From Alphaproteobacteria bacterium (GTDB taxonomy: Bacteria > Pseudomonadota > Alphaproteobacteria > UBA7887): a DNA stretch of 64,000 bases. The notes under the pieces are model-generated. The model made no database searches. It was not told the origin of the DNA and worked only from the letters and a program-made list of their open reading frames with translations. The position numbers and the translations under genes were made by a program. How positions within the stretch are numbered: position 1 is the first letter of the stretch; each line of letters begins with the position of its first letter. Of the stretch, positions 1 to 64,000 are shown one piece after another. The stretch spans positions 2,560,001 through 2,624,000 of the forward strand of contig CBDCGL010000011.1 of NCBI GenBank assembly GCA_965216755.1. Reading direction: 5' to 3'.

Positions 1-119
1 TCGATCCGATCCGCCCCCAATACCGCATTACAGATGTATGGCGATCTGGTGATCCGGCCACCCGAAACATCTCAACATATTGCTAATACATAATAATTTG
101 TGTTTTCCGCTGAATTTGC

Positions 120-1259
120 TCAGGCCGATGCGGCGCCTCTCTCTCGTTGGTTCGACCAGGCGATCCGACCGGCGAGCTCGCGGCTCAGATTGAGCAAGAC
201 CTTGGCCGCAATCTCTGGTTCGGCTCGTATGAAGCGCTCCAAGAAATCGCCCGACAGCACCAGCGCCTCGCCTTCGGTTTGCGCGATGACGTTGGCGGTT
301 CTTGGCACCGCGGTTAAAAACGCGATTTCGCCGAAAGTATCGCCAGCGCCGTAGACCGCCAATGGTGGCCCGTCATCATCGCCCAGTCTCACCTCAGCAA
401 GGCCCTTCAGCAAAACATACACCGTATTGTCACGTTCGCCTTGCCGGATTAGCCGATCGCCGGGTCGCACATTCATGATCGTCGCCTTATCCAGGAAACG
501 CGCCGCTTCGTCCTGGGTCAGACCACGCAGTAGGGCAACGGCATGCAGCGGATCATGAGCAACCCGTTCGGCGAGCAAATCAAAAAACACGTCCTCGCCA
601 ATCAGACCAGCGCTCTGCAACTTGACATAGTCTGGATAGGTGCGCTCGAACCAAGCCCGCGCGGGTGGGTCGATCCGGTGTTCGGGCAAGACCGTGGCCA
701 AGGGCGAACGGACAGTCTTGAAATAGCCAAGGTCGCCAATCAGCATCAAAATCGGCACTTTGTAGCCAAATGCCGTGTCGTTATAGCCGCGCGTGTAACG
801 GCGGTAGCCGAGCTGCTCATAGAAGGGCAGCAAGTGTGGGCTGCAGTCGCCGAAATTAGTTCGAATGCCGCGCGCGAGAGCGGTCAGAAACGCTTCGCGC
901 ACCAGCTGAAAGATCGCCATTGAATTGCGCTTATGCGGCGCAATGATAAATCGACTAGAGGTCACGACGGCGCTGGCTCCGAATTCGGCCATGGCCGGAC
1001 CCATTTCAAACGCATTGATCAGCGGCGCCGGATCGCGGACGTGATCCATCAGGATCAGACGCAGCGAGCCAACCACGTCGTCGCCCTCGAAAACCGCAAA
1101 CGACAACGACTGGTCGTCATATTGGTCGCGAAGCCAACGGTTTTCGTGGTCGGCCTGCGCCGTCAAGCCCAGCTCTTCCACATAGACCTGATAGCGAAAC
1201 CGATAAATAGCCTCGCGTTCGGCCTCGGACTCGACAACACGAACGACGGTCTTCGCCAT
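120..1259 (-). CDS. FeeM/LuxI-like GNAT acyltransferase fused to a C-terminal cyclic-nucleotide-binding domain
   Basis: N-terminal 'EREAIYRFRYQVYVEE...LRDQYD...VVGSLRL...SSRFII' is typical of N-acyl amino acid/AHL synthase-type GNATs. C-terminal 'LIRQGE...VYVLLKG...FGEIAFLTAVPRTANV' is an intact cNMP phosphate-binding cassette. Confidence 0.8.
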   Translation of the reverse strand: MAKTVVRVVESEAEREAIYRFRYQVYVEELGLTAQADHENRWLRDQYDDQSLSFAVFEGDDVVGSLRLILMDHVRDPAPLINAFEMGPAMAEFGASAVVTSSRFIIAPHKRNSMAIFQLVREAFLTALARGIRTNFGDCSPHLLPFYEQLGYRRYTRGYNDTAFGYKVPILMLIGDLGYFKTVRSPLATVLPEHRIDPPARAWFERTYPDYVKLQSAGLIGEDVFFDLLAERVAHDPLHAVALLRGLTQDEAARFLDKATIMNVRPGDRLIRQGERDNTVYVLLKGLAEVRLGDDDGPPLAVYGAGDTFGEIAFLTAVPRTANVIAQTEGEALVLSGDFLERFIRAEPEIAAKVLLNLSRELAGRIAWSNQRERGAASA

Positions 1260-1900
1260 TACGGCCTCTGGGTCGCTTCACGCAGCATGCGCGGGTAGAT
1301 ATCCGCCATCACATCCGCAACATGATGCACGTCGGCCAAGTCCTGGCCCACAATGTGCGCCTCGATCTGCTCAATAATGTCCTTGGTGTGGTCTTGATCG
1401 GCTTCACCATGACCAGCCAAAAAACGAACCCCATCGGGCAACGCCAGTCCTTTGCCGACTTGTTCGGCGATCAAATGACCCAAGTCCTCACCCATCGCTT
1501 CCAGTACGAACAACCAACCAAACAGTCCGACCGGATTGGCATAGGTCGCGGTGTAATACTCGTATCCGATCATGGCCGCGCAGGCCGGCACGGGCCGGGT
1601 CGCGGCGACATCGTCACGTGAGACACCCAGCGCCGCCAAGTCACCGAGAGCCCACTCATCGTGCCCAAGTTCCTCGCGGGCATGGTGAAGCAGGTAATCC
1701 GCGACCGGTGGATTGCGCCCGACCGCGCGCGCGCCGGCGATGCCGATCACGATGGCGCTGTGCTGGGCGTAGTGCCAGACATTGGTCAGATAGCGCACAT
1801 AGACATCGCGGTCCGCCTTGCCTGCAATCAGGTCTTGGACAGCGCCGATTTGTACAATGTCGTCGCGCACCGCTCGGCGAAGTTGCGCCAAATACTCCAT
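1259..1900 (-). CDS. Heme-oxygenase-like diiron (iron-containing redox, TenA/PqqC/CADD-like) enzyme
   Basis: 'HAREELGH', 'VLE', 'FLAGHGEADQDH' metal-ligand pattern. Stop overlaps the GNAT start (TAATG). Start at 1900 (MEYLAQ) is chosen; the ORF is open to 1957. Confidence 0.75.
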   Translation of the reverse strand: MEYLAQLRRAVRDDIVQIGAVQDLIAGKADRDVYVRYLTNVWHYAQHSAIVIGIAGARAVGRNPPVADYLLHHAREELGHDEWALGDLAALGVSRDDVAATRPVPACAAMIGYEYYTATYANPVGLFGWLFVLEAMGEDLGHLIAEQVGKGLALPDGVRFLAGHGEADQDHTKDIIEQIEAHIVGQDLADVHHVADVMADIYPRMLREATQRP

Positions 1901-2031
1901 AAGACAAGCTCTTATCTCTGTGGCGCTGTTTGCCCAAGACATGCGCCCAAACACCAATTTTGGCGGAAATCTTAGCCGCCCGCACCGACATTGAGCAAAT
2001 GCCAGCTTGACCGCGCACGCAAGCGCGGCCG

Positions 2032-4074
2032 CTAGGCGCCAGTCGCGAGATTGTAGCTCCCATCCCAGTCCGAGGGCGGCGGATTTGCTGCGCGTTCCGC
2101 GGCACGCCGTGTCATGACCTGAGAGGGCCCGTCAATTTCTGCCAAAGCGCGCCACGCGCTTGCGGCACGCGCGAAATCGCCGGTCCGATAGATGTTGAGC
2201 GCGTTTTCATAGGCCGCCACGGTATGCCGCTGGGCGGCGGTCGCAGTCTCGTTATCGGCGATAATCTCAAATATCGTCAAGGGCGCGTCGATTCCCTTTA
2301 CCCGTACATGATCCAATTCACGCAACAAGAAATGATCGCGTATGGCGTCGGCCGTCGGCGCCCCGGCAACGACATTGCATCGATACAAGCCGGGCAGCGC
2401 TTCCAGCCGCGCCGCGACATTGACCATGGCGCCGATGGCCGTGTAGTTGAATCGCTTCTCATAACCGACATTGCCAACAATGGCATCGCCAGAGTGGATC
2501 GCGACTTTGATGCTGAAAGCATGTTCGCCGGCACGCTTGTCGCGTTCCTGCGTCACGGCCACTTGTTCGGTGATGCGCAGGGCCGCCGCCGCCGCGTCCA
2601 TGGCATGGTCGGCGTTCGGCAGCGGCGCGCCCCAAATCGCCATGACTGCGTCGCCGATGAACTTGTCGACATAGCCGTTCGCGCGATCGACTTCGCGGGC
2701 GACGATGCCGATATAGCGGTTGGTCAGTGCGACCAATTGGCTCGCCGGTATCCGCCGCGACAGTGCGGTGAATCCCGACAGATCGGCAAACATCACGGTC
2801 AAATCATGGTTCGCGCCCCCGAGCGTCAATGGCGTACCGCTATCGGCCAAGCGCGCGACCAAGACCGGCGAAAGATAGCGCCCGAAAGCCTGTTGCACGC
2901 GCCGGCGACGCCGATCTTCGAGCAAATAGCGGATCAAATAGGCGAGCGCCAGAGCGGCGGCAACCGCTATCATCGGGACCCCGGCCGGGAACCATATCTG
3001 CCAATCCAAAAGGACGATTTCACCCAGCCACAATCCGGCCAACGCCACCAGTCCGGCGGCGACCGCAAGCCACGGTACAAGCGTAAGACCAATGGTCGCA
3101 CCAATTGCCCCGGCCGCCGCGCCAATAGCGGCCCGCCATAGCGGCGCGATCAGTTCTGTGACGCGGCCGCGCAACACGGTATCGACGGCAACGGCATGCA
3201 AAAAAACGCCGGGCACGGCCGTACTGGCAAATCCCGGTCGCCAAGCACGCTGAGTGTCCCCATTGGATCGCGGCAAGAAACGGGCTGACGTGATCTTCTG
3301 GTCTTCCTCGGGCAGAGCACCACCGACAAAGACCACCTTGCCGGCAAATGCGTTGCGCAAGGTCTCGGGCGCCGACCGGCCCAACTGAAGAACATCGATC
3401 AGCGGAAAAGTCGGCAGTGATTCCGGGTGAAGATCGGGCGCGAGCAAGACCGGTGTCCGCCAGCGGTCATGTCCCAGGCGCGCCAACACCGCCCCCATGA
3501 GCGAGGCATACCAGTGCTCTTGCACTTCGAATCCTGCCGGTACCCAACGATAGACGCCGTCGTCGTCGGGCCGGACTTCGAGCAAGCCAAGCGCCGCCGG
3601 ATCGTTGCGCAAGGCCGCAATAAAGGGCGCTGCCGGGTTGGTCCGCACCGAACGGCCGAGGACCAAACGGTCCTTGTTCCGCGCCAACGCGGCGACAAAA
3701 TCGCGGTCAGCGTCGCGCTGGAAGGCGTTGCGCGAATAGGCGAGCAACATATCGAAGGCGACAACACGTGCGCCCGCATCGATCAATGTCGTAATCAGTT
3801 GCGCCCAATAGATTCCATAGAACGCACGCGGCCAGCGCGCCATTTCCGGATGTTCCAACGTGGTCGAATCGACAACCACGATCGCGACATCACTCTGCGA
3901 CCGATCTGCGCGTGCGGCACCGGTGGCGCTGTGCACAGCCAACGCGGTATCGAATAGCCAGCCGTCGACGACGGTCAAACCTTCAGATGTCAATGCGGCA
4001 AGGCCGGCAAGGCCCGCACAAAGAACCACGCTCGCGCGTATCACATATTTTCGGATGTTAGCGACCGGCCGCAC
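2032..4074 (-). CDS. CHASE2-domain class III adenylate cyclase
   Basis: Signal/TM, CHASE2 ('RWPRAFY','VAFDMLL','DDDGVYR','GKVVFVG','PGVFLHA'), three TM helices, then cyclase motifs 'VMFADLSGFT','DKFIGDAVMAIWGAP','YTAIG..VNVAARLE', and a TPR-like tail. Confidence 0.92.
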   Translation of the reverse strand: MRPVANIRKYVIRASVVLCAGLAGLAALTSEGLTVVDGWLFDTALAVHSATGAARADRSQSDVAIVVVDSTTLEHPEMARWPRAFYGIYWAQLITTLIDAGARVVAFDMLLAYSRNAFQRDADRDFVAALARNKDRLVLGRSVRTNPAAPFIAALRNDPAALGLLEVRPDDDGVYRWVPAGFEVQEHWYASLMGAVLARLGHDRWRTPVLLAPDLHPESLPTFPLIDVLQLGRSAPETLRNAFAGKVVFVGGALPEEDQKITSARFLPRSNGDTQRAWRPGFASTAVPGVFLHAVAVDTVLRGRVTELIAPLWRAAIGAAAGAIGATIGLTLVPWLAVAAGLVALAGLWLGEIVLLDWQIWFPAGVPMIAVAAALALAYLIRYLLEDRRRRRVQQAFGRYLSPVLVARLADSGTPLTLGGANHDLTVMFADLSGFTALSRRIPASQLVALTNRYIGIVAREVDRANGYVDKFIGDAVMAIWGAPLPNADHAMDAAAAALRITEQVAVTQERDKRAGEHAFSIKVAIHSGDAIVGNVGYEKRFNYTAIGAMVNVAARLEALPGLYRCNVVAGAPTADAIRDHFLLRELDHVRVKGIDAPLTIFEIIADNETATAAQRHTVAAYENALNIYRTGDFARAASAWRALAEIDGPSQVMTRRAAERAANPPPSDWDGSYNLATGA

Positions 4075-4117
4075 GTCCCATCGCCGCTGCTAAGCTCTCT
4101 TCACCACGCTTTGTGGA

Positions 4118-4774
4118 TCAATCAATCCGGATCAATGTCATGGCCTTGCCCCGCGCCCGGGTCAAGACATCCAAATCGACCCGTCCCACACTTTCGCCGG
4201 ACATGGCCAAGAGTTCCAAAGTCAACGTGGCGTCGTCGCCGAGCTCTTCAATATCTTGCGGCCATGTGAACCGGCGGTCTTCGACCGCGCCTTCATAGAT
4301 AACGCGATCATCACGCAGCACGCGTGCCTGCGCCACGGCGCCGCCCTTGGATCCGGCCATGACCAACGTCGAAGCGCTGCCAAGGCGGACCTTCACAGCA
4401 TTGCCCAAATCGCGGACCAACACCCCGCCGATCCCCGTGCCTTCGGACAACGCGATGGTTTGCGGACAATCTGCGCGTCGAACATCGACAATTTGACCCT
4501 GCTGCACGGTGTAACTCTGCGCGCTGAAATGGAGGCGCCCGCCCGTGACCACGACTTCCTTGCAAGTTGGATAATGGAGAAACTCGACCGTACCCGCATC
4601 CGCCAGCTCAACGGCATCGCCTGGCCACAGTTCCGAGAACGGTTCGACCTCGGCGCCACTGGTCGCGTCCAATGCCAAGGCGACGGCCGAGTCGGCGTGG
4701 GCGCGCAATGTCGGCGCCACGACAACACAGAGGCTGGCCAATAACAACAAGCGCGTCATGCGGTAGCACGTCAT
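4118..4774 (-). CDS. Secreted hypothetical protein (putative periplasmic partner of the CHASE2 cyclase)
   Basis: Signal peptide 'LLLLASLCVVVAPTLRAHA', two Cys in the mature part, 43 bp upstream of the cyclase on the same strand. Confidence 0.7.
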   Translation of the reverse strand: MTCYRMTRLLLLASLCVVVAPTLRAHADSAVALALDATSGAEVEPFSELWPGDAVELADAGTVEFLHYPTCKEVVVTGGRLHFSAQSYTVQQGQIVDVRRADCPQTIALSEGTGIGGVLVRDLGNAVKVRLGSASTLVMAGSKGGAVAQARVLRDDRVIYEGAVEDRRFTWPQDIEELGDDATLTLELLAMSGESVGRVDLDVLTRARGKAMTLIRID

Positions 4775-4905
4775 TTCAAATCTCTCGTTGCGCGATGATG
4801 GCGCAATTCACGTGGTTTCTATGGTTTCTATGGGGCGATTGTAGCTCGCCTCATCAGTTATGTCTTGGCGTGGCAGGTGCATCCACAACCGCCCGCGCCA
4901 CGCGT

Positions 4906-5091
4906 TCAGGCGTACAACTCGTCAATCTCCACGGCCGCGCCGCAATGGCGCCGGCGGTGTACCTCTTTAAGGACATCGCTGAGCATGTCCGACACGGCGT
5001 GAAGTTGGTCTTCATCACCTGTATCCAACGCCCAATCCATCAGCGTGGCCTGCGCGTCGTCAAGCATATCAAGCGCATAAGTTTGCATCAT
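4906..5091 (-). CDS. Small acidic hypothetical protein
   Basis: AGGGG RBS before ATGATG at 5091; helical acidic composition; no family recognised. Confidence 0.5.
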   Translation of the reverse strand: MMQTYALDMLDDAQATLMDWALDTGDEDQLHAVSDMLSDVLKEVHRRRHCGAAVEIDELYA

Positions 5092-5300
5092 TCGTCCCCT
5101 GGTGTTGGATGTTTCAATCTCGTGCATCAATGTTGATGCTCACCCATAGACACGATGGACGCGCCGACCAGGGGTTACGAATTGCGACAAACCGCGCGCC
5201 GTAGGCGCGAAAACGCCATCGGCGGCGTCGATAGACGCCGCCGTGACGTTGATGGGCCGGGGGAGGTTTTGGTAGCGGTCGTGTGCCGCTCGATCGGCGC

Positions 5301-5630
5301 CTACTTGGTCAGGACGTAAGACCCACCGCACGTCTTGCCGACCGTGCGATACATACGCCGGCGCAGATCCATCTCATCCGGCGGGCTCGCAGCGCCAGCA
5401 GCGGCCACAACGGGAACAGCGACGGCACCAGTCGCCACGCAACCGGCGCCTTTGAAAACTGCGTGAACAGGCGTGCCAACCACGTCGATCACGTTTCGGG
5501 CGGTCGCCGTCGCGGAAGAACCGGAATGCGGTCGGGCCGTCGGCACGCCGGCACGGGGGGAAACACTATCGTCATGGGCGCAAGCGGCGGTGGCCAGAAC
5601 AAGCGCCAGAAGCATGAGTTGTTTGCGCAT
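5301..5630 (-). CDS. Putative small lipoprotein
   Basis: MRKQLMLLALVLATAA-C lipobox-like signal; GGAG RBS upstream. Confidence 0.65.
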   Translation of the reverse strand: MRKQLMLLALVLATAACAHDDSVSPRAGVPTARPHSGSSATATARNVIDVVGTPVHAVFKGAGCVATGAVAVPVVAAAGAASPPDEMDLRRRMYRTVGKTCGGSYVLTK

Positions 5631-5905
5631 GGGATGGGAACTCCGGTTTTCTTGATGGTTAACTCAGTCAGTCAAACGTTCGATGATGTACACGGGGCGG
5701 ATCGCGGTGTGGGGTTACGTTGACAGCAAATTCTCGCGATTCTTTTCGGATCCGGACTTAAACGAAATGGCTCCCGATGTTGCGCCCGATCACCCCGGCG
5801 CTGCCTTCGGCCGACACGAGCAATGTCGGACATTGCCACGACGGTCGGCCGAAGGTCGCTTCCCCGGGGACACGGGTCGGGCGATGCGACGAAGAAACGC
5901 GGAGA

Positions 5906-6283
5906 TTAGATCTCGCTTGCGGCCAAGGATTTGGCGACCCGCCGCTTCATGGTCTCGTAATGCTTGACCGGAAACTCAAAAATGCGCTGAAAGGCACAAC
6001 CGTTGGCATCAAACGGCACCATGATGGCTTGGCGGCGCCGTGGATCCGCGAACGTCACGATGCGCTCGACACCGTCCATTTTCGGATCTAGATACTGCAA
6101 AATGCCTTGCGTGATATCACCATTGAGAGGATCCGCCGGACGGACATGACGCCCAAACCAAAGTTTGAGGTTTTCCTGGACGACGAACGCATCGGCACAT
6201 CCGGTTTCACTTGCCGCCTCATCCGATAGCACAGCAACAGCACAGACAACGGCGGTCAATAATGTCAACAAACGTTTGGGCAT
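5906..6283 (-). CDS. Secreted hypothetical protein
   Basis: AGGAGG RBS before ATG 6283; signal peptide MPKRLLTLLTAVVCAVAVLS; two Cys in the mature part. Confidence 0.65.
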   Translation of the reverse strand: MPKRLLTLLTAVVCAVAVLSDEAASETGCADAFVVQENLKLWFGRHVRPADPLNGDITQGILQYLDPKMDGVERIVTFADPRRRQAIMVPFDANGCAFQRIFEFPVKHYETMKRRVAKSLAASEI

Positions 6284-6409
6284 TGTAACCTCCTGCATGT
6301 CCCGGGGATTTGCGGCTTTGCGTGGGGTCGTCGTTGGCACCGCTTCTGCCTATAGACACGTAGAAAGCACAGGATAAGGGTTGCCAAAAATGTGCTGCGG
6401 GATGCGGAT

Positions 6410-6442
6410 AAAAAGATCCGGTGTGTGGAAACCACACACCGG
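6410..6442 (-). terminator. Rho-independent terminator
   Basis: Perfect 11-bp stem CCGGTGTGTGG/CCACACACCGG (6418-6442), followed on the minus strand by ATCTTTTT; lies downstream of ORF 6495-6683. Confidence 0.65.
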
Positions 6443-6494
6443 CTGAGTTCGACCATCAGGGAGGTATCGAGGAGGAAAAGCGTTGGAACGGGCG

Positions 6495-6683
6495 CTAGGC
6501 GGAAGCCGTTCGAAAAATGAAAGAATTTGTCATTTTGGCCATATCGGCGTGCTTGTTTTCGCCGGTCAGGTCCGAGATCGCCCGCCGCAAACCCGCGGCA
6601 TCATCGGCATAACCCGGTGCGTTGGTGAAAATCGCGAGGCCGATAAGGGCAACAATCGTGCGGATTTTCGAATTACGTGTCAT
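6495..6683 (-). CDS. Small secreted peptide/protein (62 aa)
   Basis: Signal peptide MTRNSKIRTIVALIGLAIFTNAPGYA; followed by a terminator. Confidence 0.5.
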   Translation of the reverse strand: MTRNSKIRTIVALIGLAIFTNAPGYADDAAGLRRAISDLTGENKHADMAKMTNSFIFRTASA

Positions 6684-6758
6684 GGTCGTGGCTCGCTGGC
6701 CTTATTGTTTTGCATCTTGGTTTTTTCTTGACCGTCGCCGCGGCACCTGGAGTTTTGG

Positions 6759-8126
6759 TTGCGTGCATGCGACGTTCGCCTGTTAACACGCCGGACGGTG
6801 CGCAATGGGGTGACCAGGACACGAAAAAATCTTGAACGGCGCCGCCATGGCGGCGCGGGCAATGGCGCGCGCGGCGCACCACGCCCGCTGGCCGGTGTGA
6901 TCTTGTTATGTTGCGTCTGTGTTATGGCGCTTGGACCTGCGGCGCTGGCGCAGCGTTCTCAGCAAGATCCAAACGCGTTCGCCGATGCCGAGGCGTTGGA
7001 AGGCGCCGCCCGTGACGGCGATCCACAGGCGCTGTTTACATTGGCCGATCAGTATGAGCAGGGCTTGGGCCGTGACTTTGATCTGACGGCGGCGGCACAC
7101 TACATGGAACTCGCGGCCGAACGTGGCCACCGTGCGGCACAGTATCGCATGGCGCTGATGCTGGCGCGGGGCGTTGGCGTGACCGCCGATACGCTCGAGG
7201 CGTATCGCTGGTGCCATTTGGTCGTCGGCGATGAGACCGATGGCGACGCGGCCCGAGACGATCGTGAGCCAGATACGATCGCCCTATTGGCGCGATCACT
7301 TTGCGCAACGTTGGCGGACACACTCTCCGTGGAGGATGTTCGCGCTGCCGAAGACCAAGCATCATCATTTGTCGCGGTCACTGGCCCCGTGCCGTCTGCG
7401 CAAGCGACGGCACAGGCGGCCGCCGACGACGATGTGGACGGCGATCCGGTGGCGCAGATTCTGGCACGGTTGCCGGCCGGGCAGTGCGGCGCCTACCAGA
7501 TCACCCAGGACGGCGACAACCGGTTTCAGCTTGCTGCGTATGCACCCAGCGCCGCGGCCAGAGACGCACTGGCGTCGGCATTTCGCGCCGAGACCGAAGC
7601 CAATGACGAGGCGATCAAAATCACGGTGCTGGCGCCCGTACTATGTGCCGTGATCGCGCTGATCGACCGACATCGGGCCACGGCACCCGTTTCCATTGGC
7701 ACCCTGTACAATGGGCGCGGGGAGGAAACCGACCTTTTCCAAGACGGCGACAGCGTCATTTTGGACATCTCACCGCGCGAGACGCCACACTATGTCGCCA
7801 TCGACTATTTGGTCGCCGATGGTGTCGCCGCGCGCCTGTATCCGCTTACATCCGAGAGTGAACACCTCCTGTCTGCCGGCGAACGACTGCGGCTGGGAGC
7901 CGAGGGGTCGCCATCAGGGGTGTGGGAGGTGGGGCCGCCATTTGGCTCTGACCTGTTGGTCATATTGGCGTCGCCCGACGCGCTGCAGCTTCGGATTCCG
8001 GCGCAAGACAGTGTCGCCGACTACACATCCACCCTTGAAAACGCGCTACGCGACAGCGGACCGAATGGGTCGTTGCTGATAGGCTATCGCGTGGTCACGA
8101 TCGAACCCGCTGGATCGACGCGATGA
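6759..8126 (+). CDS. Exported Sel1-repeat protein with C-terminal DUF4384-like domain
   Basis: Signal peptide '...VMALGPAALA'; Sel1 motifs 'GDPQALFTLADQYEQGLG','GHRAAQYRMALMLARGVG'; C-terminal 'FQDGDSVILDI...IDYLVADG...LYP...WEVGPPFGSDLLVILAS'. The true start is uncertain and probably downstream of 6759. Confidence 0.75.
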   Translation: MRACDVRLLTRRTVRNGVTRTRKNLERRRHGGAGNGARGAPRPLAGVILLCCVCVMALGPAALAQRSQQDPNAFADAEALEGAARDGDPQALFTLADQYEQGLGRDFDLTAAAHYMELAAERGHRAAQYRMALMLARGVGVTADTLEAYRWCHLVVGDETDGDAARDDREPDTIALLARSLCATLADTLSVEDVRAAEDQASSFVAVTGPVPSAQATAQAAADDDVDGDPVAQILARLPAGQCGAYQITQDGDNRFQLAAYAPSAAARDALASAFRAETEANDEAIKITVLAPVLCAVIALIDRHRATAPVSIGTLYNGRGEETDLFQDGDSVILDISPRETPHYVAIDYLVADGVAARLYPLTSESEHLLSAGERLRLGAEGSPSGVWEVGPPFGSDLLVILASPDALQLRIPAQDSVADYTSTLENALRDSGPNGSLLIGYRVVTIEPAGSTR

Positions 8127-9313
8127 GCCTGCTGAAGAACCCCTTTTTGTGGCAAGCCGTGGTCGCGCTGTTGTTTGTGCCCCTGCTGCTGACCATGGCG
8201 GCGCCGTTAGCCCCGGTCGCGCCCTTGATCGCGTTGGTGGCGGCCTGCTATGTGATCTGGCGTCTCACCCGCATCGGCGGCGTGGTACGACGGGCCGCTG
8301 CCGCCCTGGCGCCCGACCGCACGCCGCCGCGCGCACCCGCCATATCCGGCACGATCGCACCGCTCGAGCAAAGCGCCAAAATCGACCCCGATGACATGCG
8401 CCGCTATCTCAATGCCTGCGTCATCGGCCAGGACGTCGTCGCCGGACAACTGGCGCGCGGTATCTATCGTCGAATGGCCCAACAACAACGCAACAAACCG
8501 ATCTTTACGGCTTTGCTGAGCGGGCCCACCGGAACAGGCAAGACCGAAATCGCGAAAGCGGTCGCCCGTTATTTGTTTGGCAGCGTCAGCAGCATGTTTC
8601 GAGTCGACTGCGCCAATGTGCTCGGCGAAGCCGGCCTGCAAACTCTGATCGGATCGCCCAAGGGATTTGCCGGGTCCAGTTCGTGGGGATCGCTGACCGC
8701 CCATTTGCGGGCGATGCCACGCACTGTCCTGTTGTTCGACGAAATCGAAAAGGCGGTGCCTTCACCCACCGCACCGATGGCCAAATTGCTGTTGTCACTG
8801 CTCGATGAGGGCGTGTGTACCGAGCAAAGCGACGGCACCGCGGTCAGCGCAACCGAGGCGGTGATCCTGCTCACCTCGAACGCGGCGCAAAAGCGCCTTG
8901 GCCCCATATTCCAGCAATATCGGGACAAGCCCGAGGAGCTGGTCCGGGCCACCAAGGACACGCTTCAGGACCATTTTGCCCCCGAATTCCTGGCCCGTAT
9001 CGATCTGGTCACCACCCTGGCGCCGCTTGACGACCAGGCGCGCGGCAAGATCATCGCCATGCACGCCGGCCGCATCGGTGATTCCTATGGGGTCAGCATT
9101 GCCAGCGTCGACGCCTCCTTTGTCAACGAAGCCCTGCGTATCGCGAACAGTCTGGAAGACTACGGGACGCGTGAAATCATCCGTTGGGTCGAACAAGCCG
9201 TTGCCGACCAGTTGATCAAGGCGGCGGAAAGCGGCACCAAACGCGCCTCGCTCGCTTGGTTAGACGGCGCCGTGCGGGTCACACCGGTCAGCGACGCCGC
9301 CGAAACGCCGTGA
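8123..9313 (+). CDS. Membrane-anchored stand-alone ClpA/ClpB D2-type AAA+ ATPase
   Basis: Two N-terminal TM segments; Walker A GPTGTGKT; pore loop LIGSPKGFAG; Walker B LLFDEIEKA; sensor-1 LTSN; PEFLARID; sensor-2 YGTR. ATGA overlap with the upstream gene. Confidence 0.85.
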   Translation: MSLLKNPFLWQAVVALLFVPLLLTMAAPLAPVAPLIALVAACYVIWRLTRIGGVVRRAAAALAPDRTPPRAPAISGTIAPLEQSAKIDPDDMRRYLNACVIGQDVVAGQLARGIYRRMAQQQRNKPIFTALLSGPTGTGKTEIAKAVARYLFGSVSSMFRVDCANVLGEAGLQTLIGSPKGFAGSSSWGSLTAHLRAMPRTVLLFDEIEKAVPSPTAPMAKLLLSLLDEGVCTEQSDGTAVSATEAVILLTSNAAQKRLGPIFQQYRDKPEELVRATKDTLQDHFAPEFLARIDLVTTLAPLDDQARGKIIAMHAGRIGDSYGVSIASVDASFVNEALRIANSLEDYGTREIIRWVEQAVADQLIKAAESGTKRASLAWLDGAVRVTPVSDAAETP

Positions 9314-9329
9314 TGACCCGCCCCCGGCC

Positions 9330-12300
9330 ATGACGGCACCGGCACCCAAGACCGGGCTTGGTGCCCGCCTTTCGTGGATTCTCCGCCACGACTGGCTGTT
9401 TGTTCCCGCCATGATTGTGACCCTGTATGGCGGTTATCTGTCGGTCACGGCGCCGCCCAATTGGCTGCAGCGTGTACCTGTCGCGGTCGATGATGTGGTC
9501 ACTGGCGCCCGACAGGACTTGACCGCGACCGTCGATGAACTTCAAGTGGCCAGCAACGAAGCGCGCCGCCTGTTTGACGATGCCAGCGCTGAATTCGCGC
9601 AGGAACGGGAGTCGCTGCAAGACGCGGTCGCATCGCGCGACACCGAAATCGACGCGCTCAACGAGTCCTTGGACGAGACGCGCGAGGCACTCGATCAACG
9701 CACCCAAACCTTGAATGAACGCGACGCGCGTTTGGCCGAATCGCGCGACTCGGTCGCCGCCTTGGAACAAGAAGCCACCGCAATCGCAAGCGAACGCGAC
9801 GACCTGCGTACGGCGCTGGATTTTGCCGAATCCGACCTGGCGCGCGCGCAGGACCGGGTTGCCGCTTTGCAGGCCGCGTTGGCCGAACGCGCCGCGTCCG
9901 TCGAATCGCTGACCAGCGAGGCCGCCAATGCCAGCACACAAACCGATGCCCTGCGCGACTCTCTGACCGGCGCGCAACGAGACCTTGACGCTGCCGAGCA
10001 ACGCGTCGTGGCCTTAGAGGAAGCTCTGGCCGATCGTGAGGCCAGCGTCACGCGACTCGAAGAACAGTTGACCGCGACAGCGGCCGAACGTCGCGAACTG
10101 GAAAGTGCACTGAGCGCCGCACAACAGGACGTCGCGGCGGCACGCGACCAAGCGGCTGTCTCAGACGCCCGAGTCGCGGAACAAGCCGCAGAAATCACCG
10201 CGGACCAGCAAGAGATCACCAGGCTCAACACGGCTTTGACGACCGCACGCGCGCAAACTGCCGCGACGGAACAGCAAATGGTCGAGGTGAACAGCGGTTT
10301 GGACGCTTTGCGCAACGAACGCGCGGCCTTGGCCGCGTCTGTCGACAGCCAAAGACAGCGCATCGCGACATTGACGTCAACGCTGGCCGACGCCGAAACC
10401 CAGCTCGGTCAAAGTGCCGCCCAGTTGGCGGCGCGCGACGCCACGATCGAGCAACTCAACCAGCAAATCAGATCCGCCCAATCGGCCTCCGACAGCCTGC
10501 GTGAAACGCTGTCCGACGTGACCACGGCCAGCGGCGAGACCCAAGGCCAAATCGCCACGCTCGGCGCCACGCTGGCGCAAACCCGGGCCGAACGGACCGC
10601 ATTGGCCACGGAGGTCGCGGCACAGCAAGCGCAAATCGAAACGCTCAATGCGGCGCTGGGAGACGCCCGAACTGCGTTGGAAAGCGGCACCGCGACGTTG
10701 GCCGAACGCGAAGCGGCGGTGGCGTCGTTGGAAGAGCAAATCGCGGCCGCGACGGCGGAACGGGCCCGTTTGGTCGCGTCGGTGCAAGAAGCCGAAGCGG
10801 CCGCTGCCGACGCGCGGGCACAGACGTCAGATCTTGAAGCCCGTTTGCAAGAACAGGCTGCCGCGATTGCCACGCAGGAACAACAGGTCACGATATTGCG
10901 CACCGACCTTGATGCCGCGCGCGAGGCGGCGACGGCCGCAACGGCCGATGCCGCTGCGCTGGCCACCGATCGCGACGCGTTGGTCGCGGAACGTGACCAA
11001 TTGGCCGAGGCGCGGACAGCCGAAGCCGACCGCATCACGACGCTGACAGCGTCACTGGCGGCGGCCCAAGCGGCACACGACGACACCCTCGCCACGCTTG
11101 CCGAACGGGAGGCGGCCGCCGAAATCGTCACAAGCCAGGTCGCCGAGGCCGCGCAACAACGCGCGCAATTGCAAGCCGCCCTGGCCGATGCGGAACAAGC
11201 GGCGGCCGCGGCGAGCAGGCGCGCGGCCGCGCTGGAGCAGCAAGTGCGCGATCAGGCCGGCGCCGACGCAGACGCGTCGCAGATCGCCGATTTGACAATC
11301 CGTCTGCGCGACGTGGAAAACGAACGCGATGCGGCGTTGGCATCCTTGGCCGAGGCGGAAGAAGGCGCCGCGGCCGCAACCAATCGCGTGGCCGAACTGC
11401 AGCGCCAAGCCCAAAATCAGGCCGCTGCCGATGCGTCAGAGATCGCTGACCTGGACGCCCGCCTGCAAGAGGTCGAAGACGCGCGCGAAGCCCTTTCCAC
11501 CGAATTGACCGAGCAACAGGCGATGGCGACATCGCTGACCGCGGCGCGTGAGACCGCCGAGGCAGCGCTCGTTGAGGCCAATCGTGAGACCGCGGAATTG
11601 ACCGAACGGCTGCAAGGCATTGACTCCGAACGTGCGACCTTGGCGGCGAACGTAACGTCCCAGCAACAGGAAATGGCGGCTTTGTCCGCGTCACTCGCCA
11701 ACGCCAAAGCGGACTTTGACGGGCAAACCATCGATTTGGCGGAACGCGACGAAACCATCGCGAAATTGACGGCCCGAGTGACCGACGCCGAAGCCGAGAC
11801 CGAACGCCTGTCGGCCGCGGTGGCCGATGGCCGCACCGCCCTGGCGGACAGGGAAACCGACTTGGCGGACGCCCGACGACAAGCCGACGCCGAGCGCGCC
11901 GAATTGGAGCAACTCGGCGACCGCTTGCGCCAATCGGAACGCGAATTGGCACGGCGCACCCGGCTGGCCGGAGCTTTGCAATCGGAAGTCATGCGCCTGA
12001 TGGGAGCCCTTGGCGCATCCCAGAAAGCCGCCGGCACCGGCGATGCGGAGTCGGGCACGGGGCCTGGACAGGCAGCGGCATCCGGTGGCGCCGGATCCGA
12101 CATCGGCAAATATCGGTCGGCGTTCTTCGCGTTGCTCAGCGCGGTGGTTGGTACACGCAGCGATGTGCGCACGGTCGGCGATCGTTTTGTGTTTCCGTCA
12201 GAGGTCTTCTTTCCATCGGGTTCGGCGATCCTTGGCCCCGAAGGCCGCGCGGAATTGGACAAGGTCGCCGATGCGCTATTGGAAATTGCACGCAACATTC

Positions 12301-12557
12301 CGCCGGAAACATCGTGGGTGTTGCGGGTCGACGGTCATACCGACCGGCGCCCCATTCAGACCTCGGAATTTCCGTCGAATTGGGAGCTGTCGACAGCCCG
12401 GGCGCTGTCTGTGGTGCGCTATTTGATCGAACGCGGGATCCCGCCCGACCGCTTGGCCGCGTCGGGATTCGGCGAGTTTCACCCAATCGATCCTGGCCAG
12501 TCCGGAGACGCCTTTCGCCGCAATCGGCGTATAGAACTAAAACTCACCACACGCTGA
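9330..12557 (+). CDS. Giant coiled-coil protein with C-terminal MotB/OmpA-like peptidoglycan-binding domain
   Basis: One N-terminal TM, about 850 aa of Ala/Glu/Gln/Leu heptads, then 'VGDRFVFPSEVFF...LRVDGHTD...SNWELSTARA...GFGEFHP...NRRIELKL'. Confidence 0.88.
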   Translation: MTAPAPKTGLGARLSWILRHDWLFVPAMIVTLYGGYLSVTAPPNWLQRVPVAVDDVVTGARQDLTATVDELQVASNEARRLFDDASAEFAQERESLQDAVASRDTEIDALNESLDETREALDQRTQTLNERDARLAESRDSVAALEQEATAIASERDDLRTALDFAESDLARAQDRVAALQAALAERAASVESLTSEAANASTQTDALRDSLTGAQRDLDAAEQRVVALEEALADREASVTRLEEQLTATAAERRELESALSAAQQDVAAARDQAAVSDARVAEQAAEITADQQEITRLNTALTTARAQTAATEQQMVEVNSGLDALRNERAALAASVDSQRQRIATLTSTLADAETQLGQSAAQLAARDATIEQLNQQIRSAQSASDSLRETLSDVTTASGETQGQIATLGATLAQTRAERTALATEVAAQQAQIETLNAALGDARTALESGTATLAEREAAVASLEEQIAAATAERARLVASVQEAEAAAADARAQTSDLEARLQEQAAAIATQEQQVTILRTDLDAAREAATAATADAAALATDRDALVAERDQLAEARTAEADRITTLTASLAAAQAAHDDTLATLAEREAAAEIVTSQVAEAAQQRAQLQAALADAEQAAAAASRRAAALEQQVRDQAGADADASQIADLTIRLRDVENERDAALASLAEAEEGAAAATNRVAELQRQAQNQAAADASEIADLDARLQEVEDAREALSTELTEQQAMATSLTAARETAEAALVEANRETAELTERLQGIDSERATLAANVTSQQQEMAALSASLANAKADFDGQTIDLAERDETIAKLTARVTDAEAETERLSAAVADGRTALADRETDLADARRQADAERAELEQLGDRLRQSERELARRTRLAGALQSEVMRLMGALGASQKAAGTGDAESGTGPGQAAASGGAGSDIGKYRSAFFALLSAVVGTRSDVRTVGDRFVFPSEVFFPSGSAILGPEGRAELDKVADALLEIARNIPPETSWVLRVDGHTDRRPIQTSEFPSNWELSTARALSVVRYLIERGIPPDRLAASGFGEFHPIDPGQSGDAFRRNRRIELKLTTR

Positions 12558-12571
12558 TCAATAACGGCACC

Positions 12572-12611
12572 GGACCGTGGCGGCCATGTCTGATACCGGC
12601 CGCCACGGTCC
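12572..12611. terminator. 14-bp perfect inverted repeat between convergent genes (likely bidirectional terminator)
   Basis: GGACCGTGGCGGCC (12572-12585) / GGCCGCCACGGTCC (12598-12611); no clear U-tract. Confidence 0.55.
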
Positions 12612-12669
12612 CGTCTCGTGAAATAGCCCGGACCCTTTTGCCATGAACCCGGTCTATCTCGGCGTGAAT

Positions 12670-13275
12670 TCAGCCGCCGAGATTGATGATCTTGACCCGT
12701 CGATTGGCCCCTGAGGCCGGATCGGCACTGTCATACAGCTCCGATTCGCCTTTGCCGACCGTCACCAGGCGGACATGGTCGACAGCGTGCCGTGAGATCA
12801 GATAATTCTGAACCGACAGCGCGCGTTTTTCGGACAAGCTCTGGTTGTAGCTGTCAGAGCCCACGGCGTCCGTGTGGCCTTCGATCACAAACTTAAACGC
12901 ACCGAGATCGTCAGAATTGAGCGCCGCGGCCAAGTTATCCAGCGTGGCCATGCCATCCGGCGTCAACTCCGCAGAGTCGAACCCGAACTCGATCCGCACC
13001 GAGGCGGCGGGACTCAATTGCTCGGGTTGAGCCTGTGTCGCCGCTGTTTGCGGCATCGTTTCCGGATCGGCGTTCGGATCCGGTCGACGTTGAATGCCAC
13101 GCGTGCGGAACATTGGCTGCGGCTTGAGCGCTTGGATGAAATCATCAACGCTGGCGCCATCTTCCAAATAAGCGCTGGCGTCATCAGCTAAGACACCCTG
13201 ATTTGGGCCAAAAACAGCGACGAGCGCCGCGGTCACGGCCACCACGGTTAAACTGCGCATTACGTTCATCGTCAC
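12670..13275 (-). CDS. Exported OmpA-family peptidoglycan-binding protein
   Basis: Signal peptide; 'IEFGFDSAEL...IEGHTDAVGSDSYNQSLSEKRA...GKGE...NRRV'. Confidence 0.9.
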   Translation of the reverse strand: MTMNVMRSLTVVAVTAALVAVFGPNQGVLADDASAYLEDGASVDDFIQALKPQPMFRTRGIQRRPDPNADPETMPQTAATQAQPEQLSPAASVRIEFGFDSAELTPDGMATLDNLAAALNSDDLGAFKFVIEGHTDAVGSDSYNQSLSEKRALSVQNYLISRHAVDHVRLVTVGKGESELYDSADPASGANRRVKIINLGG

Positions 13276-13520
13276 CCCTCTGTCAGGCTTCTTTCGTTAT
13301 TATAACGGGTGTCGGCACTATTGCAGACACCTTAGTCTAACACGCAACAGGACTGGGTGAGGGGTTTGTGGACCAGGGCCGGTGTGCGATGAAATTAAAG
13401 GGTGTTGCATTTTTGCGCCTCGATAAAACGTAGCAACAAGTGAACACGTGAAAAAATCGCGCTTTGTAACTGGAAAGCAAAGGGTTAGCCTTACGAACCA
13501 GAATAGACATTGATCGAATT

Positions 13521-14507
13521 ATGAAGCGCATCGCATTCATTACTGGCTTGCTGCTCTATGCGGCGCCGGCGCTAGCCGACGTGTCGGAAGCGCTGACGGC
13601 GTATCGGCGCGGCGACTACGCGACGGCGATCACCGAATTCACCGTGGCCGCGCAAGCCGGCGATCCTGTTGCACAGTTCAATTTGGCTGTGATTCACCAT
13701 AAGGGCGTCGGCACGTCGCCGGACCCGGCATTGGCCAGCGAATGGTACCGGGCCGCCGGTCTGCAGGGCTTGCAGCAAGCCCAGATTGAATTAGGTCGCA
13801 TGTATGCCACCGGCGCAGGCGCCTTTTGGAACGCCGAAGCCGCCGAGATCTGGTACCGTGCGGCGGCAAAACATGGTGACTCAACCGCGCAGTACCAACT
13901 TGGCGAGATGTACTACAGAGGCGACGGGGTTCAGAAGGACGGCGCCGAAGCCGCCAACTGGTTGCGCTTGGCCGTTGAGCAAAACCATGTGCGCGCGCAA
14001 TTCCTTTTGGGATACCTGCACGCTGCCGGAGTCGGCGTCGCGCAAAGCGATGAATTGGCGGCGAAGTATTATCGCATGGCCGCCGAGGCGGGATATCCGC
14101 CGGCGCAGTTGAATTTGGCCTTCATGTATTCCCATGGCAAGGGCGTGCCGCGCGATTTCAACGAAGCCACGAAATGGAATCGGCGCGCCGCGCGGCAAGG
14201 TTATGCCGGCGCGCAAGGCATTGATATTATTGAACGCAGCAATGTGGACGGGGTGCCACAGAGCTTCGTGGATGCCTATGCGTGGTGGCACATGGCCGCG
14301 GTCCACGGCAACCCCTTAGGGACCAGCTATCGCGACACCCTAAATACGCTGCTAACGCCCGAGGAAGTAACCGAAGCGATCGCTCTGTTTGACCAACTGA
14401 TGAGCGAAGCCAAGGTCGCCGGCAGCAGTCGGGCGACACCGCCCCGCGAGCGTTCGAACATGGTCAACAACCGGCCTGATTTGGCCATTCAAACGTCGGC
14501 AAAATAA
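13521..14507 (+). CDS. Exported Sel1-repeat protein
   Basis: Signal peptide ending 'APALA'; about six Sel1 repeats (e.g. AQFNLAVIHHKGVG, AQYQLGEMYYRGDGV, AQLNLAFMYSHGKGV). Confidence 0.9.
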   Translation: MKRIAFITGLLLYAAPALADVSEALTAYRRGDYATAITEFTVAAQAGDPVAQFNLAVIHHKGVGTSPDPALASEWYRAAGLQGLQQAQIELGRMYATGAGAFWNAEAAEIWYRAAAKHGDSTAQYQLGEMYYRGDGVQKDGAEAANWLRLAVEQNHVRAQFLLGYLHAAGVGVAQSDELAAKYYRMAAEAGYPPAQLNLAFMYSHGKGVPRDFNEATKWNRRAARQGYAGAQGIDIIERSNVDGVPQSFVDAYAWWHMAAVHGNPLGTSYRDTLNTLLTPEEVTEAIALFDQLMSEAKVAGSSRATPPRERSNMVNNRPDLAIQTSAK

Positions 14508-14821
14508 TCGTCGGCGATCACAAATTCGTCACCCCTCCTCCGTCACCGCCACGTGTCTACCGTTAGCAGGTTCTGCGTCTCCCGTGTCGCGCCCCGCGGT
14601 TTGGGTTCGATCTGCCGGCAACAATGCCGCGCAATCAATCCGTTGCCGCGCCACGTGCGCGTGCGCGCAGACCAGATCGACATGCCGCGCCGGACCCGTG
14701 CCGGAACATGGCAGTCGACATAATGAAGCAGGAAAGGAACGACGGGACGTGGCATGATGATTTCGCGAGCGTTAGGATTATTGCCCGCTGGTCGATGCCG
14801 CACATTGATTTGGAGGAAGCC

Positions 14822-17800
14822 ATGACTGTCGAAGCCTATGAGACGCATCCGCGTCGGTTTGGACCGCGTCGGTTTGCGACTTTGTCGGCACGCTGGGGTC
14901 TGTTCGCGGCCCTTTGCCTTGCGATGCCGGGTCTGGTTGTATCGGCGACCAGCAGCCCACATGGAGACTGGTTTATCCGGCCGGCAGCCGCCGCGACCAA
15001 CGTCGCCGATAAGTTCACCGTGGTCGATTGCGTACTGCCCGGGCAAGTGCGCAAGTTGGGTCGCCGGACAACCTATTTGACCGCCCGTCGGGCCACCAAA
15101 ACGTCGATCTTGGACTGCGAAATCCGTGGCGGCGAGTATGTCGCCTATGACCGTGCTTCGTATCAGACGGCCCTGAATGTATGGATGGACGAGGCCGGCG
15201 CGGGCGATCCGCAAGCCCAGCTTTACGTTGGCGAGATCTACGAGAAAGGCCTCGGCGTGGCGCCCGATTACGACCTCGCCGCGGTCTGGTACAAAAAGGC
15301 GGCCGAACAAGGCCTGGCGCCGGCTCAAGTCAATCTCGGCAATCTCTATGAAAAAGGTCTCGGCGTGCCCAAGGATCCGGACACTGCCCTGGCGTGGTAT
15401 CGCCGCGCGTCCGGATTACCGGATGTCGGCCTCGACTATATGCCGTTTGGTGACTTTGCTCAGCAGGTCGAAGGGTTGCGCCAAGAACTGGCGTCACGCA
15501 CCGAACAGCTAGAGCTGCGCACAGAGGAATTGGCGCAACGGACCCAGGAGGTCGAGCAGTTGCGAGGGTCCCTGGGTCAAGCGCAGCGCAGCCTGCATGA
15601 AACGACCCGTCAGTTATCGGCAAGCCAAAAAGCCGCCAGTGCCAAGCAAGCCGAATTGGCCGCGGAGCAGCAAGCCCTAGCCGCGGAACGCGCCGCCCTG
15701 ACCGCCTCGACCGAAGCCGTGAAGACCGAACGCGCCCGCCTGGAAGCGGCGCTGCAGAACGCCGGCGGTACCGACCCGGCGGAACTGCAAGCCTTGCAAG
15801 CGCGGCTTCAAGAGAGCGAACAAAACGTCGCGAAGCACCGCCAAGCCCTTGAAATCCGCAACCAACAAGTGACCCAGCTGAACAGCGAAGTCACCCAACG
15901 GAACCAAGAAATTGCCGCGTTGCAGACGGTCGCGGACAGCAAGGACGCGGAGTTCGCCGCGCTCAAACAAGAGCTCAGTGAGGGCAGCTCAGGCGCCGTT
16001 GCGTTGCGCCAACAGCTGGACCGTCGTGAGGCTGAACTGAAACAACTGACCGCCAAGCTCAGCGGCACCCAAACCGAACTGGAGACCACCAAGAACGCGT
16101 TGGCCGCGCGTACGTCCGAGGCCACCGCCCAGCGGCAACAGTTGGACAGTGTGCGCAGCGAACTTGAGGCGCAACAAAAAGCGCTCGACGCACTCAAAGC
16201 CCAGCAAGACGGTTTGGTCGACAAAGAAGAAGCCGACTCGGCCCGCAACACTTTACAAATGCAACTGCAAGACCGCGCCGATGCCTATATCCAAGCGGAG
16301 GCCGAGGTCGCCCGGCTCAACAGCGCCCTTGCCGACAGCCAGGGCGAGGTGGCGCAACTGCAAAACCAAGTCAACCAACTCGCGGTGCAAGCGACCAACC
16401 AGCGCGAGCAATTGGCCTCCGCGGAACTGGCGGTAGAATCCTCGTCGGCCACCGAAGACGCACTCAAGCAAGAGGTTGAGCGACGCGCCGCCGAGGTCGG
16501 AAGCCTGAACCAGCAATTGGCGGAACTTGCCGACACGTTGCAGCAGAAGTCCGCGCAACTGGCACGACGGGAAGCCGATTCGGAACTTGCCAGCAATCAG
16601 TTGGCCGCCGCGCAACAGGAGCTATCGGATACACGCACGGCGCTCGAAGCGCTGCAATCGGATACCACCGCCAATACGGCCGACTTGAACCAGCGGATCC
16701 AAGCATTGACCGCGCAATACCAAGCGGGACAGGAGAAAGCCGCGCAGCTCGACGCCGAGTTGGCGGATAGTCGCTCGGAGATCGGCCGCCTTGAGTCGCA
16801 ATTGGCCAACCTCGAGGTCACCGCCAATAGCCAGGAACAGGAACTGGTCACGGCAGAGCAGCAGTTTGTTGACGCCGGCCCGATCATCGAACTGATCGAC
16901 CCGGCATTGCTGGTCACGCCCGAAGGGCGCACCATCGCGCGTACGCGCGGCGGCATCGAAAGTCGCGTGCTCATCGGGCGGGTCACCGCACCATCTGGCC
17001 TGTTGACCCTGACCATCAACGACGTCGAACAGCAGTTCGACGAGCAAGGCCTGTTTCGGGCCAGCTTGCCGGTCATCGGCGCCACCACCGGCGTCACGAT
17101 TAGCGCGGTCGATAGCAACGGCTATCGCAGCGCGTTGGACTTCTCTCTTGAGCTCGACGGCTCTGGCGAGATTGCCGCGCCGCCAACACCAGAGGTCAAG
17201 ACCCCCAGTCAACCGCCGCTGGTGCCGATTGCCGATGTCAAGTTCGGCAATTACTACGCGCTGGTCATCGGTAGCAACGACTACGCGCACCTGCCTGATC
17301 TGGAGACCGCGATTACCGACGCCCGCGCCGTTTCGCAGGTGTTGCGGGACAAGTACGGCTTTATCGTGACCACGCTGGAAAACGCAACCCGTTACGACAT
17401 TCTGTCGGCGATGAACGAATTCCGCGAGACGCTAACGGAAGAAGACAACTTCCTGCTCTATTACGCGGGTCATGGTGAGCTCGACCGCGTCAATCAACGC
17501 GGCCACTGGCTGCCCATCGATGCCGAGCCGGACAGCACCGCCAATTGGATCTCCAACGTGGCGATCGCCGACATCCTCAACGCGATGAACGCCAAGCATG
17601 TCTTGGTGGTGGCGGATTCGTGCTATTCCGGCGCCCTGACACGCACCGCTTTGGCGCGCCTCAACACCGGCATGACGCAAGAGCAACTGACCCAGTGGCT
17701 CAAGGTGATGGTGCAAAAACGCGCCCGTCTGGCGTTGACGTCGGGTGGCTTGCAGCCTGTCTATGACAGCTTCGGCGGCGATCATTCGGTATTCGCTAAC

Positions 17801-17980
17801 GCGATCTTGGGCGTATTGAATGACAATGGCGAAGTGTTGGGCGGTCAGCGTTTGTTTGAAGAGGTCGCGGCGCGAGTCAATTTCGTCGCCCAGTCATACG
17901 GCCTTGAACAATTGCCGCAATATTCGCCGATCCGGTTTGCCGGCCATGAATCCGGCGACTTCTTTTTCGTGCCGCTCTAA
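14822..17980 (+). CDS. Exported Sel1 / long coiled-coil / caspase-like (peptidase C14) protein
   Basis: GGAGG RBS before ATG 14822; signal peptide with RRF motifs; Sel1 repeats; about 480-aa coiled coil; C14 domain 'YYALVIG...YYAGHG...VADSCYSG' with intact His/Cys dyad. Confidence 0.9.
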   Translation: MTVEAYETHPRRFGPRRFATLSARWGLFAALCLAMPGLVVSATSSPHGDWFIRPAAAATNVADKFTVVDCVLPGQVRKLGRRTTYLTARRATKTSILDCEIRGGEYVAYDRASYQTALNVWMDEAGAGDPQAQLYVGEIYEKGLGVAPDYDLAAVWYKKAAEQGLAPAQVNLGNLYEKGLGVPKDPDTALAWYRRASGLPDVGLDYMPFGDFAQQVEGLRQELASRTEQLELRTEELAQRTQEVEQLRGSLGQAQRSLHETTRQLSASQKAASAKQAELAAEQQALAAERAALTASTEAVKTERARLEAALQNAGGTDPAELQALQARLQESEQNVAKHRQALEIRNQQVTQLNSEVTQRNQEIAALQTVADSKDAEFAALKQELSEGSSGAVALRQQLDRREAELKQLTAKLSGTQTELETTKNALAARTSEATAQRQQLDSVRSELEAQQKALDALKAQQDGLVDKEEADSARNTLQMQLQDRADAYIQAEAEVARLNSALADSQGEVAQLQNQVNQLAVQATNQREQLASAELAVESSSATEDALKQEVERRAAEVGSLNQQLAELADTLQQKSAQLARREADSELASNQLAAAQQELSDTRTALEALQSDTTANTADLNQRIQALTAQYQAGQEKAAQLDAELADSRSEIGRLESQLANLEVTANSQEQELVTAEQQFVDAGPIIELIDPALLVTPEGRTIARTRGGIESRVLIGRVTAPSGLLTLTINDVEQQFDEQGLFRASLPVIGATTGVTISAVDSNGYRSALDFSLELDGSGEIAAPPTPEVKTPSQPPLVPIADVKFGNYYALVIGSNDYAHLPDLETAITDARAVSQVLRDKYGFIVTTLENATRYDILSAMNEFRETLTEEDNFLLYYAGHGELDRVNQRGHWLPIDAEPDSTANWISNVAIADILNAMNAKHVLVVADSCYSGALTRTALARLNTGMTQEQLTQWLKVMVQKRARLALTSGGLQPVYDSFGGDHSVFANAILGVLNDNGEVLGGQRLFEEVAARVNFVAQSYGLEQLPQYSPIRFAGHESGDFFFVPL

Positions 17981-18005
17981 ACCTGACCAAACCGAACGAC
18001 CATCG

Positions 18006-18038
18006 AAGGCCGCCGCCGCAAAGCGGCGGCCTTTTTTT
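18006..18038 (+). terminator. Rho-independent terminator after the caspase gene
   Basis: AAGGCCGCCGC-cgcaaa-GCGGCGGCCTT followed by a T-run. Confidence 0.85.
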
Positions 18039-18245
18039 CAGCCGGCAACCGGTCATGCCCACGGCAGCGTTGACCGACCGGTTCGTGGCGCCGGCCCTGC
18101 CGCACACCCAAAGACGCCATGGCCGAGCCTAATCCGGCACGACTTCACGGTACATCCCGTCGGCTACGCATCCATGGCAAGCAAATCGTTCAAATGCTTA
18201 TCCAACTGGCCGAGCGTCCGTGTCGGCGCCGAACAGAGCAAGATG

Positions 18246-18377
18246 GCCGCCGACGGTTTCGCCGGATTCAATCACGTGCCTTGAGCGCCAATTTGTTGCG
18301 CAGAGACTTAAGCATGTACATGCCTGAAAACCGGCACCGCTCACGACAGCATCAAAATCCGGCGTCGGGTTGGCCAT
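18246..18377 (-). pseudogene. Frameshifted 5' remnant of a Baeyer-Villiger/flavin-containing monooxygenase
   Basis: Joining frames across two small deletions gives MANPTPDFDAVVSGAGF-S-GMYMLKSLRNKLALKAR-VIESGETVGG (CHMO-like FAD-binding N-terminus). The sequence then diverges. Confidence 0.65.
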
Positions 18378-18518
18378 AATTCCCCCACACTTGGAGTAAG
18401 TCGTGGGTGAAATGCGTCCCCTTAGGGACTCAACGAGCCTGAGCACGTGAACCGAGAGCGCGCGTCCCCTGCCCCTGGGACCACGCGTCGTTGCAATCAT
18501 TCACAAAAACTATGGCCG
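18371..18518 (-). ncRNA. Candidate structured cis-regulatory RNA (family not recognised)
   Basis: Nested stems; the closing stem GGCCAUAGUUUUU/GGGAAUUAUGGCC is extended by G-U pairs only on the minus strand and covers the RBS and ATG of the BVMO remnant. Confidence 0.4.
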
Positions 18519-18714
18519 TATCGCGGGCCGACCGCAAGCACCCGACCGTGGACAAATCTGGGCTGTGCCGACCCCGGCGCGGTAGCCCTTGACCGTCGTC
18601 ACCGGATCGCCCGGGCGGGCGATGCCGAGCCATAGTTTCGCAGCGATACTGAACGACTGACGCCACAATGCAGAACGTGGCGTTTTGGTTGGCCAAACCG
18701 TCGAGGAGGCATCC

Positions 18715-19203
18715 GTGATCAACAAGCTCGTTGCGCTCGCCATGGCCGCAATGGTTGGGACCTCGGTGCACGAAATTCCAACCAGGGGATTCAAGCCAAC
18801 GGGAATGCTTGGCTGGAATGGCGTGGCAAGCAGCCGCATGGTCGCGGAAGATGACACTGTTTGGGTCGATGAGATTTCCGGAATGTTTTTCGCCGACGAC
18901 GGCGATACCAACCCGATGCATCTTGCGGTGGTCAAATGCCCGGGAGAACTCGATCCAGGTCTAGACGACAGCGCGATCAACATCTCCGGGTATTGCACCG
19001 TCGCCGACCGCGACAGCGATGTGGCGTTTGTAGACGTGGATAGCCCGTGGAGCGCGCACCCAGACGCGGCACCCGGCAGCTTCCGCTGGGCCGGCGGCAC
19101 GGGAAAATATGCGGGCCTCACCGGAATCAACACGTTCACCGCTGTCACAACCAATAAACGCGAAAACGGCAGCGCGTCGGGCTACGCCATTTGGAATCGT
19201 TGA
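18715..19203 (+). CDS. Secreted hypothetical protein (dirigent/allene-oxide-cyclase-like barrel suspected)
   Basis: GAGGAGG RBS before GTG 18715; signal-like N-terminus; 'GGTGKYAGLTG' motif; two Cys. Confidence 0.65.
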   Translation: MINKLVALAMAAMVGTSVHEIPTRGFKPTGMLGWNGVASSRMVAEDDTVWVDEISGMFFADDGDTNPMHLAVVKCPGELDPGLDDSAINISGYCTVADRDSDVAFVDVDSPWSAHPDAAPGSFRWAGGTGKYAGLTGINTFTAVTTNKRENGSASGYAIWNR

Positions 19204-19361
19204 ACGGGCGCTACGCGACATATTTTTCGTCAGGGCCGGGCTTGACCCGGCTACAAATAAACACAGGCGCGCGCGGCGGGTGCTACGGCCGAAGGTCTGC
19301 GTTTAGAGCGCCACGGGTAAAAGCGGAGAAGTGGCGCGCACAGCGCGCAACACTCAAACGC

Positions 19362-19712
19362 CTAGTCGTCGGTCTCGCCGCCTTGGGGGCCGTAGAAGAT
19401 CACCCACGTGCCGAAATCGTCGGTGAAATCTTCGAAGCGGTGTTCGACACCAGCGGCCACAAACAAGGCGTCGCCGGGACCAAACCGATGACGCTGGTCG
19501 CCATTGACGAAAAAGCCGGATCCTGCCGCAACGATGTAGATTTCGTCTTGCTCGTGGGGCGTCTGCGCGTCGACCCCGCGCGGCGCATAGTAGCGCAACT
19601 GCATGCTGCCATGGGTCATGAGCACAGCCGACCGTGCGCCTTCTATAATCGGCGCCGCAGTCGCCTGGGCCAGCGTCGCATGCCACTGTACTTCGTTGTC
19701 GTTTGTTGCCAT
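19362..19712 (-). CDS. Cupin-domain protein
   Basis: 'QTPHEQDEIYIVAAGSG...PGDALFVAAGVEHRF'. Confidence 0.88.
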   Translation of the reverse strand: MATNDNEVQWHATLAQATAAPIIEGARSAVLMTHGSMQLRYYAPRGVDAQTPHEQDEIYIVAAGSGFFVNGDQRHRFGPGDALFVAAGVEHRFEDFTDDFGTWVIFYGPQGGETDD

Positions 19713-19724
19713 GGCAATCAAGTC

Positions 19725-21248
19725 CTACTCGGCCGCGTCTTGTGCGTGGGCACTGTTGTCGGGGCGCCAGCGCAGCTTCGGGTGGCGGGCCGCCGCCGTT
19801 TCATCCAATCGACCACGCGGCGCGTGGCGCGGCTTGCCGTGAAAATAATCGACGTCCCCCGACCGCGCCCGCGCCAGAAGCCCCAGCATGACGTCACAAA
19901 ACATATCCAAGGTTGCGCGCGATTCGGTTTCGGTCGGCTCGATGAGCATGGCGCCATGCACGACCAGGGGAAAATAGATGGTCATGGGGTACATGCCTTC
20001 GTCGATCAGCGCTTTGGCGATATCAAGTGTGGTCAAGCCAGTGCCCTTGAGCGGCCCGTCGTCCAGCAGCACCTCGTGCATGCATGGTCCCGGAAATGAA
20101 CTGGGCCACCGTTCCGCCAAGCGCGCGCGGACATAGTTGGCATTGAGCACGGCGTCTTCGGCAACTTGCCGCAGGCCGTCGGCACCATGGCTCATCATGT
20201 AGGCCAACGCGCGCACAAACATGCCCATCTGGCCATGGAAGGCGCGCAGACGGCCAAATGAGTCTTCGCCGGCCGGGGCATCCGCGCCGGCGTGCTCAAT
20301 CAGGTCAAGACCATCGTCCGTCGCAACAATCCATGGGCGCGGCGCATAGGGCGCCAGTTCGGCCGTCATCACCACCGGCCCGGCGCCCGGACCACCGCCG
20401 CCATGGGGCGTGGAAAAGGTCTTGTGCAGGTTCAGATGCATGACGTCGACGCCCAGATCGGCCGGCCGCACGCGCCCGACGATGGCGTTGAAATTGGCCC
20501 CATCGCAATAAAACATGCCGCCGGCGTCGTGAACCGCGTCCGCGACCGTAATGATGTCTGATTCAAACAACCCGCAGGTATTGGGATTGGTCAGCATGAT
20601 CGCCGCGACATCTGACCCAAGCCGCGCCCGCAGCGCCGCCAGGTCGATCCGGCCGGTGTCATCGGACGGAATCGATTCAACCCGATAGCCACAAGTCGCC
20701 GCCGTCGCCGGATTGGTGCCGTGGGCGGAGTCGGGCACGAGCACGACTTGGCGTGCGTCGCCGCGTGCTTCCAGACAGCTGCGGATCGCCATGATGCCGC
20801 AAAGTTCGCCCTGGGCGCCAGCGGCCGGCGACATGGCCACCGCATCCATGCCAGTCAAGGCCTTGAGCCAGTCGGCCAGTGTTTGGATCAGCGCCAACGC
20901 CCCTTGCACGGTCTGCACAGGCTGCAGAGGATGGATATCGGCGAAGCCGGGCAGTCGCGCAAGCCGTTCGCCGAGCCGCGGATTGTGTTTCATGGTGCAC
21001 GACCCGAGCGGGAAAAAACCCAGGTCGATGCCGAAGTTATTGCGGCTTAGCCGCGTAAAATGACGCACGACCTCGGGCTCGGAAAGTCCCGGCAAACCGA
21101 TCGACGCGGTCCGTTCCATGCCGCCTAAGCGCGGCGTATCGAACGCGACCGTGGGCATATCAACGCCGGCGCGACTGGGATCGCCCTGTTCGAAAATCAA
21201 CGGTTCCTCGATCTGAAGGCCCCGATTGTCGGTGATCGTGTCGGTCAT
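19725..21248 (-). CDS. gcvPB: Glycine dehydrogenase (decarboxylating) subunit 2
   Basis: 'PLGSCTMKHNP','SAHGTNPA','HLNLHKTFSTPHGGGGPG'. Confidence 0.97.
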   Translation of the reverse strand: MTDTITDNRGLQIEEPLIFEQGDPSRAGVDMPTVAFDTPRLGGMERTASIGLPGLSEPEVVRHFTRLSRNNFGIDLGFFPLGSCTMKHNPRLGERLARLPGFADIHPLQPVQTVQGALALIQTLADWLKALTGMDAVAMSPAAGAQGELCGIMAIRSCLEARGDARQVVLVPDSAHGTNPATAATCGYRVESIPSDDTGRIDLAALRARLGSDVAAIMLTNPNTCGLFESDIITVADAVHDAGGMFYCDGANFNAIVGRVRPADLGVDVMHLNLHKTFSTPHGGGGPGAGPVVMTAELAPYAPRPWIVATDDGLDLIEHAGADAPAGEDSFGRLRAFHGQMGMFVRALAYMMSHGADGLRQVAEDAVLNANYVRARLAERWPSSFPGPCMHEVLLDDGPLKGTGLTTLDIAKALIDEGMYPMTIYFPLVVHGAMLIEPTETESRATLDMFCDVMLGLLARARSGDVDYFHGKPRHAPRGRLDETAAARHPKLRWRPDNSAHAQDAAE

Positions 21249-21280
21249 GCCCGCCTCAATGCAGTCGTCATCGCTGGCGC

Positions 21281-22642
21281 CTATGACAACGCGGCGGCGA
21301 GCGCCGTGACGTAGGCATCAATGTCTTCATCACTGTTGGTCTCCGTTGCCGCAACCAGAAGCAGATCCGCAAACGCGCCATGGTCGGGATAGAGCCGCGA
21401 CAGCGGGACACCGGCCAGCACCCTACGATCCGCCAACGCATCGACGACGTCGGCTGCGTTTGCTGGCAAACGAATAGAAAACTCATTAAAAAAGCTACGG
21501 TTGAGCACTTCGACGCCGTTGATCGTAGCCAGACGATCGGCCAAGCGGCAGGCGGTAGCATGGTTGAGCCGCGCCAGGTCAACCAGCCCCCGTTCGCCCA
21601 GCAGCGCCAGGTGGATCGTAACCGCCAGCGAACACAGACCAGAATTGGTACAGATGTTGCTGGTGGCCTTCTCGCGACGAATATGCTGCTCACGGGCGCT
21701 CAAGGTCAGCACCCAGCCACGTCGGCCTTGGGCGTCGACCGTTTCGCCAACCAACCGCCCCGGCATTTGGCGCACAAAACGGGTGCGGCTGGCGAACAGC
21801 CCAACGTAGGGCCCACCGAAATTCAGCCCGACGCCGAAGCTCTGGCCCTCGGCGACCACGATGTCGGCGCCCATGTCGCCCGGCGCGCGCAAGGCACCGA
21901 ATGCGACCGCTTCGGTAACCGCCACCACCAGCAACGCGCCAGCCTTGTGACATGCTTCTGCCAACGCCGTGACGTCGCGCACGACGCCGAAAAGATCCGG
22001 ATATTGCACCACCACGCAGGCGGTATCCCCGTCCACCACGGCGGCCAATGGTTCTTCACCCTTGACCACGACGTCGGGCGCGAAGGGCTCGCGCGTGATA
22101 ACCTCTAACTCAGTGAAGCGCGCCAGGGTCTGCACAACGTCGGCATAGTGTGGATGGAGCCCGCCGGACAAGACCGCCTTTTGCCGACGCGTGACGCGCG
22201 CCGCCATCAGCACCGCTTCGGCGCACGCGGTCGAGCCGTCATACATCGACGCGTTGGCTACATCCATACCGGTCAGCAGGGCCACTTGAGTCTGAAACTC
22301 AAACAGCGCTTGCAACGTACCCTGACTGATCTCCGGCTGATACGGGGTGTAGGCGGTGAGAAATTCGCCGCGTTGGATCAATGCATCAACGGCGGCCGGC
22401 ACATGGTGGCGATAAGCGCCGGCTCCCAAAAAGCTGGGCACCGCGCCAGCCGTCACGTTCTGTGCCGCCAGCGCCGTCAACTCGCGCTCAACCGCAAGCT
22501 CGCCGGCGTGGTTGGGCAATCCATTGATGCGATCGCGGCGCGCCGACTTGGGCACATCGGCATACAGGTCATCGATCGAGCCCACACCGACCGCGCCCAG
22601 CATGGCGTGACGATCAGCGTCGGTCAGCGGCAAGAAACGCAT
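21281..22642 (-). CDS. gcvPA: Glycine dehydrogenase (decarboxylating) subunit 1
   Basis: '[16 protein letters not shown]','NASMYDG','[17 protein letters not shown]'. Confidence 0.97.
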
Positions 22643-22695
22643 GCGCGGTTCCTCAATGGTTGGCGACCGGTGGCATGAATGACCGGCGCGATTGG

Positions 22696-23073
22696 TTACT
22701 CGAGACCGCCGACATAGGCCTTGTAAGCCGTCTCATCCATCAATCCATCGACTTGCCCCGGATCGCGCATTTCGATCTTCAAGAACCAACCATCGCCAGT
22801 CGGATCGGCGTTCACCTTGCCGGGGTCCTCGGTCAAGCTCTGGTTCGTTTCCAGCACCGTGCCGGCGATTGGGGCATAGACCTCGCTCGCCGCCTTCACC
22901 GATTCGATCACAGCGGCCTCGTCGCCCTGGTCCAAGCTCTTGCCTGTCTCTGGCAAATCGACAAAGACGATATCGCCAAGTTGTTCTTGGGCATATGCGC
23001 TGATGCCGATCACGGCGGTGTCTCCATCAACGCGGACCCATTCGTGCTCTTCGGTATATTTCAGCTCACTCAT
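22696..23073 (-). CDS. gcvH: Glycine cleavage system H protein
   Basis: 'YTEEHEW','[13 protein letters not shown]' lipoyl-Lys motif. Confidence 0.97.
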
Positions 23074-23117
23074 AGCGGCTTTCCCCAAGATTATGTGCGC
23101 CCATCATTGTTTGCGTC

Positions 23118-24239
23118 CTAATCACGATGATAGCGATGGGGCACAAACGGCATTTTTGTCACCTCTGCCGCGATTTGGCGGCCGCGCACGTCCAGCTGCA
23201 CCGTCACACCGGGTTTGGCGTGGGTCGCGGCGACATAGGCCATGGCAATCGGGCCCTCAACCGTTGGCCCGTAACCGCCACTGGTGACGCGGCCAATCTC
23301 GCGGGTCCCGTCCGCATCCAAAACGCGGGCGCCCACGCGCGCGATCGCACGGCCCTCAGGGCACAGACCGACCCGCCGCCTGGTCGGGCCATCGGTCAGT
23401 TGCGCGCTGATCGTATCGGCGCCGGGAAAGCCCCCTTCGGTGCGCCGGCGGCGACCGATGGTCCAGGCCAGCCCGGCCTCGATCGGCGTCGTTTCCGTAT
23501 CGATGTCATGGCCGTAGAGACACAAGCCCGCCTCCAGCCGGAGCGAATCGCGCGCGCCCAACCCTGCCAGCATGACAGCATCATCAGCAAACAAACTCTC
23601 CGCGACCGTTTCCGCATCGGCCGCGGCAACCGAAATCTCGAATCCATCTTCACCGGTGTAGCCGGAGCGCGAAACAATCGCATCGCACCCGGCGATACCG
23701 AAAGATGCCGAAGTCATGAAAGCAAGGCCATCGCTGCCAGGGGCCCGAGACGCCAAAACCCGCGCGGCCGACGGCCCCTGCAATGCCAACAACGCCCGAT
23801 CATATTGCGCGCTGACTTCGAGATCTTCACTGCGCAATGTGGCGACATGATCAAAATCGCTTTCCTTGCAAGCGGCGTTCACAACCAGACGCAAGCCGTC
23901 CTCGGTGGCCGTTACAATCAGATCATCGACGATCCCACCGCGATCATTGGTGAACATGGCATAACGCATGGCGCCCGGCGCCAATTCGATCAGATCGGCC
24001 GGGATCAAGGTTTCCAGGGCGGCGGCGACACCGACGCCAGTTACCGTGATCTGGCCCATATGCGAGACGTCAAACAATGCCGCATGCGCCCGGCAGTGGC
24101 GGTGCTCGGCCAGAATGCCCGCCGCAAAATGCAAGGGCATCGCATAGCCGGCAAACGGCACCATCTTGGCGCCACGGCCAAGATGAAACGCGTGCAATGG
24201 AGATTGTTTCAGATTGTCGCTTTGCGACGAAGCACTCAC
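23118..24239 (-). CDS. gcvT: Glycine cleavage system aminomethyltransferase T
   Basis: 'LFDVSHMGQ','SRSGYTGEDGFEI','GLGARDSLRLEAGLCLYG'. Confidence 0.97.
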   Translation of the reverse strand: MSASSQSDNLKQSPLHAFHLGRGAKMVPFAGYAMPLHFAAGILAEHRHCRAHAALFDVSHMGQITVTGVGVAAALETLIPADLIELAPGAMRYAMFTNDRGGIVDDLIVTATEDGLRLVVNAACKESDFDHVATLRSEDLEVSAQYDRALLALQGPSAARVLASRAPGSDGLAFMTSASFGIAGCDAIVSRSGYTGEDGFEISVAAADAETVAESLFADDAVMLAGLGARDSLRLEAGLCLYGHDIDTETTPIEAGLAWTIGRRRRTEGGFPGADTISAQLTDGPTRRRVGLCPEGRAIARVGARVLDADGTREIGRVTSGGYGPTVEGPIAMAYVAATHAKPGVTVQLDVRGRQIAAEVTKMPFVPHRYHRD

Positions 24240-24295
24240 AGCGTCAGGTCCTCGAGCCGCGTGCGGTCCGCCCTGTGCGTACCGTCACGTGCCCC

Positions 24296-24526
24296 CTCTG
24301 TCTGAGAACCTGAGAGATTCACCGGGCTGCTACCCCGCAGCCGCGGCTTACGCCTTCGGTGAGGCCATCGCTTGTCTTCGCAATGACCTGCTTTCCAGAG
24401 TATGTCGCGCCCGCCACGGTCCTTTTGCCTGAGAGTTTCCGGGGCGGTTGCTCCTTCGGCGCCGGCGCCCAACGGCTGACATCAATCTACGTGCCGGCGT
24501 TAGGGTCCGAACTCTCCCACGGCGGG
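24296..24526 (-). ncRNA. Tandem glycine riboswitch
   Basis: Aptamer 1 GGAGA...CGCCGAAGGAGCAA...AAACTCTCAGGCAAAAGGAC; aptamer 2 CTCTGGAAAG...CACCGAAGG...AATCTCTCAGG...ACAGAG; directly upstream of gcvT. Confidence 0.95.
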
Positions 24527-24574
24527 GAAGCCGCGTATTATATGGTGATCAAGGCGGTTCGCCAAGCATCGCGG

Positions 24575-25180
24575 TCACTGGTCGCGCAAGGCACGCTCAT
24601 ACGCCAATTGCTCGGGTGTTAGTTGAAAGCCCACGACAACCTCGTATTGCCAACCCGGAATATCGTCCGAGACCGGAATGTCGAGCGTGATTTCCTCTGG
24701 TTCCGATTGCACCGCTTGCGCAACCCCGCCCGGAAACGTGACTTCCGCCATGAAGGCTTGCTTTGTGACGACCTCTCGGTCGGGACCGACAACCGCAACG
24801 AAATAGGGCACGGTCTCGACCGTCTCGCGATCGGTCGCTTCCGCCGCGGGACCACGGCGCGCCGCAACCAACAAGACGACATCAAAGCTGAGTCCAATCA
24901 GCTCCTCATCGTCGATGTCATACTCACACTGTGAATAATCGACGCCGACGAACTGGGCTTCCAGCTCAATATTGGCGATACCAGGTTGTCCCTGCGGGCG
25001 GAAGCGCGTAAAGCGCTCGCCTTCGGCCAACACGCGCACATGGGGGCACGGCAAAGATTCGACCGCGAACGGACCATCTCCGCTACAGCCGACAAGCGTC
25101 GGCGCAACAAGGCTCAACGCGGCGATCGCGAGCATACGGCCGCGCATCTTGTTTCGTGATGACCTGCTTGCCGCTGTCAT
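24575..25180 (-). CDS. Conserved alphaproteobacterial lipoprotein (hypothetical)
   Basis: Lipobox LVG-C; 'CPHVRVL', 'VPYFVAV', 'VVVGFQLTPEQLAY'. Confidence 0.75.
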   Translation of the reverse strand: MTAASRSSRNKMRGRMLAIAALSLVAPTLVGCSGDGPFAVESLPCPHVRVLAEGERFTRFRPQGQPGIANIELEAQFVGVDYSQCEYDIDDEELIGLSFDVVLLVAARRGPAAEATDRETVETVPYFVAVVGPDREVVTKQAFMAEVTFPGGVAQAVQSEPEEITLDIPVSDDIPGWQYEVVVGFQLTPEQLAYERALRDQ

Positions 25181-25234
25181 GCCACCCTCTGCTTGGCCGT
25201 TGTCATCGCGCGCCGTCGCTCGGTCGGTCGTGGA

Positions 25235-25474
25235 TCAAAGTTTATTGTGCGTTCCATCGCAATGGGGTGCGTTGCTGGTTTGCTTGCACCCGCACAACCA
25301 CGCTGTGCCGCTTTCGTCGGCCTTGAACACGTGCGGCATCATGCCGGTGCCCGTGTGCGAACCATCGCAGAATGGCTGCTTTGCGCTGCGGCCACATCGA
25401 CACCACGCATAGTTTTTGCCGGCCTCAAGTGTCACCTCGAACGGCTCTTTCTGCGCAATCTGCGGTTCGCTCAT
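25235..25474 (-). CDS. Two-domain CDGSH iron-sulfur protein (CISD3/MiNT-like)
   Basis: 'WCRCGRSAKQPFCDGSH' and 'LCGCKQTSNAPHCDGTH'. Confidence 0.93.
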   Translation of the reverse strand: MSEPQIAQKEPFEVTLEAGKNYAWCRCGRSAKQPFCDGSHTGTGMMPHVFKADESGTAWLCGCKQTSNAPHCDGTHNKL

Positions 25475-25663
25475 ACCGCACTCCTCGCATCAATGGATTG
25501 TCGTGACAGGGTGAATTTGCAGACGGCCCACGCAATATCAAAGATACAGGCCGACCGCGCGGTCGGATTATGTCATAGAGCCCAGAGCTTTGCTATACAG
25601 CGCCCATGGCCGTTGCAGGTTAAGATCTGCGCTGGCTTGTGCGGACAATCTGGCGGCGAACGC

Positions 25664-26626
25664 GTGGCAGTTTATACACAACTCACAGAGCATGATCTTG
25701 AGCCGTTGCTCGCCAGCTACGAACTCGGCCGGTTGGTGTCCCTAATCGGCATCGCCGAAGGTGTCGAGAATTCCAACTACTTGCTACTGACCGATCGCGG
25801 CCGCTTTATCCTGACCATCTATGAAAAACGCGTGCGGCGCGAAGACTTGCCCTATTTTCTCTCGCTTCTGGCGCACCTGTCCGCACGTGGTTTTCCGAGT
25901 CCGCAACCCTTGCGCACGGCGGCGGGCGACATGCTCACCGATGTCGCCGGTAAGCCGGCCGCCGTCGTGACATTTCTTGCTGGCGTTTGGCCGCGCCGGC
26001 AATGGCCCGAACATTGCCGGGCGCTTGGTGGCGTGTTGGCAACTATGCACCGATTGGCAAGCGATTTTGACGGCTTCCGTGCCAATGATCTTTCCGTCGG
26101 CACATGGCGCCAACTGTTCAACCGCACGGCCGACGCGGCCGATGACGTGCAGACGGGGCTGCGGTCAAAGATCGAACGCGAGCTGGATATTTTGGAATCC
26201 CAATGGCCCGCTGACTTGCCGGCCGGTGTCATTCATGCAGATCTGTTTCCGGACAACGTGTTTTTTCAGCGTGGCGTGATATCCGGCGTAATCGACTTCT
26301 ATTTTGCGTGCAATGATTTCTTTGCTTACGATATCGCCGTGTGTCTGAATGCGTGGTGTTTCGAAATCGACGGCGCTTTCAACATCACCAAGGCGCGGCA
26401 TTTTCTGTCGGCCTACCGCGATGGCCGATCCTTTTCCGACCAAGAGCTACATATGCTGCCGTTGCTGTGCCGGGGCGCCACCATGCGCTTTCTGCTGACG
26501 CGCCTCTATGATTGGGTGAACACGCCGGTTGATGCCCTGGTGCGGCCGAAAAACCCACTGGAATATTGGCAGAAGCTGCGCTTCCACCAGGCCGTGTCAT
26601 CGCCTGCCGCGTATGGCCTCGACTAA
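25664..26626 (+). CDS. thrB: Homoserine kinase (type II, APH-like)
   Basis: '(M)AVYT...[10 protein letters not shown]...ILTIYEKR','[14 protein letters not shown]','IDFYFAC'; GTG start at 25664. Confidence 0.95.
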
Positions 26627-26643
26627 CGCGAGTCCGATTTGCC

Positions 26644-27087
26644 ATGAGCACATCAAAAGCCGTTGAAATTCATACCGACGGTGCCTGTTCGGGCAATCCG
26701 GGTCCCGGCGGCTGGGGTGCCGTGCTACGCTATGGCGACAATGTGCGCGAATTGAGCGGCGGCGAAGCAGCGACCACCAACAACCGTATGGAATTGATGG
26801 CCGCTATCGTCGCGTTGGAAACGCTGAAATGGCCGGTGACCGCCAACCTACACACTGACTCAGTCTATGTGCGCGACGGCATCACCAAATGGCTGCACGG
26901 TTGGAAGAAAAACGGCTGGCGAACCGCAGCCAAAAAACCGGTCAAGAATGTCGATCTATGGCAACGTCTCGAACAAGCCGTCGCCCGTCACGACGTGCAC
27001 TGGCACTGGGTCAAGGGCCATGCCGGCGATCCCGGCAACGAACGGGCCGATGCCCTTGCCCGCGCGGCCTTAGAGAACTACCGATAA
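26644..27087 (+). CDS. rnhA: Ribonuclease HI
   Basis: '[15 protein letters not shown]','[10 protein letters not shown]','WVKGHAG..GNERAD'. Confidence 0.97.
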
Positions 27088-27160
27088 CGTCAGCCGGGCG
27101 CGAACCGGGCGCCGGTGCGACACGCCGTACTTTTGATAAAACAAGCGCGACCAATACCGA

Positions 27161-27643
27161 TCAAAGGCGGGCCAGAATATTCTCCGCGCTCGACACGTCC
27201 AGACCGGGGCCGTCTTCCACCGCCAGCGCCGATACCGTGCCATTGTCCACCACCATGGCATAGCGCTGCGAACGCGTGCCCATGCCGAAACCGCTGGCAT
27301 CCAGTTGTAGGCCCACGGCACGGGTGAAGTCGGCATTGCCATCGGCCAGCATCAATACCGAATCGCCAACGCCCTGATTCTCGCCCCATGCGTTCATGAC
27401 AAAGGCGTCATTGACCGACAGACATGCGATGGTGTCCACACCCTTGGCCTTGATCGCCGCCGCGTTGCCGACAAATCCCGGCAGATGCTTCGCTGAACAG
27501 GTCGGTGTGAATGCGCCGGGTAGTGCAAACAAAACAACCTTCTTGCCCGCGAATAACTCGTCGGTCGTGATTTCCTGCATGCCGTCCCGATTCATATGTT
27601 TCAGCGTCACCGACGGCACCTTCTCACCCACTCCGATCGCCAT
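27161..27643 (-). CDS. Peroxiredoxin (Prx5/redoxin type)
   Basis: 'PGAFTPTCSAKHLPG','SVNDAFVM','RSQRYAM'. Confidence 0.95.
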   Translation of the reverse strand: MAIGVGEKVPSVTLKHMNRDGMQEITTDELFAGKKVVLFALPGAFTPTCSAKHLPGFVGNAAAIKAKGVDTIACLSVNDAFVMNAWGENQGVGDSVLMLADGNADFTRAVGLQLDASGFGMGTRSQRYAMVVDNGTVSALAVEDGPGLDVSSAENILARL

Positions 27644-27806
27644 CACATCACCTCCCAAACTGCTATCACGAATTGAACCATACCCGACAGCGGTCGCGCC
27701 GAGTAACTCTCGATGGCCGCAATATGGGGGCAAGTTTATCCCGGTCAAAGACAGAAAACGCAACGCTCACCAGATCGCCAAGCACAACCTTGGATCCGAA
27801 CGCCGC

Positions 27807-30014
27807 TCAATCGGCGGCCGCGTGGACTCGGCCAGAAGCATCGTCGAGGGCCGCCCGCACATCGGTTTTGGACAAGAGCTCGGACAGCACAATCCCGTCT
27901 GGTGCCCCAGGTCCGTAGACAACATTGAACGGAATCCCATAGCGCCCGAAGGATGCCAGGAATGCCGCGATGGCCGGATCGGGCAGGGTCCAATCTGCCT
28001 TCATTGCGACAATGTCGGTCGACGCGAACAGTCCGCGCACCTCCTCACTTTCAAGCACAAATTGCTTGTTGACCTTGCACGTGATGCACCAGTCCGCCGT
28101 GACATCGACAAACACGATCTTTTCGGCGGCGACCAATTCCGGGATGGCTTCGCGCTCGAAGGCGGTCCACGCGATCGCGGACTCGTCTGTGGCCGCACCG
28201 GAAACGGGTAATGCCACCGTGGTCGTCCCAAGAAACGTGGGTGCCGCCAGCGCCAGCGCCGCGCAGGCCGCGACCGCCGGAACGGCAACGCGCTGCAGCG
28301 ACGCGACCGGCGTCCACCGCGCCGCCAGCGCCAATCCGACGACAGCCATCAACACAGCGATCAACGCGGCCGCGGCCAGCCCCGACTGAATCGCCAACAC
28401 CGACAGCAACCACACCGCGGTCGCCACCAACGTCAAAGCCAAGGCCCATCTGAGCCAAATCATCCAGCGGCCCGGCCTTGGCAACCGCGCGGCCAGCCCG
28501 GGCGCGGCCGCGATGATCAGATAGGGTGCCGCCATACCGATCCCGAGAGCCAGAAAGATTGCCAAGATTTCGACCCAGCCACGACTCAGCGCAAAGCCCA
28601 CCGCCGTGCCCAAAAACGGTGCCGAGCAGGGCGTCGCCAGAAGGGTCGCCAGCGCGCCGGTCAAAAAACTGGCGCCCAAGGCCGGTTCCGCCCCCCGGTC
28701 CGCGGCGTCTACGCGCACCGCCGCCGCGCCCACCCATTGCGGCATCGCGATGTCGAACAATCCAAATAGATTGTAGGCAAATAACATAATCACGACGATC
28801 ATGAAGGCGAGGAAAACGGGTTGTTGGAACTGCGCGCCCCAACCGATCGCCGCCCCGGCATATTTCAATCCGATCGCTGCCGCGGCCAAGAGCAGGAACG
28901 ACACGACGATGCCCGCGGCCGAGGCCAAGAAACTCAGCGTGATGGTCCGGCGCGCGGCACCGGCATGTTTGATGACGCCAAACAGCTTCACCGACAGCAC
29001 CGGCAAGACACAGGGCATCAAATTCAAGATCAGACCGCCCAAAAGCGCCGCACCGATCATTGCCAAGAAAGACGCCGCATGTCCCGCCGGCGGCGTCTCC
29101 GCGGCATCGTCGGCGGGGGGCTTCATCGGTGCTGTCCGATCCGGCACGGACGCCAGCGTGAACGAAGCACCGCGCCGGCCATCGACCAATGTCACCATCA
29201 CGGCGTGGTCCGACAATTCCCCGCCTTTGGCCCCCTGCACATGAGCCGTCAACACCGCGCGACGGCCCCCGTCCTCGAGCCGCCGGTCGCCAGACCCAAA
29301 GCGCACGCCGCCCGGGCCTTCGACAAACAATGCCGGGTCCTCGAATGGGATCACTGAGCTGGCGACAACTTCCAGAATCCGCGGTGCGGTCGGGTCATCC
29401 AGGGCCGCGCGCACGATCTCCATGCCGGCCTCGCCGGGGGCGGCTGGCACACGCGCCGCATACTTGTCGATCAGCTGCGCGAAATCGGATGGCGTCGCCG
29501 GCCCGGCCGGCAGGTCAAGCGCGACATTTGCGGTCAGCGGCACGCAGATCTTTTCGCATGCTTGGTAGTCGACCACCGCGCGTAGGGCGAGCGGTTGGCC
29601 GACTTGATCAAGACGTACGTCAATCGGCAAGACGACCTGATCGGTGTAGCCGGCGGTTTCCAAATCGCCGAGCTCCGTGAACCGTTGCGGTGCCGGCCAG
29701 GAAATGTCCGCAGCCGCAAAATTCTCAGAATCATCAAATTGAGGTCGTGGCGGCAAACCGGCATCGCCGGGCGTGCGCCAATAGATCTTCCAGCCTTCGG
29801 CCAAACGAAATTGCAGGCCGACCCGAACGCTGTCCGCCTGGCCGACGGCTTGCACCGCCGAAATCAGCCGGACTTCGCTCATCTCTGTCTGATCCCAGGT
29901 CGACGACATGCCATGGCTGGCCCCGGCGCCAAAACAGGCGCCCGCGACCATCGAAATGGCCCCCGCCAATCGCCGCCCCCAGATGCATCGATGCTGACCG
30001 AATCGCTTCGTCAT
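27807..30014 (-). CDS. dsbD: DsbD-family protein-disulfide reductase
   Basis: N-domain 'IYWRTPGDAG...QACEKIC'; TM 'LMPCVLP','ATPCSAP'; thioredoxin 'ADWCITC'. Confidence 0.92.
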   Translation of the reverse strand: MTKRFGQHRCIWGRRLAGAISMVAGACFGAGASHGMSSTWDQTEMSEVRLISAVQAVGQADSVRVGLQFRLAEGWKIYWRTPGDAGLPPRPQFDDSENFAAADISWPAPQRFTELGDLETAGYTDQVVLPIDVRLDQVGQPLALRAVVDYQACEKICVPLTANVALDLPAGPATPSDFAQLIDKYAARVPAAPGEAGMEIVRAALDDPTAPRILEVVASSVIPFEDPALFVEGPGGVRFGSGDRRLEDGGRRAVLTAHVQGAKGGELSDHAVMVTLVDGRRGASFTLASVPDRTAPMKPPADDAAETPPAGHAASFLAMIGAALLGGLILNLMPCVLPVLSVKLFGVIKHAGAARRTITLSFLASAAGIVVSFLLLAAAAIGLKYAGAAIGWGAQFQQPVFLAFMIVVIMLFAYNLFGLFDIAMPQWVGAAAVRVDAADRGAEPALGASFLTGALATLLATPCSAPFLGTAVGFALSRGWVEILAIFLALGIGMAAPYLIIAAAPGLAARLPRPGRWMIWLRWALALTLVATAVWLLSVLAIQSGLAAAALIAVLMAVVGLALAARWTPVASLQRVAVPAVAACAALALAAPTFLGTTTVALPVSGAATDESAIAWTAFEREAIPELVAAEKIVFVDVTADWCITCKVNKQFVLESEEVRGLFASTDIVAMKADWTLPDPAIAAFLASFGRYGIPFNVVYGPGAPDGIVLSELLSKTDVRAALDDASGRVHAAAD

Positions 30015-30114
30015 GATGGCTGTAATATAGAGATCTTAGGCGATATTTGTCGGTCGTTTGCGGTCACTTCCGCGCGACCTTGCCGAACCGGCATCGAAGC
30101 CTTACTTTGGCTTT

Positions 30115-30690
30115 ATGACAGAATCCGATGACCATGGCGGCTATCTTTCCGGGCATTTGCTGATTGCCATGCCGCAAATGGGCGATCCGCGATTTGCGCG
30201 CACGGTCGTCTATATGTGCGCCCATAACGCCGACGGCGCAATGGGTTTGGTCGTCAATAAGCTTTTGGGATCATTGACGTTTGGCGAGTTGATGAAGCAG
30301 ATGGGCATCGAGACTGGCGACGCCGACGATCATATTCAGATTCATTTCGGCGGGCCTGTGGAATCGAGCCGCGGCTTTGTCTTGCACACACCCGACTATC
30401 ACAGCGAAGCGACGCTGCAAGTCGATGACTTGTTCGCGTTGACCTCGACCGTCGATGTGTTGCGCTCAATCGCCGGCGGCCAAGGGCCAAAGCAAGCCAT
30501 TCTCGCGCTCGGCTATGCGGGTTGGGCGCCCGGTCAGTTGGACCAAGAAATCCAAAATAATGGCTGGCTGCACGCACCAGCCGATCACAGCCTTGTCTTT
30601 GGCCACGACCAAGAAAACAAATGGGAGCAGGCGGTCGGCAAAGTCGGTATCGACTTGCGCCTACTGTCGACCGAGGCCGGCCACGCTTAG
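30115..30690 (+). CDS. YqgE/AlgH family protein
   Basis: 'LLIAMPQMGDPRF','FGGPVE..RGFVLH','LGYAGWAPGQLDQEI','EAGHA'. Confidence 0.95.
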   Translation: MTESDDHGGYLSGHLLIAMPQMGDPRFARTVVYMCAHNADGAMGLVVNKLLGSLTFGELMKQMGIETGDADDHIQIHFGGPVESSRGFVLHTPDYHSEATLQVDDLFALTSTVDVLRSIAGGQGPKQAILALGYAGWAPGQLDQEIQNNGWLHAPADHSLVFGHDQENKWEQAVGKVGIDLRLLSTEAGHA

Positions 30691-30734
30691 CTTTCTTATC
30701 CCGGTGTCCCGGTGGTCCCGTTGTCCCGGTGTCC

Positions 30735-30819
30735 CGGTGACAGTTTACTAAATACACTATATATGGCGGCCCCATTATAGATGCCCACATCATGTTGTGT
30801 ATTTAGTAAACTGTCACCG
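30735..30819. repeat. REPIN/MITE-like hairpin element, copy 1
   Basis: 23-bp perfect inverted repeats CGGTGACAGTTTACTAAATACAC / GTGTATTTAGTAAACTGTCACCG around a 39-bp AT-rich spacer; flanked by tandem TCCCGGTG-like units on the left and CACCGAGAC x2 on the right. Confidence 0.8.
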
Positions 30820-30946
30820 AGACCACCGAGACGTGGCTAGTCGGTTTTCAAGCGCGCCGTTGCCGGCTCGGTAAATACTTTTGGTTTGCGTCGGCGCCGG
30901 CGGACCATGACACCGACCGGCGCCAAAACGGGAACCGGCCGCGTCC

Positions 30947-31031
30947 CGGTGACAGTTTACTAAATACACTATATATGGCGGCCCCATTATAGATGCCCAC
31001 ATCATGTTGTGTATTTAGTAAACTGTCACCG
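30947..31031. repeat. REPIN/MITE-like hairpin element, copy 2
   Basis: Identical to copy 1, offset by 212 bp. Confidence 0.8.
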
Positions 31032-31048
31032 AGACCACCGAGACGTGG

Positions 31049-31735
31049 CTAGTCGGTTTTCAAGCGCGCCGTTGCCGGCTCGGTAAATACTTTTGGTTTG
31101 CGTCGGCGCCGGCGGACCATGACACCGACCGGCGCCAAAACGGGAACCGGCCGCGCGTCGCTATGTAGCATGCCAAACAGAATATGATCCTGCCACTTGC
31201 CGGCGATGCGCAAATATTGTCGTGCGTAGCCTTCTTCGCTGAAGCCAACCTTGCGCAATAGCATTTGGCTGGCCCGATTGGACGGCAGGCAGGCCGCCTC
31301 CAGCCGATGCAGCTTCAAGGAATCAAAAGCAAAGGCCAGTGTCGCCGCCAACGCCTCGGTCATGTAACCCTGACGCGCAAAGGCCTCGCCAACCCAATAG
31401 CCGATGCTGCACGTTTGCGCGACACCGCGGCGAACATTGTTCAGCGATATGCTACCGATCAGGACGTCATCCTCGGCGCGAAAGACGAAAAAGGTGTAAC
31501 CCGAATCGACGTTCGAATGCAGCGCGTAGGCACGCAAGCGACGCAGAAATGCCTTTCGGGTCAGGGCATCACGCGGCCAGGTCGGCTCCCACGGTGCCAA
31601 AAAGGCACGGCTGGCGCCACGCAATGCCACCCACGGCCGCCAATCGCCACGCTGTGGCGGCCGCAGATAGACCCGACCGGCGCGGATCGGCCTGCCGCGC
31701 ATGGATTCGGAAAAAGCTTTGAACAGACCGATCAC
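31049..31735 (-). CDS. rimJ: RimJ-like ribosomal-protein-alanine N-acetyltransferase (GNAT)
   Basis: 'FLAPWEP','NVRRGVAQTCSIGYW','LHRLEAACLPSN','YLRIAGKWQDH'. Confidence 0.88.
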   Translation of the reverse strand: MIGLFKAFSESMRGRPIRAGRVYLRPPQRGDWRPWVALRGASRAFLAPWEPTWPRDALTRKAFLRRLRAYALHSNVDSGYTFFVFRAEDDVLIGSISLNNVRRGVAQTCSIGYWVGEAFARQGYMTEALAATLAFAFDSLKLHRLEAACLPSNRASQMLLRKVGFSEEGYARQYLRIAGKWQDHILFGMLHSDARPVPVLAPVGVMVRRRRRKPKVFTEPATARLKTD

Positions 31736-31998
31736 CGGGTCCTCCGCATGACGAACCGAAAAGCGTCGCCCTGTCGGTCGCTGGCGAGGAGTTCATGGCC
31801 GGTGACCGCGCAAAAATTGGCAAAATCCTCGACCGCCGTCGGATCGGTCGCCAGCACTGTCAGTCGGCTGCCGATCGGCACACCCCGTATTGCCTTCTTC
31901 GCCTTCAATACAGGCAAGGGGCACGCCAGCCCGCGCGCATCCAATTGCGCATCAGCCTTGTCATCCGTCTCGTGACGTTCTTCGGTGATTGTTCGCAC
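31732..31998 (-). CDS. tusA: TusA/SirA-family sulfurtransferase
   Basis: 'LDARGLACPLPVLKAKKA...VLATDP'; GTG start at 31998 is inferred. Confidence 0.88.
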   Translation of the reverse strand: MRTITEERHETDDKADAQLDARGLACPLPVLKAKKAIRGVPIGSRLTVLATDPTAVEDFANFCAVTGHELLASDRQGDAFRFVMRRTR

Positions 31999-32003
31999 CT
32001 CTT

Positions 32004-33281
32004 CTAACCAAGCCGCCGCTGAATCCAATCATAGTCAGGCAAATCGGCGATCGGCCCCAAGGCAGCCACGGTCGGCGAAGCGCAACCGAACAGGCGTTCG
32101 CCGACACGGGTCAAATCCGCCCGATCGATCGCGTCGATATTGGCGATGATTTCGCTGGTCGGAATCAACCGACCGAAAATCAGCAACTGGCGCGCCATTT
32201 GCTCACAGCGCGAGAACGCGCTTTCCAGCGACATCAACAACCCGGCCTTGAGTTGCGTACGCGCGCGCTGAACTTCGGTCGGTGACAGATCTGCAACCGC
32301 CTTCTCGGCCTCTGCGCACAAGACGTCAACCAATTCAGCGCTGTCAGTCTGGCTGGTCCCAGCATATATGCCGAACAAACCGCCGTCGGTGAAGCTGGAT
32401 GTAAAGGCGTAGACCGAATAGGCGAGGCCGCGACGTTCGCGCACTTCTTGAAAAAGCCGCGACGACATGCCGCCCCCCAACACCGTCGAGAAAATTTGTG
32501 CCGCGTAATAGTCGTCGTCGCCATAAGCGACGCCATCGAGGCCAATCAGAAAATGAACTTGCTCCAAAGGCCGCGCGTCGCGGGTATCACCCCCAACATA
32601 TCGCGCCGCTTCAACGTTTCGATCATCGTCGCCGCTCAAGGCGCCAAACGCCGCCTCGGCCAGCGCCAGGATCTGCTCATGGTCGACGGCGCCGGCGGCC
32701 GCGACGATCATGCGACCCGGCGTATAGTGATGTTGCAGATAACCCGCCAATTCGGCGCGAGTCATGTTCGACACCCGGTCGACCGATCCCAAAACCGACC
32801 GGCCCATCGCCTGATTCGGATAGGCGGCTTCCTGAAACAGATCGAAGACAAGATCATCGGGCGTATCGTGGACTTGGCCGATTTCCTGAATAATGACTGT
32901 CCGCTCGCGTTCAAGCTCTTCCGGATCAAAAGCGGCATTGAGCAAAATGTCGCCGAGCAGATCCATGGCCAGCGGCACATCATCCTTGAGCACTTTGGCG
33001 TAGTAGGCAGTCTGCTCGCGCGAGGTATAGGCATTGAGATGGCCACCCACGGCCTCGATCTCTTCGGCAATCGCTTGGGCGCTACGGCGGGCCGTACCCT
33101 TGAACGCCATATGTTCGATCAAGTGGGAAATACCGTTGATGCGCGGCGATTCGTGGCGCGCGCCGGCATCGACCCAAACCCCAACCGACGCGGTTTCCAA
33201 GGCCGGCATGGATTGCGTGACCACCCGCACGCCATTGCTTAACGTCGTCAATTGCGGATCCAAACGCACCACGTCAGACAT
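32004..33281 (-). CDS. M16 (insulinase/MPP-like) zinc peptidase
   Basis: 'HLIEHMAFKGT','LNAYTSRE','GGGMSSRLFQEVRE'. Confidence 0.95.
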   Translation of the reverse strand: MSDVVRLDPQLTTLSNGVRVVTQSMPALETASVGVWVDAGARHESPRINGISHLIEHMAFKGTARRSAQAIAEEIEAVGGHLNAYTSREQTAYYAKVLKDDVPLAMDLLGDILLNAAFDPEELERERTVIIQEIGQVHDTPDDLVFDLFQEAAYPNQAMGRSVLGSVDRVSNMTRAELAGYLQHHYTPGRMIVAAAGAVDHEQILALAEAAFGALSGDDDRNVEAARYVGGDTRDARPLEQVHFLIGLDGVAYGDDDYYAAQIFSTVLGGGMSSRLFQEVRERRGLAYSVYAFTSSFTDGGLFGIYAGTSQTDSAELVDVLCAEAEKAVADLSPTEVQRARTQLKAGLLMSLESAFSRCEQMARQLLIFGRLIPTSEIIANIDAIDRADLTRVGERLFGCASPTVAALGPIADLPDYDWIQRRLG

Positions 33282-33334
33282 GCTCACCGTGCCCAATTTG
33301 TACCGTCCTGCCCAATACCACTCCCGACGGCATG

Positions 33335-34759
33335 CTACCTATCGGCAGCCCATGCCGATGCACGAATATAGTCTTGCACTGCGGCGAGGTCACGGTCGAG
33401 CATGGTATAATGCTCGTCGGCCTCGCCGAGGCCTCGTAGCGGTGGCGGCACGGGCGGCGGCATGCCAATCGCCCGCAACACGGCATCCGGAAATTTGGCC
33501 GGGTGCGCGGTCGCCAGGGCGATCATGGGGATGGCGCTATCTCGATGCATGCGGCGCGCCGCGGCGACACCCACCGCGCTGTGCGGGTCGATAATCAAGC
33601 CGGTGTCGCCATGGACACGTCGGATCTCAGCGAGTGTCTCCGCCTCATCGATTCGCGCGCCGCCAAATGTCGACCGCGCTCTGGCCATGCGGTCGGCACC
33701 GATTTCGAAACCACCCCGGTCGGTCAGTTCGTCCATCCGTGCACCAACGGCGCGGCCATCGCGATCGCACAAATCGAACAGCAACCGCTCGAAATTGCTC
33801 GCCACCTGAATATCCATGCTCGGCGAAATGGTCGGCTTCACCTGCGCCGTTTGATAACGACCGCTGTCAAGCCATCGCGTCAAAATGTCGTTGCGATTTG
33901 TGGCGACGATCAAGCGCGTCAGCGGCAAGCCCATTTGGGCCGCCGCATAGCCGGCGTAGACATCGCCAAAATTGCCGGTCGGCACCGCGAAGGAAACCGG
34001 GCGATGGGGCGCGCCCAAAGCGACCGCAGCGTAAAAATAGTAAACCGTCTGCGCCATGACCCGCGCCCAGTTGATCGAGTTGATCGCGGACAAATTCAAT
34101 TCCGCCCGAAATCGCGCGTCGTTGAACATGGCTTTGACCAAGGCTTGGCAATCGTCGAACGTGCCTTTGATGGCGATATTGTGGACGTTGGTTGCCGTCA
34201 CCGTGGTCATTTGCCGACGTTGCACATCGGATACCCGGCCCTCGGGGTGCAAAATAAAGATCTCGATATTGTCGCGCCCCATGCACCCGTGAATTGCCGC
34301 CGAACCGGTATCACCGGATGTCGCCCCAACGATCGTAATCCGTTCGCCCCGCGCGGCGAGAACACGATCGAACAGCCGCCCAAGCAATTGCAAAGCGAAA
34401 TCCTTGAACGCCAGGGTCGGGCCGTGAAACAACTCCAAAAGCCAGAGATTGGCATCGATCTCAACCAACGGCGCGGTCGCCGGATGGGTAAAAGCGCCAT
34501 AGGCCGCGCGTGCCATTTCGGCAATCGCCGGTTGGCTCAGGGCGTTGTCATCGTGGCCTGCCATAAAAGGCGCCATGATCCTTGCGGCCGCACCCGCGTA
34601 AGCGCAGCCGGCCAGATCGGCCATATCCGCGGCCGCCAAGACCGGCCATCGATCAGGCACGAACAGGCCGCCGTCCGGCGCCAAGCCGGTCAACAACACC
34701 TGCTCGAAATCGCACGCGTCGCCACCGCCACGCGTGCTGACATATGACACCATCATCAT
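33335..34759 (-). CDS. thrC: Threonine synthase
   Basis: 'YVSTRG','ELFHGPTLAFKD','ATSGDTGSAA','NSINWAR','VPTGNFG','ATAHPAKF'. Start lies within the MMM run at 34753-34759. Confidence 0.97.
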   Translation of the reverse strand: MMMVSYVSTRGGGDACDFEQVLLTGLAPDGGLFVPDRWPVLAAADMADLAGCAYAGAAARIMAPFMAGHDDNALSQPAIAEMARAAYGAFTHPATAPLVEIDANLWLLELFHGPTLAFKDFALQLLGRLFDRVLAARGERITIVGATSGDTGSAAIHGCMGRDNIEIFILHPEGRVSDVQRRQMTTVTATNVHNIAIKGTFDDCQALVKAMFNDARFRAELNLSAINSINWARVMAQTVYYFYAAVALGAPHRPVSFAVPTGNFGDVYAGYAAAQMGLPLTRLIVATNRNDILTRWLDSGRYQTAQVKPTISPSMDIQVASNFERLLFDLCDRDGRAVGARMDELTDRGGFEIGADRMARARSTFGGARIDEAETLAEIRRVHGDTGLIIDPHSAVGVAAARRMHRDSAIPMIALATAHPAKFPDAVLRAIGMPPPVPPPLRGLGEADEHYTMLDRDLAAVQDYIRASAWAADR

Positions 34760-34840
34760 GGCCTTGATTGCCAAACCCGCATCCAACCCCTTATAGCAAG
34801 GAACCGGCACGCCCGCAGACTCAAACGATTCGACCTGGAA

Positions 34841-35422
34841 ATGACCGAACCTCCCAAAATATTGGCCTTCGCCGGCAGCACAAGAGCGTCCTCGTTGAAC
34901 AAGCGTCTGGTGAAAATTGCGGCCGCCGCGGCGGTCGAATCCGGTGCGCATGTGAACCATCTCGACCTGCGCGACCTGCCGATGCCGCTTTACGACGGCG
35001 ATTTGGAGGCGACCGACGGAATTCCCAAGAACGGCCTCCGATTCAAGGCTTTACTCAAAGAACATGATGGTTTTCTGATTGCTTCGCCGGAATATAACGG
35101 TTCGTTTTCGGCGGTCCTGAAAAACGCCATCGATTGGGCATCGCGGCCGCAATCGGATGAGCCGCCACTGGTCGCGTTTCGTGGCAAGGCGGCGGGGTTG
35201 GTGAGCGCCTCGCCCGGCGCGCTTGGCGGCCTGCGCGGCCTCGCGCATCTACGTCAGTTGTTGAGCAACATTCAAGTCCTGGTCATTCCCCATCAAGCCG
35301 CGATCGGGCGTGCGGCCCAGGCCTTTGACGACAATGGCGGCCTCAACGATGCCAGCCAGCTCGCCGCGGTCGAAGGGATCGGTGCGGGATTGGCTGATCT
35401 GCTGCGAAAAATGCAAAATTAA
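34841..35422 (+). CDS. NADPH-dependent FMN reductase
   Basis: 'AGSTR..SLN','ASPEYNGS..AVLKNAIDWASR','SPGALGGLRG'. Confidence 0.93.
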   Translation: MTEPPKILAFAGSTRASSLNKRLVKIAAAAAVESGAHVNHLDLRDLPMPLYDGDLEATDGIPKNGLRFKALLKEHDGFLIASPEYNGSFSAVLKNAIDWASRPQSDEPPLVAFRGKAAGLVSASPGALGGLRGLAHLRQLLSNIQVLVIPHQAAIGRAAQAFDDNGGLNDASQLAAVEGIGAGLADLLRKMQN

Positions 35423-36933
35423 TCGCGGGACAGATAGCGTCGCCGCAGATGTGCGGTGAACGCCGCCACATCAAATGACCGGCCCGTGGCCTCGGTAAGC
35501 AGGTCCGGCGTCGAAACCAACGATCCCTTGGCGTGGATATTTGGGCCTAGCCACGCATAGAGCGGCGCAAAATCGCCAACGCCCAAAGCCTGGGGAATTG
35601 CCGGATCGGCGTCGACCGCCGTGGCGAACAGCTGGGCCGCAGCAATGGCGCCCAGTGTGTAAGTCGGGAAATAACCGAAGATACCTTCGAACCAATGGAT
35701 ATCCTGCATGCAGCCATCGCGATCGTCCAGGGGCGCGACACCAACCAGCTCGATCATGCCGTCATGCCAGGCCGCCGGCAGGTCGGCGAGCGCCAAATCG
35801 CCAGCGATGATGGCGCGCTCTAGGCGATAACGCACTATCACGTGGCTCGGGTAAGTCACTTCATCCGCGTCGACACGAATCAGGCCACGCGTCACCCGCG
35901 TATAATGTCGATAGAGATTTTCCGCCGACCATTCCGGCCCGCTGCGCCCAAACCCCTCGGCGATCAGCGGCGCGGCATGGGTCAAGAAATCCAAATTGCG
36001 GCAGGCTTGCATTTCGATCAGCAACGACTGGCTTTCGTGCATCGCCATGCCACGGGCGCGACCGACCGGCTGATGACGCCATGCTTGCGGCAGACCGCGT
36101 TCGTAGAGCGCGTGGCCGGTCTCGTGCAACACGGCCATCAATCCCGACGTGAAGTCGGTTTCGTCGAATCGCGTTGTGATGCGCAGATCGTCGGGGGTGC
36201 CGCCAGAGAATGGGTGGGCGCTGACATCCAAGCGGCCACAATCGAAAGGAAAGCCAACGGCGGCCATCAGCTTTTCGGCGATCATGCGTTGTTGGTCGGC
36301 GGGAAACGGGCCGTCGAAGGGCAGCGGCGGTGGCTGGCGTGCTTGCGCCGCCAACACATTGTCGGTGAAGTCTGGCAAAAAATCGGCCAGTTCGGCGAAC
36401 ATCGGATCAATCTCGGCGATGCGCAAGCCGGGATCATGTTGGTCAAGCAGAGCGTCATACGGCGCGCACGCGAAGGCCGCCGCCTTGGCGGCAGCGGTTT
36501 CCTTGACCAGCGCCAACACCTCCGCCAACAACGGTCGCACCGCGCCATAGTCGTTCCTGGGCCGGGCGTCGCGCCACGCCATTTCGCAGGCGGCCGTGGC
36601 GCGGCTCTTCGCCGCCACCAAGTCAGACGGCACGGCGCGGGCGTGGTGCCAAGACCGTTTCATTTCGGCCAAATTGGCACGCTGCCAGTCATCCAGCGCT
36701 TCGCCCTGTTGGACACTTTGGTCGAACCAATCGCCAAGCCGCGGATCGGTGGTCAATTCGTGAATGACGACACCGATTTCAGCGATCTCGTCGGCGCGCG
36801 CATCGGCTGCACCGGCCGGCATCATGGTCGCCCAATCCCAATGCAAATGTCCGCGCGCGCGCCCCAAAAAGGATAAACGCCGAAAGCGTGCCTCCAGCGC
36901 CGCATAGGCGTTGGGCACCGCCGAATTGGTCAC
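35419..36933 (-). CDS. Carboxypeptidase M32 (Taq-type)
   Basis: 'HPF','RITTR','HETGHALYE','HESQS','IRVDADE','GYFPTYTLG'; GTG start overlaps the ctaA stop. Confidence 0.95.
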   Translation of the reverse strand: MTNSAVPNAYAALEARFRRLSFLGRARGHLHWDWATMMPAGAADARADEIAEIGVVIHELTTDPRLGDWFDQSVQQGEALDDWQRANLAEMKRSWHHARAVPSDLVAAKSRATAACEMAWRDARPRNDYGAVRPLLAEVLALVKETAAAKAAAFACAPYDALLDQHDPGLRIAEIDPMFAELADFLPDFTDNVLAAQARQPPPLPFDGPFPADQQRMIAEKLMAAVGFPFDCGRLDVSAHPFSGGTPDDLRITTRFDETDFTSGLMAVLHETGHALYERGLPQAWRHQPVGRARGMAMHESQSLLIEMQACRNLDFLTHAAPLIAEGFGRSGPEWSAENLYRHYTRVTRGLIRVDADEVTYPSHVIVRYRLERAIIAGDLALADLPAAWHDGMIELVGVAPLDDRDGCMQDIHWFEGIFGYFPTYTLGAIAAAQLFATAVDADPAIPQALGVGDFAPLYAWLGPNIHAKGSLVSTPDLLTEATGRSFDVAAFTAHLRRRYLSRD

Positions 36934-37889
36934 GGTGAGACCGGACTTTCGACGGGTCGCGGTGCCAGCGCGCGGCCACGGCCGCGCCACAACGCCACCA
37001 CCAAGGCCGCGAAGACCAACACGCCGACGCCCTGATGGACGGCGCCGATCGCCACTTGCCAAGTCAACGAATCGCCATGAAACGTGAACGTGACCAAAGC
37101 ACCGAACAATATCTGGATGACGATCACCGCGACCGCCACGTGACTCGCCGCGCGTGCTGCCGGCGATGACGCGGCGCGGGCGCCGAAATAGGCCCACACG
37201 ACCAGCAAAACGGCCAGCACCGCCAAGAGCCGATGGATAACATGGACCCGGACCAGTTCGTCACTGAGGTCGGGCCAAAACGTCTCGTTGCACAACGGCC
37301 ATGAGGCGCACGCCAAAGAGGCCCCCGACTTGGCCATCATCGCGCCGCTTGCGACCGCCGCCGTGGTCGCGAAAATGGCGAGCCACAGACGCCCCTGCCC
37401 GCCGGCCGTGAGATCTTCGCCATGCCGCTGTGCCGCCGCCATCGCCATCATCATGATCAGCGCCAGGAACAACAGGGCGACAGTCAGATGGACGGCAACC
37501 GACCAGGGACTGTTGCTGTCGAGCACGGTGAAGCCACCCAGACCACCCTGGATCAAGAGGACAACCAGCGACGCCGGCGCCAACCACGCCATCGCCGGCA
37601 CCCTGTCGCGCACACGCCACGCCAAAATCACCACGATCACGGTCAGCGGGCCGACCAGCACGGCGGCGTTGAAACGATGCACCCATTCGAACATCACTTG
37701 GCCAAACGTGTAGCCGACGCCATCAAGCGCGGCGAGCTTGGCCGGCGTTGGAAACCAGAGGCCGTAGCAGAGCGGCCAATCGGGGCAGGAAAGACCCGAA
37801 TTGGTCAGCCGCACGGCGGCGCCGAGGACAATTTGCACGAAGGTCAGCACTGCCGTGATCCAAGCCAAACGGCCAAGCCAGGTCATCAC
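36930..37889 (-). CDS. ctaA: Heme A synthase (type 1 CtaA)
   Basis: 'CPDWPLC','EWVHR','AVHL','CASWPLC','HVIHR','AVHQ'. Confidence 0.9.
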   Translation of the reverse strand: MMTWLGRLAWITAVLTFVQIVLGAAVRLTNSGLSCPDWPLCYGLWFPTPAKLAALDGVGYTFGQVMFEWVHRFNAAVLVGPLTVIVVILAWRVRDRVPAMAWLAPASLVVLLIQGGLGGFTVLDSNSPWSVAVHLTVALLFLALIMMMAMAAAQRHGEDLTAGGQGRLWLAIFATTAAVASGAMMAKSGASLACASWPLCNETFWPDLSDELVRVHVIHRLLAVLAVLLVVWAYFGARAASSPAARAASHVAVAVIVIQILFGALVTFTFHGDSLTWQVAIGAVHQGVGVLVFAALVVALWRGRGRALAPRPVESPVSP

Positions 37890-38641
37890 CCGCTCTCCAT
37901 CTCTCGCCGATCTCGAGCGGCGTTGTGCAGCATGAGCATACCGATCAGCGCGGCCGCCGCCGCCAAGGCGAACCAGGTCATGGCATATTGCAGATGATTG
38001 TTGGGAACATCCAATCGCGTGACCCCACCAACCGGCAATCGATTTGGATCCGGATCCGGATACGCGTCCGCTTCAACCACCAGGGGCAGCAAAGCCAGTC
38101 CCAAAGAGTCCGCCATGGCTGCGATGTCGATCCAATACCAAGCACCGTTGGCCGGTTCGTTGCGCGGCACGAAGGGACCGCGGGTCGCTGGCAGGCTATG
38201 TCCGGGCACCCGCACGATGCCCGTCACCATGTTGTCGCGCGCGGGATAGCTCAGCCTTGCGGCATCGCCGTCGGCCGTCGGCACCCAGCCCCGGTTGACC
38301 AGCACATGATGGCCGTCCGCGCTTTCGAACACGGTCAACAGATGGCCGCCGGCGATACCCTTGCGCGTGCGCGGCACGATCAGCAGCGATGTTTGGTCAA
38401 GATATCGGCCCGAAGCTGTGACGCGCCGATAATCCCAGGCCTGGGGATCCGGCGCCGTTAGCAATTGATCGAAGGTTACAGATGCCGCGCCGAGGCGTTC
38501 TTGCATAACCTCGATCAGACCTTGTTTCCACGCCAACCGCTGCAGCTGCCAGCTGCCGAGCCCGACCAACACGATCACCGCCGGCAATAGGACCAAGCCG
38601 ACAAAAACCGCCGGGCGGCGCGCGCGACTACGCGCCACCAC
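37886..38641 (-). CDS. surf1: SURF1/Shy1 cytochrome oxidase assembly protein
   Basis: 'LGSWQLQRLAWK','VLVNRGWVP','NNHLQYAMTWF'. Confidence 0.95.
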   Translation of the reverse strand: MVARSRARRPAVFVGLVLLPAVIVLVGLGSWQLQRLAWKQGLIEVMQERLGAASVTFDQLLTAPDPQAWDYRRVTASGRYLDQTSLLIVPRTRKGIAGGHLLTVFESADGHHVLVNRGWVPTADGDAARLSYPARDNMVTGIVRVPGHSLPATRGPFVPRNEPANGAWYWIDIAAMADSLGLALLPLVVEADAYPDPDPNRLPVGGVTRLDVPNNHLQYAMTWFALAAAAALIGMLMLHNAARDRREMESG

Positions 38642-38999
38642 CCGGTTTGAGAAGATCGTGACGATAGTGCAACGCCACCATAAGTGCCTTCAGCGGCGGC
38701 AACATGGCCAGCGCGCCTGCCAAAATAACCGGTATCCACAACACAACATGCACCCAATAGGGCGGGCTGAACATCACCTCGACCCACAGCGCCAGGCCGA
38801 CAACAACCAGCCCCAAGATCAGGATGATGAACACCGCCGGACCGTCGCCCGAATCCTGGGCACGCAGGTCAAGGCCACAATGTGCGCAGCGTTCGGCGAC
38901 TTTCAGATAACCGTCGAACAAGCGTCCCTCGGCGCAGCGCGGGCATCGCGCCCTGATCCCAACTTTGAACGGTGAAACCGGTGGATACCCGTGCTGCAA
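38628..38999 (-). CDS. DUF983 family membrane protein
   Basis: 'RCPRCAEGRLFDGYLKVAERCAHCG...DSGDGPA'. Confidence 0.9.
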   Translation of the reverse strand: MQHGYPPVSPFKVGIRARCPRCAEGRLFDGYLKVAERCAHCGLDLRAQDSGDGPAVFIILILGLVVVGLALWVEVMFSPPYWVHVVLWIPVILAGALAMLPPLKALMVALHYRHDLLKPGGGA

Positions 39000-39017
39000 C
39001 CGAAACGCCTTTGCCCG

Positions 39018-39878
39018 TTAGTGCGCGCCGGCCGAGGCGGCAGCACCCCAGTTCGTGCCCCACAAATAGATGCAGAAAAACAGGAACAGCCACACGACAT
39101 CGACGAAATGCCAATACCAGGCGGCGGCTTCAAATCCGAAATGGTGATCCGGCTTGAAGTGATCCTTATACGCCCGCCCCAAACAGACAATCAGGAACAA
39201 GGTCCCGATGATCACGTGCGCACCATGAAAACCGGTGGCCATGAAGAAGGTCGACGAATAGATCCCCTCGGTGAAACCGAACGCGGCGTGGCCATATTCA
39301 TAGGCCTGGATGCAGGTAAACAAAGCGCCAAGCACGATCGTCAACCACAGGCCGAGAATCAGATGCTTCTTGTTTCCCTCGCGCAGCGCGTGATGGGCCC
39401 AGGTCACCGTCGCGCCTGAAGTCAACAGAATCACCGTGTTCAACAACGGCAAATGCCAGGGGTCGAATGGCGTGACGCCTTCCGGTGGCCATGTGCCGCC
39501 GGTATGGGCGACGCGCCATTCCTGGATCGCTTCGGCCGAAAACAGGCTGGCGTCAAAAAACGCCCAGAACCAGGCGACAAAGAACATCACCTCCGACGCG
39601 ATGAACAATGCCATGCCAAAGCGCATGCCGATCTGCACAATCGGCGTGTGATGACCTTCGAAGGTCGCTTCGCGAATGACATCGCGCCACCACAGCACCA
39701 TGGTCGCCAGCACAAGCAAGAATCCGACGACGACGGTGAGTCCACCGCCGCCCATATCGTGCATGAACATGACCGCGCCGACCGTCAACACAAGCGCGGC
39801 GAAAGCGCCGAGCACGGGCCACGGACTCGGGTCGACCAGATGATATGGATGGGGATGTTTTGCCGTTGCGTCACTCAT
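39018..39878 (-). CDS. coxC: Cytochrome c oxidase subunit III
   Basis: 'HPYHLVDPSPWP','FIASEVMFF','TGFHGAHV','AAWYWHFVDVVWL'. Confidence 0.97.
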   Translation of the reverse strand: MSDATAKHPHPYHLVDPSPWPVLGAFAALVLTVGAVMFMHDMGGGGLTVVVGFLLVLATMVLWWRDVIREATFEGHHTPIVQIGMRFGMALFIASEVMFFVAWFWAFFDASLFSAEAIQEWRVAHTGGTWPPEGVTPFDPWHLPLLNTVILLTSGATVTWAHHALREGNKKHLILGLWLTIVLGALFTCIQAYEYGHAAFGFTEGIYSSTFFMATGFHGAHVIIGTLFLIVCLGRAYKDHFKPDHHFGFEAAAWYWHFVDVVWLFLFFCIYLWGTNWGAAASAGAH

Positions 39879-39954
39879 ATTTGTCCCCTCCCGCTCGAGA
39901 CATCGTCACTGCCCGGCCAAATACACCGGACTCCATACAACTTCATTTCGGGTC

Positions 39955-40545
39955 TCACTCCACCGCGCCTGCCGCAGTTTTATTGGCCGCGAGATATTTG
40001 TCGCGCACGTCCGCGCCCGCATCGAAAAACATGTAAGACAGGGTGATGGTGGTCACATCGTCCATGTCCGGGTCATCGATGATGGCCGGGTCGACAAAAA
40101 AGCTCACCGGCATGTCCGCCGCCTCCCCCGCGGCAAGAAACTGTTCCTCGAAACAAAAGCAATCAATCTTGGAAAAGTAAACCCCTGCTTTTAGCGGGGT
40201 TACATTGAACGTGGCGGTGCCGACCATCGGCTGGTCGCCAATATTGACCGCAGAATAGGTCGCCAGCGCCGGTTCGCCAACACGAACCGTCATTTCGCGC
40301 TGGTGCGGCTGAAACCGCCACGGCAAACGCGACTGAACATCGGCGTTGAAACGCACATTGATCACGCGGTCACCTACGGCGACCGGCGCGCCGGCGGCAA
40401 CTTGCGGTGTCCCGCCATAGCCCGTCACGCGGCAGAACAGGTCATACAAGGGCACCGCCGCATAGGCCATGCCGACCATGCCAACCACGATGATCCCCAG
40501 CGCCGCGGCGATGCCGACATTGCGCGATATGCCGCCACCGGTCAT
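39955..40545 (-). CDS. ctaG: Cytochrome c oxidase assembly protein CtaG/Cox11
   Basis: 'VPLYDLFCRVTGYGG','KIDCFCF'. Confidence 0.96.
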   Translation of the reverse strand: MTGGGISRNVGIAAALGIIVVGMVGMAYAAVPLYDLFCRVTGYGGTPQVAAGAPVAVGDRVINVRFNADVQSRLPWRFQPHQREMTVRVGEPALATYSAVNIGDQPMVGTATFNVTPLKAGVYFSKIDCFCFEEQFLAAGEAADMPVSFFVDPAIIDDPDMDDVTTITLSYMFFDAGADVRDKYLAANKTAAGAVE

Positions 40546-40658
40546 GCGTTGCCGCTCAGCTTTGCGATGGTGATCAGGAAAAACAGCGCCACCAACGCTG
40601 CCAAGGTCAAACCCAAGGCAATGTTCCGCGAACGTTGCCGTTTATGCTGCTCATGCAT
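40542..40658 (-). CDS. Small single-TM cox-cluster protein (CoxF-like, 38 aa)
   Basis: MHEQHKRQRSRNIALGLTLAALVALFFLITIAKL; usual position between ctaB and ctaG; ATGA overlap with ctaG. Confidence 0.7.
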   Translation of the reverse strand: MHEQHKRQRSRNIALGLTLAALVALFFLITIAKLSGNA

Positions 40659-40669
40659 GGATTGTGACC

Positions 40670-41611
40670 CTATGCTCCGCCGGAGAGCGTCGGTCCGACA
40701 AACCGATCGACCAGCAGCAGGACAAAAATTAAGAACAGATACACAATCGACCAACCAAACAAGCGCCGCGCCACGGCGCCATCGTGGTCACACCAGACCG
40801 CCCAGGCGCAGCGCAACAAGACGACATTCAGTGCTGCGGCGCCGACGCCATATGTCAGCCCGCTCAGGCCAACGACCCACGGCACCATGGCAGCCGCAGC
40901 AACCGCGACACTGTATAGCAAAATCTGCCGTCGGGTCTCGATTTCGCCGGCGACCACGGGCAACATCGGCACGCCGACGTCGGCATATTCACCCTTACGG
41001 TAAAGCGCCAGCGCCCAAAAATGTGGCGGCGTCCACAGAAATATGATCGCGAACAAGATCACCGGCTCAAACGACACGTCGCCGGTGACCGCGGCCCACC
41101 CAATTACTGGCGGCAACGCACCTGCGGCACCGCCAATGACGATGTTTTGCGGCGTCCGCCGCTTTAGCCACATAGTGTAGACGAACACGTAAAAAGCGAT
41201 AGTCGTTGCCAGCAAAAGGGCGGCGATCGGGTTGATGGTCAGCCCCATCATGGCGACCGACGACACCGCGAGCACAATCCCGAACCCAAGCGCGGCATCG
41301 GGCGATACCCGTCCCAGCGGGATCGGCCGTTGTGCCGTGCGCGCCATGCGTTGATCGATATCGCGGTCGTACCACATGTTGATCGCGCCCGACGCGCCGG
41401 CCCCCACGGCGATACACAAGAGCGCCGTGAACGCAAGTGTGGGATGCAATTGCCCCGGTGCCAAAACCATGCCGACGAGGCCGGTAAAAACCACCAGGGA
41501 CATCACGCGGGGCTTGAGAAGGCGGACGAAATCGCGCGGCTCGGCGGGCCACGACCCTGCTTGAACATCGGCTCGGTCGATTGACAGCGCGCCGTGCAAT
41601 TGCGTCCGCAT
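40670..41611 (-). CDS. ctaB: Protoheme IX farnesyltransferase (heme O synthase)
   Basis: '[13 protein letters not shown]','[14 protein letters not shown]','[10 protein letters not shown]'; GGAGG RBS before 41611. Confidence 0.96.
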
Positions 41612-41645
41612 CTCTACCTCCCCACGCCGGCCGTGATTCGCCCAG

Positions 41646-43268
<1,623 letters not shown>

Positions 43269-43277
43269 TCAACCCGG

Positions 43278-44117
43278 TTAGCGTCGCGCAGCGGCGAGCC
43301 GTACGCCTTCGTCGCGCGGCGCGTGCGCTTCACGGGCTGTTTCTAACCACGCATCATAGTCTTGTTGTGATACCGCCTTGACGGCGATGGGCATGAAAGC
43401 ATGTTGGACGCCGCACAGCTCCGAACATTGGCCGAAATACAGTCCCGGTTCGTCGACCAGGAACCACGTTTCGTTGACCCGTCCAGGCACGGCGTCCATT
43501 TTTACGCCGAGCGACGGCACCGCCCAAGAATGCAAGACGTCGTTGGCGGTCACCAAAACCCGAACAACTTTGCCAACCGGCACGACGATGTCGGTGTCGG
43601 TGGCCAACAGATAGGGCCGTTCGGGAGTCGCTGACTCTTCGTCCAGCGGGAAGGAGTCAAAAGTGATCCCGTCGTCGGGATACTCATACGTCCAGTACCA
43701 TTGATAGCCGATGGCCTTGATGGTCATATCGGCTTCCGGCACCACGGCCTGTTGGTAAAGCAGCTTAAAACTGGGGATCGCGATCAAGACCAAAATGATG
43801 ATCGGCACCACAGTCCATGCCACCTCCAGGCCAGTACTGTGCGTGGTGCGGGTCGGTTGCGGATTCGCTTTTTTGTTGAAGCGCAGAATCACATAGACCA
43901 GCAAGCCCAGCACAAACAGCGAGATGAGCGTGATCACGACCAACAGCATGTCGTGAAATTTCATCATCTCGGCCATCACCGGCGAGCCGGCTGCCTGGAA
44001 CCCCAGTTGCCAATCGACCGCCCGCCCGACGGTGTCCTGTGCCAGCGCGCTGCGCGCCAACAGCAGAACTGCGGCGCATACCCCACCGGTATGCGCAAGC
44101 ACCTTCGGTAACGACAT
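43278..44117 (-). CDS. coxB: Cytochrome c oxidase subunit II
   Basis: 'GYQWYWTYEY','DVLHSW', CuA motif 'CSELCGVQHAFM'. Confidence 0.97.
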   Translation of the reverse strand: MSLPKVLAHTGGVCAAVLLLARSALAQDTVGRAVDWQLGFQAAGSPVMAEMMKFHDMLLVVITLISLFVLGLLVYVILRFNKKANPQPTRTTHSTGLEVAWTVVPIIILVLIAIPSFKLLYQQAVVPEADMTIKAIGYQWYWTYEYPDDGITFDSFPLDEESATPERPYLLATDTDIVVPVGKVVRVLVTANDVLHSWAVPSLGVKMDAVPGRVNETWFLVDEPGLYFGQCSELCGVQHAFMPIAVKAVSQQDYDAWLETAREAHAPRDEGVRLAAARR

Positions 44118-44324
44118 AAATCGAGCCTCACTCCAAACTTGAGCTGATTGCCGCAATGTCCCTCGCGCGCCCCCTCGCCCGTCGCGATCGAGTTATTTTT
44201 TGCGACGGCTCCTCGCCGAGCGGGCAAACATGCGGCGGCCGCACCTTACACAGCGCCCTGGACGCAAATCAAGCCCACAGGATTGCCAATTCACAAAATC
44301 GCCAGCGCCGGCGCCGGCCCCGAT

Positions 44325-45647
44325 TCATTCGTGATCGGGGATTTCTGGGTCGACCGCACCGTGGCCCTTCGATGTCGCTTTGCGGACCCGGCGTACGAAC
44401 CACCAGATCAGCAGAGCCACCGGAAATACGCTTGCCCCAGCAATTTGATTCGGAGTTAACGGCAAACCCGTGTCGCTTAGCGCTTTTGCGATGTAGGTCA
44501 TCAGGCCGACCGCGTAATACGTGATCGCGACCACCGACAGCCCTTCGACGGTCTGCTGCAGACGCAGTTGCAGGCGCGAGCGGCGGTTCATCGATGCCAG
44601 CAAGGCACGGTTCTGATCGGCCAAATGTAGGTCGACACGGCTGCGCAACAAAGCACTGGCGCGGGCCAAACGCCGCGACAACGCTTGCTGTCGATCGCGC
44701 AAAGACTCGCAGGTGCGCAGCGCCGGCGCCACCCGACGCTGCAAGACCTCGTCGATCAACTGCGACCCGGAAACACGTCGCTCGCGTAGTTCGCCGACCC
44801 GCTGCTGCACCAGTATGTGATAGGCGCTGGCGGCGCTAAACCGATAGTTGGTGGCAACCGCGACACGCTCGATATCGACGCCGATCGATAGCATCCGGTC
44901 GAGCAGGTTCTGTTGGGCGGCGAGGCCGGTTGCCTCGGGCAAATCGGCGACCGCCTCAGCCAATCGCTGATCGATCGCGGTCACCTCGGGCCCGTGCCGT
45001 CGCGCCAGCGGAAACCCCAGCAACGCCAAGGTGCGATAGGTCTCGATTTCCAACAAGCGCTGGACGAGGCGGCCGCATTGACCGCCGACCAGACCACGAT
45101 CGTGGATCAGTATCCGCGTTGCATCGGCGTCGCGGCGAAAGTCGAGCCAGGCTTGGGCATGTTCATCGGCGACCAAGCTGGTGACCGGACTATGGAACAA
45201 TTTGGCGATTTGTTCGTCACTTGGCGTCCGCGCCGCGCGGGCCAGCAAGACAACATTGGCGGCCGCAATCACCTGACCGGGCAACGCGGCCAACCAATCG
45301 CGGGGAACGTCGTCGATCGCCGGCTGATCGAACTGATCCCCGACGGCGGCGGTCTCCGATGTTTTGGATACGACCGTCCATCCGGTGAATTCCGTGTGCC
45401 GTTCCCAGCGCAAGTCGAAGCGGGGAAACGTGCCGAAATACTGGCGCGCCCCCGATGCTGGCGCGACAACCCCAAATGCCTCGCACAGATGCGCCAGATG
45501 TTGCTGTTCGTGATCGCTGGCGGTCTCTCCGGTCAACATCACGACATGGCTCAGCCGGGCCGGCGCGCTCAGCTCAATCGGCGGCCGCGCATGCACCTCG
45601 TTGGCCAGCGTCTTGCGCAACGGATGGTCCGGCATGGGCAATATCAT
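44325..45647 (-). CDS. DUF3422 family membrane-anchored protein
   Basis: 'NEVHARP','WERHTEF','GRLVQRLLEIETYR','QLRLQQTVEGLSVVAITYY'. Confidence 0.9.
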   Translation of the reverse strand: MILPMPDHPLRKTLANEVHARPPIELSAPARLSHVVMLTGETASDHEQQHLAHLCEAFGVVAPASGARQYFGTFPRFDLRWERHTEFTGWTVVSKTSETAAVGDQFDQPAIDDVPRDWLAALPGQVIAAANVVLLARAARTPSDEQIAKLFHSPVTSLVADEHAQAWLDFRRDADATRILIHDRGLVGGQCGRLVQRLLEIETYRTLALLGFPLARRHGPEVTAIDQRLAEAVADLPEATGLAAQQNLLDRMLSIGVDIERVAVATNYRFSAASAYHILVQQRVGELRERRVSGSQLIDEVLQRRVAPALRTCESLRDRQQALSRRLARASALLRSRVDLHLADQNRALLASMNRRSRLQLRLQQTVEGLSVVAITYYAVGLMTYIAKALSDTGLPLTPNQIAGASVFPVALLIWWFVRRVRKATSKGHGAVDPEIPDHE

Positions 45648-46081
45648 CGATGCGCCTCCAATACGGCCGCCGCGGCCGCGAAATCGACTTGGTCCGCGAT
45701 TGACGCAGCGACTTGTCGGAACAAGACGGTATCGTCGTCACCAACGACAAACAGCGCCGGTGCCAACAGCCCGACACCGAGGATCAACACGCCCAGACCT
45801 TCGGCTTGGCGCATCGACAGGTCTATCGAAGACCAACCGGCGCGAACCGCCCACGCCGCGCCAATGGTCGGGGCGTCCCAACTCGCCGCCATCAAGTGGC
45901 ACCAACCGGCCACGACCGGTGAAGCGGCGAATTGCGCCGGTCGCCGGTGATCCGCGTGCTCAAAACTCAGCGCGGTGAGCAAGACGCGGATTCCCGCGCC
46001 GGGCACTAGCGCGCCGACGGCCGCCACCTGCCCGGCCATGGCCAAAGGGCAGAGCCGATCTCCGATTCTTATGGTTGACAT
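45644..46081 (-). CDS. Degenerate thiol-peroxidase (Tpx)-like thioredoxin-fold protein
   Basis: C-terminus 'LGVLI..VGLLAPALFVVGDDDTVLFRQVAASIADQVDFAAAAAVL' resembles Tpx; no PxxxTxxC motif; ATGA overlap with DUF3422. Confidence 0.55.
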   Translation of the reverse strand: MSTIRIGDRLCPLAMAGQVAAVGALVPGAGIRVLLTALSFEHADHRRPAQFAASPVVAGWCHLMAASWDAPTIGAAWAVRAGWSSIDLSMRQAEGLGVLILGVGLLAPALFVVGDDDTVLFRQVAASIADQVDFAAAAAVLEAHR

Positions 46082-46252
46082 GTTCGTGACATCGAATTCG
46101 CGGCCGACATCCTTGGAGCCAGGCTCACCACGCGCTACATAGGATCAACATAAGGATAGACTGTTCCCGCGAGGATGACGGGCATGCGCGTCGATGATGG
46201 CTTGTCCGAAGCAGCGGTTTGTCCAACACAAAAGTCCTGACTGGAGATCTCG

Positions 46253-47689
46253 ATGGCCGACATTGCACGACTGGATGACTTGTTTTTCAATCGGACCGGC
46301 ATGGATCGGGAACGAGTGCAAGACATGGTGGGCGACGCCCTTCATGGTGCCGATGATGGCGAGCTATACCTGCAATACGGCCAGTCGGAAAGCTTCTCAT
46401 TCGATGATGGCCGCTTGAAGAGCGCGAGCTTCGACACCTCGCAGGGGTTTGGCCTGCGCGCGGTTTCGGCCGAAGCCACCGGTTATGGTCATGCCTCCGA
46501 ATTGAGTGAAGCTGCGATCGGGCGCGCGGTCGACACGGTCAAGGCCGTCCGCAGTGGCGAGACGCCGATGGTCGACGTCGCGCCGACGCCAACCAACCGC
46601 CGCCTTTATGGTGATGAAAGCCCGCTGCAGGCGGTGCCCTTTGCCACCAAGGTCAAATTGCTGGAAGACATCAATGCCTACGCCCGCGCCAAGGATGCGC
46701 GTGTGCGTCAGGTCATGGCCTCTTTGAACGGGTCTTGGCATGCCATCGAGATTCTGCGCGCCGACGGCGCGCGCGTTGGCGACATCCGCCCACTGGTACG
46801 GCTAAATGTTTCCGTGGTCGTCGGCGATGACGATCACATGGAAAGCGGCAGCTACGGATCCGGCGGACGGATCAACTATGACACGCTGCTGGACCCTGCC
46901 ACCTGGCAAGGTCATGTCGACGAAGCGTTCCGCCAAGCACTGGTGATGCTGGAGGCGCGCGCCGCGCCGGCCGGGGAAATGAAAGTGGTGCTGGGTCCGG
47001 GCTGGCCGGGCATCCTGCTGCACGAAGCCATCGGCCACGGGCTGGAAGGCGATTTCAACCGCAAGAAGACAAGTGTGTTTTCGGCCCTGATGGGCGAACA
47101 AGTGGCCGCTCCCGGGGTCACAGTGGTCGATGACGGCACGATGATGGATCGGCGCGGCTCGCTCACTATCGATGACGAAGGCACGCCAACACAAAACACG
47201 ACGTTGATCGAAGACGGCCGACTGGTCGGCTACATGCATGACCGGCTCAACGCGCGGCTGATGAAAACCGGCTCCACGGGCAATGGCCGACGCCAAAGCT
47301 ATGCCCATCAACCGATGCCGCGGATGACCAACACGGTGATGCTGGCGGGTCAGGAACTGCCCGGCGACATTATTAAAGGCGTTGACCGCGGCCTTTACGC
47401 GGTCAATTTCGGCGGCGGCCAAGTTGATATCACCAGTGGCAAATTCGTCTTTTCCGCGTCCGAGGCCTATTTGATCGAAGATGGCAAGACCACCGCGCCC
47501 GTCAAAGGAGCGACGCTGATCGGCACCGGCTTCGAAGTTCTGAAAAAGGTCAAGGCGATCGGCAACGACATGAAGCTGGACCCGGGGATCGGCACCTGCG
47601 GCAAGAATGGCCAAGGGGTACCGGTTGGCGTCGGCCAACCAACCCTGCTGGTCGACGGCCTGACCGTCGGCGGGACCGACGCAGCCTGA
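46253..47689 (+). CDS. tldD: Metalloprotease TldD
   Basis: 'GWPGILLHEAIGHGLEGDFNRK','PRMTNT','GTCGKNGQGVPVGVGQPT'. Confidence 0.97.
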   Translation: MADIARLDDLFFNRTGMDRERVQDMVGDALHGADDGELYLQYGQSESFSFDDGRLKSASFDTSQGFGLRAVSAEATGYGHASELSEAAIGRAVDTVKAVRSGETPMVDVAPTPTNRRLYGDESPLQAVPFATKVKLLEDINAYARAKDARVRQVMASLNGSWHAIEILRADGARVGDIRPLVRLNVSVVVGDDDHMESGSYGSGGRINYDTLLDPATWQGHVDEAFRQALVMLEARAAPAGEMKVVLGPGWPGILLHEAIGHGLEGDFNRKKTSVFSALMGEQVAAPGVTVVDDGTMMDRRGSLTIDDEGTPTQNTTLIEDGRLVGYMHDRLNARLMKTGSTGNGRRQSYAHQPMPRMTNTVMLAGQELPGDIIKGVDRGLYAVNFGGGQVDITSGKFVFSASEAYLIEDGKTTAPVKGATLIGTGFEVLKKVKAIGNDMKLDPGIGTCGKNGQGVPVGVGQPTLLVDGLTVGGTDAA

Positions 47690-47880
47690 TTCCTGACCAA
47701 TCAATCGCATGATAACAAAAGGGGAGACTTGGCACCGATTGCCCACCGGCGCCCGATACGTAACGTGTAATACTTTCATTGCGCTCCGCCGTCGGGACGG
47801 ATAGGCTCAGCCAGCATTCCAGCTTTCGTTTGGGCTGAACGCGTCGTCAGAACGCGCGCCAGCCGAGGGTTAATTGGGTT

Positions 47881-49143
47881 ATGACACACGGTGCCGACCC
47901 CCAGGGCAAAGTGCTGCTGCTGGGTAATTACCGGTCGATGATCGCGGCAACGCGACTGCTCGGCCAAGCCGGCTACCAAGTCATCGTGGGCCGCACGCCG
48001 GAACGCACCGCCCATGCGGAAGCATCGCGATGGGCCGCTGAAACCTGGGATCACCCCTCGCCCCCCGACCAACCGGAAGCCTTTATCGCAGCACTTGAGA
48101 ATTTTCTTGCGCGCAGGCGGGATGTTTCGGTCGTGCTGCCCATGAGCGATATCGAAATCGCGACATTGGCCCAGCATTCACCGCGCCTGCCGGCTGGCGT
48201 CGCCATGGCCATGTTGTCGGCTGAGATCCTCAACATGTGCGAAAACAAAATCGAGCTCATGCGCCTGGCCAGCGCGCATGGTATTCCCCAAGCGCGCTAT
48301 GACTTGGTCAGCAACCGCGCTGATCTAATTGCGGCCGCCGCGCGCATTGGCTTTCCCTGTATTGTCAAAAACGCTGATTCGCAAGCACGCGTATTTGGCA
48401 AGAAAGCCGTGATCTGTTCGAACGCCGCCGACTTGGATCGTGCCTTTGCGACATGGCCCGAGGGTTTCGACGCGCTGATTGTGCAGGGTTATGTCGCCGG
48501 CAGACGCTACAATGTCTCGGTGGTCGCACGCGACGGCGAATGTCTTGCCCTGATGCAAAGCTTGGTGCGCCGCACCGACCGCGCTGACGATACCGGACAA
48601 AACATCGATTCGGTCAGCGTGCCCGTGTCACCGGAATTTCGTCGCCAATGCGAGATCTTGACCGCCGCGATGAACCTGAATGGCATCGCTTTGTTCCAGT
48701 TTATCGAGAATGCTACCGACTGTACGACCCATTTGCTGGAGGTCAATCCACGGATGGGGCAGATGTTCGTGCTCCACGCGTTCTGCGGGCTGAACTTGCC
48801 AGTGTTGGCGGTAAAGATCGCACGTGGCCAACCATTAGAACCAAGCGAACTGCCGGACGCCTATCCGACCGGCAAGAATTGCGCCCATTTGGAATACGAC
48901 CTCAAGGGTCTGAAGCACGATCTCACCGCCGGCGACATTTCGCTTTGGCGTGCCGCACAATGGCTGCTTGCCGCATTTTGGTCGTCACTTCGCGCCCACA
49001 TCCATGTCACCTGGCAGTGGCGCGACCCTTGGCCCAGCTTGATGATTTACGGCGCGCCCTTGTATCGCCGATGGCTGCGTTTGACCGGCCGGAAGCCACG
49101 ATCGGCGACCGCCAGGTCGGCGGCCCGGCCAGCCGACGGCTGA
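47881..49143 (+). CDS. ATP-grasp carboxylate-amine ligase family protein
   Basis: 'NKIELM..A..HGIP','IGFPCIVK','IVQGYVAG','LLEVNPRM', C-terminal 'WRDPWP'. Confidence 0.8.
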   Translation: MTHGADPQGKVLLLGNYRSMIAATRLLGQAGYQVIVGRTPERTAHAEASRWAAETWDHPSPPDQPEAFIAALENFLARRRDVSVVLPMSDIEIATLAQHSPRLPAGVAMAMLSAEILNMCENKIELMRLASAHGIPQARYDLVSNRADLIAAAARIGFPCIVKNADSQARVFGKKAVICSNAADLDRAFATWPEGFDALIVQGYVAGRRYNVSVVARDGECLALMQSLVRRTDRADDTGQNIDSVSVPVSPEFRRQCEILTAAMNLNGIALFQFIENATDCTTHLLEVNPRMGQMFVLHAFCGLNLPVLAVKIARGQPLEPSELPDAYPTGKNCAHLEYDLKGLKHDLTAGDISLWRAAQWLLAAFWSSLRAHIHVTWQWRDPWPSLMIYGAPLYRRWLRLTGRKPRSATARSAARPADG

Positions 49144-49144
49144 C

Positions 49145-50236
49145 GTGACGCAAACTCGTGTTCCTTGCGTTTTGATGCGCGGCGGGACGTCGCGCGGCCC
49201 GTTCTTCTTGCGATCCGACCTGCCGGCGGCGCGCGCCCAACTCAGCAAGGTGCTGTTGGCGGTAATGGGATCGCCGCATGATCGTCAGATCGATGGCTTG
49301 GGCGGCGCAACGCCGCTGACCAGCAAAGTTGCCATTGTCTCGCCGGCCAAACAGGGCCCGGCACAAATTGACTATTTATTTGCCCAGATTGCGATTGACC
49401 AAGCAAGCGTTGACTATGGTCCGACTTGCGGCAACATGCTGGCCGGTGTCGGGCCGTTTGCGATCGACGCCGGGTTGGTACCGGCGGATGACGGTGAAAC
49501 CCGAATTCTGATCCGCGCGGTCAATACCAACGCTTTGATCGAAGCCACCGTACAAACGCCGGGGCGGCGCACGACATACGAAGGCGATGCCCGGATCCAC
49601 GGCGTGCCTGGCACGGCCGCGCCCGTGATCCTGGGCTTTCGGGACTTGGGTGGCGAACAGACCGGTGCTCTGCTACCGACCGGAAACGCCCAAGATACGA
49701 TCGACGGCATTGCCGTGACATGCCTGGACGCGGCCATGCCGGTGGTGATCGCGCGCGCCCAAGATTTGGGCAAGGGCGGGCATGAAACAGCGGCGGCCTT
49801 GACCGCCGACAGCGCATTTATGACGCGCATCGAGCACATTCGACGTCAGGCGGGTCTGCGCATGGGCATGGGCGATGTGGCCGGTCGCGTGATCCCCAAG
49901 TTCGCAATCGTTGCCGCCTCGAAAAATGACGGCGCGATCGCATCACGCTATTTCACGCCGCAAAGCTGTCATCCGGCTCATGCGGTTACCGGCGCGATTT
50001 GCGTGGCAGTGTCCACAGCCATGGCTGGAACCGTCGTCGCCGGGCTCGGCCGAACCACGGTCCGCGACGACGGCCCCATCACGCTGGAACACCCGGCAGG
50101 CACAATCACGATTGGCCTTTCGGTGGACGGCAAGGATCGCCACTTGCGTGTGCGGCAAGCGTCCATCATGCGCACGACCCGCCGCCTCATGGCCGGCGAA
50201 GTCTATATCCCCAGCAATCTGTGGTCGCCCGCTTAG
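49145..50236 (+). CDS. PrpF-family isomerase (4-oxalomesaconate tautomerase-like)
   Basis: 'MRGGTSRGPFF','QIDGLGGA..LTSKVAIV','CGNMLAGV','EHPAG','RTTRRLM'. Confidence 0.92.
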   Translation: MTQTRVPCVLMRGGTSRGPFFLRSDLPAARAQLSKVLLAVMGSPHDRQIDGLGGATPLTSKVAIVSPAKQGPAQIDYLFAQIAIDQASVDYGPTCGNMLAGVGPFAIDAGLVPADDGETRILIRAVNTNALIEATVQTPGRRTTYEGDARIHGVPGTAAPVILGFRDLGGEQTGALLPTGNAQDTIDGIAVTCLDAAMPVVIARAQDLGKGGHETAAALTADSAFMTRIEHIRRQAGLRMGMGDVAGRVIPKFAIVAASKNDGAIASRYFTPQSCHPAHAVTGAICVAVSTAMAGTVVAGLGRTTVRDDGPITLEHPAGTITIGLSVDGKDRHLRVRQASIMRTTRRLMAGEVYIPSNLWSPA

Positions 50237-50706
50237 ACATCATCGTGCGATTGCGTCAGCCGCACCGACATCAAATGAAACCCTGTCCGCGCCGCGAACC
50301 CATGGCGCGCGTATAGCCGGCGCGCCGGATCGTTGCCGCGATCGACTTCAAGGTGAAGGGCTTTGATGCCGTCGGCGGCGGCACGTGCTTTGACGGTCTC
50401 AAGACAGTGCCCACCCAAACCCCGGCCGCGCGCATCCGGCGCAACAAAAAACTCATCGACAAAGCCATCGCGACCGCCGAACTCGATGGAGAAGCCGTAA
50501 CAGATAGCCAGATAACCGATCAGGCCGTCGGCGCGTTCAAGGCACCATATCGCCCCCAGCGACGAATCACCGAGCAATCGGGCCACGGCTTCACGTCGCG
50601 CCGGAGCGGTCGTGTTCAACCCCTCAAAGGCGTGATAGGCCGCCACCAGGGGCAATAGGTCATTTATGTCTTGTGGCTGCGCCAGACGCAGTGCGATATC
50701 GCTCAT
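50233..50706 (-). CDS. GNAT N-acetyltransferase
   Basis: 'FSIEFGG..FVDEFFV..ARGRGLG','LHLEV..N..A..LY...GF'. Confidence 0.9.
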   Translation of the reverse strand: MSDIALRLAQPQDINDLLPLVAAYHAFEGLNTTAPARREAVARLLGDSSLGAIWCLERADGLIGYLAICYGFSIEFGGRDGFVDEFFVAPDARGRGLGGHCLETVKARAAADGIKALHLEVDRGNDPARRLYARHGFAARTGFHLMSVRLTQSHDDV

Positions 50707-50912
50707 GGCGCAAAGCGTATCGCGCGCGGCGAAATACGCAACCGGCAATATTGCCCATCCCTCGCGCACCTCACAATCGTGTAATAATCTTTGTCATAGC
50801 AATTGTCTAGCGCGATACCGAACACGCGATCAGCGGGTAGAAGAAGTTCAGTCCAAGGGAATGGGCGCCGACGTGTGTCGGCGCCTTCTAACCGATACGG
50901 GGGTGACGGCAC

Positions 50913-51422
50913 TTACGACGGAATCAACACCGTGTCGATCACGTGAATGACACCATTGCTGGCCTCGACATCCGCCTGAATCACGTTCGCTTGGTCGACC
51001 TTGACGCCGTCGCGCGCATCGATATCTATGTCTTGGCCTTGCACTGTTCCGACCTGGAGGGACTTCCCGGCGATATCACCGGACAAGGTTTTGCCCGGCA
51101 CCACATGATACGTAAGTATGGCCACGAGTTTGTCGCGGTTCTCGGGCTGTAGCAAGCTCTCCACCGTGCCGTCCGGCAATTTGGCAAAAGCTTCGTCGGT
51201 TGGCGCAAACACCGTGAACGGTCCTGGGCCTTTCAGCGTATCGACAAGGCCGGCGGCATCGACCGCCGCCACCAGCGTGTTAAACGTGCCGGTGCTCACC
51301 GCGATATCAACAATGTCGCTTTGCGCCGGCGTTTGGGTGCCCGCCGTCGTCATGGTGCAGGCCGTGGCAAACATCGGCACGACTGCGGCCGCGACGACCA
51401 GCACTTTGGGTAGCTTCAACAT
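50913..51422 (-). CDS. Fasciclin (FAS1) domain lipoprotein
   Basis: Lipobox-like 'FATA-C'; '[10 protein letters not shown]','ILTYHVV','[13 protein letters not shown]'. Confidence 0.95.
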
Positions 51423-51460
51423 GATGTGACTTTCCGGTTGGTCAGCGTGATGAAAGCCTT

Positions 51461-51488
51461 TTTACGACCGGCCCCGGCGATCGGATCA
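51461..51488 (-). promoter_or_regulatory. SigmaE (RpoE-ChrR type) promoter of the fasciclin gene
   Basis: Minus strand reads TGATCC-N16-CGTAAA about 40 bp upstream of the fasciclin ATG, matching the known Rhodobacter sigmaE consensus. Confidence 0.75.
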
Positions 51489-51605
51489 CAATCCTGCGAA
51501 AAACGGATTACAGCCAGGTTTGATCCCGGCCCAAAGGGTCACCCCATATGAATGATTGACATGCGTTGCGCGTTCGGCGCCGAACAAAGACGACCGAGCC
51601 GCGCA

Positions 51606-52274
51606 CTAATATCGTCCCAAGATTTGACGAATGCGGCCAATGACGCCGGTCATCACCACCTGGCCATCGGTCACGCCGAAACACAAACAGTCCTCATCAT
51701 CGTCCATGATCGGACGATGCTCTTGTCCCGGTTCGATCACCAACAAATCGCCGCGCCGAAAATGACCATGCTGATCGGAGAATCCACCAGCGAGAACCAA
51801 GGTCAACTCGGTGCCTTGATGGCGATGTCGCGGCAAGGCGCCGCCGGCACGCGTGCGCACCAAACGCGCCTTGGCGCCATCTTCCGCGAGGCTGGCCAAG
51901 TCGGTGATGGTTACCCCGGGCAAAGGGCGGCGCCAGTTGAGCGACTTGATCGATTGGCCGGCCAGCGCCCGCAACGGCGCCGGCACCAACCGCGCGGTTT
52001 CCGAATCCTCTGGAACCGGTGCGCGTGAGTCCAGGTCTAATGGCGCGGGCTCGTCAAGTCTCGCCAAAACATGTGCCAAGGCATCTTCATCCAATGGCGC
52101 CGGCTCGAGTTCGCTCAAGATCTCGCCGCCCAGCACCTCCAACGCTGACGTCGTCTCCCGACAACGCGGGCACAATGTCAAGTGCGCAGCGATCGCCGTT
52201 TCCATCGGCATGGGCAAACTCGCCGTCACATAACCCAACAAAAGGTCATCGCCAGGATGGTGTTGGGCCGTCAT
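51606..52274 (-). CDS. chrR: Anti-sigma factor ChrR
   Basis: ZAS motif 'HHP...HLTLCPRC' plus cupin 'HRHQGTELTLVLAGGFSD...EH.P'. Confidence 0.93.
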   Translation of the reverse strand: MTAQHHPGDDLLLGYVTASLPMPMETAIAAHLTLCPRCRETTSALEVLGGEILSELEPAPLDEDALAHVLARLDEPAPLDLDSRAPVPEDSETARLVPAPLRALAGQSIKSLNWRRPLPGVTITDLASLAEDGAKARLVRTRAGGALPRHRHQGTELTLVLAGGFSDQHGHFRRGDLLVIEPGQEHRPIMDDDEDCLCFGVTDGQVVMTGVIGRIRQILGRY

Positions 52275-52849
52275 TCTGACTCCTCCAAAGTACGGCGCAG
52301 ACGTGCCAGTCCCAGACGGGTTCGCGATTTGACCGTTCCCAGTGGCAGATCGAGATCTTCGGCGATGCGGCTTTGCGACTTGCCCTCGAAATAGGAAACA
52401 CGCAGCACTTCAGCTTGGTCACCTGGCAATTCCTGCAACGCAGCCCGCAAACGCCGTGCACGCCGACGGGCATCGATCCGTGCATCGGTATCCGGGGCCT
52501 CTGCCGGCTCGAACGCCGGATCATGGGGATCCACCTCGGCCCGCGTTATCTTGCGGATCCGATCAATAACTCGATTGCGCGCGATCGCATAGATCCACGT
52601 CGACACCGACGCCTGGCTGCGATCATAAGTTGACGCACGTCGCCAAACAGCGAGCATGACCTCTTGGGTCACCTCATCAGCCCCCGACCATTCAACACCC
52701 ATGCGCAAAGCCAGCGCCTTCACCTTGGGCGCGTAGTGTTGATAGAGCGCCGCAAACGCGGACCGATCGCTGTGTTGCGCGATCGCGGTCAGGTGACTGG
52801 TGAAATCGTCCGGTTCGCGGTGCGCGTGCTTCAGAGTTTTGTCCTGCAT
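52271..52849 (-). CDS. rpoE: ECF sigma factor RpoE (ChrR-associated)
   Basis: 'QEVMLAVWRRA','STWIYAIARNR.ID','PLGTVKSR'; ATGA overlap with chrR. Confidence 0.92.
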   Translation of the reverse strand: MQDKTLKHAHREPDDFTSHLTAIAQHSDRSAFAALYQHYAPKVKALALRMGVEWSGADEVTQEVMLAVWRRASTYDRSQASVSTWIYAIARNRVIDRIRKITRAEVDPHDPAFEPAEAPDTDARIDARRRARRLRAALQELPGDQAEVLRVSYFEGKSQSRIAEDLDLPLGTVKSRTRLGLARLRRTLEESE

Positions 52850-52903
52850 GCCGTCGCCAGCGGGCCAGATGTCGAAAGCGTTGGTTTCATGACCATTCGT
52901 TGG

Positions 52904-54265
52904 TCAATACGCGTACTCGGCAAACACGGGGTCGACCGAGCCGTTCCAGCGGTCGCTGTAGGCTTCCAACAACTCTTCGGCGGGGCTGCGGCCAGTTTGC
53001 GCGATTCCGACCAACGTCGTCAAAAAACCTGTTTCATCGCTGCCGCCGCGATCCAGACGCGCCCGTCGCTTGAGCCCGTCCTTGGCGATTTCCAACACTT
53101 CTAATGCGACGTCGCGCACTGTCATGCCGCGAAATGGTGCTTTCAAACCGATCTTGGCAGCGCCCGCCCGCATGGCCTCGATTTCTTCGCGCGACCAATC
53201 CTTGGCCAGATCCCAGGCGGCGTCGAGCGTCGCGCTTTCGTACAGCAAGCCGACCCAAAACGCGGGCAACGCGCACAGGCGCCGCCAAGGGCCACCATCG
53301 GCGCCCCGCATTTCCAAGAATTGCTTCAGGCGCACTTCCGTAAAAATAGTGGTCAAATGATCGACCCAATCGGTCATGGTCGGTCGCTCACCCGGTAGGG
53401 CCTCTAACTTTCCATCCAAAAAAGCGCGAAATGACTGGCCGCTAACATCGATATATCGTCCGCGCCGATGGACAAAGTACATCGGCACATCCAGCGCATA
53501 GTCGGCATAGCGCTCGAAGCCCATGCCGTCTTCGAAAACCACCGACGGATTGCCCGTGCGATCCGGATCGGTATCGGTCCATATGTGGCTTCGGTAGCTC
53601 AGCATCCCGGTCGGTTTGCCATTCACGAACGGTGAGTTGGCAAATAATGCGGTCGCGATCGGTTGCAACGCTATACCGACGCGAAACTTGCGCACCATGT
53701 CGGCCTCGTCGGAAAAGTCCAGATTGGCCTGAACCGTGCAGGTCCGCAACATCATGTCCAAGCCCAATTCGCCCCGGGTCGGCATATAGGCACGCATGAT
53801 GTCGTAGCGCCCCTTGGGCATGACGGGCATCTGGTCGCGACGCCATTTCGGTTGAATACCGATGCCGAGAAAGCCGATGCGCAGTTCCTCCGCGACCTCG
53901 CGCACTTGGCTCAAATGTGTGTTCACCTCATCGCAGGTTTCGTGAATCGTCTCCAGCGGCGCGCCAGACAGCTCGAATTGGCCGCCCGGCTCAAGCGTGA
54001 CCGACTGACCATCGAGTTTCAGGGCAATCACGTTATCGTGTTCATAAACCGGTTGCCAACCAAAGCGTTGCAAGCCTTCAAGCATGGCCCGAATACCACG
54101 CGGGCCGTCATAAGGCACAGGCTTCAGCGTGTCATAGTCAAACCCGATTTTTTCGTGTTCGGTGCCGACCCGCCAACGATCGCGGGGCTTGCAACCTTGT
54201 TCCAAATAGCTGATCAGCTGGCGGCGATCGGTGACCGTCTCCGCCGCATCGGTCGATGAGGCCAT
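52904..54265 (-). CDS. gshA: Glutamate-cysteine ligase
   Basis: 'GTEHEK','[14 protein letters not shown]','MPKGRY','CTVQANLD','EMRGADGG'. Confidence 0.96.
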
Positions 54266-54396
54266 AGTCCTGCTGCCGCTCCTCGTCCAGCACATATCTT
54301 TTCTTTCTTCCAGTTGCGCGGCTGGTCCCGCCACGTCGATATCCGCGCCGACTATACGTGAATCGGCACGCTATTGCCCATATCGGAGCGATGGGG

Positions 54397-55161
54397 TCAA
54401 GCCGCAGGTCGCCAATCGCCGCAAAACGCCTGCCACGATGACAACGCCGCAAGCGCCGCGGTTTCCGTACGTAGGATCCGCGGCCCCAATGATAGCGCGC
54501 AACTCCCGGGCACTGCGGCCAGCGCCATCCGCTCATCATCGCTAAAGCCGCCTTCGGGCCCAATCACGATACCGACATTCGATCCAACCATAGCCGGCAA
54601 AAGCGTCTTGGCTGGCGCCCCTGAGCCGGATTCGTCCGCCCAGATCAAAAAGCGATGGTGGGGCCATGACGCCAAGGTCTCAAACAACGTCTTAGGCGGC
54701 GAAATCGGTGGTACCGTTAACCGCCCACACTGTTCGGCCGCGTCGACCGCATGGGCACGCAACCGTTTGAGATTGACGCGCGCCACGCTGGTTCGCCGTG
54801 TGGTCATCGGACAAAGTGCGCTGACTCCAAGCTCGGTAGCCTTCTCGACCAGATAATCCGTGCGCGCCCGCTTCACCGGCGCGAACGCCAACCAGGGGCC
54901 AGGCTCCGGCCGCTGGGGCCGCATCATTGCCGCGACGTCCAAGCGATCAAGCCGCTTGGGCCCGGCCGCCAGTGCGGCCCGCCACTCGCCGTCGCGGCCA
55001 TTGAACAAATCCACCGGAGCCCCGTCCGCCAGGCGCATGACGTGGCGCAGATAGTGGTTTTGGGCGGCGTCGGTCACCACCGCCGCGTCGACGTGAAGAT
55101 CCGCGTCCACATAAAGGCGGGCCTTGGCGACGGCGCGTGCGGGTTGGTTGTCCATCGGCAT
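54397..55161 (-). CDS. rsmE: 16S rRNA m3U1498 methyltransferase
   Basis: 'HYLRHVMR','EKATELGV','AAEQCGR','IGPEGGF','LGPRILRTETAA'. Confidence 0.96.
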   Translation of the reverse strand: MPMDNQPARAVAKARLYVDADLHVDAAVVTDAAQNHYLRHVMRLADGAPVDLFNGRDGEWRAALAAGPKRLDRLDVAAMMRPQRPEPGPWLAFAPVKRARTDYLVEKATELGVSALCPMTTRRTSVARVNLKRLRAHAVDAAEQCGRLTVPPISPPKTLFETLASWPHHRFLIWADESGSGAPAKTLLPAMVGSNVGIVIGPEGGFSDDERMALAAVPGSCALSLGPRILRTETAALAALSSWQAFCGDWRPAA

Positions 55162-55225
55162 CGTTTTTCTGGTTCGGCGATCGTCCACACGACAGAATGG
55201 CGGCCATGATACATCTTGGCTCACC

Positions 55226-56104
55226 ATGACCGACACGGGTTCACAATTGCCGCCGGTCGTCGACCGGCTGCGCCCCTACGCGGCGCTTGCCCGGCTGCAC
55301 GCCCCGATCGGTTTCTTGCTGCTCATGTGGCCGTGCTGGTGGGCGGTGGCGTTGGCGGCCCCGCCGTTCTTGCATGGCGCTAAGCTATTGATATTCTTCT
55401 TTATCGGCGCGGCGGTGATGCGCGCCGCCGGTTGTGTGTACAACGATATCGCCGATCGCGATTTCGACCGCCGGGTGGCCCGCACCCGGACGCGACCCAT
55501 CGCTAGTGGCGCGATCGCTGTGCCGCACGCGGTGCTGTTTATGATCGGTTTGTCGTTGGTCGGGCTGGTCATTTTGCTGCAGCTCAATCGTGCCGCAGTG
55601 ATTCTGGGGGTCGCCTCGTTGGCTTTGGTCGCGGTGTATCCGTTCATGAAACGCGTCACCTGGTGGCCGCAGGCGTGGCTCGGTTTGACATTCAATTGGG
55701 GCGCCCTGGTCGGCTGGGCAGCTGTAACCGGCGGTCTCGCCGTCCCCGCTTTGATCCTGTATGGCGCCGGTATTGCGTGGACATTGGGCTACGACACCAT
55801 TTATGCGCATCAGGACAAGGTCGATGATGCCCTGATCGGCGTCAAATCCTCGGCGCGTCGACTTGGCATCCACAGCCGACCCTATGTTTACGCCTTTTAC
55901 GCCCTGACCGTGTTTGGGCTGGCCGCCGCCGCGATTGCCGCCGGCAAGAACTGGCTGACCTATCCGCTGTTGTTGGTTGCCGCCGGCCACGGCCTATGGA
56001 TGGTCAAGACGGTCGACTTTGATGATCCCGACTCGTGCCTGGCGCGCTTTAAGGCGAACAACCTGTTCGCGCTGCTGGTCTTCGGCGCCTATTTGGCGGG
56101 ATAG
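55226..56104 (+). CDS. ubiA: 4-hydroxybenzoate polyprenyltransferase
   Basis: 'AGCVYNDIADRDFD..V.RT..RP','YPFMKR','YDTIYAHQD..DD'. Confidence 0.96.
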   Translation: MTDTGSQLPPVVDRLRPYAALARLHAPIGFLLLMWPCWWAVALAAPPFLHGAKLLIFFFIGAAVMRAAGCVYNDIADRDFDRRVARTRTRPIASGAIAVPHAVLFMIGLSLVGLVILLQLNRAAVILGVASLALVAVYPFMKRVTWWPQAWLGLTFNWGALVGWAAVTGGLAVPALILYGAGIAWTLGYDTIYAHQDKVDDALIGVKSSARRLGIHSRPYVYAFYALTVFGLAAAAIAAGKNWLTYPLLLVAAGHGLWMVKTVDFDDPDSCLARFKANNLFALLVFGAYLAG

Positions 56105-56682
56105 AGCGAAACGCCATCGCCAAGCCGCTTTACCAGGCACCATTCGTCGTGACGGTCGCCGGCGCGGGCGCGGGTAAATCCAAGATGCTGATAAAACAGC
56201 AAACCTTTGATGTTCTTGCGGTGGACGGTCAGAAAATAACCGCGCGCCCCAAGCACCAAAAATTGCATTTCGGCATGGCTCAGCAGGCGGCGACCGACGC
56301 CGCGTCCCCAAAACCGGGGATCCACGTAGAGTTGAAATACTTCCGGCCCATTGCCTCGATCACCGAAATGGCATAGCCCAACCACCCGGCCCCGCCGCGT
56401 GGCGACAAGAAAGGTCGAGTCAGAGCGGGTCATCGCCAAGTGCAGGCTACGCCGGCCATATGCGTTGGCCAAATACGCGCCGATCGCGCGCTTCGAGAAT
56501 ATCTCGCCATAAGCCGCGTGCCAGCTGGCCCGGGCGACCGCGCGAATGGCCGCAATATCGTCGGAACGGGCCGGACGCACCGTGACGTCAAGTGGTTTGG
56601 CGATGGGCTCGGTTCCAGCCATGACTGCGTTTGCGGCCCTTATGTTGGGTGACGGGTCCGTTTGGCTATCGATATTCGGCAC
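56089..56682 (-). CDS. GNAT N-acetyltransferase
   Basis: 'ASWHAAY','QLYVDP..WGRGVGRRLL','FYQHLGF'; start may be 56622. Confidence 0.85.
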   Translation of the reverse strand: MPNIDSQTDPSPNIRAANAVMAGTEPIAKPLDVTVRPARSDDIAAIRAVARASWHAAYGEIFSKRAIGAYLANAYGRRSLHLAMTRSDSTFLVATRRGRVVGLCHFGDRGNGPEVFQLYVDPRFWGRGVGRRLLSHAEMQFLVLGARGYFLTVHRKNIKGLLFYQHLGFTRARAGDRHDEWCLVKRLGDGVSLYPAK

Positions 56683-56739
56683 CGATCAATATAGTCCGGC
56701 CGGCGATAAGGCGAAAACCTGCCGTTAGAGGACCCCTCC

Positions 56740-58248
56740 ATGCCCTACGCAAGCCTGCGCGACTTTGTCGACCGGCTGGAAAAGACCCAACGCCTGGTAC
56801 GGGTGACGGAGCCGGTTGCCGCCGCGCTGGAAATAACCGAGATACAGACTCGGCTATTGGCCGAGCGCGGCCCCGCTGTCTTGTTCGAATCGGTCATCCG
56901 CGACGACGGTCAAACCAGCGCGATTCCAGTGCTTGCCAACCTGTTCGGCACCGTCGAACGGGTTGCCTGGGGCATGGATCGCGAACCAGATGGCTTGCGG
57001 GCGATTGGCGAAACCCTCGCCTTTCTGCGTCAGCCCGAGCCCCCGGGCGGCTGGCGAGAGGCGATGGATATGCTGCCCTTGCTGAAAACCATGATGACCA
57101 TGCGACCAAAAACCGTCCGCGACGGCCCGGTGCACGAAGTGGTGCTTCAAAGCGACGAAATCGACTTGGGCGCACTGCCCATTCAGACCTGCTGGCCGGG
57201 CGAACCAGCACCGCTGATCACCTGGCCGTTGGTCGTCACCAAGGGCCCTGGCGGCAGCCGCGAGGATGCGTTCAACCTCGGTATTTATCGAATGCAGGTG
57301 ATCGGCCGCGACCAGACACTGATGCGCTGGCTGCGTCACAGGGGCGGCGCCCAACATCACCGCCGTTGGGCGGAAGCGAACGACGCGCCGCTGCCGGCCG
57401 CGGCCGTGATCGGCGCCGATCCGGGCACAATTATCGCCGCCGTGGCGCCGGTGCCGGATACGGTGTCGGAGTACCAATTTGCCGGTCTGTTGCGTGGCAC
57501 GCGCGTGGAACTGGTGCCCTGCCGCACGGTGCCGCTAAAAGTGCCGGCGACCGCCGAGATCGTTCTTGAGGGCCATGTCTCGCTCGCCGATTATCGGGAC
57601 GAGGGACCGTTCGGCGACCATACCGGCTACTACAACGCGGTCGAAAAGTTTCCGGTCTTTACCGTCAGCGCCATCACCCGCCGGCGCGATCCGATCTATC
57701 TCTCGACATTCACCGGTCGGCCGCCCGACGAGCCAAGCGTCCTGGGTGAAGCCCTCAACGAAGTGTTCATTCCGCTGCTGCGACAACAGTTTCCGGAGAT
57801 CGTCGATTTCTGGCTGCCGCCTGAAGGCTGCAGCTACCGCATTGCCGTGGTCTCGGTCCGCAAGGCGTACCCCGGGCACGCCCGACGCGTGATGATGGCG
57901 GTATGGTCGTATTTGCGCCAATTCATCTACACCAAATTCGTCATTGTGGTGGACGATGACATTGACGCACGCGATTGGAAAGATGTGATGTGGGCGATTT
58001 CAACGCGCATGGATCCCGTCCGCGACGTGCTGCAGCTCGACAAAACGCCCATCGACTATTTGGACTTCGCCGCTCCGGAATCGGGCTTGGGCGGCAAGAT
58101 CGGCTTCGATGCCACCAACAAGTGGCCGCCTGAAAGCCAACGCGACTGGGGGCGCCAGATTCGCATGACCGACGAGATCATCGATCTGGTCGATCGCAAA
58201 TGGACAGCCTATGGTCTGCCCGGCAGCGGTCGCCCGATTTGGCGCTGA
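56740..58248 (+). CDS. ubiD: UbiD family decarboxylase
   Basis: 'NLGIYRMQ','MRWL.HRGGA','[11 protein letters not shown]','GRPPDEP'. Confidence 0.96.
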
Positions 58249-58327
58249 ACTCTTGTCGGCCAGGGCCCCATACCCAACATCGGACTCCGCCAAAACCGCC
58301 AAACCCAAGTCACAGGAAAACGCATTG

Positions 58328-59671
58328 ATGGATCACCCGACCGCCAATCTGGACTTGATTCAGGATCTGATCACCAAAGCGCGCAAGGCCGGAGCGGATG
58401 CCGCCGACGCCGTGTTTCTTGAATCAACGTCTCTGGATGCGTCCTGGCGCATGGGCAAGAATGAAGGCGTCGAGCGCGCCGAATCCAGCGATCTGGGCCT
58501 GCGGGTGCTGATCGGCCACAAACAGGCGATCGTGTCCAGCACCGATACCAATACCGACGCGCTTGCGGAATTGGTTGATCGCGCTGTCGCCATGGCACGG
58601 ACCGTCCCCGACGATCCCTATTGCGGCCTGGCTGATCCCGCCTTGTTGGCCAAAGATCTGCCGGATTTGGATCTGTTCGATCCGACCATGATCGAGTCCG
58701 CACAGCTGCTCGACGCCGCCGCCGAAGCGGAGGATGCCGCGCGCGCGGTCGACGGCATCACCAATTCGGAGGGCAGCGAGGCGAGTTGGAGCTTGACCAC
58801 ACTGGCCCTGGCCAATTCGGATGGCTTTGCCGGCCGTTATCGAACTTCGACATGCATGGTCGTGGCGTCCGTGGTTGCCGGCGCCGATACCCATATGGAA
58901 CGTGACTATGACTACGCCGTGGCGCGCTATATCGCCGACTTGGAGTCACCGGCCTCGATCGGCGCCAAAGCAGCAGAGCGTGCGGTGCGTCGCCTGAACC
59001 CGCGCAAAGTGAAAAGCTGTCAGGTGCCGGTGGTTTTCGACCCTCGAGTCTCCGGGGGTTTTCTGAGGCTCCTTGCGATGACCATCTCAGGCGCCGCGAT
59101 CGCCCGTGGAACCAGTTTCTTGAAAGACCGCTTGGGTGACCAGATTTTCGACCAAAGCATCAACATCATCGATGACCCGCTCAAGCCGCGCGGCCTGAGC
59201 TCGCGGCCCTTCGACGGCGAGGGCGTGGCCGGCCGCGTACGCCCGGTGATCGAGAATGGCTGTCTGACGACCTGGCTGATGGACGCGCGCTCCGCCCGAC
59301 AATTGGACTTGACCACCACCGGCCATGCCGCGCGTTCGGTGTCGGCACCGCCGTCGCCGTCGCCGTCGAACCTTTATATGGCCGCCGGCCCGATGAGCCC
59401 CGGAACCATGATCGGCGAGATCGACCAAGGATTTTATGTCACCGAGATGATGGGCATGAGCTTCAACAACATCACCGGTGACTATAGCCGCGGCGCCGCA
59501 GGTTTCTGGATCGATCAAGGTGAATTGGCTTATCCGGTCAGCGAGGTGACCGTGGCCGGCAATCTGAAGGACATGTTCCCGAACGCAACGCCCGCGAACG
59601 ACCTGGAGTTCCGCTACGGCATGAACGCGCCGACGCTCAGAATCGATGGCATGACCATCGCCGGGCTTTAG
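58328..59671 (+). CDS. pmbA: PmbA/TldE modulator protease subunit
   Basis: 'GTSFLKDRLG','SRPFDGEG','TGDYSRGAAGFWI..GE..YPVSEVTVAGNL'. Confidence 0.95.
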   Translation: MDHPTANLDLIQDLITKARKAGADAADAVFLESTSLDASWRMGKNEGVERAESSDLGLRVLIGHKQAIVSSTDTNTDALAELVDRAVAMARTVPDDPYCGLADPALLAKDLPDLDLFDPTMIESAQLLDAAAEAEDAARAVDGITNSEGSEASWSLTTLALANSDGFAGRYRTSTCMVVASVVAGADTHMERDYDYAVARYIADLESPASIGAKAAERAVRRLNPRKVKSCQVPVVFDPRVSGGFLRLLAMTISGAAIARGTSFLKDRLGDQIFDQSINIIDDPLKPRGLSSRPFDGEGVAGRVRPVIENGCLTTWLMDARSARQLDLTTTGHAARSVSAPPSPSPSNLYMAAGPMSPGTMIGEIDQGFYVTEMMGMSFNNITGDYSRGAAGFWIDQGELAYPVSEVTVAGNLKDMFPNATPANDLEFRYGMNAPTLRIDGMTIAGL

Positions 59672-60567
59672 GACGTCGCGGTCGGCAGTATGATTTGGAG
59701 CGATTGCGTCGCCGCGTGAAATCGCGCCGGCAGATCGCCGACGATATCGCCATCGCATTGGATCGGCCGACCGCCGCAATCGGTCACCGTCGCCGCCTGT
59801 ACGGGCGCAATAACCACACCCGGCAACCAACGCACCAGACCACACGCGATGGCGATCGTGTAGAGCGCCACCGCCAAGCGGCCGCCGCGCGGAAACACGC
59901 CAACATAAAGTGTGCGGTCGGTGATTTGCGCGCGCGGCGCCCAGACCATCCGGCCGGCATAGTAGCGGCCATTGGCGAACAAGACCGAATGAGCTTGTGC
60001 ACGATGGTGGTCATACGCGACATCGAACATTGGCTGGGTGCCGGCAAGCCATCGGCTGACTCCGGCCACCACATAGGCAAGCCGGCCGATGCGTCGCTTC
60101 AGCCCCGGGTTGACCGCGGCCACGGTATCGGCATCAAAGCCGATCCCCGCAGTGGTCATAAACAGGCGCCCGTTGACGTCGGCCGCAAACATCTCACGTG
60201 GGACACCCGTCGCGATCGCCGCAGCCACGCCGTCAGGATCGCGCGGCCAAGTCAGTTCATTGGCGAGCAAATTGACCGTGCCCAGCGGTATGAGCGCGAC
60301 CGGTCGCCGCTGATCCGGCGCCGCCCGCGCAATGCCGTTGACGACCTCGTTGATGGTCCCGTCACCGCCGGCAATGGCGATAATCTCGGCCGGCGACGAC
60401 GGCGCGCACAGGGCCAAAGCATAGCGTTCCGCATCGCCGCGACAGCGGGTCGCTTTCAGCCGTATCTGGCAACCGCGCCGGCGCAGCGCGCGCACGACCG
60501 ACGCCAAACGGCCGCGCCGGCGCCGACCCGCGGTCGGGTTATAAATGATGGTGATTTGTCGCGGCAT
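59668..60567 (-). CDS. Diacylglycerol/lipid kinase family protein (YegS-like)
   Basis: 'NPTAG','AGGDGTINEV','IPLGTVN','GIGFDA','QCDGD'. Confidence 0.92.
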   Translation of the reverse strand: MPRQITIIYNPTAGRRRRGRLASVVRALRRRGCQIRLKATRCRGDAERYALALCAPSSPAEIIAIAGGDGTINEVVNGIARAAPDQRRPVALIPLGTVNLLANELTWPRDPDGVAAAIATGVPREMFAADVNGRLFMTTAGIGFDADTVAAVNPGLKRRIGRLAYVVAGVSRWLAGTQPMFDVAYDHHRAQAHSVLFANGRYYAGRMVWAPRAQITDRTLYVGVFPRGGRLAVALYTIAIACGLVRWLPGVVIAPVQAATVTDCGGRPIQCDGDIVGDLPARFHAATQSLQIILPTATS

Positions 60568-60750
60568 GTGCGCGTTGCCGCCCCCCGATGCCCTTGGCCC
60601 CAAGACGTAAGATCGCCACGCAATATTTCAATTTTGTTTCGATCCGCGTGAAAAGAAATCCACCGCTGGTACTTCGATCAGGCACGTGTCGATGATAATT
60701 TGGCCGCGCCACGACGACGATGGGACACATTTCGACAGGAGACCACGAAC

Positions 60751-61533
60751 GTGGACGATCGCCTTGCCGCCGACCACGCCGTTCTTTGTGACGCCGTTCG
60801 CGCAGCCGGCGCTGTCGCCACGCACTATTTTGGCGGCCCGCTCGATGTGCGGGAAAAGGCGCCGGGTGACCCGGTCAGCAACGCCGATCTCGCGGTCAAT
60901 GACAGCCTCCAGACCGCACTCATGGCGGCACGCCCCGACTATGGCTGGTTGTCGGAGGAATCTCCGGATTCACCCGAAAGGCTCGAACGGGACCGGGTTT
61001 GGATGGTCGACCCCATCGACGGCACCAAGGCGTTCGTGCGCGGTGATCCCGGTTATTCGATATCGGTCGCGCTGGTAGCCAACGGCCGACCGATTGCCGC
61101 CGCTGTCTATATGCCGGTCGATGACGTGATGGTCGACGCCACGGCCGGCGGCGGTGCCCGTCGCAACGGCACCGTCATTGCGGTCACCGGCGCCTCGACA
61201 CTCAAAGACGGCACCTTGGGTACCGGCCGCTCCGAGACCGGACGATCGGCTTGGCGACTGTTGGAACCGGCGACAATCGCCGCATTCGATTCGATTGCCT
61301 GTGGCTTGTGCGATGTGGCGGCGGGGAAATATGACGCGGCGGCCTCGTTGACCGGCAAGAGTGACTGGGACATTGCCGCCAGCGATCTCATCGTCGACGA
61401 AGCGGGCGGCATCGTCACCGACGCTCGCGGACAGCCGTTCGTCTACAATCGGACCAAGACTCGCCACGCCAACGTCGTTGGCGCGCCGCGGCACCTTCTG
61501 GCGTCTATTTTGGCCGCTGTCCAGGCGACTTAG
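60751..61533 (+). CDS. cysQ: Inositol monophosphatase / CysQ family phosphatase
   Basis: 'LSEE','VDPIDGT','WDIAA'; AGGAG RBS before GTG 60751. Confidence 0.85.
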   Translation: MDDRLAADHAVLCDAVRAAGAVATHYFGGPLDVREKAPGDPVSNADLAVNDSLQTALMAARPDYGWLSEESPDSPERLERDRVWMVDPIDGTKAFVRGDPGYSISVALVANGRPIAAAVYMPVDDVMVDATAGGGARRNGTVIAVTGASTLKDGTLGTGRSETGRSAWRLLEPATIAAFDSIACGLCDVAAGKYDAAASLTGKSDWDIAASDLIVDEAGGIVTDARGQPFVYNRTKTRHANVVGAPRHLLASILAAVQAT

Positions 61534-61634
61534 TCCTTTTGCGCCCACCACGACAGGCGTGCTAGTGTGACCATGATGTTTATCGGCCTGGTCTAAGAGC
61601 CTCTGTGAAGACCGCTAAACCCACGCGTGGCCAT

Positions 61635-63458
61635 ATGCCACCCGAAACCGACGCCATCCAACACAGCAGCGGCCGGCTCATTCGGCGGTTGGCGCGCGAC
61701 TATTTGGCGCGCTCGCAACGGCGGATCGCGCTGGCTTTGGGCTGCATGGCCGTCACGGCCGCCACCCAACCGGCTTTGGCCTGGCTGATGGAGCCGGTGG
61801 TGCGCGACATCTTCATCGCCAGAGACGCCGCCATGTTGATGGTGGTGCCGTTGGCGGTGCTGGCGGTCATGGTTATCGGCGGCATCGCGAATTTCGGCCA
61901 AGCCTACACCATGAACTGGGTCGGGCTGCGGGTCGTGGCGGACATGCAGCATGATGTGTTCGCACATTTGATGCGCTTGGACCTCAGCTATCATCAGCGG
62001 GTGCCCACGGGGCAGTTGGTATCCAGGCTGACCAACGATTGCAATCTCGTCCGCCAAGGCGCTGCCGCGACCCTGACCGGGTTGGTCAAAGACCTGCTGA
62101 CCGTGGTCTTGCTGGTTAGCTTGATGTTCTATCAGAACTGGGAATTGGCCCTGGTCGTGCTGTTCGTGTTTCCGCTTGCCGCTCTCCCAATCAACAAGCT
62201 GGGTCGGCGCATGCGCAAGGTGGTGACCAACACCCAAGCGGAAATCGGCCAGTTCACCGCCCTGCTCAACGAGTCGTTCCAGGGGGCGCGTCACGTTAAG
62301 GCGTATGGCATGGAAGACTACGAGGTTGGCCGCGCGGACCGCGTCATCGACAGGTTGTTTGGTCTCTACCTCAAGAACGCCCGCACTCGGGCGCTCACCG
62401 CGCCCTTGATGGAAACTTTGGGCGGCATCGCCATAGCCGCGGTCATCTTCTACGGTGGCGGTCAAGTCATCGCCGGCAAGGCGGAGGCCGGTGCGTTTTT
62501 CGCTTTTGTGACGGCGTTGTTGCTGGCCTATAGGCCATTGAAGAGCGTCGCCAATTTGAACACGGTGCTGCAGGAAGGCTTGGCCGCGACCCAGCGGGTG
62601 TTCACGGTCCTCGACATAGAACCATCGATCGTCGATCGGCCCGATGCAAAGCCGCTGCGCATCGGCGCTGGCAAGGTCGCTTTCGAAGGGGTCCGGTTCG
62701 GTTATGACGGCACAGGAGACGAAGCGCGGGCGCTGAACGGTTTGGATCTCACGGTCGACGCGGGGCGCACGGTCGCCCTGGTCGGCCCATCGGGCGCCGG
62801 CAAATCGACCGTTCTCAACCTGATCCCGCGTTTCTTCGATGTCGACGACGGGCGAGTCTTGATCGACGACCAAGATGTCCGTGATGTGACACTCAGCTCG
62901 TTGCGCGCCGCGATCGGTTTGGTCAGTCAAGAAATCACTCTGTTCGACGACACGGTGTGCGCCAACATCCGCTATGGCCGGCCGGATGCCGATGACGCCG
63001 CGGTCGAAGACGCCGCGCGCGCCGCGGCCGCGCATGATTTCATCCTGGCTCTGGCACACGGATACGACACCCGTGTCGGCGAAAATGGCGTCAACTTATC
63101 CGGCGGCGAGCGGCAACGAATCGCCATCGCGCGCGCCATGCTGAAAGACGCGCCGATCCTGCTGCTCGATGAGGCCACGGCAGCCTTGGACGCGGAATCC
63201 GAGCGATATGTGCAACACGCGCTCAGCCGATTGACACAGGGCCGCACAACCCTGGTCATCGCCCACCGTCTGGCCACCGTACGCAGCGCCGACTGGATCT
63301 ATGTCATCGATCGCGGCCAAGTCGTCGAACAAGGCACCCATGCCACATTGGTCGCGCAGTCTGGCCTTTACGCGCGCCTGCATAGCTTTCAATTCAGTTC
63401 TGATGGCGATTCGGGGCGGCCGAGCGCATCCGACTCAATCGCCGTGGCGCAGGGCTGA
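61635..63458 (+). CDS. msbA: Lipid A export ABC transporter (permease/ATPase)
   Basis: TM domain plus 'GPSGAGKST','LSGGERQR','LLLDEAT','IAHRL'; directly upstream of waaA. Confidence 0.88.
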   Translation: MPPETDAIQHSSGRLIRRLARDYLARSQRRIALALGCMAVTAATQPALAWLMEPVVRDIFIARDAAMLMVVPLAVLAVMVIGGIANFGQAYTMNWVGLRVVADMQHDVFAHLMRLDLSYHQRVPTGQLVSRLTNDCNLVRQGAAATLTGLVKDLLTVVLLVSLMFYQNWELALVVLFVFPLAALPINKLGRRMRKVVTNTQAEIGQFTALLNESFQGARHVKAYGMEDYEVGRADRVIDRLFGLYLKNARTRALTAPLMETLGGIAIAAVIFYGGGQVIAGKAEAGAFFAFVTALLLAYRPLKSVANLNTVLQEGLAATQRVFTVLDIEPSIVDRPDAKPLRIGAGKVAFEGVRFGYDGTGDEARALNGLDLTVDAGRTVALVGPSGAGKSTVLNLIPRFFDVDDGRVLIDDQDVRDVTLSSLRAAIGLVSQEITLFDDTVCANIRYGRPDADDAAVEDAARAAAAHDFILALAHGYDTRVGENGVNLSGGERQRIAIARAMLKDAPILLLDEATAALDAESERYVQHALSRLTQGRTTLVIAHRLATVRSADWIYVIDRGQVVEQGTHATLVAQSGLYARLHSFQFSSDGDSGRPSASDSIAVAQG

Positions 63459-63499
63459 TGGGGGCGTCCGCGTCACAATCCGATGACCCCCAACCAGCC

Positions 63500-64000
63500 A
63501 TGTTGCCGGCGCTCTATCGCGGCCTGACGATCGCGCTGTCGCCCCTGGCCGGGCCATTGCTGCGACGCCGCGTTGCAGCGGGCAAAGAAGATCCCGAACG
63601 GCTCGGCGAACGCTGGGGCATCGCCGGCGCGGCGCGCCCGCCCGGCACGCTGATTTGGATTCACGCGGCGAGCGTCGGCGAAGCGCTCTCGGTGTTGCCG
63701 ATCATCCAACGCATCCTCGCCGATGCCGACGACCGTCACGTCTTGGTCACCAGCGGCACGGTGACCTCGGCGCGACTGCTGCGTGAACGGTTGCCGGGCC
63801 GGGCGCTCCATCAATTCGTGCCCATAGATCAACCGCGCGCGGTGCGTCGCTTCCTGGATCATTGGCAACCCGCACTGGCTTTATGGGTCGAATCCGAGTT
63901 CTGGCCCAATCTGCTGGCGGCGACGCAGGCGCGCGCCATCCCGACAGCACTGATCCAAGCGCGGCTATCGGCAAGGTCCTTTCGCCGTTGGCAGCAGGCG
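63500..64000 (+). CDS. waaA: Kdo transferase (5' part; runs off the window)
   Basis: MLPALYR...GKEDPERLGER...IWIHAASVGE...TSGTVTS...QFVPID...FLDHWQP...VESEFWPN; absent from the ORF track because it is incomplete. Confidence 0.93.
   Translation, partial: MLPALYRGLTIALSPLAGPLLRRRVAAGKEDPERLGERWGIAGAARPPGTLIWIHAASVGEALSVLPIIQRILADADDRHVLVTSGTVTSARLLRERLPGRALHQFVPIDQPRAVRRFLDHWQPALALWVESEFWPNLLAATQARAIPTALIQARLSARSFRRWQQA

Follow-up and report, generated by a model that had tools for sequence, protein, structure and literature searches.

Three envelope modules clustered on an alphaproteobacterial chromosome, with a predicted exported caspase-like protease and a predicted CHASE2 adenylate cyclase

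In mycobacterial Pat (Rv0998 type), a cNMP-binding domain is fused to a GNAT domain and the second messenger controls the enzyme directly. Periplasmic helical-repeat proteins provide another mode of control: in NlpI-Prc, LbcA-CtpA and ExoR-ExoS/ChvI they steer a protease or get cleaved, and control envelope enzymes or a membrane sensor. ExoR binds ExoS, as cited in the accessible part of PMC7327166, and the CHASE2 cyclases of S. meliloti respond to a signal of protein nature, according to the available part of PMC13001267. Fusions of CHASE2 and metacaspase domains exist and Sel1 is present in 6% of prokaryotic metacaspases (PMC3501461, accessible portion), and DUF4384 is often fused to proteases (bioRxiv 2022.08.17.504292, available portion). 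These published fusions back the co-occurrence of CHASE2, caspase and DUF4384 domains on which a first, sequence-only reading of the present DNA had drawn. Few ligands are known for CHASE2, one of the commonest bacterial sensor domains; with a conserved protease partner there would be a concrete, testable hypothesis of its input. For the exported bacterial caspase homologues that carry Sel1 repeats, a family with thousands of members, we found no assigned role.

We analysed a stretch of 64,000 nucleotides (the window) from an alphaproteobacterial chromosome, where three envelope modules are clustered in a region of 18 kb; the closest homologues carry the names Geminicoccaceae or Rhodospirillaceae. 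The region consists of three tight units and is not one demonstrated system. We put at roughly 0.4 the probability that its real core is a signalling axis between an exported Sel1/coiled-coil/caspase protease, with a Sel1 partner, and a CHASE2 adenylate cyclase, acting through the relay set out below. The sequence-only reading had not recognised the full combination as a described system, and our literature search likewise found none with this architecture. Its observation is confirmed here, while its interpretation is partly supported.

Layout and composition of the cluster

When 18 open reading frames were scanned at Pfam gathering cut-offs, 11 had a family match and seven had none (Table 1). 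Every domain previously named in the region (caspase, Sel1, DUF4384, two OmpA, ClpB-D2 ATPase, CHASE2 cyclase and cNMP-binding enzyme) was recovered above its cut-off where it had been placed, with the catalytic motifs intact. The cut-offs were 26.3 bits for CHASE2, 21.9 for Guanylate_cyc, 27 for FeeM, 22.4 for Acetyltransf_5 and 21.4 for Peptidase_C14.

Table 1. Features of the cluster, in window coordinates, with Pfam scores in bits
Coordinates	Strand	Feature	Evidence
120..1259	-	FeeM/GNAT-type N-acyl amino acid synthase (putative) with C-terminal cNMP-binding domain, 379 aa	cNMP_binding 67.9, FeeM 44.7, Acetyltransf_5 37.3
1259..1957	-	Haem-oxygenase-like oxidase (predicted), 232 aa	Haem_oxygenas_2 63.2
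2032..4074	-	CHASE2 sensor adenylate cyclase (predicted), 680 aa	CHASE2 89.8, Guanylate_cyc 69.3
4118..4774	-	Secreted protein (predicted), 218 aa, no named family	Signal-like segment 5-23
5906..6340	-	Small secreted protein (predicted), no known family, between operons A and B	Signal-like segment
6759..8126	+	Exported Sel1 and DUF4384 protein (predicted)	Sel1 34.8, DUF4384 32.3; hydrophobic segment 44-62
8123..9313	+	Membrane-anchored single-ring AAA+ ATPase, ClpB-D2 type, 396 aa	AAA_2 106.9
9330..12557	+	Giant coiled-coil protein, 1075 aa, starting 16 bp past the ATPase gene	OmpA 62.9 and many coiled-coil families
12670..13275	-	Exported OmpA-domain protein (predicted), 201 aa	OmpA 75.7; signal segment 5-23
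13521..14507	+	Exported five-Sel1-repeat protein (predicted), 328 aa	Sel1 149.1 in 5 stretches; signal peptide
14822..17980 (or from ATG 14624)	+	Exported Sel1/coiled-coil/beta-sandwich/caspase protein (predicted)	Peptidase_C14 91.8, Sel1 73.6
18012..18030	+	Terminator-like hairpin, strong	8-pair all-GC stem then T run, 32 bp past the caspase stop codon

Unit A, on the minus strand, begins with the gene for the 218-aa secreted protein, followed after 43 bp by the CHASE2 adenylate cyclase gene, after a further 74 bp by that of the haem-oxygenase-like oxidase, and last, with a 1-base overlap, by that of the FeeM-type acyltransferase/cNMP-binding fusion. Unit B starts with the Sel1-DUF4384 gene, whose 3' end overlaps the start of the two-transmembrane ClpB-D2-type ATPase gene by 4 bases, and the OmpA-ended coiled-coil gene follows after a 16-bp gap. 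Unit C comprises the genes of the OmpA-domain protein, the five-repeat Sel1 protein and the Sel1/coiled-coil/caspase protein. The modules are set apart by changes of strand, by a gap of 2 kb (4775-6758) and by divergent spacers rich in AT; Sel1, OmpA and giant coiled-coil themes are common to units B and C. The small protein at 5906..6340 has no family match in Pfam, NCBIfam, PADLOC or PHROGs and ESM Atlas scores below 0.9, and its membership of the cluster is uncertain.

The hydropathy scan placed export or anchor segments in 8 of the 11 cluster proteins, and for the OmpA coiled coil a manual calculation gave a weaker segment. Nearly all cluster proteins are therefore predicted to be exported or membrane-anchored, and the envelope theme proposed from the sequence holds. 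The term 'island', read as foreign DNA, does not: gene GC content is 0.55-0.66 in the cluster versus 0.63-0.64 in the neighbouring gcvP genes, and no distinct base composition was found in the region. No mobile or phage genes were detected there (PHROGs being among the databases scanned), a syntenic locus is absent from PLSDB, and the right flank, the visible side, consists of housekeeping genes. The hairpin at 18012..18030 marks the right end of the cluster.

Predicted functions of the three units

The cyclase displays one transmembrane segment, a periplasmic CHASE2 domain, three transmembrane segments, a class III cyclase domain and a short helical tail, with hydrophobic segments at 11-29 and 315-381 in the hydropathy scan. 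Alignment of the cyclase domain with P. aeruginosa CyaB (3r5g) revealed identical Lys and Thr at both base-contact positions, and among 34 sequences D431, D475, T545, N552 and R556 are invariant while K471 is at least 90% conserved. We take D431 and D475 to be metal-binding, N552 and R556 to act on the transition state, and K471 and T545 to form the adenine pair, which is Lys plus Thr or Asp in this class. The protein thus has the transmembrane-flanked CHASE2 and the cyclase domain with metal Asp, Asn/Arg and Lys/Thr of a CHASE2 class III adenylate cyclase; its residues are of the adenylate type, and both the CyaB alignment and the conservation bear out the earlier prediction of an adenylate cyclase. 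Binding sites of the CRP or Clr type were not found above chance. The 218-aa protein encoded upstream has no match in Pfam, NCBIfam, PADLOC, PHROGs or PLSDB; in the ESM Atlas it lies near unnamed Pseudomonadota clusters of 86-353 members (scores 0.95-0.96).

As the sequence-only reading had pointed out, a cNMP-binding enzyme lies within the same 18 kb as the cyclase, and both are encoded in one operon. At the level of its GNAT domain this enzyme classifies as a putative FeeM-type N-acyl amino acid synthase, with a weak match to OlsB (2.6e-7), and the phosphate-binding cassette (Gly-Glu, Arg-Thr-Ala) is intact in the translation of its cNMP domain. The fusion is conserved, with 375 cluster representatives at E<=1e-30, and in 4 of 8 longer relatives a tailoring methyltransferase is fused to it as well, which fits a small-molecule product that gets modified. 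Our literature search found no paper on FeeM-type acyltransferase/cNMP fusions, which make up a widespread and apparently unstudied family. Identity with Pat was rejected, since the NCBIfam model scored 35.5 bits against a cut-off of 460, over the cNMP part only, and the domain order is reversed. The neighbouring haem-oxygenase-like oxidase is probably di-iron; it matches the PDB sequences 3dde (1e-23) and mangotoxin MboA (7.6e-6), with the His/Glu-rich motifs aligned. If cAMP gates the acyltransferase, there would be a direct route from a second messenger to a membrane lipid or signal molecule.

Within unit C, the caspase protein carries a His and a Cys that are invariant in 38 of 38 aligned family members, and two invariant Cys in its small N-terminal beta domain. 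Its predicted structure has a mean pLDDT of 82.7, and Foldseek matched it to PDB folds of caspases, paracaspases and metacaspases, with GSU0716 and MALT1 among the matches (E 1e-10 to 1e-7). Fold and His-Cys dyad place it in Peptidase C14, and the exported caspase-like protease with intact dyad described previously is upheld. The family has more than 3037 members; the protein is not an EACC1-associated caspase (NCBIfam NF047832, 70.8 bits versus a cut-off of 140). It would span 1118 aa from 14624, the start given earlier, and 1052 aa from 14822; the second start is the probable one, since the protein has 1052 aa in the database. The five-repeat Sel1 protein resembles MotX (54.5 bits) and ExoR (44.9 bits) only weakly, with scores far under the cut-offs; with a curated cut-off of 450 bits, identity with ExoR was rejected. 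As a correction, the OmpA-domain protein has a signal peptide and lacks a lipobox Cys.

In our reading, operon B encodes a machine of its own, driven by ATP, anchored to the wall and descended from the MotB-like PRK09039 family. Its ATPase has a hydrophobic hairpin at the N terminus and aligns with T. thermophilus ClpB D2 including the pore loop, which reads Gly-Phe-Ala-Gly versus Gly-Tyr-Val-Gly in ClpB. The Walker A residues, the sensor-1 Asn and two Arg are invariant among 25 sequences, and 690 homologues were found, the closest at 68% identity. A ClpB/ClpV/Hsp100 chaperone was rejected, the D2 part alone matching (query 92-367 to ClpB 559-829), with 140 bits for ClpB (cut-off 1232) and 133.8 bits for TssH (cut-off 885). 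The 1075-aa protein opens with a weak N-terminal anchor and ends in an OmpA-type peptidoglycan-binding domain; the roughly 890 aa of helix between them include 1 Pro and are 26% Ala. The PRK09039-type NCBIfam model reached 259 bits over residues 771-1075, and over 303 aligned positions the C-terminal region and the S. meliloti PRK09039 protein have 39% identity. It was rejected as a PRK09039/MotB-like stator protein: the model score lies below the cut-off of 305 bits and covers the C-terminal part only, the N-terminal segment does not align with the S. meliloti protein, and the upstream gene encodes an AAA+ ATPase, not a MotA homologue. An envelope machine in which a MotB-like wall anchor is paired with an AAA+ ATPase and not with an ion channel would be powered in an unusual manner. 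Operon B may feed into the caspase-like protease of unit C, through a link that is weak.

Gene co-occurrence in other bacteria and readings of the cluster

Contigs bearing homologues were matched by exact size between hit lists, an indirect approach that reveals a shared contig and not adjacency; the window's own contig (4,853,305) appeared in the ATPase, caspase and cyclase lists and served as positive control. The caspase list, the best 120 of more than 3037 matches and as such no source of frequencies, supplied 119 contig sizes for comparison with 210 of the CHASE2 cyclase. Cyclase and caspase homologues have in common three contigs of at least 10 kb (10,783, 11,756 and 82,694) versus 0.10 expected (Poisson P = 1.5e-4), and the gene pair fits on each. 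ATPase and caspase homologues have one, of 22,160 (0.034 expected, P = 0.033). None of the 27 ATPase contigs of at least 10 kb matched the CHASE2 list, the short matches at 3,002 and 6,325 being within chance (1.3 expected), and none of 20 contig sizes of acyltransferase relatives matched any other list. A genome scan returned 80 loci, all ClpB and none with another cluster gene. The 10.8-kb and 11.8-kb contigs are too short for the window's 15.9-kb arrangement, and leave no room between cyclase and caspase for the 5.8-kb ATPase operon plus the remaining genes found there in the window; operon B is thus not part of the conserved pair. Of the co-occurrence of sub-clusters on which the sequence-only reading depended, the part for cyclase and caspase is supported, and the parts for ATPase with cyclase and for the acyltransferase are not. 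Only cyclase and caspase show signs of travelling together in other bacteria, and the acyltransferase is tied to the cyclase by operon structure in one genome only.

In the relay that we favour, the periplasmic caspase-like protease, positioned by its Sel1 repeats and long coiled coil, would cleave a protein, perhaps a Sel1-type inhibitor by analogy with ExoR, or else a constituent of the wall or envelope. The cleavage product, or the loss of the inhibitor, would be read by CHASE2, perhaps helped by the secreted 218-aa protein, and the cyclase would then make cAMP. By binding the C-terminal domain of the FeeM-type acyltransferase, cAMP could switch it on directly, without transcription, and acyltransferase and haem-oxygenase-like oxidase together may make an oxidised N-acyl amino acid or aminolipid that alters or signals the state of the envelope. 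This relay builds on what was observed, namely the domains with their intact catalytic motifs, the topology, the operons and the statistical sharing of contigs by cyclase and caspase; from these we infer the causal arrows, the order from proteolysis through CHASE2 and cAMP to the metabolite, the product chemistry and the physical contacts between the proteins. We doubt a bolder version, a conserved relay in which an exported, coiled-coil-tethered caspase controls the CHASE2 cyclase from the periplasm and cAMP directly switches on a lipid-type N-acyl amino acid synthase with no transcription factor, the mechanical input in this genome coming from an ATP-driven wall-anchored machine whose AAA+ ring replaces the MotA channel.

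A distinct possibility is that three independent envelope functions happen to lie side by side in this chromosome, namely a self-contained operon for a cAMP-gated synthesis of aminolipid or N-acyl amino acid, an ATPase/coiled-coil machine anchored to the wall, and a periplasmic pair of Sel1 adaptor and protease comparable to NlpI-Prc or LbcA-CtpA. The strand switches, the gap and the AT-rich spacers part the modules in just this way, ATPase-cyclase co-occurrence and any co-occurrence of the acyltransferase are absent, each family is large and found in many lineages by itself, and Sel1-caspase is a common stand-alone architecture (the 6% of prokaryotic metacaspases in the accessible part of PMC3501461). 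Chance does not readily account, however, for three cyclase-caspase contigs where 0.10 were expected or one ATPase-caspase contig where 0.034 were, nor for the published CHASE2-metacaspase fusions and the recurrence of Sel1, OmpA and giant coiled coils in units B and C.

That the whole 18 kb is one integrated envelope-surveillance system, with the ATPase/OmpA coiled coil as obligatory mechanical or resetting arm, appears improbable to us. Each of its parts spans the envelope or faces it, there appear to be links from the caspase family to both cyclase and ATPase, and one 90%-identity CHASE2 cluster occurs on the 10,783-bp contig with the caspase match and the 6,325-bp contig with the ATPase match, which is suggestive only. 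Yet the 6,325 match is within chance, none of the 27 longer ATPase contigs carries a listed cyclase, and the 10.8-kb and 11.8-kb contigs have no space for operon B between cyclase and caspase.

Anti-phage defence, Pycsar-like (cyclase plus cNMP effector) or with a caspase effector, is very improbable: PADLOC matches the cyclase (PycC, 7e-30), the cNMP domain (PycTIR, 8.5e-18), the ATPase (PDC-M37B, DolB), the OmpA domains (ZorB) and the caspase, but all these matches are single-domain and on 7 of 16 proteins, partners such as ZorA or DolA were not found, the cyclase has a predicted periplasmic sensor and purine-type residues, the effector is an acyltransferase and not a membrane or TIR toxin, the caspase is predicted to be exported, and the neighbours are housekeeping genes, with defence, phage and mobile genes absent. 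Zorya was rejected because the ZorB models match the OmpA domains only and ZorA is absent among the 16 proteins scanned, and Pycsar because its matches are at domain level only, with a putative periplasmic sensor, purine-type residues and a GNAT effector here. The PADLOC check for known models, which the sequence-only reading had called for, matched none beyond single domains.

Comparison with known systems

Pycsar is alike in joining a nucleotide cyclase and a cNMP-gated effector in one operon, as the PADLOC domain matches reflect; unlike it, the cluster has a periplasmic sensor, purine-type residues, an enzyme as effector with a tailoring oxidase, and a housekeeping neighbourhood. Operon B recalls the MotA/PRK09039 pair of Rhizobiales, the C-terminal 275 aa of the giant coiled coil being homologous to the peptidoglycan-binding PRK09039 protein of S. 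meliloti. There, the gene follows a MotA/TolQ/ExbB channel gene, whereas here a two-transmembrane AAA+ ATPase holds that place; the MotB-like N-terminal segment is not common to both proteins, and the cluster protein has about 750 aa of extra coiled coil. As in the Vibrio T-ring of MotX (Sel1) and MotY (OmpA), Sel1 and OmpA proteins accompany the giant coiled coil, although the MotX matches are weak.

Like Pat, the acyltransferase combines a cNMP-binding domain and a GNAT fold in one protein; its domain order is reversed and its GNAT domain is FeeM/OlsB/LuxI-like, predicting a small-molecule amino acid substrate versus protein lysine. Compared with NlpI-Prc, LbcA-CtpA and ExoR, the protease is of the caspase-fold cysteine type with a 480-aa coiled coil, and the sensor is a cyclase and not a histidine kinase.

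The S. meliloti proteins CyaD1, CyaD2 and CyaK resemble the cyclase in being alphaproteobacterial and joining CHASE2 to a class III cyclase, and cAMP is made there upon a periplasmic protein signal; the output is the transcription factor Clr and the signal passes via the outer-membrane protein NsrA (PMC13001267, available part). Rhizobial cyclases match the C-terminal half to three-fifths of the query at about 33% identity. In the cluster, by contrast, no Crp/Clr gene or site was seen, the only nearby cNMP receptor is an enzyme, and the linked partner is a caspase-like protease. Finally, the CHASE2-metacaspase protein of Trichodesmium erythraeum unites the same two domain families in one signalling unit, as a single polypeptide with a cytoplasmic caspase (PMC3501461, accessible part), whereas here they are carried by two proteins, with the caspase predicted to be exported and CHASE2 placed on the cyclase.

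Layout and genomic setting of the cluster

All domains proposed by the sequence-only reading were recovered by ORF listing and by Pfam and NCBIfam scans. They are distributed over three units: operon A, in which four minus-strand genes are spaced by a 43-bp gap, a 74-bp gap and a 1-base overlap; operon B, in which three plus-strand genes are joined by a 4-base overlap and then a 16-bp gap; and unit C, which comprises an exported OmpA-domain protein, a five-repeat Sel1 protein and the caspase protein. A hydropathy scan revealed signal or anchor segments in every cluster protein but the cytoplasmic enzymes, the ATPase domain being likewise cytoplasmic. Operons A and B are divergent and separated by a 2-kb gap that contains small ORFs with export signals. 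Since the left edge of the cluster is also the window edge, the cluster may run on beyond it. For the two secreted proteins lacking a family, Atlas look-ups matched only unnamed clusters, the DNA encoding the coiled coils contained no tandem repeats, and all-against-all BLAST of the cluster proteins returned nothing beyond generic Sel1, OmpA and coiled-coil similarity.

Features of the cluster and of its surroundings (window positions)
Feature	Position	Strand	Basis
FeeM/GNAT acyltransferase, cNMP-binding domain C-terminal (A)	120-1259	-	family scans
Haem-oxygenase-like oxidase (A)	1259-1957	-	family scans
CHASE2 + class III cyclase protein (A)	2032-4074	-	family scans
Secreted 218-aa protein, no family (A)	4118-4774	-	ORF + family scans
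Gap between operons A and B	4775-6758
Further small ORF, no family	4906-5130	-
Small lipoprotein-like ORF, no family	5301-5630	-
Strong hairpin terminator	6442-6418	-
Small ORF with signal peptide, no family	6495-6683	-
Sel1 + DUF4384 protein (B)	6759-8126	+	family scans
Two-TM AAA_2 ATPase (B)	8123-9313	+	family scans
1075-aa coiled coil, OmpA domain at end (B)	9330-12557	+	family scans
Exported OmpA-domain protein (C)	12670-13275	-
Five-repeat Sel1 protein (C)	13521-14507	+
Sel1, coiled-coil, beta-sandwich, caspase protein (C)	14624/14822-17980	+
Strong terminator-like hairpin, right end of cluster	18012-18030
172-aa ORF, no family match	18685-19203	+
gcvT-gcvH-gcvPA-gcvPB operon	19725-24239
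Glycine riboswitch	24407-24529	-	61.8 bits (gathering score 32)
Inositol monophosphatase and ABC transporter genes	60700-63458

The cluster had been called an island, which as a statement about foreign DNA was not borne out. The GC content of its genes (0.55-0.66) is similar to that of the neighbouring gcvP genes and no phage or mobile genes are present; the foreign-island reading was dropped on these two grounds. The remainder of the window is housekeeping, with the gcvTHP operon, controlled by the glycine riboswitch upstream of it, dsbD, thrC, cytochrome oxidase genes, tldD/pmbA and ubiA/ubiD. Between the cluster terminator and gcvPB lies a 172-aa ORF with a plausible protein-like sequence.

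Conserved motifs of the cluster proteins

When aligned to P. aeruginosa CyaB, the cyclase shares with it the Lys and Thr that occupy the base-contact positions, and its metal-binding Asp, Asn and Arg are invariant across 34 sequences; in class III cyclases this residue set points to cAMP. In the caspase family the catalytic His and Cys are invariant (38/38 members), and a predicted structure (mean pLDDT 82.7) matches GSU0716, MALT1 and metacaspases. At the N-terminus of the caspase protein, ahead of the Sel1 repeats, a small beta domain carries two invariant cysteines, which we read as consistent with an oxidising, extracytoplasmic location; a fold search with the N-terminal module gave matches to the Sel1 part only. 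Proteins that combine Sel1 with a caspase are an established, common architecture, and CHASE2 also occurs fused to metacaspase (PMC3501461); frequent fusion of DUF4384 to proteases is noted in bioRxiv 2022.08.17.504292. Azospirillum plasmid proteins (PLSDB matches H76-H79), annotated as "filamentous hemagglutinin N-terminal domain-containing", contain a stretch with 34-35% identity to the tail formed by the beta-sandwich and caspase, covering 97% of that query, and resemble two-partner-secretion exoproteins with a caspase-like end.

The cNMP domain of the acyltransferase retains the cassette of Gly-Glu and Arg-Thr-Ala. This fusion is widespread, with 375 cluster representatives at E<=1e-30, the large majority aligned across both domains; our literature search found no paper on it. 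An extra C-terminal SAM methyltransferase domain occurs in four of eight longer relatives (P0387, P0419, P0442 and P0474), and a second cNMP-binding stretch in P0397 and P0406. The oxidase has His/Glu motifs in common with PDB 3dde and with the mangotoxin protein MboA. Finally, the ATPase was aligned to ClpB D2, aromatic pore loop included, and invariant positions in 25 sequences comprise the Walker A residues, the sensor-1 Asn and two Arg; on these grounds it should thread polypeptide. Its relatives P0079-P0093 (487-509 aa) form a subgroup of the membrane AAA+ family with about 110 extra N-terminal residues that match no Pfam domain.

Co-occurrence of the modules and a candidate pathway

Co-occurrence was tested indirectly, by comparing the "longest contig" lengths of homologues between lists for the ATPase, the caspase C-terminus, the cyclase with members of ten clusters, and 20 acyltransferase relatives; equal sizes of at least 10 kb, very unlikely by chance, were read as the same contig. 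As a positive control, the window's own contig was present in the ATPase, caspase and cyclase lists. The caspase list, which is the best 120 of more than 3037 matches and yields no frequencies, shared three contigs of at least 10 kb with the cyclase list (10,783; 11,756; 82,694; expected 0.10, P 1.5e-4) and one with the ATPase list (22,160; expected 0.034, P 0.033). None was shared between the ATPase and cyclase lists among 27 ATPase contigs of at least 10 kb (expected 0.055), and none of the 20 acyltransferase sizes recurred in any other list (expected 0.006-0.017). Shorter equal sizes (3,002; 3,355; 3,686; 6,325) are at chance level, three of the four being too small for both genes and 6,325 alone able to fit. 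The 10.8-kb and 11.8-kb contigs are too small for an arrangement that spans 15.9 kb in the window, which places the ATPase operon outside the conserved cyclase-caspase pair.

We infer from these data a pathway in which the exported protease of caspase type, together with its Sel1 partner, would influence the CHASE2 cyclase from the periplasm, perhaps by inhibitor cleavage or by ligand production. The cyclase would then make cAMP, which would directly gate the acyltransferase, and the latter together with the oxidase would yield a modified N-acyl amino acid or aminolipid. What the data establish is the inventory of parts, their topology, the intact motifs, the operon structure and the statistical co-occurrence. 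Each causal step is conjectural, and to the mechanism as a whole we assign a tentative probability of about 0.4. Operon B would be a separate wall-anchored, ATP-driven machine, linked to the cyclase-caspase axis loosely at most.

The main rival, that independent modules lie side by side by chance, is a serious possibility at less than even odds: it is opposed by the shared cyclase-caspase contigs and favoured by the lack of shared contigs for ATPase with cyclase and for the acyltransferase with any list. In a scan of genome contigs with the ATPase alignment, whose Walker-A pattern drew in ClpB genes from all phyla, none of 80 loci (29-39% identity) held other cluster genes. PLSDB, queried with the ATPase, OmpA tail, acyltransferase, caspase tail, cyclase and 218-aa protein, yielded neither a close relative nor a locus with conserved gene order, and a Microvirga ATPase match there has unrelated neighbours. 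A Rosetta-stone search found domains of another module in 0/9 ATPase and 0/6 caspase relatives, and the oxidase domain in 0/15 acyltransferase relatives. One fully integrated envelope-surveillance system, as the sequence-only reading had it, is unlikely; the observations behind that reading stand, and its interpretation is supported in part. Phage defence is very improbable, PADLOC having returned single-domain matches only.

Relation to known systems

The cluster is assembled from known signalling parts, and its core, which can be tested and may prove valuable, is the CHASE2-cyclase/caspase pairing, with the cAMP-gated acyltransferase as putative output. The giant coiled coil ends in a tail homologous to the wall-binding protein PRK09039, whose MotB-like N-terminus it does not share; in S. 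meliloti the PRK09039 protein is preceded by a MotA/TolQ/ExbB gene, whereas in the window the AAA+ ATPase occupies that place. The S. meliloti order (CP090106.1, 3814-10254) is Sel1 protein, inositol monophosphatase, MotA/TolQ/ExbB, PRK09039 protein and ABC protein. In the window the ABC transporter gene comes immediately after the inositol monophosphatase gene, without the intervening MotA/PRK09039 pair, and the sole PRK09039-like tail seen, that of the giant coiled coil, lies about 50 kb away.

On the Paracoccus aminophilus plasmid NC_022043.1 (PLSDB; 104141-110460), a class III cyclase lies about 5 kb from a "cyclic nucleotide-binding and patatin-like phospholipase" gene, another cyclase adjoining a cNMP-gated lipid enzyme. 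The cluster's cyclase is of the same type as S. meliloti CyaD1, CyaD2 and CyaK, which receive a signal of protein nature by way of NsrA and have Clr as their effector (PMC13001267). No Crp/Clr gene was seen here; CRP-type sites gave 0 matches versus 0.33 expected and Clr-type sites 14 versus 18.3. While the output in S. meliloti is Clr, the sole cNMP receptor at hand here is the acyltransferase.

Follow-up and report, generated by a model that had tools for sequence, protein, structure and literature searches.

Most bacterial receptors for cyclic nucleotides are transcription factors or channels, and mycobacteria use a protein acetyltransferase as one. In that mycobacterial enzyme, Pat, a fused cyclic nucleotide-binding (cNMP) domain lets cAMP activate a GNAT-fold enzyme (PMC5861322). 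Among the heme-oxygenase-like diiron oxidases (HDOs), for which PMC13108848 describes a 3His/3carboxylate ligand set, MboA acts on an amino-acid-derived (peptide) substrate, a side chain of which it desaturates (PMC13185094). Here we describe a locus in which a cNMP domain is joined to an acyltransferase of a different GNAT subclass, encoded together with an HDO. The locus lies in a 64,000-nt window from an Alphaproteobacteria bacterium (GTDB lineage UBA7887; assembly GCA_965216755.1, contig CBDCGL010000011.1, positions 2,560,001-2,624,000 of the forward strand), in which a first-pass annotation, made from the sequence alone, had read four genes as one self-contained operon leading from a signal to a metabolite.

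Gene order and the secreted-protein/cyclase pair

All four genes of the stretch 120..4774 lie on the minus strand. The first is a 218-aa ORF for a predicted secreted protein (4118..4774), followed by the gene of a 680-aa protein with a CHASE2 sensor and a class III adenylate cyclase domain of the Lys/Thr type (2032..4074); we call this pair module 1. Module 2 consists of the HDO gene (1259..1900, 213 aa) and the gene of a 379-aa acyltransferase of the FeeM/LuxI fold with a C-terminal cNMP-binding domain (120..1259). The coordinates, co-orientation and domain assignments of the first-pass annotation were all borne out, with Pfam scores above the respective cut-offs. Because HDO orthologues align from residue 20 only, the likely start within the open frame 1259-1957 is the ATG at 1900. 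The intergenic gaps are 43 nt between the secreted protein and the cyclase, 131 nt between the cyclase and the HDO ATG, and -1 nt within module 2, where the HDO stop codon (1261-1259) and the acyltransferase ATG (1259) share 1 nt in the sequence TAATG; the translational coupling that had been read from this overlap holds.

A terminator and promoter scan of the four-gene stretch found nothing above shuffled controls. Within the 131-nt spacer between the modules (1901..2031, minus strand), the fold was no better than that of shuffled sequences (z -1.79), a GC hairpin had no U run after it, and an Rfam scan returned no family match. All four genes may be transcribed as one unit across this spacer. 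On the same strand, at least 99 nt downstream of the acyltransferase gene, begins the gene of a 263-aa methyltransferase of the FkbM family (L006:11229-12020; Methyltransf_21, 1.4e-8), which runs off the window and contributes only its 5' end (1..20). It is possible but unproven that this is a fifth gene of the stretch; elsewhere, an FkbM gene was found next to the HDO/acyltransferase pair in 0/80 genome and 0/80 metagenome loci.

The 218-aa protein belongs to no family in Pfam or NCBIfam, and a FecR-like identity was rejected (hhalign probability about 1%). Its N-terminus, basic, then hydrophobic and then with an LRA-HA stretch, can be read as a signal peptide. In the cyclase, the CHASE2 domain (PF05226, residues 25-324) was matched at 2.8e-25 (89.8 bits against a cut-off of 26.3), and the hydrophobic stretches visible in the translation on both sides place it between membrane segments. 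The Guanylate_cyc domain (PF00211) was matched at 4.2e-19 (69.3 bits, Pfam cut-off 21.9). Its motifs FADLSGFT, DKFIGD, YTAIG and VNVAARLE fall in the same alignment columns as their counterparts in CyaB (3r5g, E 8.4e-24) and in the other top solved cyclases. We take the aligned positions to be the two metal Asp, the substrate-selecting Lys and Thr/Asp, and the transition-state Asn and Arg; the first-pass annotation had named the metal Asp, Lys/Thr and Asn/Arg residues, and the CyaB alignment confirmed them. The best explanation of module 1 is that periplasmic sensing would lead to cAMP production by this predicted CHASE2 adenylate cyclase.

The same pair occurs in other organisms. In all three relatives examined, an orthologue of the cyclase (39-42% identity) is directly abutted by a homologue of the secreted-protein gene (28-39% identity), and the two Cys residues and the hydrophobic N-terminus are kept in 4/4 aligned sequences of the latter. 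In each of these relatives the pair stands without HDO or acyltransferase, and a caspase-type gene lies alongside in 2 of the 3.

The cNMP-binding acyltransferase and the diiron oxidase

The N-domain of the acyltransferase (residues 1 to about 230) matched both Pfam FeeM (PF21926; 1.6e-11, 44.7 bits against a cut-off of 27) and Acetyltransf_5 (4.7e-9, 37.3 bits against 22.4). The C-terminal cNMP_binding domain (PF00027, about 245-365) was found at 7.4e-19 (67.9 bits against 27.5), and its phosphate-binding cassette, G306, F309, G310, E311, R320 and A322, is invariant in 31/31 aligned family members. This cassette aligns equally with PKG (cGMP) and PKA (cAMP) domains, and the sequence does not tell cAMP from cGMP. 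The family is sizeable and strongly conserved: 301 homologues were found, with 50-62% identity among the matches listed, and they span phyla by record title; both domains were present in 138 of the 149 other best representatives at 50% identity.

The N-domain raises the question of whether the enzyme is a LuxI-type synthase, which would combine SAM with acyl-ACP or acyl-CoA into an AHL-like autoinducer, to be oxidised by the HDO and to serve as a cAMP-gated quorum signal. The AHL synthases BjaI (5w8a, E 8e-4) and TofI (3p2f, 1.5e-3) were the best solved-structure matches of the N-domain profile, sharing four conserved blocks with it (R-F/Y-R-Y..VEE, D..D, G-S-L-R and S-R-F), and some sources label homologues 'N-acyl-L-homoserine lactone synthetase'. 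However, the protein stayed below the cut-offs of the LuxI-type family (PF00765 Autoind_synth, 22.1 bits against 24) and of NCBIfam TraI (19.3 against 250), the family has Thr where BjaI has the aligned Glu, and no family, regulators included, recurred among the 38 immediate neighbours of the two-gene unit that were scanned. We therefore regard a LuxI-type activity as improbable. This Glu-to-Thr exchange also makes the assignment of a catalytic mechanism tentative. The N-domain profile did not match the solved FeeM chain even at E 10. Two further candidates were rejected by score, namely the PEP-CTERM/exosortase-associated acyltransferase (TIGR03694, 36.8 against 111.95) and OlsB (NF052554, 30.6 against 350).

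The HDO matched Pfam Haem_oxygenas_2 at 3.6e-17 (63.2 bits against 28.9). Seven of its residues, H73, E77, H80, E134, H164, D168 and H171, are invariant in 30/30 orthologues. They contain the ligand pattern E77-x2-H80, E134, H164-x3-D168-x2-H171, which aligns with the same positions in MboA and matches the 3His/3carboxylate set of the HDOs. Profile comparison gave 3dde (1.1e-38), MboA (1.2e-13), CADD (1.1e-3) and BesC (3e-3), all of which share the Haem_oxygenas_2 domain and the complete 3His/3carboxylate pattern. The closest of them, 3dde, is an uncharacterised protein. The present subfamily differs from the known HDOs in the additional invariant His73, and also in its coupling, which is to a FeeM-type acyltransferase instead of to ATP-grasp ligases.

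Conservation and neighbourhood of the two modules

The HDO gene lay directly upstream of the acyltransferase gene, on the same strand, in 27/27 genome loci whose acyltransferase was at least 46% identical to ours, and directly upstream in 31/80 genome loci overall. In the reverse test, we took the 63 metagenome loci that had been found through the HDO and had at least 300 bp of downstream sequence; the acyltransferase gene followed directly in 47. As the remaining 16 are without a cNMP-type acyltransferase, the HDO is not exclusive to this partner. Among 82 HDO-acyltransferase pairs, the two genes overlap in 61 and are separated by 0-30 nt in 15. A fused HDO-acyltransferase was found in none of the 149 other best representatives and in no protein of at least 665 aa, and the two-gene unit contains no ACP gene. 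In a quick tree the HDO-linked acyltransferases formed one clade (26 rows, SH-aLRT 100) in which 7 phyla, going by record titles, are intermingled. An HDO orthologue was present in 0/22 genomes of the same family and, with E<=1e-30 required, in 2 of 400 further genomes of the class. These observations are best explained by a rare, patchily distributed and horizontally scattered two-gene unit, hereafter the cassette. The earlier proposal of a cNMP receptor built into a FeeM-type acyltransferase gains support from the invariant phosphate-binding residues, and the HDO is the obligate partner of this enzyme.

Several variants of the cassette were observed. Three HDO relatives without a cNMP-type partner have a FeeM-like gene lacking the cNMP domain directly upstream (L153, L154 and L170), and one of these loci (L154) continues with a FabH-like KAS III gene and then a methyltransferase gene. 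Another locus has the order HDO, FeeM, FeeM-cNMP (L065). Fusions of FeeM-cNMP with a methyltransferase were seen in 5 of the 13 long family members scanned, and in other clades class I methyltransferases, unrelated to the FkbM one, follow the FeeM-cNMP gene or are fused to it. A fused MMPL/LolA-like protein and then a DUF1302 protein are encoded just downstream in 3 loci of the HDO clade.

These variants bear on another reading, in which the acyltransferase would be a cNMP-regulated protein acyltransferase like Pat, modifying lysines of target proteins rather than a small molecule. Its domain content, a cNMP domain with a GNAT fold, and an NCBIfam Pat match of 4.8e-9 (NF058543) agree with this reading, as does the published activation of Pat by cAMP (PMC5861322). 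That match, however, is limited to the cNMP domain (residues 246-355) and reaches 35.5 bits against a cut-off of 460, so the Pat assignment was rejected. Moreover, the two domains come in the opposite order to those of Pat, and the GNAT part falls into the FeeM/Acetyltransf_5 class. Synthesis of a small molecule is also indicated by the obligate HDO, by the neighbouring FabH-like and methyltransferase genes and by the fusions with a methyltransferase. We consider a Pat-like function very improbable, and the acyltransferase probably acts on a small molecule, unlike Pat, whose substrate is a protein.

The first-pass annotation had joined both modules into one dedicated four-gene operon, which the FkbM methyltransferase might extend to five genes. 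In this model a periplasmic signal would be received by the secreted protein and the CHASE2 domain, and the cAMP of the adjacent cyclase would specifically switch on the acyltransferase. The co-orientation, the short gaps and the lack of a terminator that stands out agree with it. The neighbouring cyclase is also one of just 2 CHASE2 proteins in a genome with 33 class III cyclase domains. In addition, CHASE2 cyclases occurred within 2-6 kb of FeeM-cNMP genes in 4/49 loci of other clades. In L062 the genes are closely packed in the order CHAT, FeeM-cNMP, methyltransferase, CHAT and cyclase, the cyclase being co-oriented. In L034 and L045 the cyclase gene set and the FeeM-cNMP gene diverge from each other on opposite strands, and in L035 a CHASE2-type cyclase gene lies on the other strand, about 2 kb upstream.

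Against this reading, the four-gene order and the linkage of the acyltransferase/HDO pair to cyclases were not found in the homologues. No cyclase and no secreted-protein gene appeared near the HDO-type acyltransferase genes of 31 genome loci (flanks up to 8 kb) or near 80 HDO-found metagenome loci (flanks up to 5 kb), and the FkbM gene was likewise missing from these flanks. The secreted-protein/cyclase pair in turn stands without the cassette in the 3 relatives examined, and the four cyclase-bearing FeeM-cNMP loci represent only 2 or 3 lineages in the tree. Because the genome carries 33 class III cyclase domains, a single cyclase adjacency is unsurprising; with about 9 cNMP-binding proteins in the genome, we put the chance of at least one such adjacency, as a rough estimate, at about one in ten. 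A self-contained operon was thus not upheld, and what remains is a head-to-tail arrangement of two modules, each of two genes and each conserved on its own. A dedicated operon appears unlikely to us, and a functional link between cyclase and cassette in the source organism, if dedicated, would be lineage-specific at most.

The neighbourhood of a cyclase and a cNMP-domain protein also resembles a Pycsar-like anti-phage pair, in which the cyclic nucleotide would be made on infection and sensed by the effector. At the domain level, PADLOC PycC models matched the cyclase domain (7.1e-30) and PycTIR models the cNMP domain (8.5e-18). These matches are confined to the shared domains, however, and neither the HDO nor the secreted protein was matched by any PADLOC model. 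With its CHASE2 domain and its purine-type Lys/Thr pair, the cyclase is a membrane sensor. The would-be effector is an acyltransferase, neither TIR nor transmembrane, and the cyclase-effector pairing recurs in 0/31 and 0/80 related loci. We give this defence reading hardly any weight.

Proposed function and comparison with known systems

We somewhat favour, over all other readings together, two independent modules lying head to tail, of which module 2 would be a cNMP-gated synthase of an oxidatively tailored lipid of the N-acyl amino acid type, served by the general cAMP pool. As to its substrates, product and ligand, and the direction of the nucleotide effect, we infer the following. The acyltransferase would use acyl-ACP or acyl-CoA as the donor of a fatty acyl group for an amino acid or amine. 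The HDO would act with O2 on the amine substrate or on the acylated product; desaturation, decarboxylation and N-oxygenation are examples of candidate reactions. Binding of cAMP to the C-terminal domain would set the acyltransferase activity, for which the mycobacterial Pat provides the precedent. The nucleotide would normally come from the general pool of the cell; the neighbouring cyclase may add cAMP in the source genome, but the family would have no need of it. All five other cassette-bearing genomes tested carry an adenylate cyclase elsewhere, of class III in four and only of class I in one, and the latter case hints at cAMP as the ligand of the cassette, within the limits set by genome completeness.

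A bolder version, which we hold only tentatively, is that HDO and FeeM-cNMP form a mobile and self-sufficient device with a second messenger as input and a lipid signal as output. Here cAMP (or cGMP) would directly gate the synthesis of an N-acyl amino acid or amine, tailored with O2 and destined for export or for insertion into the envelope, with no transcription factor involved. The device would have spread horizontally, reaching seven phyla or more, and its sister versions would have a methyltransferase in place of the oxidase. In the source genome, its arrival behind a CHASE2 cyclase gene would have connected it to a periplasmic cue. If true, this would convert a cytoplasmic nucleotide signal into a diffusible or surface lipid signal. 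The cassette could yield a new class of lipid or signal, a new HDO reaction and a new type of output for cAMP signalling. Since it consists of two genes and has no other conserved neighbours, a direct test by heterologous expression is feasible. The locus is also a cautionary case, as an attractive four-gene 'operon' turned out to be juxtaposed modules rather than a conserved unit.

Literature searches found nothing on the HDO plus FeeM-cNMP architecture or on the biochemistry of any family member. Several known systems share parts of the locus. The CHASE2-class III cyclases, with a catalytic domain like that of P. aeruginosa CyaB, share with module 1 the catalytic and Lys/Thr residues and a CHASE2 periplasmic domain flanked by membrane segments; module 1 differs in the conserved, unclassified partner, putatively secreted, that is encoded immediately upstream. 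Pycsar systems likewise place a class III-type cyclase next to a cNMP-domain protein, but here the cyclase has purine-type residues and sits in the membrane as a sensor, the effector works by unrelated chemistry and the pairing is not conserved. With the LuxI-type synthases, the acyltransferase shares its best structure matches and the four blocks, but it differs in its sub-threshold Pfam and NCBIfam scores, in the Glu-to-Thr exchange and in having no conserved receptor gene nearby. Pat (Rv0998 / MSMEG_5458) also fuses a cNMP domain to a GNAT-fold enzyme, so that the receptor itself is an enzyme (PMC5861322); in our family the cNMP domain is C-terminal, the GNAT subclass is different and an HDO is the partner. 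A further likeness is to the FeeM-type N-acyl amino acid synthases (PF21926), whose Pfam cut-off the N-domain passes together with that of Acetyltransf_5, although it leaves the solved FeeM chain unmatched. They include the TyzA/TyzB/TyzC acyl-oxazolone pathway, in which, as here, an acyltransferase (TyzA) is paired with an O2-dependent oxidase (TyzC); MMPL-type transporters near some of our loci extend this comparison. Relative to these systems, the present enzyme carries a C-terminal cNMP domain, and its oxidase is a diiron HDO instead of a flavin enzyme of the nitroreductase family. Set against the known receptors, the cNMP domain is here built into a biosynthetic acyltransferase with the fold of N-acyl amino acid and autoinducer synthases, locked to a diiron oxidase.

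Organization of the four-gene region

The region at 120-4774 of the window (G000:C11:2560001-2624000) contains four genes on the minus strand. The gene at 4118-4774 encodes a secreted protein of 218 aa with no Pfam match, for which a relationship to FecR was considered and dropped at an hhalign probability of about 1 %. It is followed by a 680-aa CHASE2 adenylate cyclase (2032-4074; Pfam CHASE2 2.8e-25, Guanylate_cyc 4.2e-19), a heme-oxygenase-like diiron oxidase (HDO; frame 1259-1957; Haem_oxygenas_2 3.6e-17) and a 379-aa FeeM-fold acyltransferase with a C-terminal cyclic-nucleotide-binding domain (FeeM-cNMP; 120-1259; FeeM 1.6e-11, Acetyltransf_5 4.7e-9, cNMP_binding 7.4e-19). NCBIfam gave sub-threshold matches only. 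Since the orthologues begin at residue 20 of the HDO, the ATG at 1900 is probably its true start, and its stop codon overlaps the acyltransferase ATG in the sequence TAATG. In an alignment with the solved P. aeruginosa CyaB (3r5g, E 8.4e-24), the cyclase motifs FADLSGFT, DKFIGD, YTAIG and VNVAARLE fell in the matching columns. Together with the ORF and Pfam results, this confirms the first-pass annotation of the region with respect to gene order, domains, cyclase residues and TAATG coupling.

Downstream of the acyltransferase, across a 99-nt gap and on the same strand, lies an FkbM-family methyltransferase gene, contained in the fetched locus L006. No Rfam family was found in L006 10500-18000. 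The promoter and terminator scan returned 1 promoter-like and 9 terminator-like sites, compared with 2.6 and 7.1 expected from shuffles, and none of the 9 terminator-like sites lay within the intergenic gaps of the locus. Folding of two spacers gave z values of -1.79 and 0.29.

Conservation and spread of the HDO and FeeM-cNMP pair

The four genes had been proposed to form one signal-to-metabolite operon, in which locally made cAMP switches on the acyltransferase. We searched 80 loci with acyltransferase relatives, one genome per species, using the four proteins and the downstream methyltransferase. HDO was located directly upstream on the same strand in all 27 loci whose acyltransferase was at least 46 % identical, and it held the same position in L072, L073 and the distant L065 and L077, giving 31 of the 80 loci. 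The cyclase, the secreted protein and the FkbM gene had no match in any of these 31 HDO-linked loci. When all 4,123 ORFs from the 80 loci that were 80 aa or longer were searched more sensitively with phmmer, cyclase domains appeared only in L034, L035, L045 and L062, all outside the HDO-linked clades. In the reverse test, 80 metagenome loci were fetched with an HDO profile, 63 of which had at least 300 bp downstream. A FeeM-cNMP gene directly followed HDO in 47 of the 63 and the other 16 had no such partner; cyclase, secreted-protein or FkbM matches were absent from all 80. Across both sets, the two genes overlapped in 61 of 82 pairs and were separated by 0-30 nt in 15; for this count a simple rule assigned the start codons, and the two collections share some contigs.

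The predicted four-gene synteny, with cyclases linked to the GNAT/HDO pair, was thus absent from the HDO-type loci of both collections within the flanks fetched, and the FkbM methyltransferase was likewise unsupported as a conserved fifth gene. The earlier interpretation holds in part: the conserved unit is the pair of HDO and FeeM-cNMP, not the four genes. A Pycsar reading was also dropped, as the pairing was not conserved in the genome or metagenome loci despite PADLOC matches, and the cyclase aligns with CyaB (3r5g).

Homologues of the acyltransferase numbered 301, with 50-62 % identity among those listed, and their source names suggest many phyla; at E<=1e-30 there were 1,360 representatives, multi-cNMP proteins included. 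Among the 149 other best representatives, 138 had a FeeM-like domain, 118 of these 138 being 330-470 aa long, and none of the 149 had an HDO domain. A quick tree of 76 rows placed the HDO-linked genes in one clade of 26 rows (SH-aLRT 100), in which seven phyla were mixed by record title, and L065 and L077 in a second small clade. The HDO orthologue was not detected in 22 same-family genomes; of 400 others from the class, two had it at E<=1e-30, each with the acyltransferase adjoining; the patchy distribution refers to these 22 and 400 genomes only. No recurring family was found among the 38 immediate cassette neighbours scanned. The GC content of the cassette (0.588-0.623) is ordinary for the genome (0.591), so composition gives no sign of an island or of recent transfer. 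We conclude that the cassette is a rare, scattered and self-contained two-gene unit.

The same genome carries a second FeeM-cNMP gene (G000:C11:1955150-1956406, or L007:9150-10406; 418 aa, 32 % identity). Neither HDO nor a cyclase or methyltransferase gene adjoins it; instead it is flanked by a metalloprotease gene and aspartyl-tRNA synthetase, and a class II ribonucleotide reductase lies close by, an arrangement common to several other alphaproteobacterial loci.

The secreted protein and cyclase module

Three relatives were found to encode a homologue of the secreted protein, and in all three a CHASE2-cyclase orthologue (39-42 % identity) abuts the gene, with no HDO or acyltransferase nearby. 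In two of them (genomes G002 and G016) a caspase-domain gene is adjacent and divergent to the pair, and its caspase domain shares 52 % identity with window 17237-17977. PMC3501461 reports a fusion of metacaspase and CHASE2. The secreted protein and cyclase therefore look like a module of their own, tied if anything to caspase-type genes, and in view of the caspase-domain identity the module may belong with the caspase cluster at window 6759-17980.

This Sel1/DUF4384/AAA/OmpA/caspase cluster (6759-17980, plus strand) comprises a 455-aa Sel1+DUF4384 protein, a 396-aa AAA_2 ATPase, a coiled-coil OmpA protein of 1,075 aa, another OmpA protein encoded on the minus strand, a protein with Sel1 repeats and a Sel1/coiled-coil/caspase (Peptidase_C14) protein of 1,118 aa. 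Elsewhere in the window, ORFs at 22660-24305 (+), 18510-19154 (-), 24575-25180 (-) and 31265-31975 (+), of 153, 392, 214, 201 and 236 aa, matched no Pfam family at E<=1e-5.

Across the genome, 33 class III cyclase domains were counted, along with 10 matches to cNMP_binding (about nine proteins) and 2 to CHASE2, an unusually rich cAMP/cGMP signalling set for so few cNMP-binding proteins. Open frames of some 1,040-1,160 aa contain many of the 33 domains, and three of the 33 lie in tandem at 4408092-4412391 (G000:C11). By rough reckoning, one cyclase beside one of nine cNMP proteins would be about a one-in-ten event in such a genome. A functional link between the CHASE2 cyclase and the cassette, specific to this lineage, is unlikely, but we keep it as a live rival, since the genome has just two CHASE2 proteins, the neighbouring cyclase being one, and FeeM-cNMP genes from other clades likewise have CHASE2 cyclases close by (L034, L035, L045, L062), although in two or three lineages only. 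In L034 and L045, a FecR/CHASE2-cyclase/TPR set on the opposite strand diverges from the FeeM-cNMP and methyltransferase genes, and in L035 the opposite strand carries a CHASE2-type cyclase some 2 kb upstream. The Burkholderiales contig L062 (25-10437) has a tight co-oriented series of CHAT protease, FeeM-cNMP, methyltransferase, 141-aa ORF, CHAT protease and CHASE2 cyclase genes; its content echoes the neighbourhood in the window.

HDO, the acyltransferase and known enzymes

The residues E77-x2-H80, E134 and H164-x3-D168-x2-H171 were kept in 30 of 30 HDO sequences and correspond to the 3His/3carboxylate set that a passage of PMC13108848 gives as the defining feature of diiron HDOs. Solved relatives are 3dde (1.1e-38, uncharacterised), MboA (1.2e-13), CADD and BesC. 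HDO relatives with no cNMP-type partner (L153, L154, L170) have a FeeM-like gene lacking the cNMP domain directly upstream; in L154 the series continues with a FabH-like KAS III and a methyltransferase, and in L065 the order is HDO, FeeM, FeeM-cNMP.

The N-domain profile of the acyltransferase did not reach the solved FeeM chain, and the Glu of BjaI aligns with Thr in this family. C139 and H142 of the acyltransferase are invariant. In the cNMP domain, F309, G310, E311, R320 and A322 were invariant (31/31 sequences), and the phosphate-binding cassette aligns with cGMP- and cAMP-binding domains alike. In each of five other genomes with the cassette, an adenylate cyclase gene is present elsewhere; since one shows only the class I enzyme, there is a weak hint that the ligand is cAMP.

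FeeM-cNMP genes of other clades are followed by a class I methyltransferase (an ORF cluster from nine loci, of which five members, as well as that of L062, were confirmed as such), and 5 of 13 long family members scanned were FeeM-cNMP-methyltransferase fusions. FeeM-cNMP members with such a methyltransferase fused to or following them include P0147, P0191, P0220, P0237 and P0249 and those at L034, L036, L045 and L062; two cNMP domains occur in P0206, P0274 and P0170. The 549-551 aa forms (P0048, P0084) carry a C-terminal DinB_2 domain rather than HDO, and no HDO-acyltransferase or cyclase-acyltransferase fusion was found among proteins of at least 665 aa, which is weak evidence. In three HDO-clade loci from different phyla (L018:3279-7720, L019:3790-8231, L022:9263-13698), the cassette is directly followed by genes for a fused MMPL/LolA-like protein (about 1,050 aa) and then a DUF1302 protein, which look like a lipid export route. 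PEP-CTERM-motif proteins adjoin the cassette in L025 and L030, and a published link between N-acyl amino acid synthases and the exosortase system is cited in the reference list of PMC7293339.

We found no paper on the FeeM-cNMP plus HDO architecture in the literature searched, whose reach excluded most subscription journals and supplements. The interest of the pair lies chiefly in its being a widespread and unstudied unit that can easily be tested. Its regulatory principle is already known, since in mycobacterial Pat a cNMP domain activates the fused GNAT enzyme (a passage of PMC5861322). The HDO and FeeM-cNMP pair is a variant on the known theme of a cNMP-regulated GNAT-fold enzyme, new in its catalytic class, its domain order and its HDO partner.

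Follow-up and report, generated by a model that had tools for sequence, protein, structure and literature searches.

We describe a compact cassette of three genes that is a real and apparently undescribed system, and whose predicted products suggest an ATP-powered machine of the bacterial envelope. It is found in the window, by which we mean the whole stretch of 64,000 nucleotides analyzed here from an alphaproteobacterial contig (UBA7887). The genes encode a secreted Sel1-DUF4384 protein, a membrane-anchored AAA+ ATPase, and a long coiled-coil protein with an OmpA-type domain, which occur together in independent loci and of which the last descends, by its relatedness, from anchors of ion-driven systems.

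Organization of the locus

The triad spans about 5.8 kb (6759-12557), with three co-oriented genes on the + strand (ORFs 6759-8126, 8123-9313, and 9330-12557). The features to which we refer below are as follows, with the type of evidence in parentheses.

6684..6896, +, intergenic region before gene 1, with the uncertain 5' end of that gene (sequence)
6759..8126, +, gene 1, secreted periplasmic Sel1 and DUF4384 protein (Pfam, orthologue alignment, AF2, Foldseek)
8123..9313, +, gene 2, predicted inner-membrane-anchored single-ring AAA+ ATPase (Pfam, PDB sequence match, AF2, Foldseek)
9330..12557, +, gene 3, one transmembrane (TM) segment, coiled coil, and OmpA-type domain (Pfam, NCBIfam, alignments)
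9330..9515, +, gene 3 N-terminal module (N-module), residues 1-62 (orthologue alignments)
9516..12104, +, gene 3 Ala/Glu/Gln/Arg-rich coiled coil, about 850 aa (coiled-coil Pfam and NCBIfam matches)
11640..12554, +, gene 3 PRK09039-like C-terminal region (NCBIfam, own-genome family search, Pfam)
12207-12527, +, gene 3 predicted OmpA/MotB-type peptidoglycan-binding domain (Pfam OmpA, 3.8e-17)
12572..12611, +, 14-bp GC-rich stem with a 12-nt loop, between convergent genes

The first-pass annotation had described the junctions correctly: genes 1 and 2 share an ATGA overlap (8123-8126), a 16-bp gap separates genes 2 and 3 (9314-9329), and a perfect 14-bp stem follows (12572-12585 paired with 12598-12611). 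This hairpin begins 15 nt past the stop codon of gene 3 and is unusually stable (-38.3 kcal/mol, z = -4.4, with none of 200 shuffles equally stable). It carries no U-tract and cannot be called a canonical intrinsic terminator; it may nonetheless mark the end of the transcription unit. On the other side, a small secreted-protein ORF (6495-6683, - strand) diverges from gene 1, and no sigma-70-like site was found in 6684-6896. The true start of gene 1 is probably downstream of 6759, within 6798-6897, given the in-frame GTGs at 6798, 6810, and 6897, the presence of a 400-aa version of the protein in the searched protein collection, and the position of a signal-peptide-like stretch ending in ...AALA/QRS.

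The triad as a unit

The first-pass annotation had named conservation of the neighborhood as the check on its reading, and the neighborhood is conserved. Among 11 metagenome loci with ATPases that are 61-74% identical, a Sel1-DUF4384 gene lies upstream of the ATPase in all seven assessable loci and a coiled-coil-OmpA gene lies downstream in all ten; in the latter (10/10), the stop of the ATPase and the start of the anchor overlap in an ATGA. The flanks of the orthologous loci vary (TetR/aldo-keto reductase/AraC, AspRS, ribosomal protein L13, a flavoprotein, or a sugar kinase). Hence, as far as gene neighborhoods can tell, the triad is an autonomous cassette that travels as a unit. That unrelated genes came to be adjacent by chance is hardly credible, since the gene order and the junctions are repeated across 11 independent metagenome loci whose flanks are unrelated.

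The cassette has a patchy distribution. It was not found in any of the 22 other genomes of the order, and a sample of the class yielded it in one other genome of 400, at only 40% identity. A tblastn search of plasmids with the ATPase gave no match at E-values up to 1e-40, and a contig scan that used an alignment of the whole ATPase and generic Clp motif patterns kept 80 loci, all of them Clp-type genes at 29-39% identity. In the window, the cassette is part of a ~9.85-kb segment that splits a module formed by a CHASE2-cyclase and a caspase. We considered these two neighbors as members of the system and rejected them, because the CHASE2-hyp218-caspase module occurs without the triad in relatives and the triad occurs without the module elsewhere. 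We found no account of the operon in the main texts of the open-access literature on DUF4384, PRK09039, PDC-M37, and bacterial torsin homologues, or in passages of PMC7159879, on the topic of membrane-anchored AAA+, ClpB, OmpA, and Sel1; for ZorB together with AAA+, this literature yielded only the Zorya paper.

This patchy distribution could be that of a conflict or defense module, i.e., a Zorya-like envelope sensor whose fast-evolving periplasmic parts would detect phages or envelope attack and whose ATPase would trigger the response. The periplasmic parts are indeed only 30-34% identical between loci, versus the much more conserved ATPase. The OmpA part of the anchor matches ZorB models (8e-19), the ATPase partly matches PDC-M37B and DolB, the neighbors in the window are a cyclase with PycC-like matches and a caspase of the EACC1-associated type, and one distant relative of the ATPase (G091) adjoins a TPR-CHAT protein. 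Yet, the other loci are flanked by housekeeping and metabolic genes (including AspRS, rpL13, TetR/AKR, and the sugar kinase), the matches found by PADLOC remain at the level of generic domains, the triad and the caspase module are each found without the other, and no nuclease, pore, or NADase effector domain was seen in the triad. Among the 11 proteins of the region we found no match to ZorA, ZorC, or ZorD, and the only ZorB-like matches were those of the OmpA part, so that the locus does not class as Zorya. We regard a role in defense as quite unlikely.

An ATPase of the Hsp100 type on a membrane hairpin

Gene 2 encodes a protein of 396 aa with a single AAA module (Pfam AAA_2, 1.4e-30). A predicted TM hairpin (about 8141-8263, residues 7-47; hydrophobic stretch at residues 8-47) is followed by an Arg-rich sequence and by a module like the second nucleotide-binding domain (NBD2) of ClpB (8387-9229, residues 89-369), and the AF2 model (pLDDT 83.6) accordingly has two N-terminal helices, a linker of ~28 residues, and the AAA module. 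The latter resembles ClpB NBD2 both in sequence (PDB match, 5e-33) and in fold (Foldseek TM-score, 0.81). Roughly 60 full-length orthologues of the ATPase were retrieved. Across 36 orthologues, conservation is complete or reaches at least 90% for Walker A, Walker B (with E207), sensor 1, the Arg finger, sensor 2, and the aromatic residue of the pore loop (residue 182). Given these conserved catalytic and pore-loop motifs and the ClpB NBD2 fold, the ATPase looks active.

By its motifs the protein classes as a Clp/Hsp100 NBD2-type AAA+ ATPase. It shares the NBD2 sequence, fold, and full motif set with ClpB, ClpC, and Hsp104 and with the single-ring Skd3/CLPB, but has only one AAA module, no N-domain or M-domain, and an additional N-terminal TM hairpin. 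With one module and NCBIfam scores far under the cut-offs (140 versus 1232 bits for ClpB; 133.8 versus 885 for TssH), it is not, on these comparisons, a ClpB, ClpA, or ClpV proper. Nor does it class as a torsin, since the Pfam Torsin match (E = 0.0011), with 19.6 bits, falls short of the gathering score of 27.

Clp/Hsp100-like ATPases are known to work with partner proteins, such as MecA for ClpC and LAP1/LULL1 for torsin. The ATPase could likewise unfold or disaggregate other clients at the membrane, for instance membrane or exported proteins that are misassembled, while the anchor and the Sel1 protein only position or regulate it; or it could be a dedicated assembly chaperone that helps to insert the coiled coil, which is very long and highly charged, into the membrane. 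The single-ring Skd3/CLPB is among the PDB matches of the ATPase and, together with the sub-cut-off Torsin match, would fit such a role. Remoter relatives of the ATPase have other partners or none that we could recognize, so that pairing with OmpA anchors is not general for the ATPase; some stand beside envelope proteins of other kinds, secreted or bitopic (at the G091 locus, and at L110, which adjoins TraG/VirD4). Against this, the strict ATGA coupling to the anchor in all ten loci and the rare, conserved N-module of the latter (see below) point to a stoichiometric partner and not to a loose regulator. We consider either version of this alternative unlikely.

An anchor that lacks the MotB-type signature of its relatives

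Gene 3 begins with a tail of ~20 aa, cytoplasmic in the topology that we infer, which varies in sequence except for G9 and an invariant D21 at its end. It is followed by a TM segment (about residues 22-41), which in the copy of the window is moderately hydrophobic (under the Kyte-Doolittle threshold of 1.6), and by an invariant, presumably periplasmic juxtamembrane motif (P42 P43 W45 R48 P50 A52 D55 V56 G59 R61). Residues 1-62 are the best-conserved portion of the protein besides the OmpA domain. The module is rare: a profile search gave 20 matches among 1.84 billion representatives, and OmpA was present in all five full-length matches tested.

The coiled coil, which would be periplasmic, varies in length between about 350 and about 850 aa across orthologues (total protein lengths of 558 to 783 aa), and the gene has no tandem DNA repeats other than one 26-bp array. 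If periplasmic, such a coiled coil would by our estimate be several times longer than the width of the periplasm. Its length and its variability are both too great for a rod of fixed size across this compartment, and its range of lengths fits poorly with a force transmitter of fixed length.

The C-terminal part reveals the origin of the anchor. It contains an OmpA-like peptidoglycan-binding domain, as predicted by Pfam, and matches the PRK09039 models (NF006542-NF006546), with 9.6e-77 for NF006543 and a best score of 259.1 bits that stays below the cut-off of 305; the L103 and L100 orthologues and P0130 are likewise under the PRK09039 cut-off. Over its last 152 aa, the anchor shares 61% identity with P0145, a paralogue in the same genome that has a MotB-type TM and adjoins P0144, a weakly MotA/ZorA-like gene. 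This arrangement recurs: a PRK09039-family gene lies directly downstream of a weakly MotA/ZorA-like gene in 31 of 35 related genomes. The likeness of P0144 to MotA/ZorA comes from weak matches, all below cut-off (PF01618, E = 0.0078; ZorA, E = 0.002 to 0.004), plus the reading of its sequence.

The N-terminal part tells another story. In 13 of 13 canonical members, the TM signature W15 P16 F18 V19 D20 is invariant and G17 nearly so. We did not find this Asp-containing, MotB-type signature in gene 3. The N-modules of the triad anchors and of the canonical proteins align with an hhalign probability of 0.6%, and the NCBIfam matches of four triad anchors skip the first 44-80 positions of the models (start at position 45 or later). 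D21 sits at the membrane boundary, preceded by basic or polar residues; we considered it as a homologue of the MotB-type TM aspartate and rejected this, because hhalign reveals no profile similarity. On the relationships of its sequence, the anchor is a descendant of the MotB/ZorB-type PRK09039 family that lacks an ion-channel partner.

The first-pass annotation had stated that no MotA is adjacent and that the ATPase holds the "MotA position." The first statement holds, since the gene upstream of the anchor is the AAA+ ATPase and the five matches to PF01618 (MotA_ExbB) in the genome are all outside the window. The second has gained weight, because the slot held by the channel-like gene in the PRK09039 family is held by the ATPase in the triad. 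Its reading was open to the objection that a MotA homologue encoded elsewhere serves the anchor. Four of the five PF01618 matches are followed immediately by candidate partner genes of their own (Tol, Exb, and two divergent sets), and no motB was seen at the flagellar motA locus (3.3 kb). A MotA partner elsewhere seems unlikely, given that the anchor has no MotB/PRK09039-type TM.

The secreted Sel1-DUF4384 protein

The product of gene 1 matches Sel1 (2.2e-8) and DUF4384 (1.1e-7) in Pfam. Two to three Sel1 repeats (at about 6993-7226) precede an alpha/beta domain with two cysteines that are invariant in the orthologue alignment, and a DUF4384 beta-sandwich (7737-7976). Its AF2 model (pLDDT 79) matches Sel1 proteins, including MotX, and Ig/MG-like sandwiches in Foldseek. 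A word-based protein search with residues 180-455 retrieved only the gene 1 protein itself, because the orthologues are too divergent to share words, and the C-terminal half matched only unnamed DUF4384 clusters in the ESM Atlas.

MotX, a periplasmic Sel1-repeat protein, partners the OmpA-like MotY in the Vibrio T-ring. Gene 1 resembles it (E = 1e-4; NCBIfam, 7e-7; Foldseek, 8z5n_C), but the resemblance is limited to the Sel1 repeats, with 28.9 bits against a family cut-off of 330, and gene 1 carries extra domains. OmpA-type anchors and Sel1 proteins cooperate in passive structures and, with MotX among the matches, one could propose that the products of genes 1 and 3 are no more than a passive scaffold between inner membrane and peptidoglycan, with an ATPase that is co-expressed but mechanically uncoupled. 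This would leave unexplained why an intact threading ATPase is translationally coupled to the anchor in 10/10 loci, and we find it very unlikely.

A possible mechanism

The best explanation overall, which we hold tentatively, is that the three proteins form one complex of the inner membrane and periplasm in which the ATPase pulls on the wall anchor. A hexameric, protease-less ring of the ClpB-NBD2 type would hang below the inner membrane on its N-terminal TM hairpins, with the substrate-entry face pointing to the membrane as in FtsH. The ring could grip the short cytoplasmic N-tail and TM module of the anchor, which would span through its long periplasmic coiled coil to the peptidoglycan-bound OmpA-type domain, and an ATP-powered pull would either tension the wall anchor or else dislodge and reset it. 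The Sel1-DUF4384 protein may serve in the periplasm as an adaptor or regulator that works on the juxtamembrane motif or the coiled coil. As for its evolution, an anchor of the PRK09039 family would have traded its channel-coupled TM and MotA/ZorA-like partner for a new N-module and the ATPase. Several observations speak against this model: the variable N-tail, the variable and great length of the coiled coil, the moderate hydrophobicity of the anchor TM in the window, the weak matches of P0144, and the other partners of remoter ATPase relatives.

A stronger version of this model is one in which the hexameric AAA+ ring replaces the pentameric channel of the 5:2 machines of the MotAB/ZorAB/TolQR type, so that ATP hydrolysis, and not ion flux, moves the peptidoglycan-anchored coiled coil from the cytoplasmic side, while the Sel1-DUF4384 protein gates or targets the movement in the periplasm. 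We see it as rather doubtful. A three-chain complex prediction (the ATPase, the Sel1-DUF4384 protein, and residues 1-100 of the anchor) scored 0.06 against a mark of 0.32, a value that speaks neither for binding nor against it. The first-pass annotation had proposed that ATP hydrolysis acts on a peptidoglycan-anchored rod; the co-conserved triad and the ATPase in the MotA slot agree with this, but the variation in coiled-coil length argues against the rod.

If our interpretation is correct, peptidoglycan anchors of this type are not limited to a single kind of energy source. The triad would also define a membrane-anchored lineage within the bacterial Hsp100 proteins and offer a first way into the function of DUF4384. 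Since the operon is small and self-contained, these ideas are directly testable.

Comparison with known systems

The ATPase is reminiscent of FtsH, in which an AAA+ ring is held in the membrane by its N-terminus and turns its entry face toward it, a geometry that for gene 2 we take from the AF2 model. It differs from FtsH in that its AAA module belongs to the Clp/Hsp100 NBD2 type and not to the classical FtsH type, and in that it has no protease or other C-terminal domain: the protein ends about 25 residues past the AAA lid, and no peptidase match places it among FtsH-type proteases. Msp1/ATAD1 and Bcs1 are membrane extractases that are also N-terminally anchored AAA+ rings facing the membrane. 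In ExeA/GspA-ExeB, an inner-membrane ATPase and a periplasmic peptidoglycan-binding domain are likewise combined in an assembly of the envelope; the ATPase of ExeA is of a different class and carries the peptidoglycan-binding domain on the same polypeptide, and that system has neither a long coiled coil nor a Sel1-DUF4384 partner.

The Mot, Zor, Tol, and Exb systems are peptidoglycan-anchored energy transducers of the inner membrane driven by ion gradients. The comparison extends to the 5:2 ion-driven motors MotAB, ZorAB, TolQR, and ExbBD. Of these, ZorAB is described in PMC11946911 as a 5:2 motor that binds peptidoglycan and has a long tail of coiled coil. The closest relatives remain the PRK09039 proteins such as P0145, which share with gene 3 the N-terminal TM, the periplasmic coiled coil, the OmpA domain, and a partner gene directly upstream, and whose models match its C-terminal ~300 aa. 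The triad differs from them in a coiled coil that is 2-4 times longer, in the absence of the MotB-type TM signature, in an upstream gene that encodes an AAA+ ATPase and not a channel, and in the addition of a third, secreted component, the Sel1-DUF4384 protein.

Organization and limits of the operon

Three co-oriented open reading frames (ORFs) of the window make up the unit considered here, which we call the triad:

6759-8126 (+), gene 1, Sel1-DUF4384 protein
8123-9313 (+), gene 2, AAA+ ATPase
9330-12557 (+), gene 3, coiled-coil-OmpA anchor

Genes 1 and 2 share an ATGA overlap (8123-8126), and 16 bp (9314-9329) separate gene 2 from gene 3. Fifteen bases 3' of the gene 3 stop lies a 14-bp perfect GC-rich stem (12572-12585/12598-12611) with a 12-nt loop. 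It has no U-tract, sits between convergent genes and folds at -38.3 kcal/mol (z = -4.4; 0 of 200 shuffles reach equal folding). The first-pass annotation had described the three genes, their junctions and the hairpin correctly. Upstream, a 62-aa secreted-looking ORF at 6495-6683 (-) runs in the opposite direction and has its own terminator-like hairpin. Together with the 3' stem it delimits the three genes, which are therefore a bounded unit. This small ORF has a signal-peptide-like start, is followed by the strong hairpin at 6442-6418 (-) and matches no family. The GC3 of the triad genes is ordinary for the window. The longest ORF of gene 1 starts with TTG, but the presence of in-frame GTGs at 6798, 6810 and 6897, and of a 400-aa version of the protein in the protein collection, suggests that translation probably starts further downstream.

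Distribution and co-conservation

No orthologue of gene 2 was found in 40 relatives, which have only ClpB- or ClpA-type matches (at most 36% identity), nor in the 22 other genomes of the order. In a class sample of 401 genomes, just one besides that of the window reached an E value of 1e-50, at 40% identity. A large protein collection holds roughly 60 full-length clusters (385-403 aa, 57-68% identity), mostly metagenomic, with a few labelled Geminicoccaceae. Scanning metagenomes with a family-specific ATPase sub-alignment gave 50 loci, 11 of which (L100-L109, L114) carry an ATPase 61-74% identical to gene 2. A Sel1-DUF4384 homologue (E 1e-35 to 3.5e-11) precedes it in all seven loci that extend far enough upstream; the other four, left out of this count, start inside the ATPase gene or less than 170 nt before it. 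The anchor gene follows in 10/10 loci extending past the ATPase, always with an ATGA overlap between ATPase stop and anchor start, and the four complete anchors all have the terminal OmpA domain. The conserved neighborhood that had been proposed as a check on the triad is thus found at every assessable locus.

The flanks differ: a flavoprotein in L100, AspRS in L101, ribosomal protein L13 in L102, and TetR, aldo-keto reductase, DUF3237, AraC and sugar kinase genes in L103. Because the same genes and the ATGA overlap recur amid such differing flanks, the comparison indicates that the triad is an autonomous, translationally coupled cassette. Given this recurrence, a chance adjacency of three genes is extremely improbable. 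Orthologues are conserved to different degrees: the ATPase is 61-74% identical and gene 1 30-34%, and in the anchor the value drops from 51-53% over the last ~210 aa to 19-39% over the first 170 aa.

Genomic neighborhood

Secreted hypothetical proteins and the following genes surround the triad:

2032-4074, CHASE2-cyclase (adenylate/guanylate cyclase)
12670-13275, OmpA lipoprotein-like gene
13521-14507, Sel1 protein
14624-17980, Sel1-coiled-coil-caspase

None of these window neighbors lies beside the triad in the 11 metagenome loci. Two genomes of the same family (L167, L168) have the CHASE2-cyclase, a homologue of hyp218 (a secreted protein of 218 aa) and the caspase gene side by side; in the window, the cyclase and hyp218 (2032-4774) are split from the caspase by about 9.85 kb (4775-14623), of which the triad is part. 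Since caspase and cyclase are adjacent without the triad in relatives and absent at the metagenome triads, they are, on this comparative evidence, a separate module, and were ruled out as system members. The triad itself seems to belong to an inserted accessory segment. The caspase has Sel1 repeats, a long coiled coil and a weak match to the "EACC1-associated" caspase type. Close to the cyclase, the gene at 120-1957 (-) joins a FeeM-like N-acyl amino acid synthase to a cyclic-nucleotide-binding domain and adjoins a haem-oxygenase-like iron enzyme; the fusion and its neighbors may form a cNMP-controlled acyl-amino-acid signal pathway.

That the triad is a defence module is distinctly unlikely. 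PADLOC, like Pfam and NCBIfam, returned only domain-level or below-cut-off matches.

The ATPase and its distant relatives

The first-pass annotation's membrane-tethered Clp-type ATPase is borne out. Residues 8-47 are hydrophobic and followed by Arg-rich sequence, and in the AF2 model (pLDDT 83.6) helices at 7-23 and 32-60 lead through a disordered linker (61-88) into a single AAA+ module (89-369). This module resembles NBD2 of ClpB/ClpC/Hsp104 in sequence (5e-33) and that of ClpB in fold (Foldseek TM-score 0.81). No variation occurs among 36 orthologues in Walker A (G134-T141), in the Arg finger R292 or at T251/S252, and conservation is 90% or higher at D206/E207, N253 and R350. Where ClpB has its pore-loop tyrosine, the consensus has Y and the window copy F. 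Gene 2 is thus predicted to be one ring-forming module. Unlike ClpB/ClpC/Hsp104, it lacks the N- and M-domains; a protease domain is also absent, and it falls far under the NCBIfam cut-offs for ClpB, ClpA and ClpV. An adaptor or chaperone model for the triad is unlikely.

Distant relatives of the ATPase keep the general theme with other partners. L099 (G091:C17, 3482-13930) carries, besides a divergently oriented TPR-CHAT gene, genes encoding a secreted Sel1 protein, a 248-aa bitopic protein, a two-TM AAA protein that weakly matches Torsin, a soluble AAA_2 ATPase sharing 40% identity with gene 2, a lipoprotein-like product of the glycine-zipper/SH3 type and a 563-aa secreted protein. In L110 (6770-10522) and L111, the homologue is a 383-aa TM-AAA_2 protein with 52% identity, encoded two genes downstream of a TraG/VirD4 coupling protein; a MobA/MobL relaxase is close by, and the contig has 48% GC. 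This is a conjugative-element context where Sel1 and OmpA partners are absent. L115 and L116 (9005-12292) have a 511-aa form, 55% identical, whose multi-TM N-terminus is longer; secA and a gene for a methyltransferase precede it, and a 545-aa membrane protein without a family follows. In L112 (484-4294; a 4.8-kb contig, 70% GC), several ATPase-like tblastn pieces overlap across the two strands and may reflect frameshifts or duplication.

Origin of the anchor

In the gene 3 protein, a ~20-residue N-tail and a single moderately hydrophobic TM precede a coiled coil of ~850 aa, and an OmpA domain (3.8e-17) forms the C-terminus. Residues 771-1075 match NCBIfam PRK09039 "peptidoglycan-binding protein" models (best 9.6e-77, at 259 bits below that model's cut-off of 305). 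The same genome encodes a canonical PRK09039 member, P0145 (437-442 bits); the final 152 aa of P0145 share 61% identity with the gene 3 protein. The gene just upstream of P0145 encodes P0144, a membrane protein of 399 aa that has a long helical tail and weakly matches MotA_ExbB (E 0.0078) and ZorA (E 0.002-0.004). Their homologues are adjacent in 31/35 genomes with a P0144 match; in the remaining four the two matches are on separate small contigs. P0144/P0145 appears to be a core, uncharacterised stator-like pair. Its locus (L154:6360-8745 (-); G000:C11:2364362-2366744) is flanked by a 433-aa protein with a weak OmpA match and a 245-aa protein without a family.

Gene 3 shares with P0145 the C-terminal region including OmpA but not the N-terminal TM signature, in which W15, P16, F18, V19 and D20 are invariant, and G17 nearly so, in 13/13 aligned members. 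In four triad anchors the NCBIfam alignments include no model position before 45, and comparing the two N-terminal profiles with hhalign gave a probability of 0.6%. Triad anchors have instead an invariant Asp at the cytoplasmic TM end and an invariant juxtamembrane motif (P42 P43 W45 R48 P50 A52 D55 V56 G59 R61). Searching 1.84 billion representative proteins with this N-module gave only 20 matches, about 14 of them N-terminal; the five full-length ones tested (558-783 aa) all end in OmpA. The partner differs too, an AAA+ ATPase standing upstream where P0145 has the weakly MotA/ZorA-like P0144. The PRK09039-like C-terminus, the distinct N-module and the upstream ATPase together argue that an anchor of MotB/ZorB-like type has exchanged its membrane module as well as the partner encoded upstream. 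As had been proposed, the triad is without MotA: all five PF01618 matches of the genome lie elsewhere, and gene 2 occupies that slot. For four of the five, candidate partner genes follow immediately (Tol, Exb and two divergent sets); at the flagellar motA locus, motB was not found within 3.3 kb. A passive tether would leave the intact ATPase, translationally coupled to the anchor, unexplained; we consider it very unlikely.

The Sel1-DUF4384 protein and a possible mechanism

The gene 1 product starts with a signal-peptide-like stretch and contains Sel1 repeats (Pfam 2.2e-8) and a DUF4384 domain (1.1e-7). Across seven orthologues the DUF4384 core is conserved and the middle domain has two invariant cysteines. 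In the AF2 model (pLDDT 79.4) the Sel1 helices are followed by a small domain of alpha/beta type and a beta-sandwich; in Foldseek the first part resembles the Sel1 proteins LpnE, LceB and MotX in the LPHT ring, and the sandwich Ig-, MG- or MSP-like domains.

In ClpB NBD2-type modules the N-terminal face is the substrate entry side. Since the hairpin of gene 2 is also N-terminal, joined by a short linker, the pore would lie under the membrane, a predicted geometry like that of FtsH. The anchor would offer its ~20-residue cytoplasmic tail beside the conserved TM module. This geometry, the tail and the translational coupling of the genes suggest that the ring could grip the tail and pull, either loading the peptidoglycan-bound coiled coil or extracting and resetting it, with the gene 1 protein as a periplasmic adaptor. 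We tentatively favor this simplest reading, which stays short of an even chance and is weakened by the variable sequence of the N-tail and the spread in coiled-coil length (350-850 aa). It is possible, if doubtful, that the AAA+ ring stands in for the 5:2 ion channel. A description of the operon was not found in the literature searched, whose coverage stopped short of subscription journals and supplements. The known kinds nearest to the triad are peptidoglycan-anchored inner-membrane transducers and membrane-anchored AAA+ machines.
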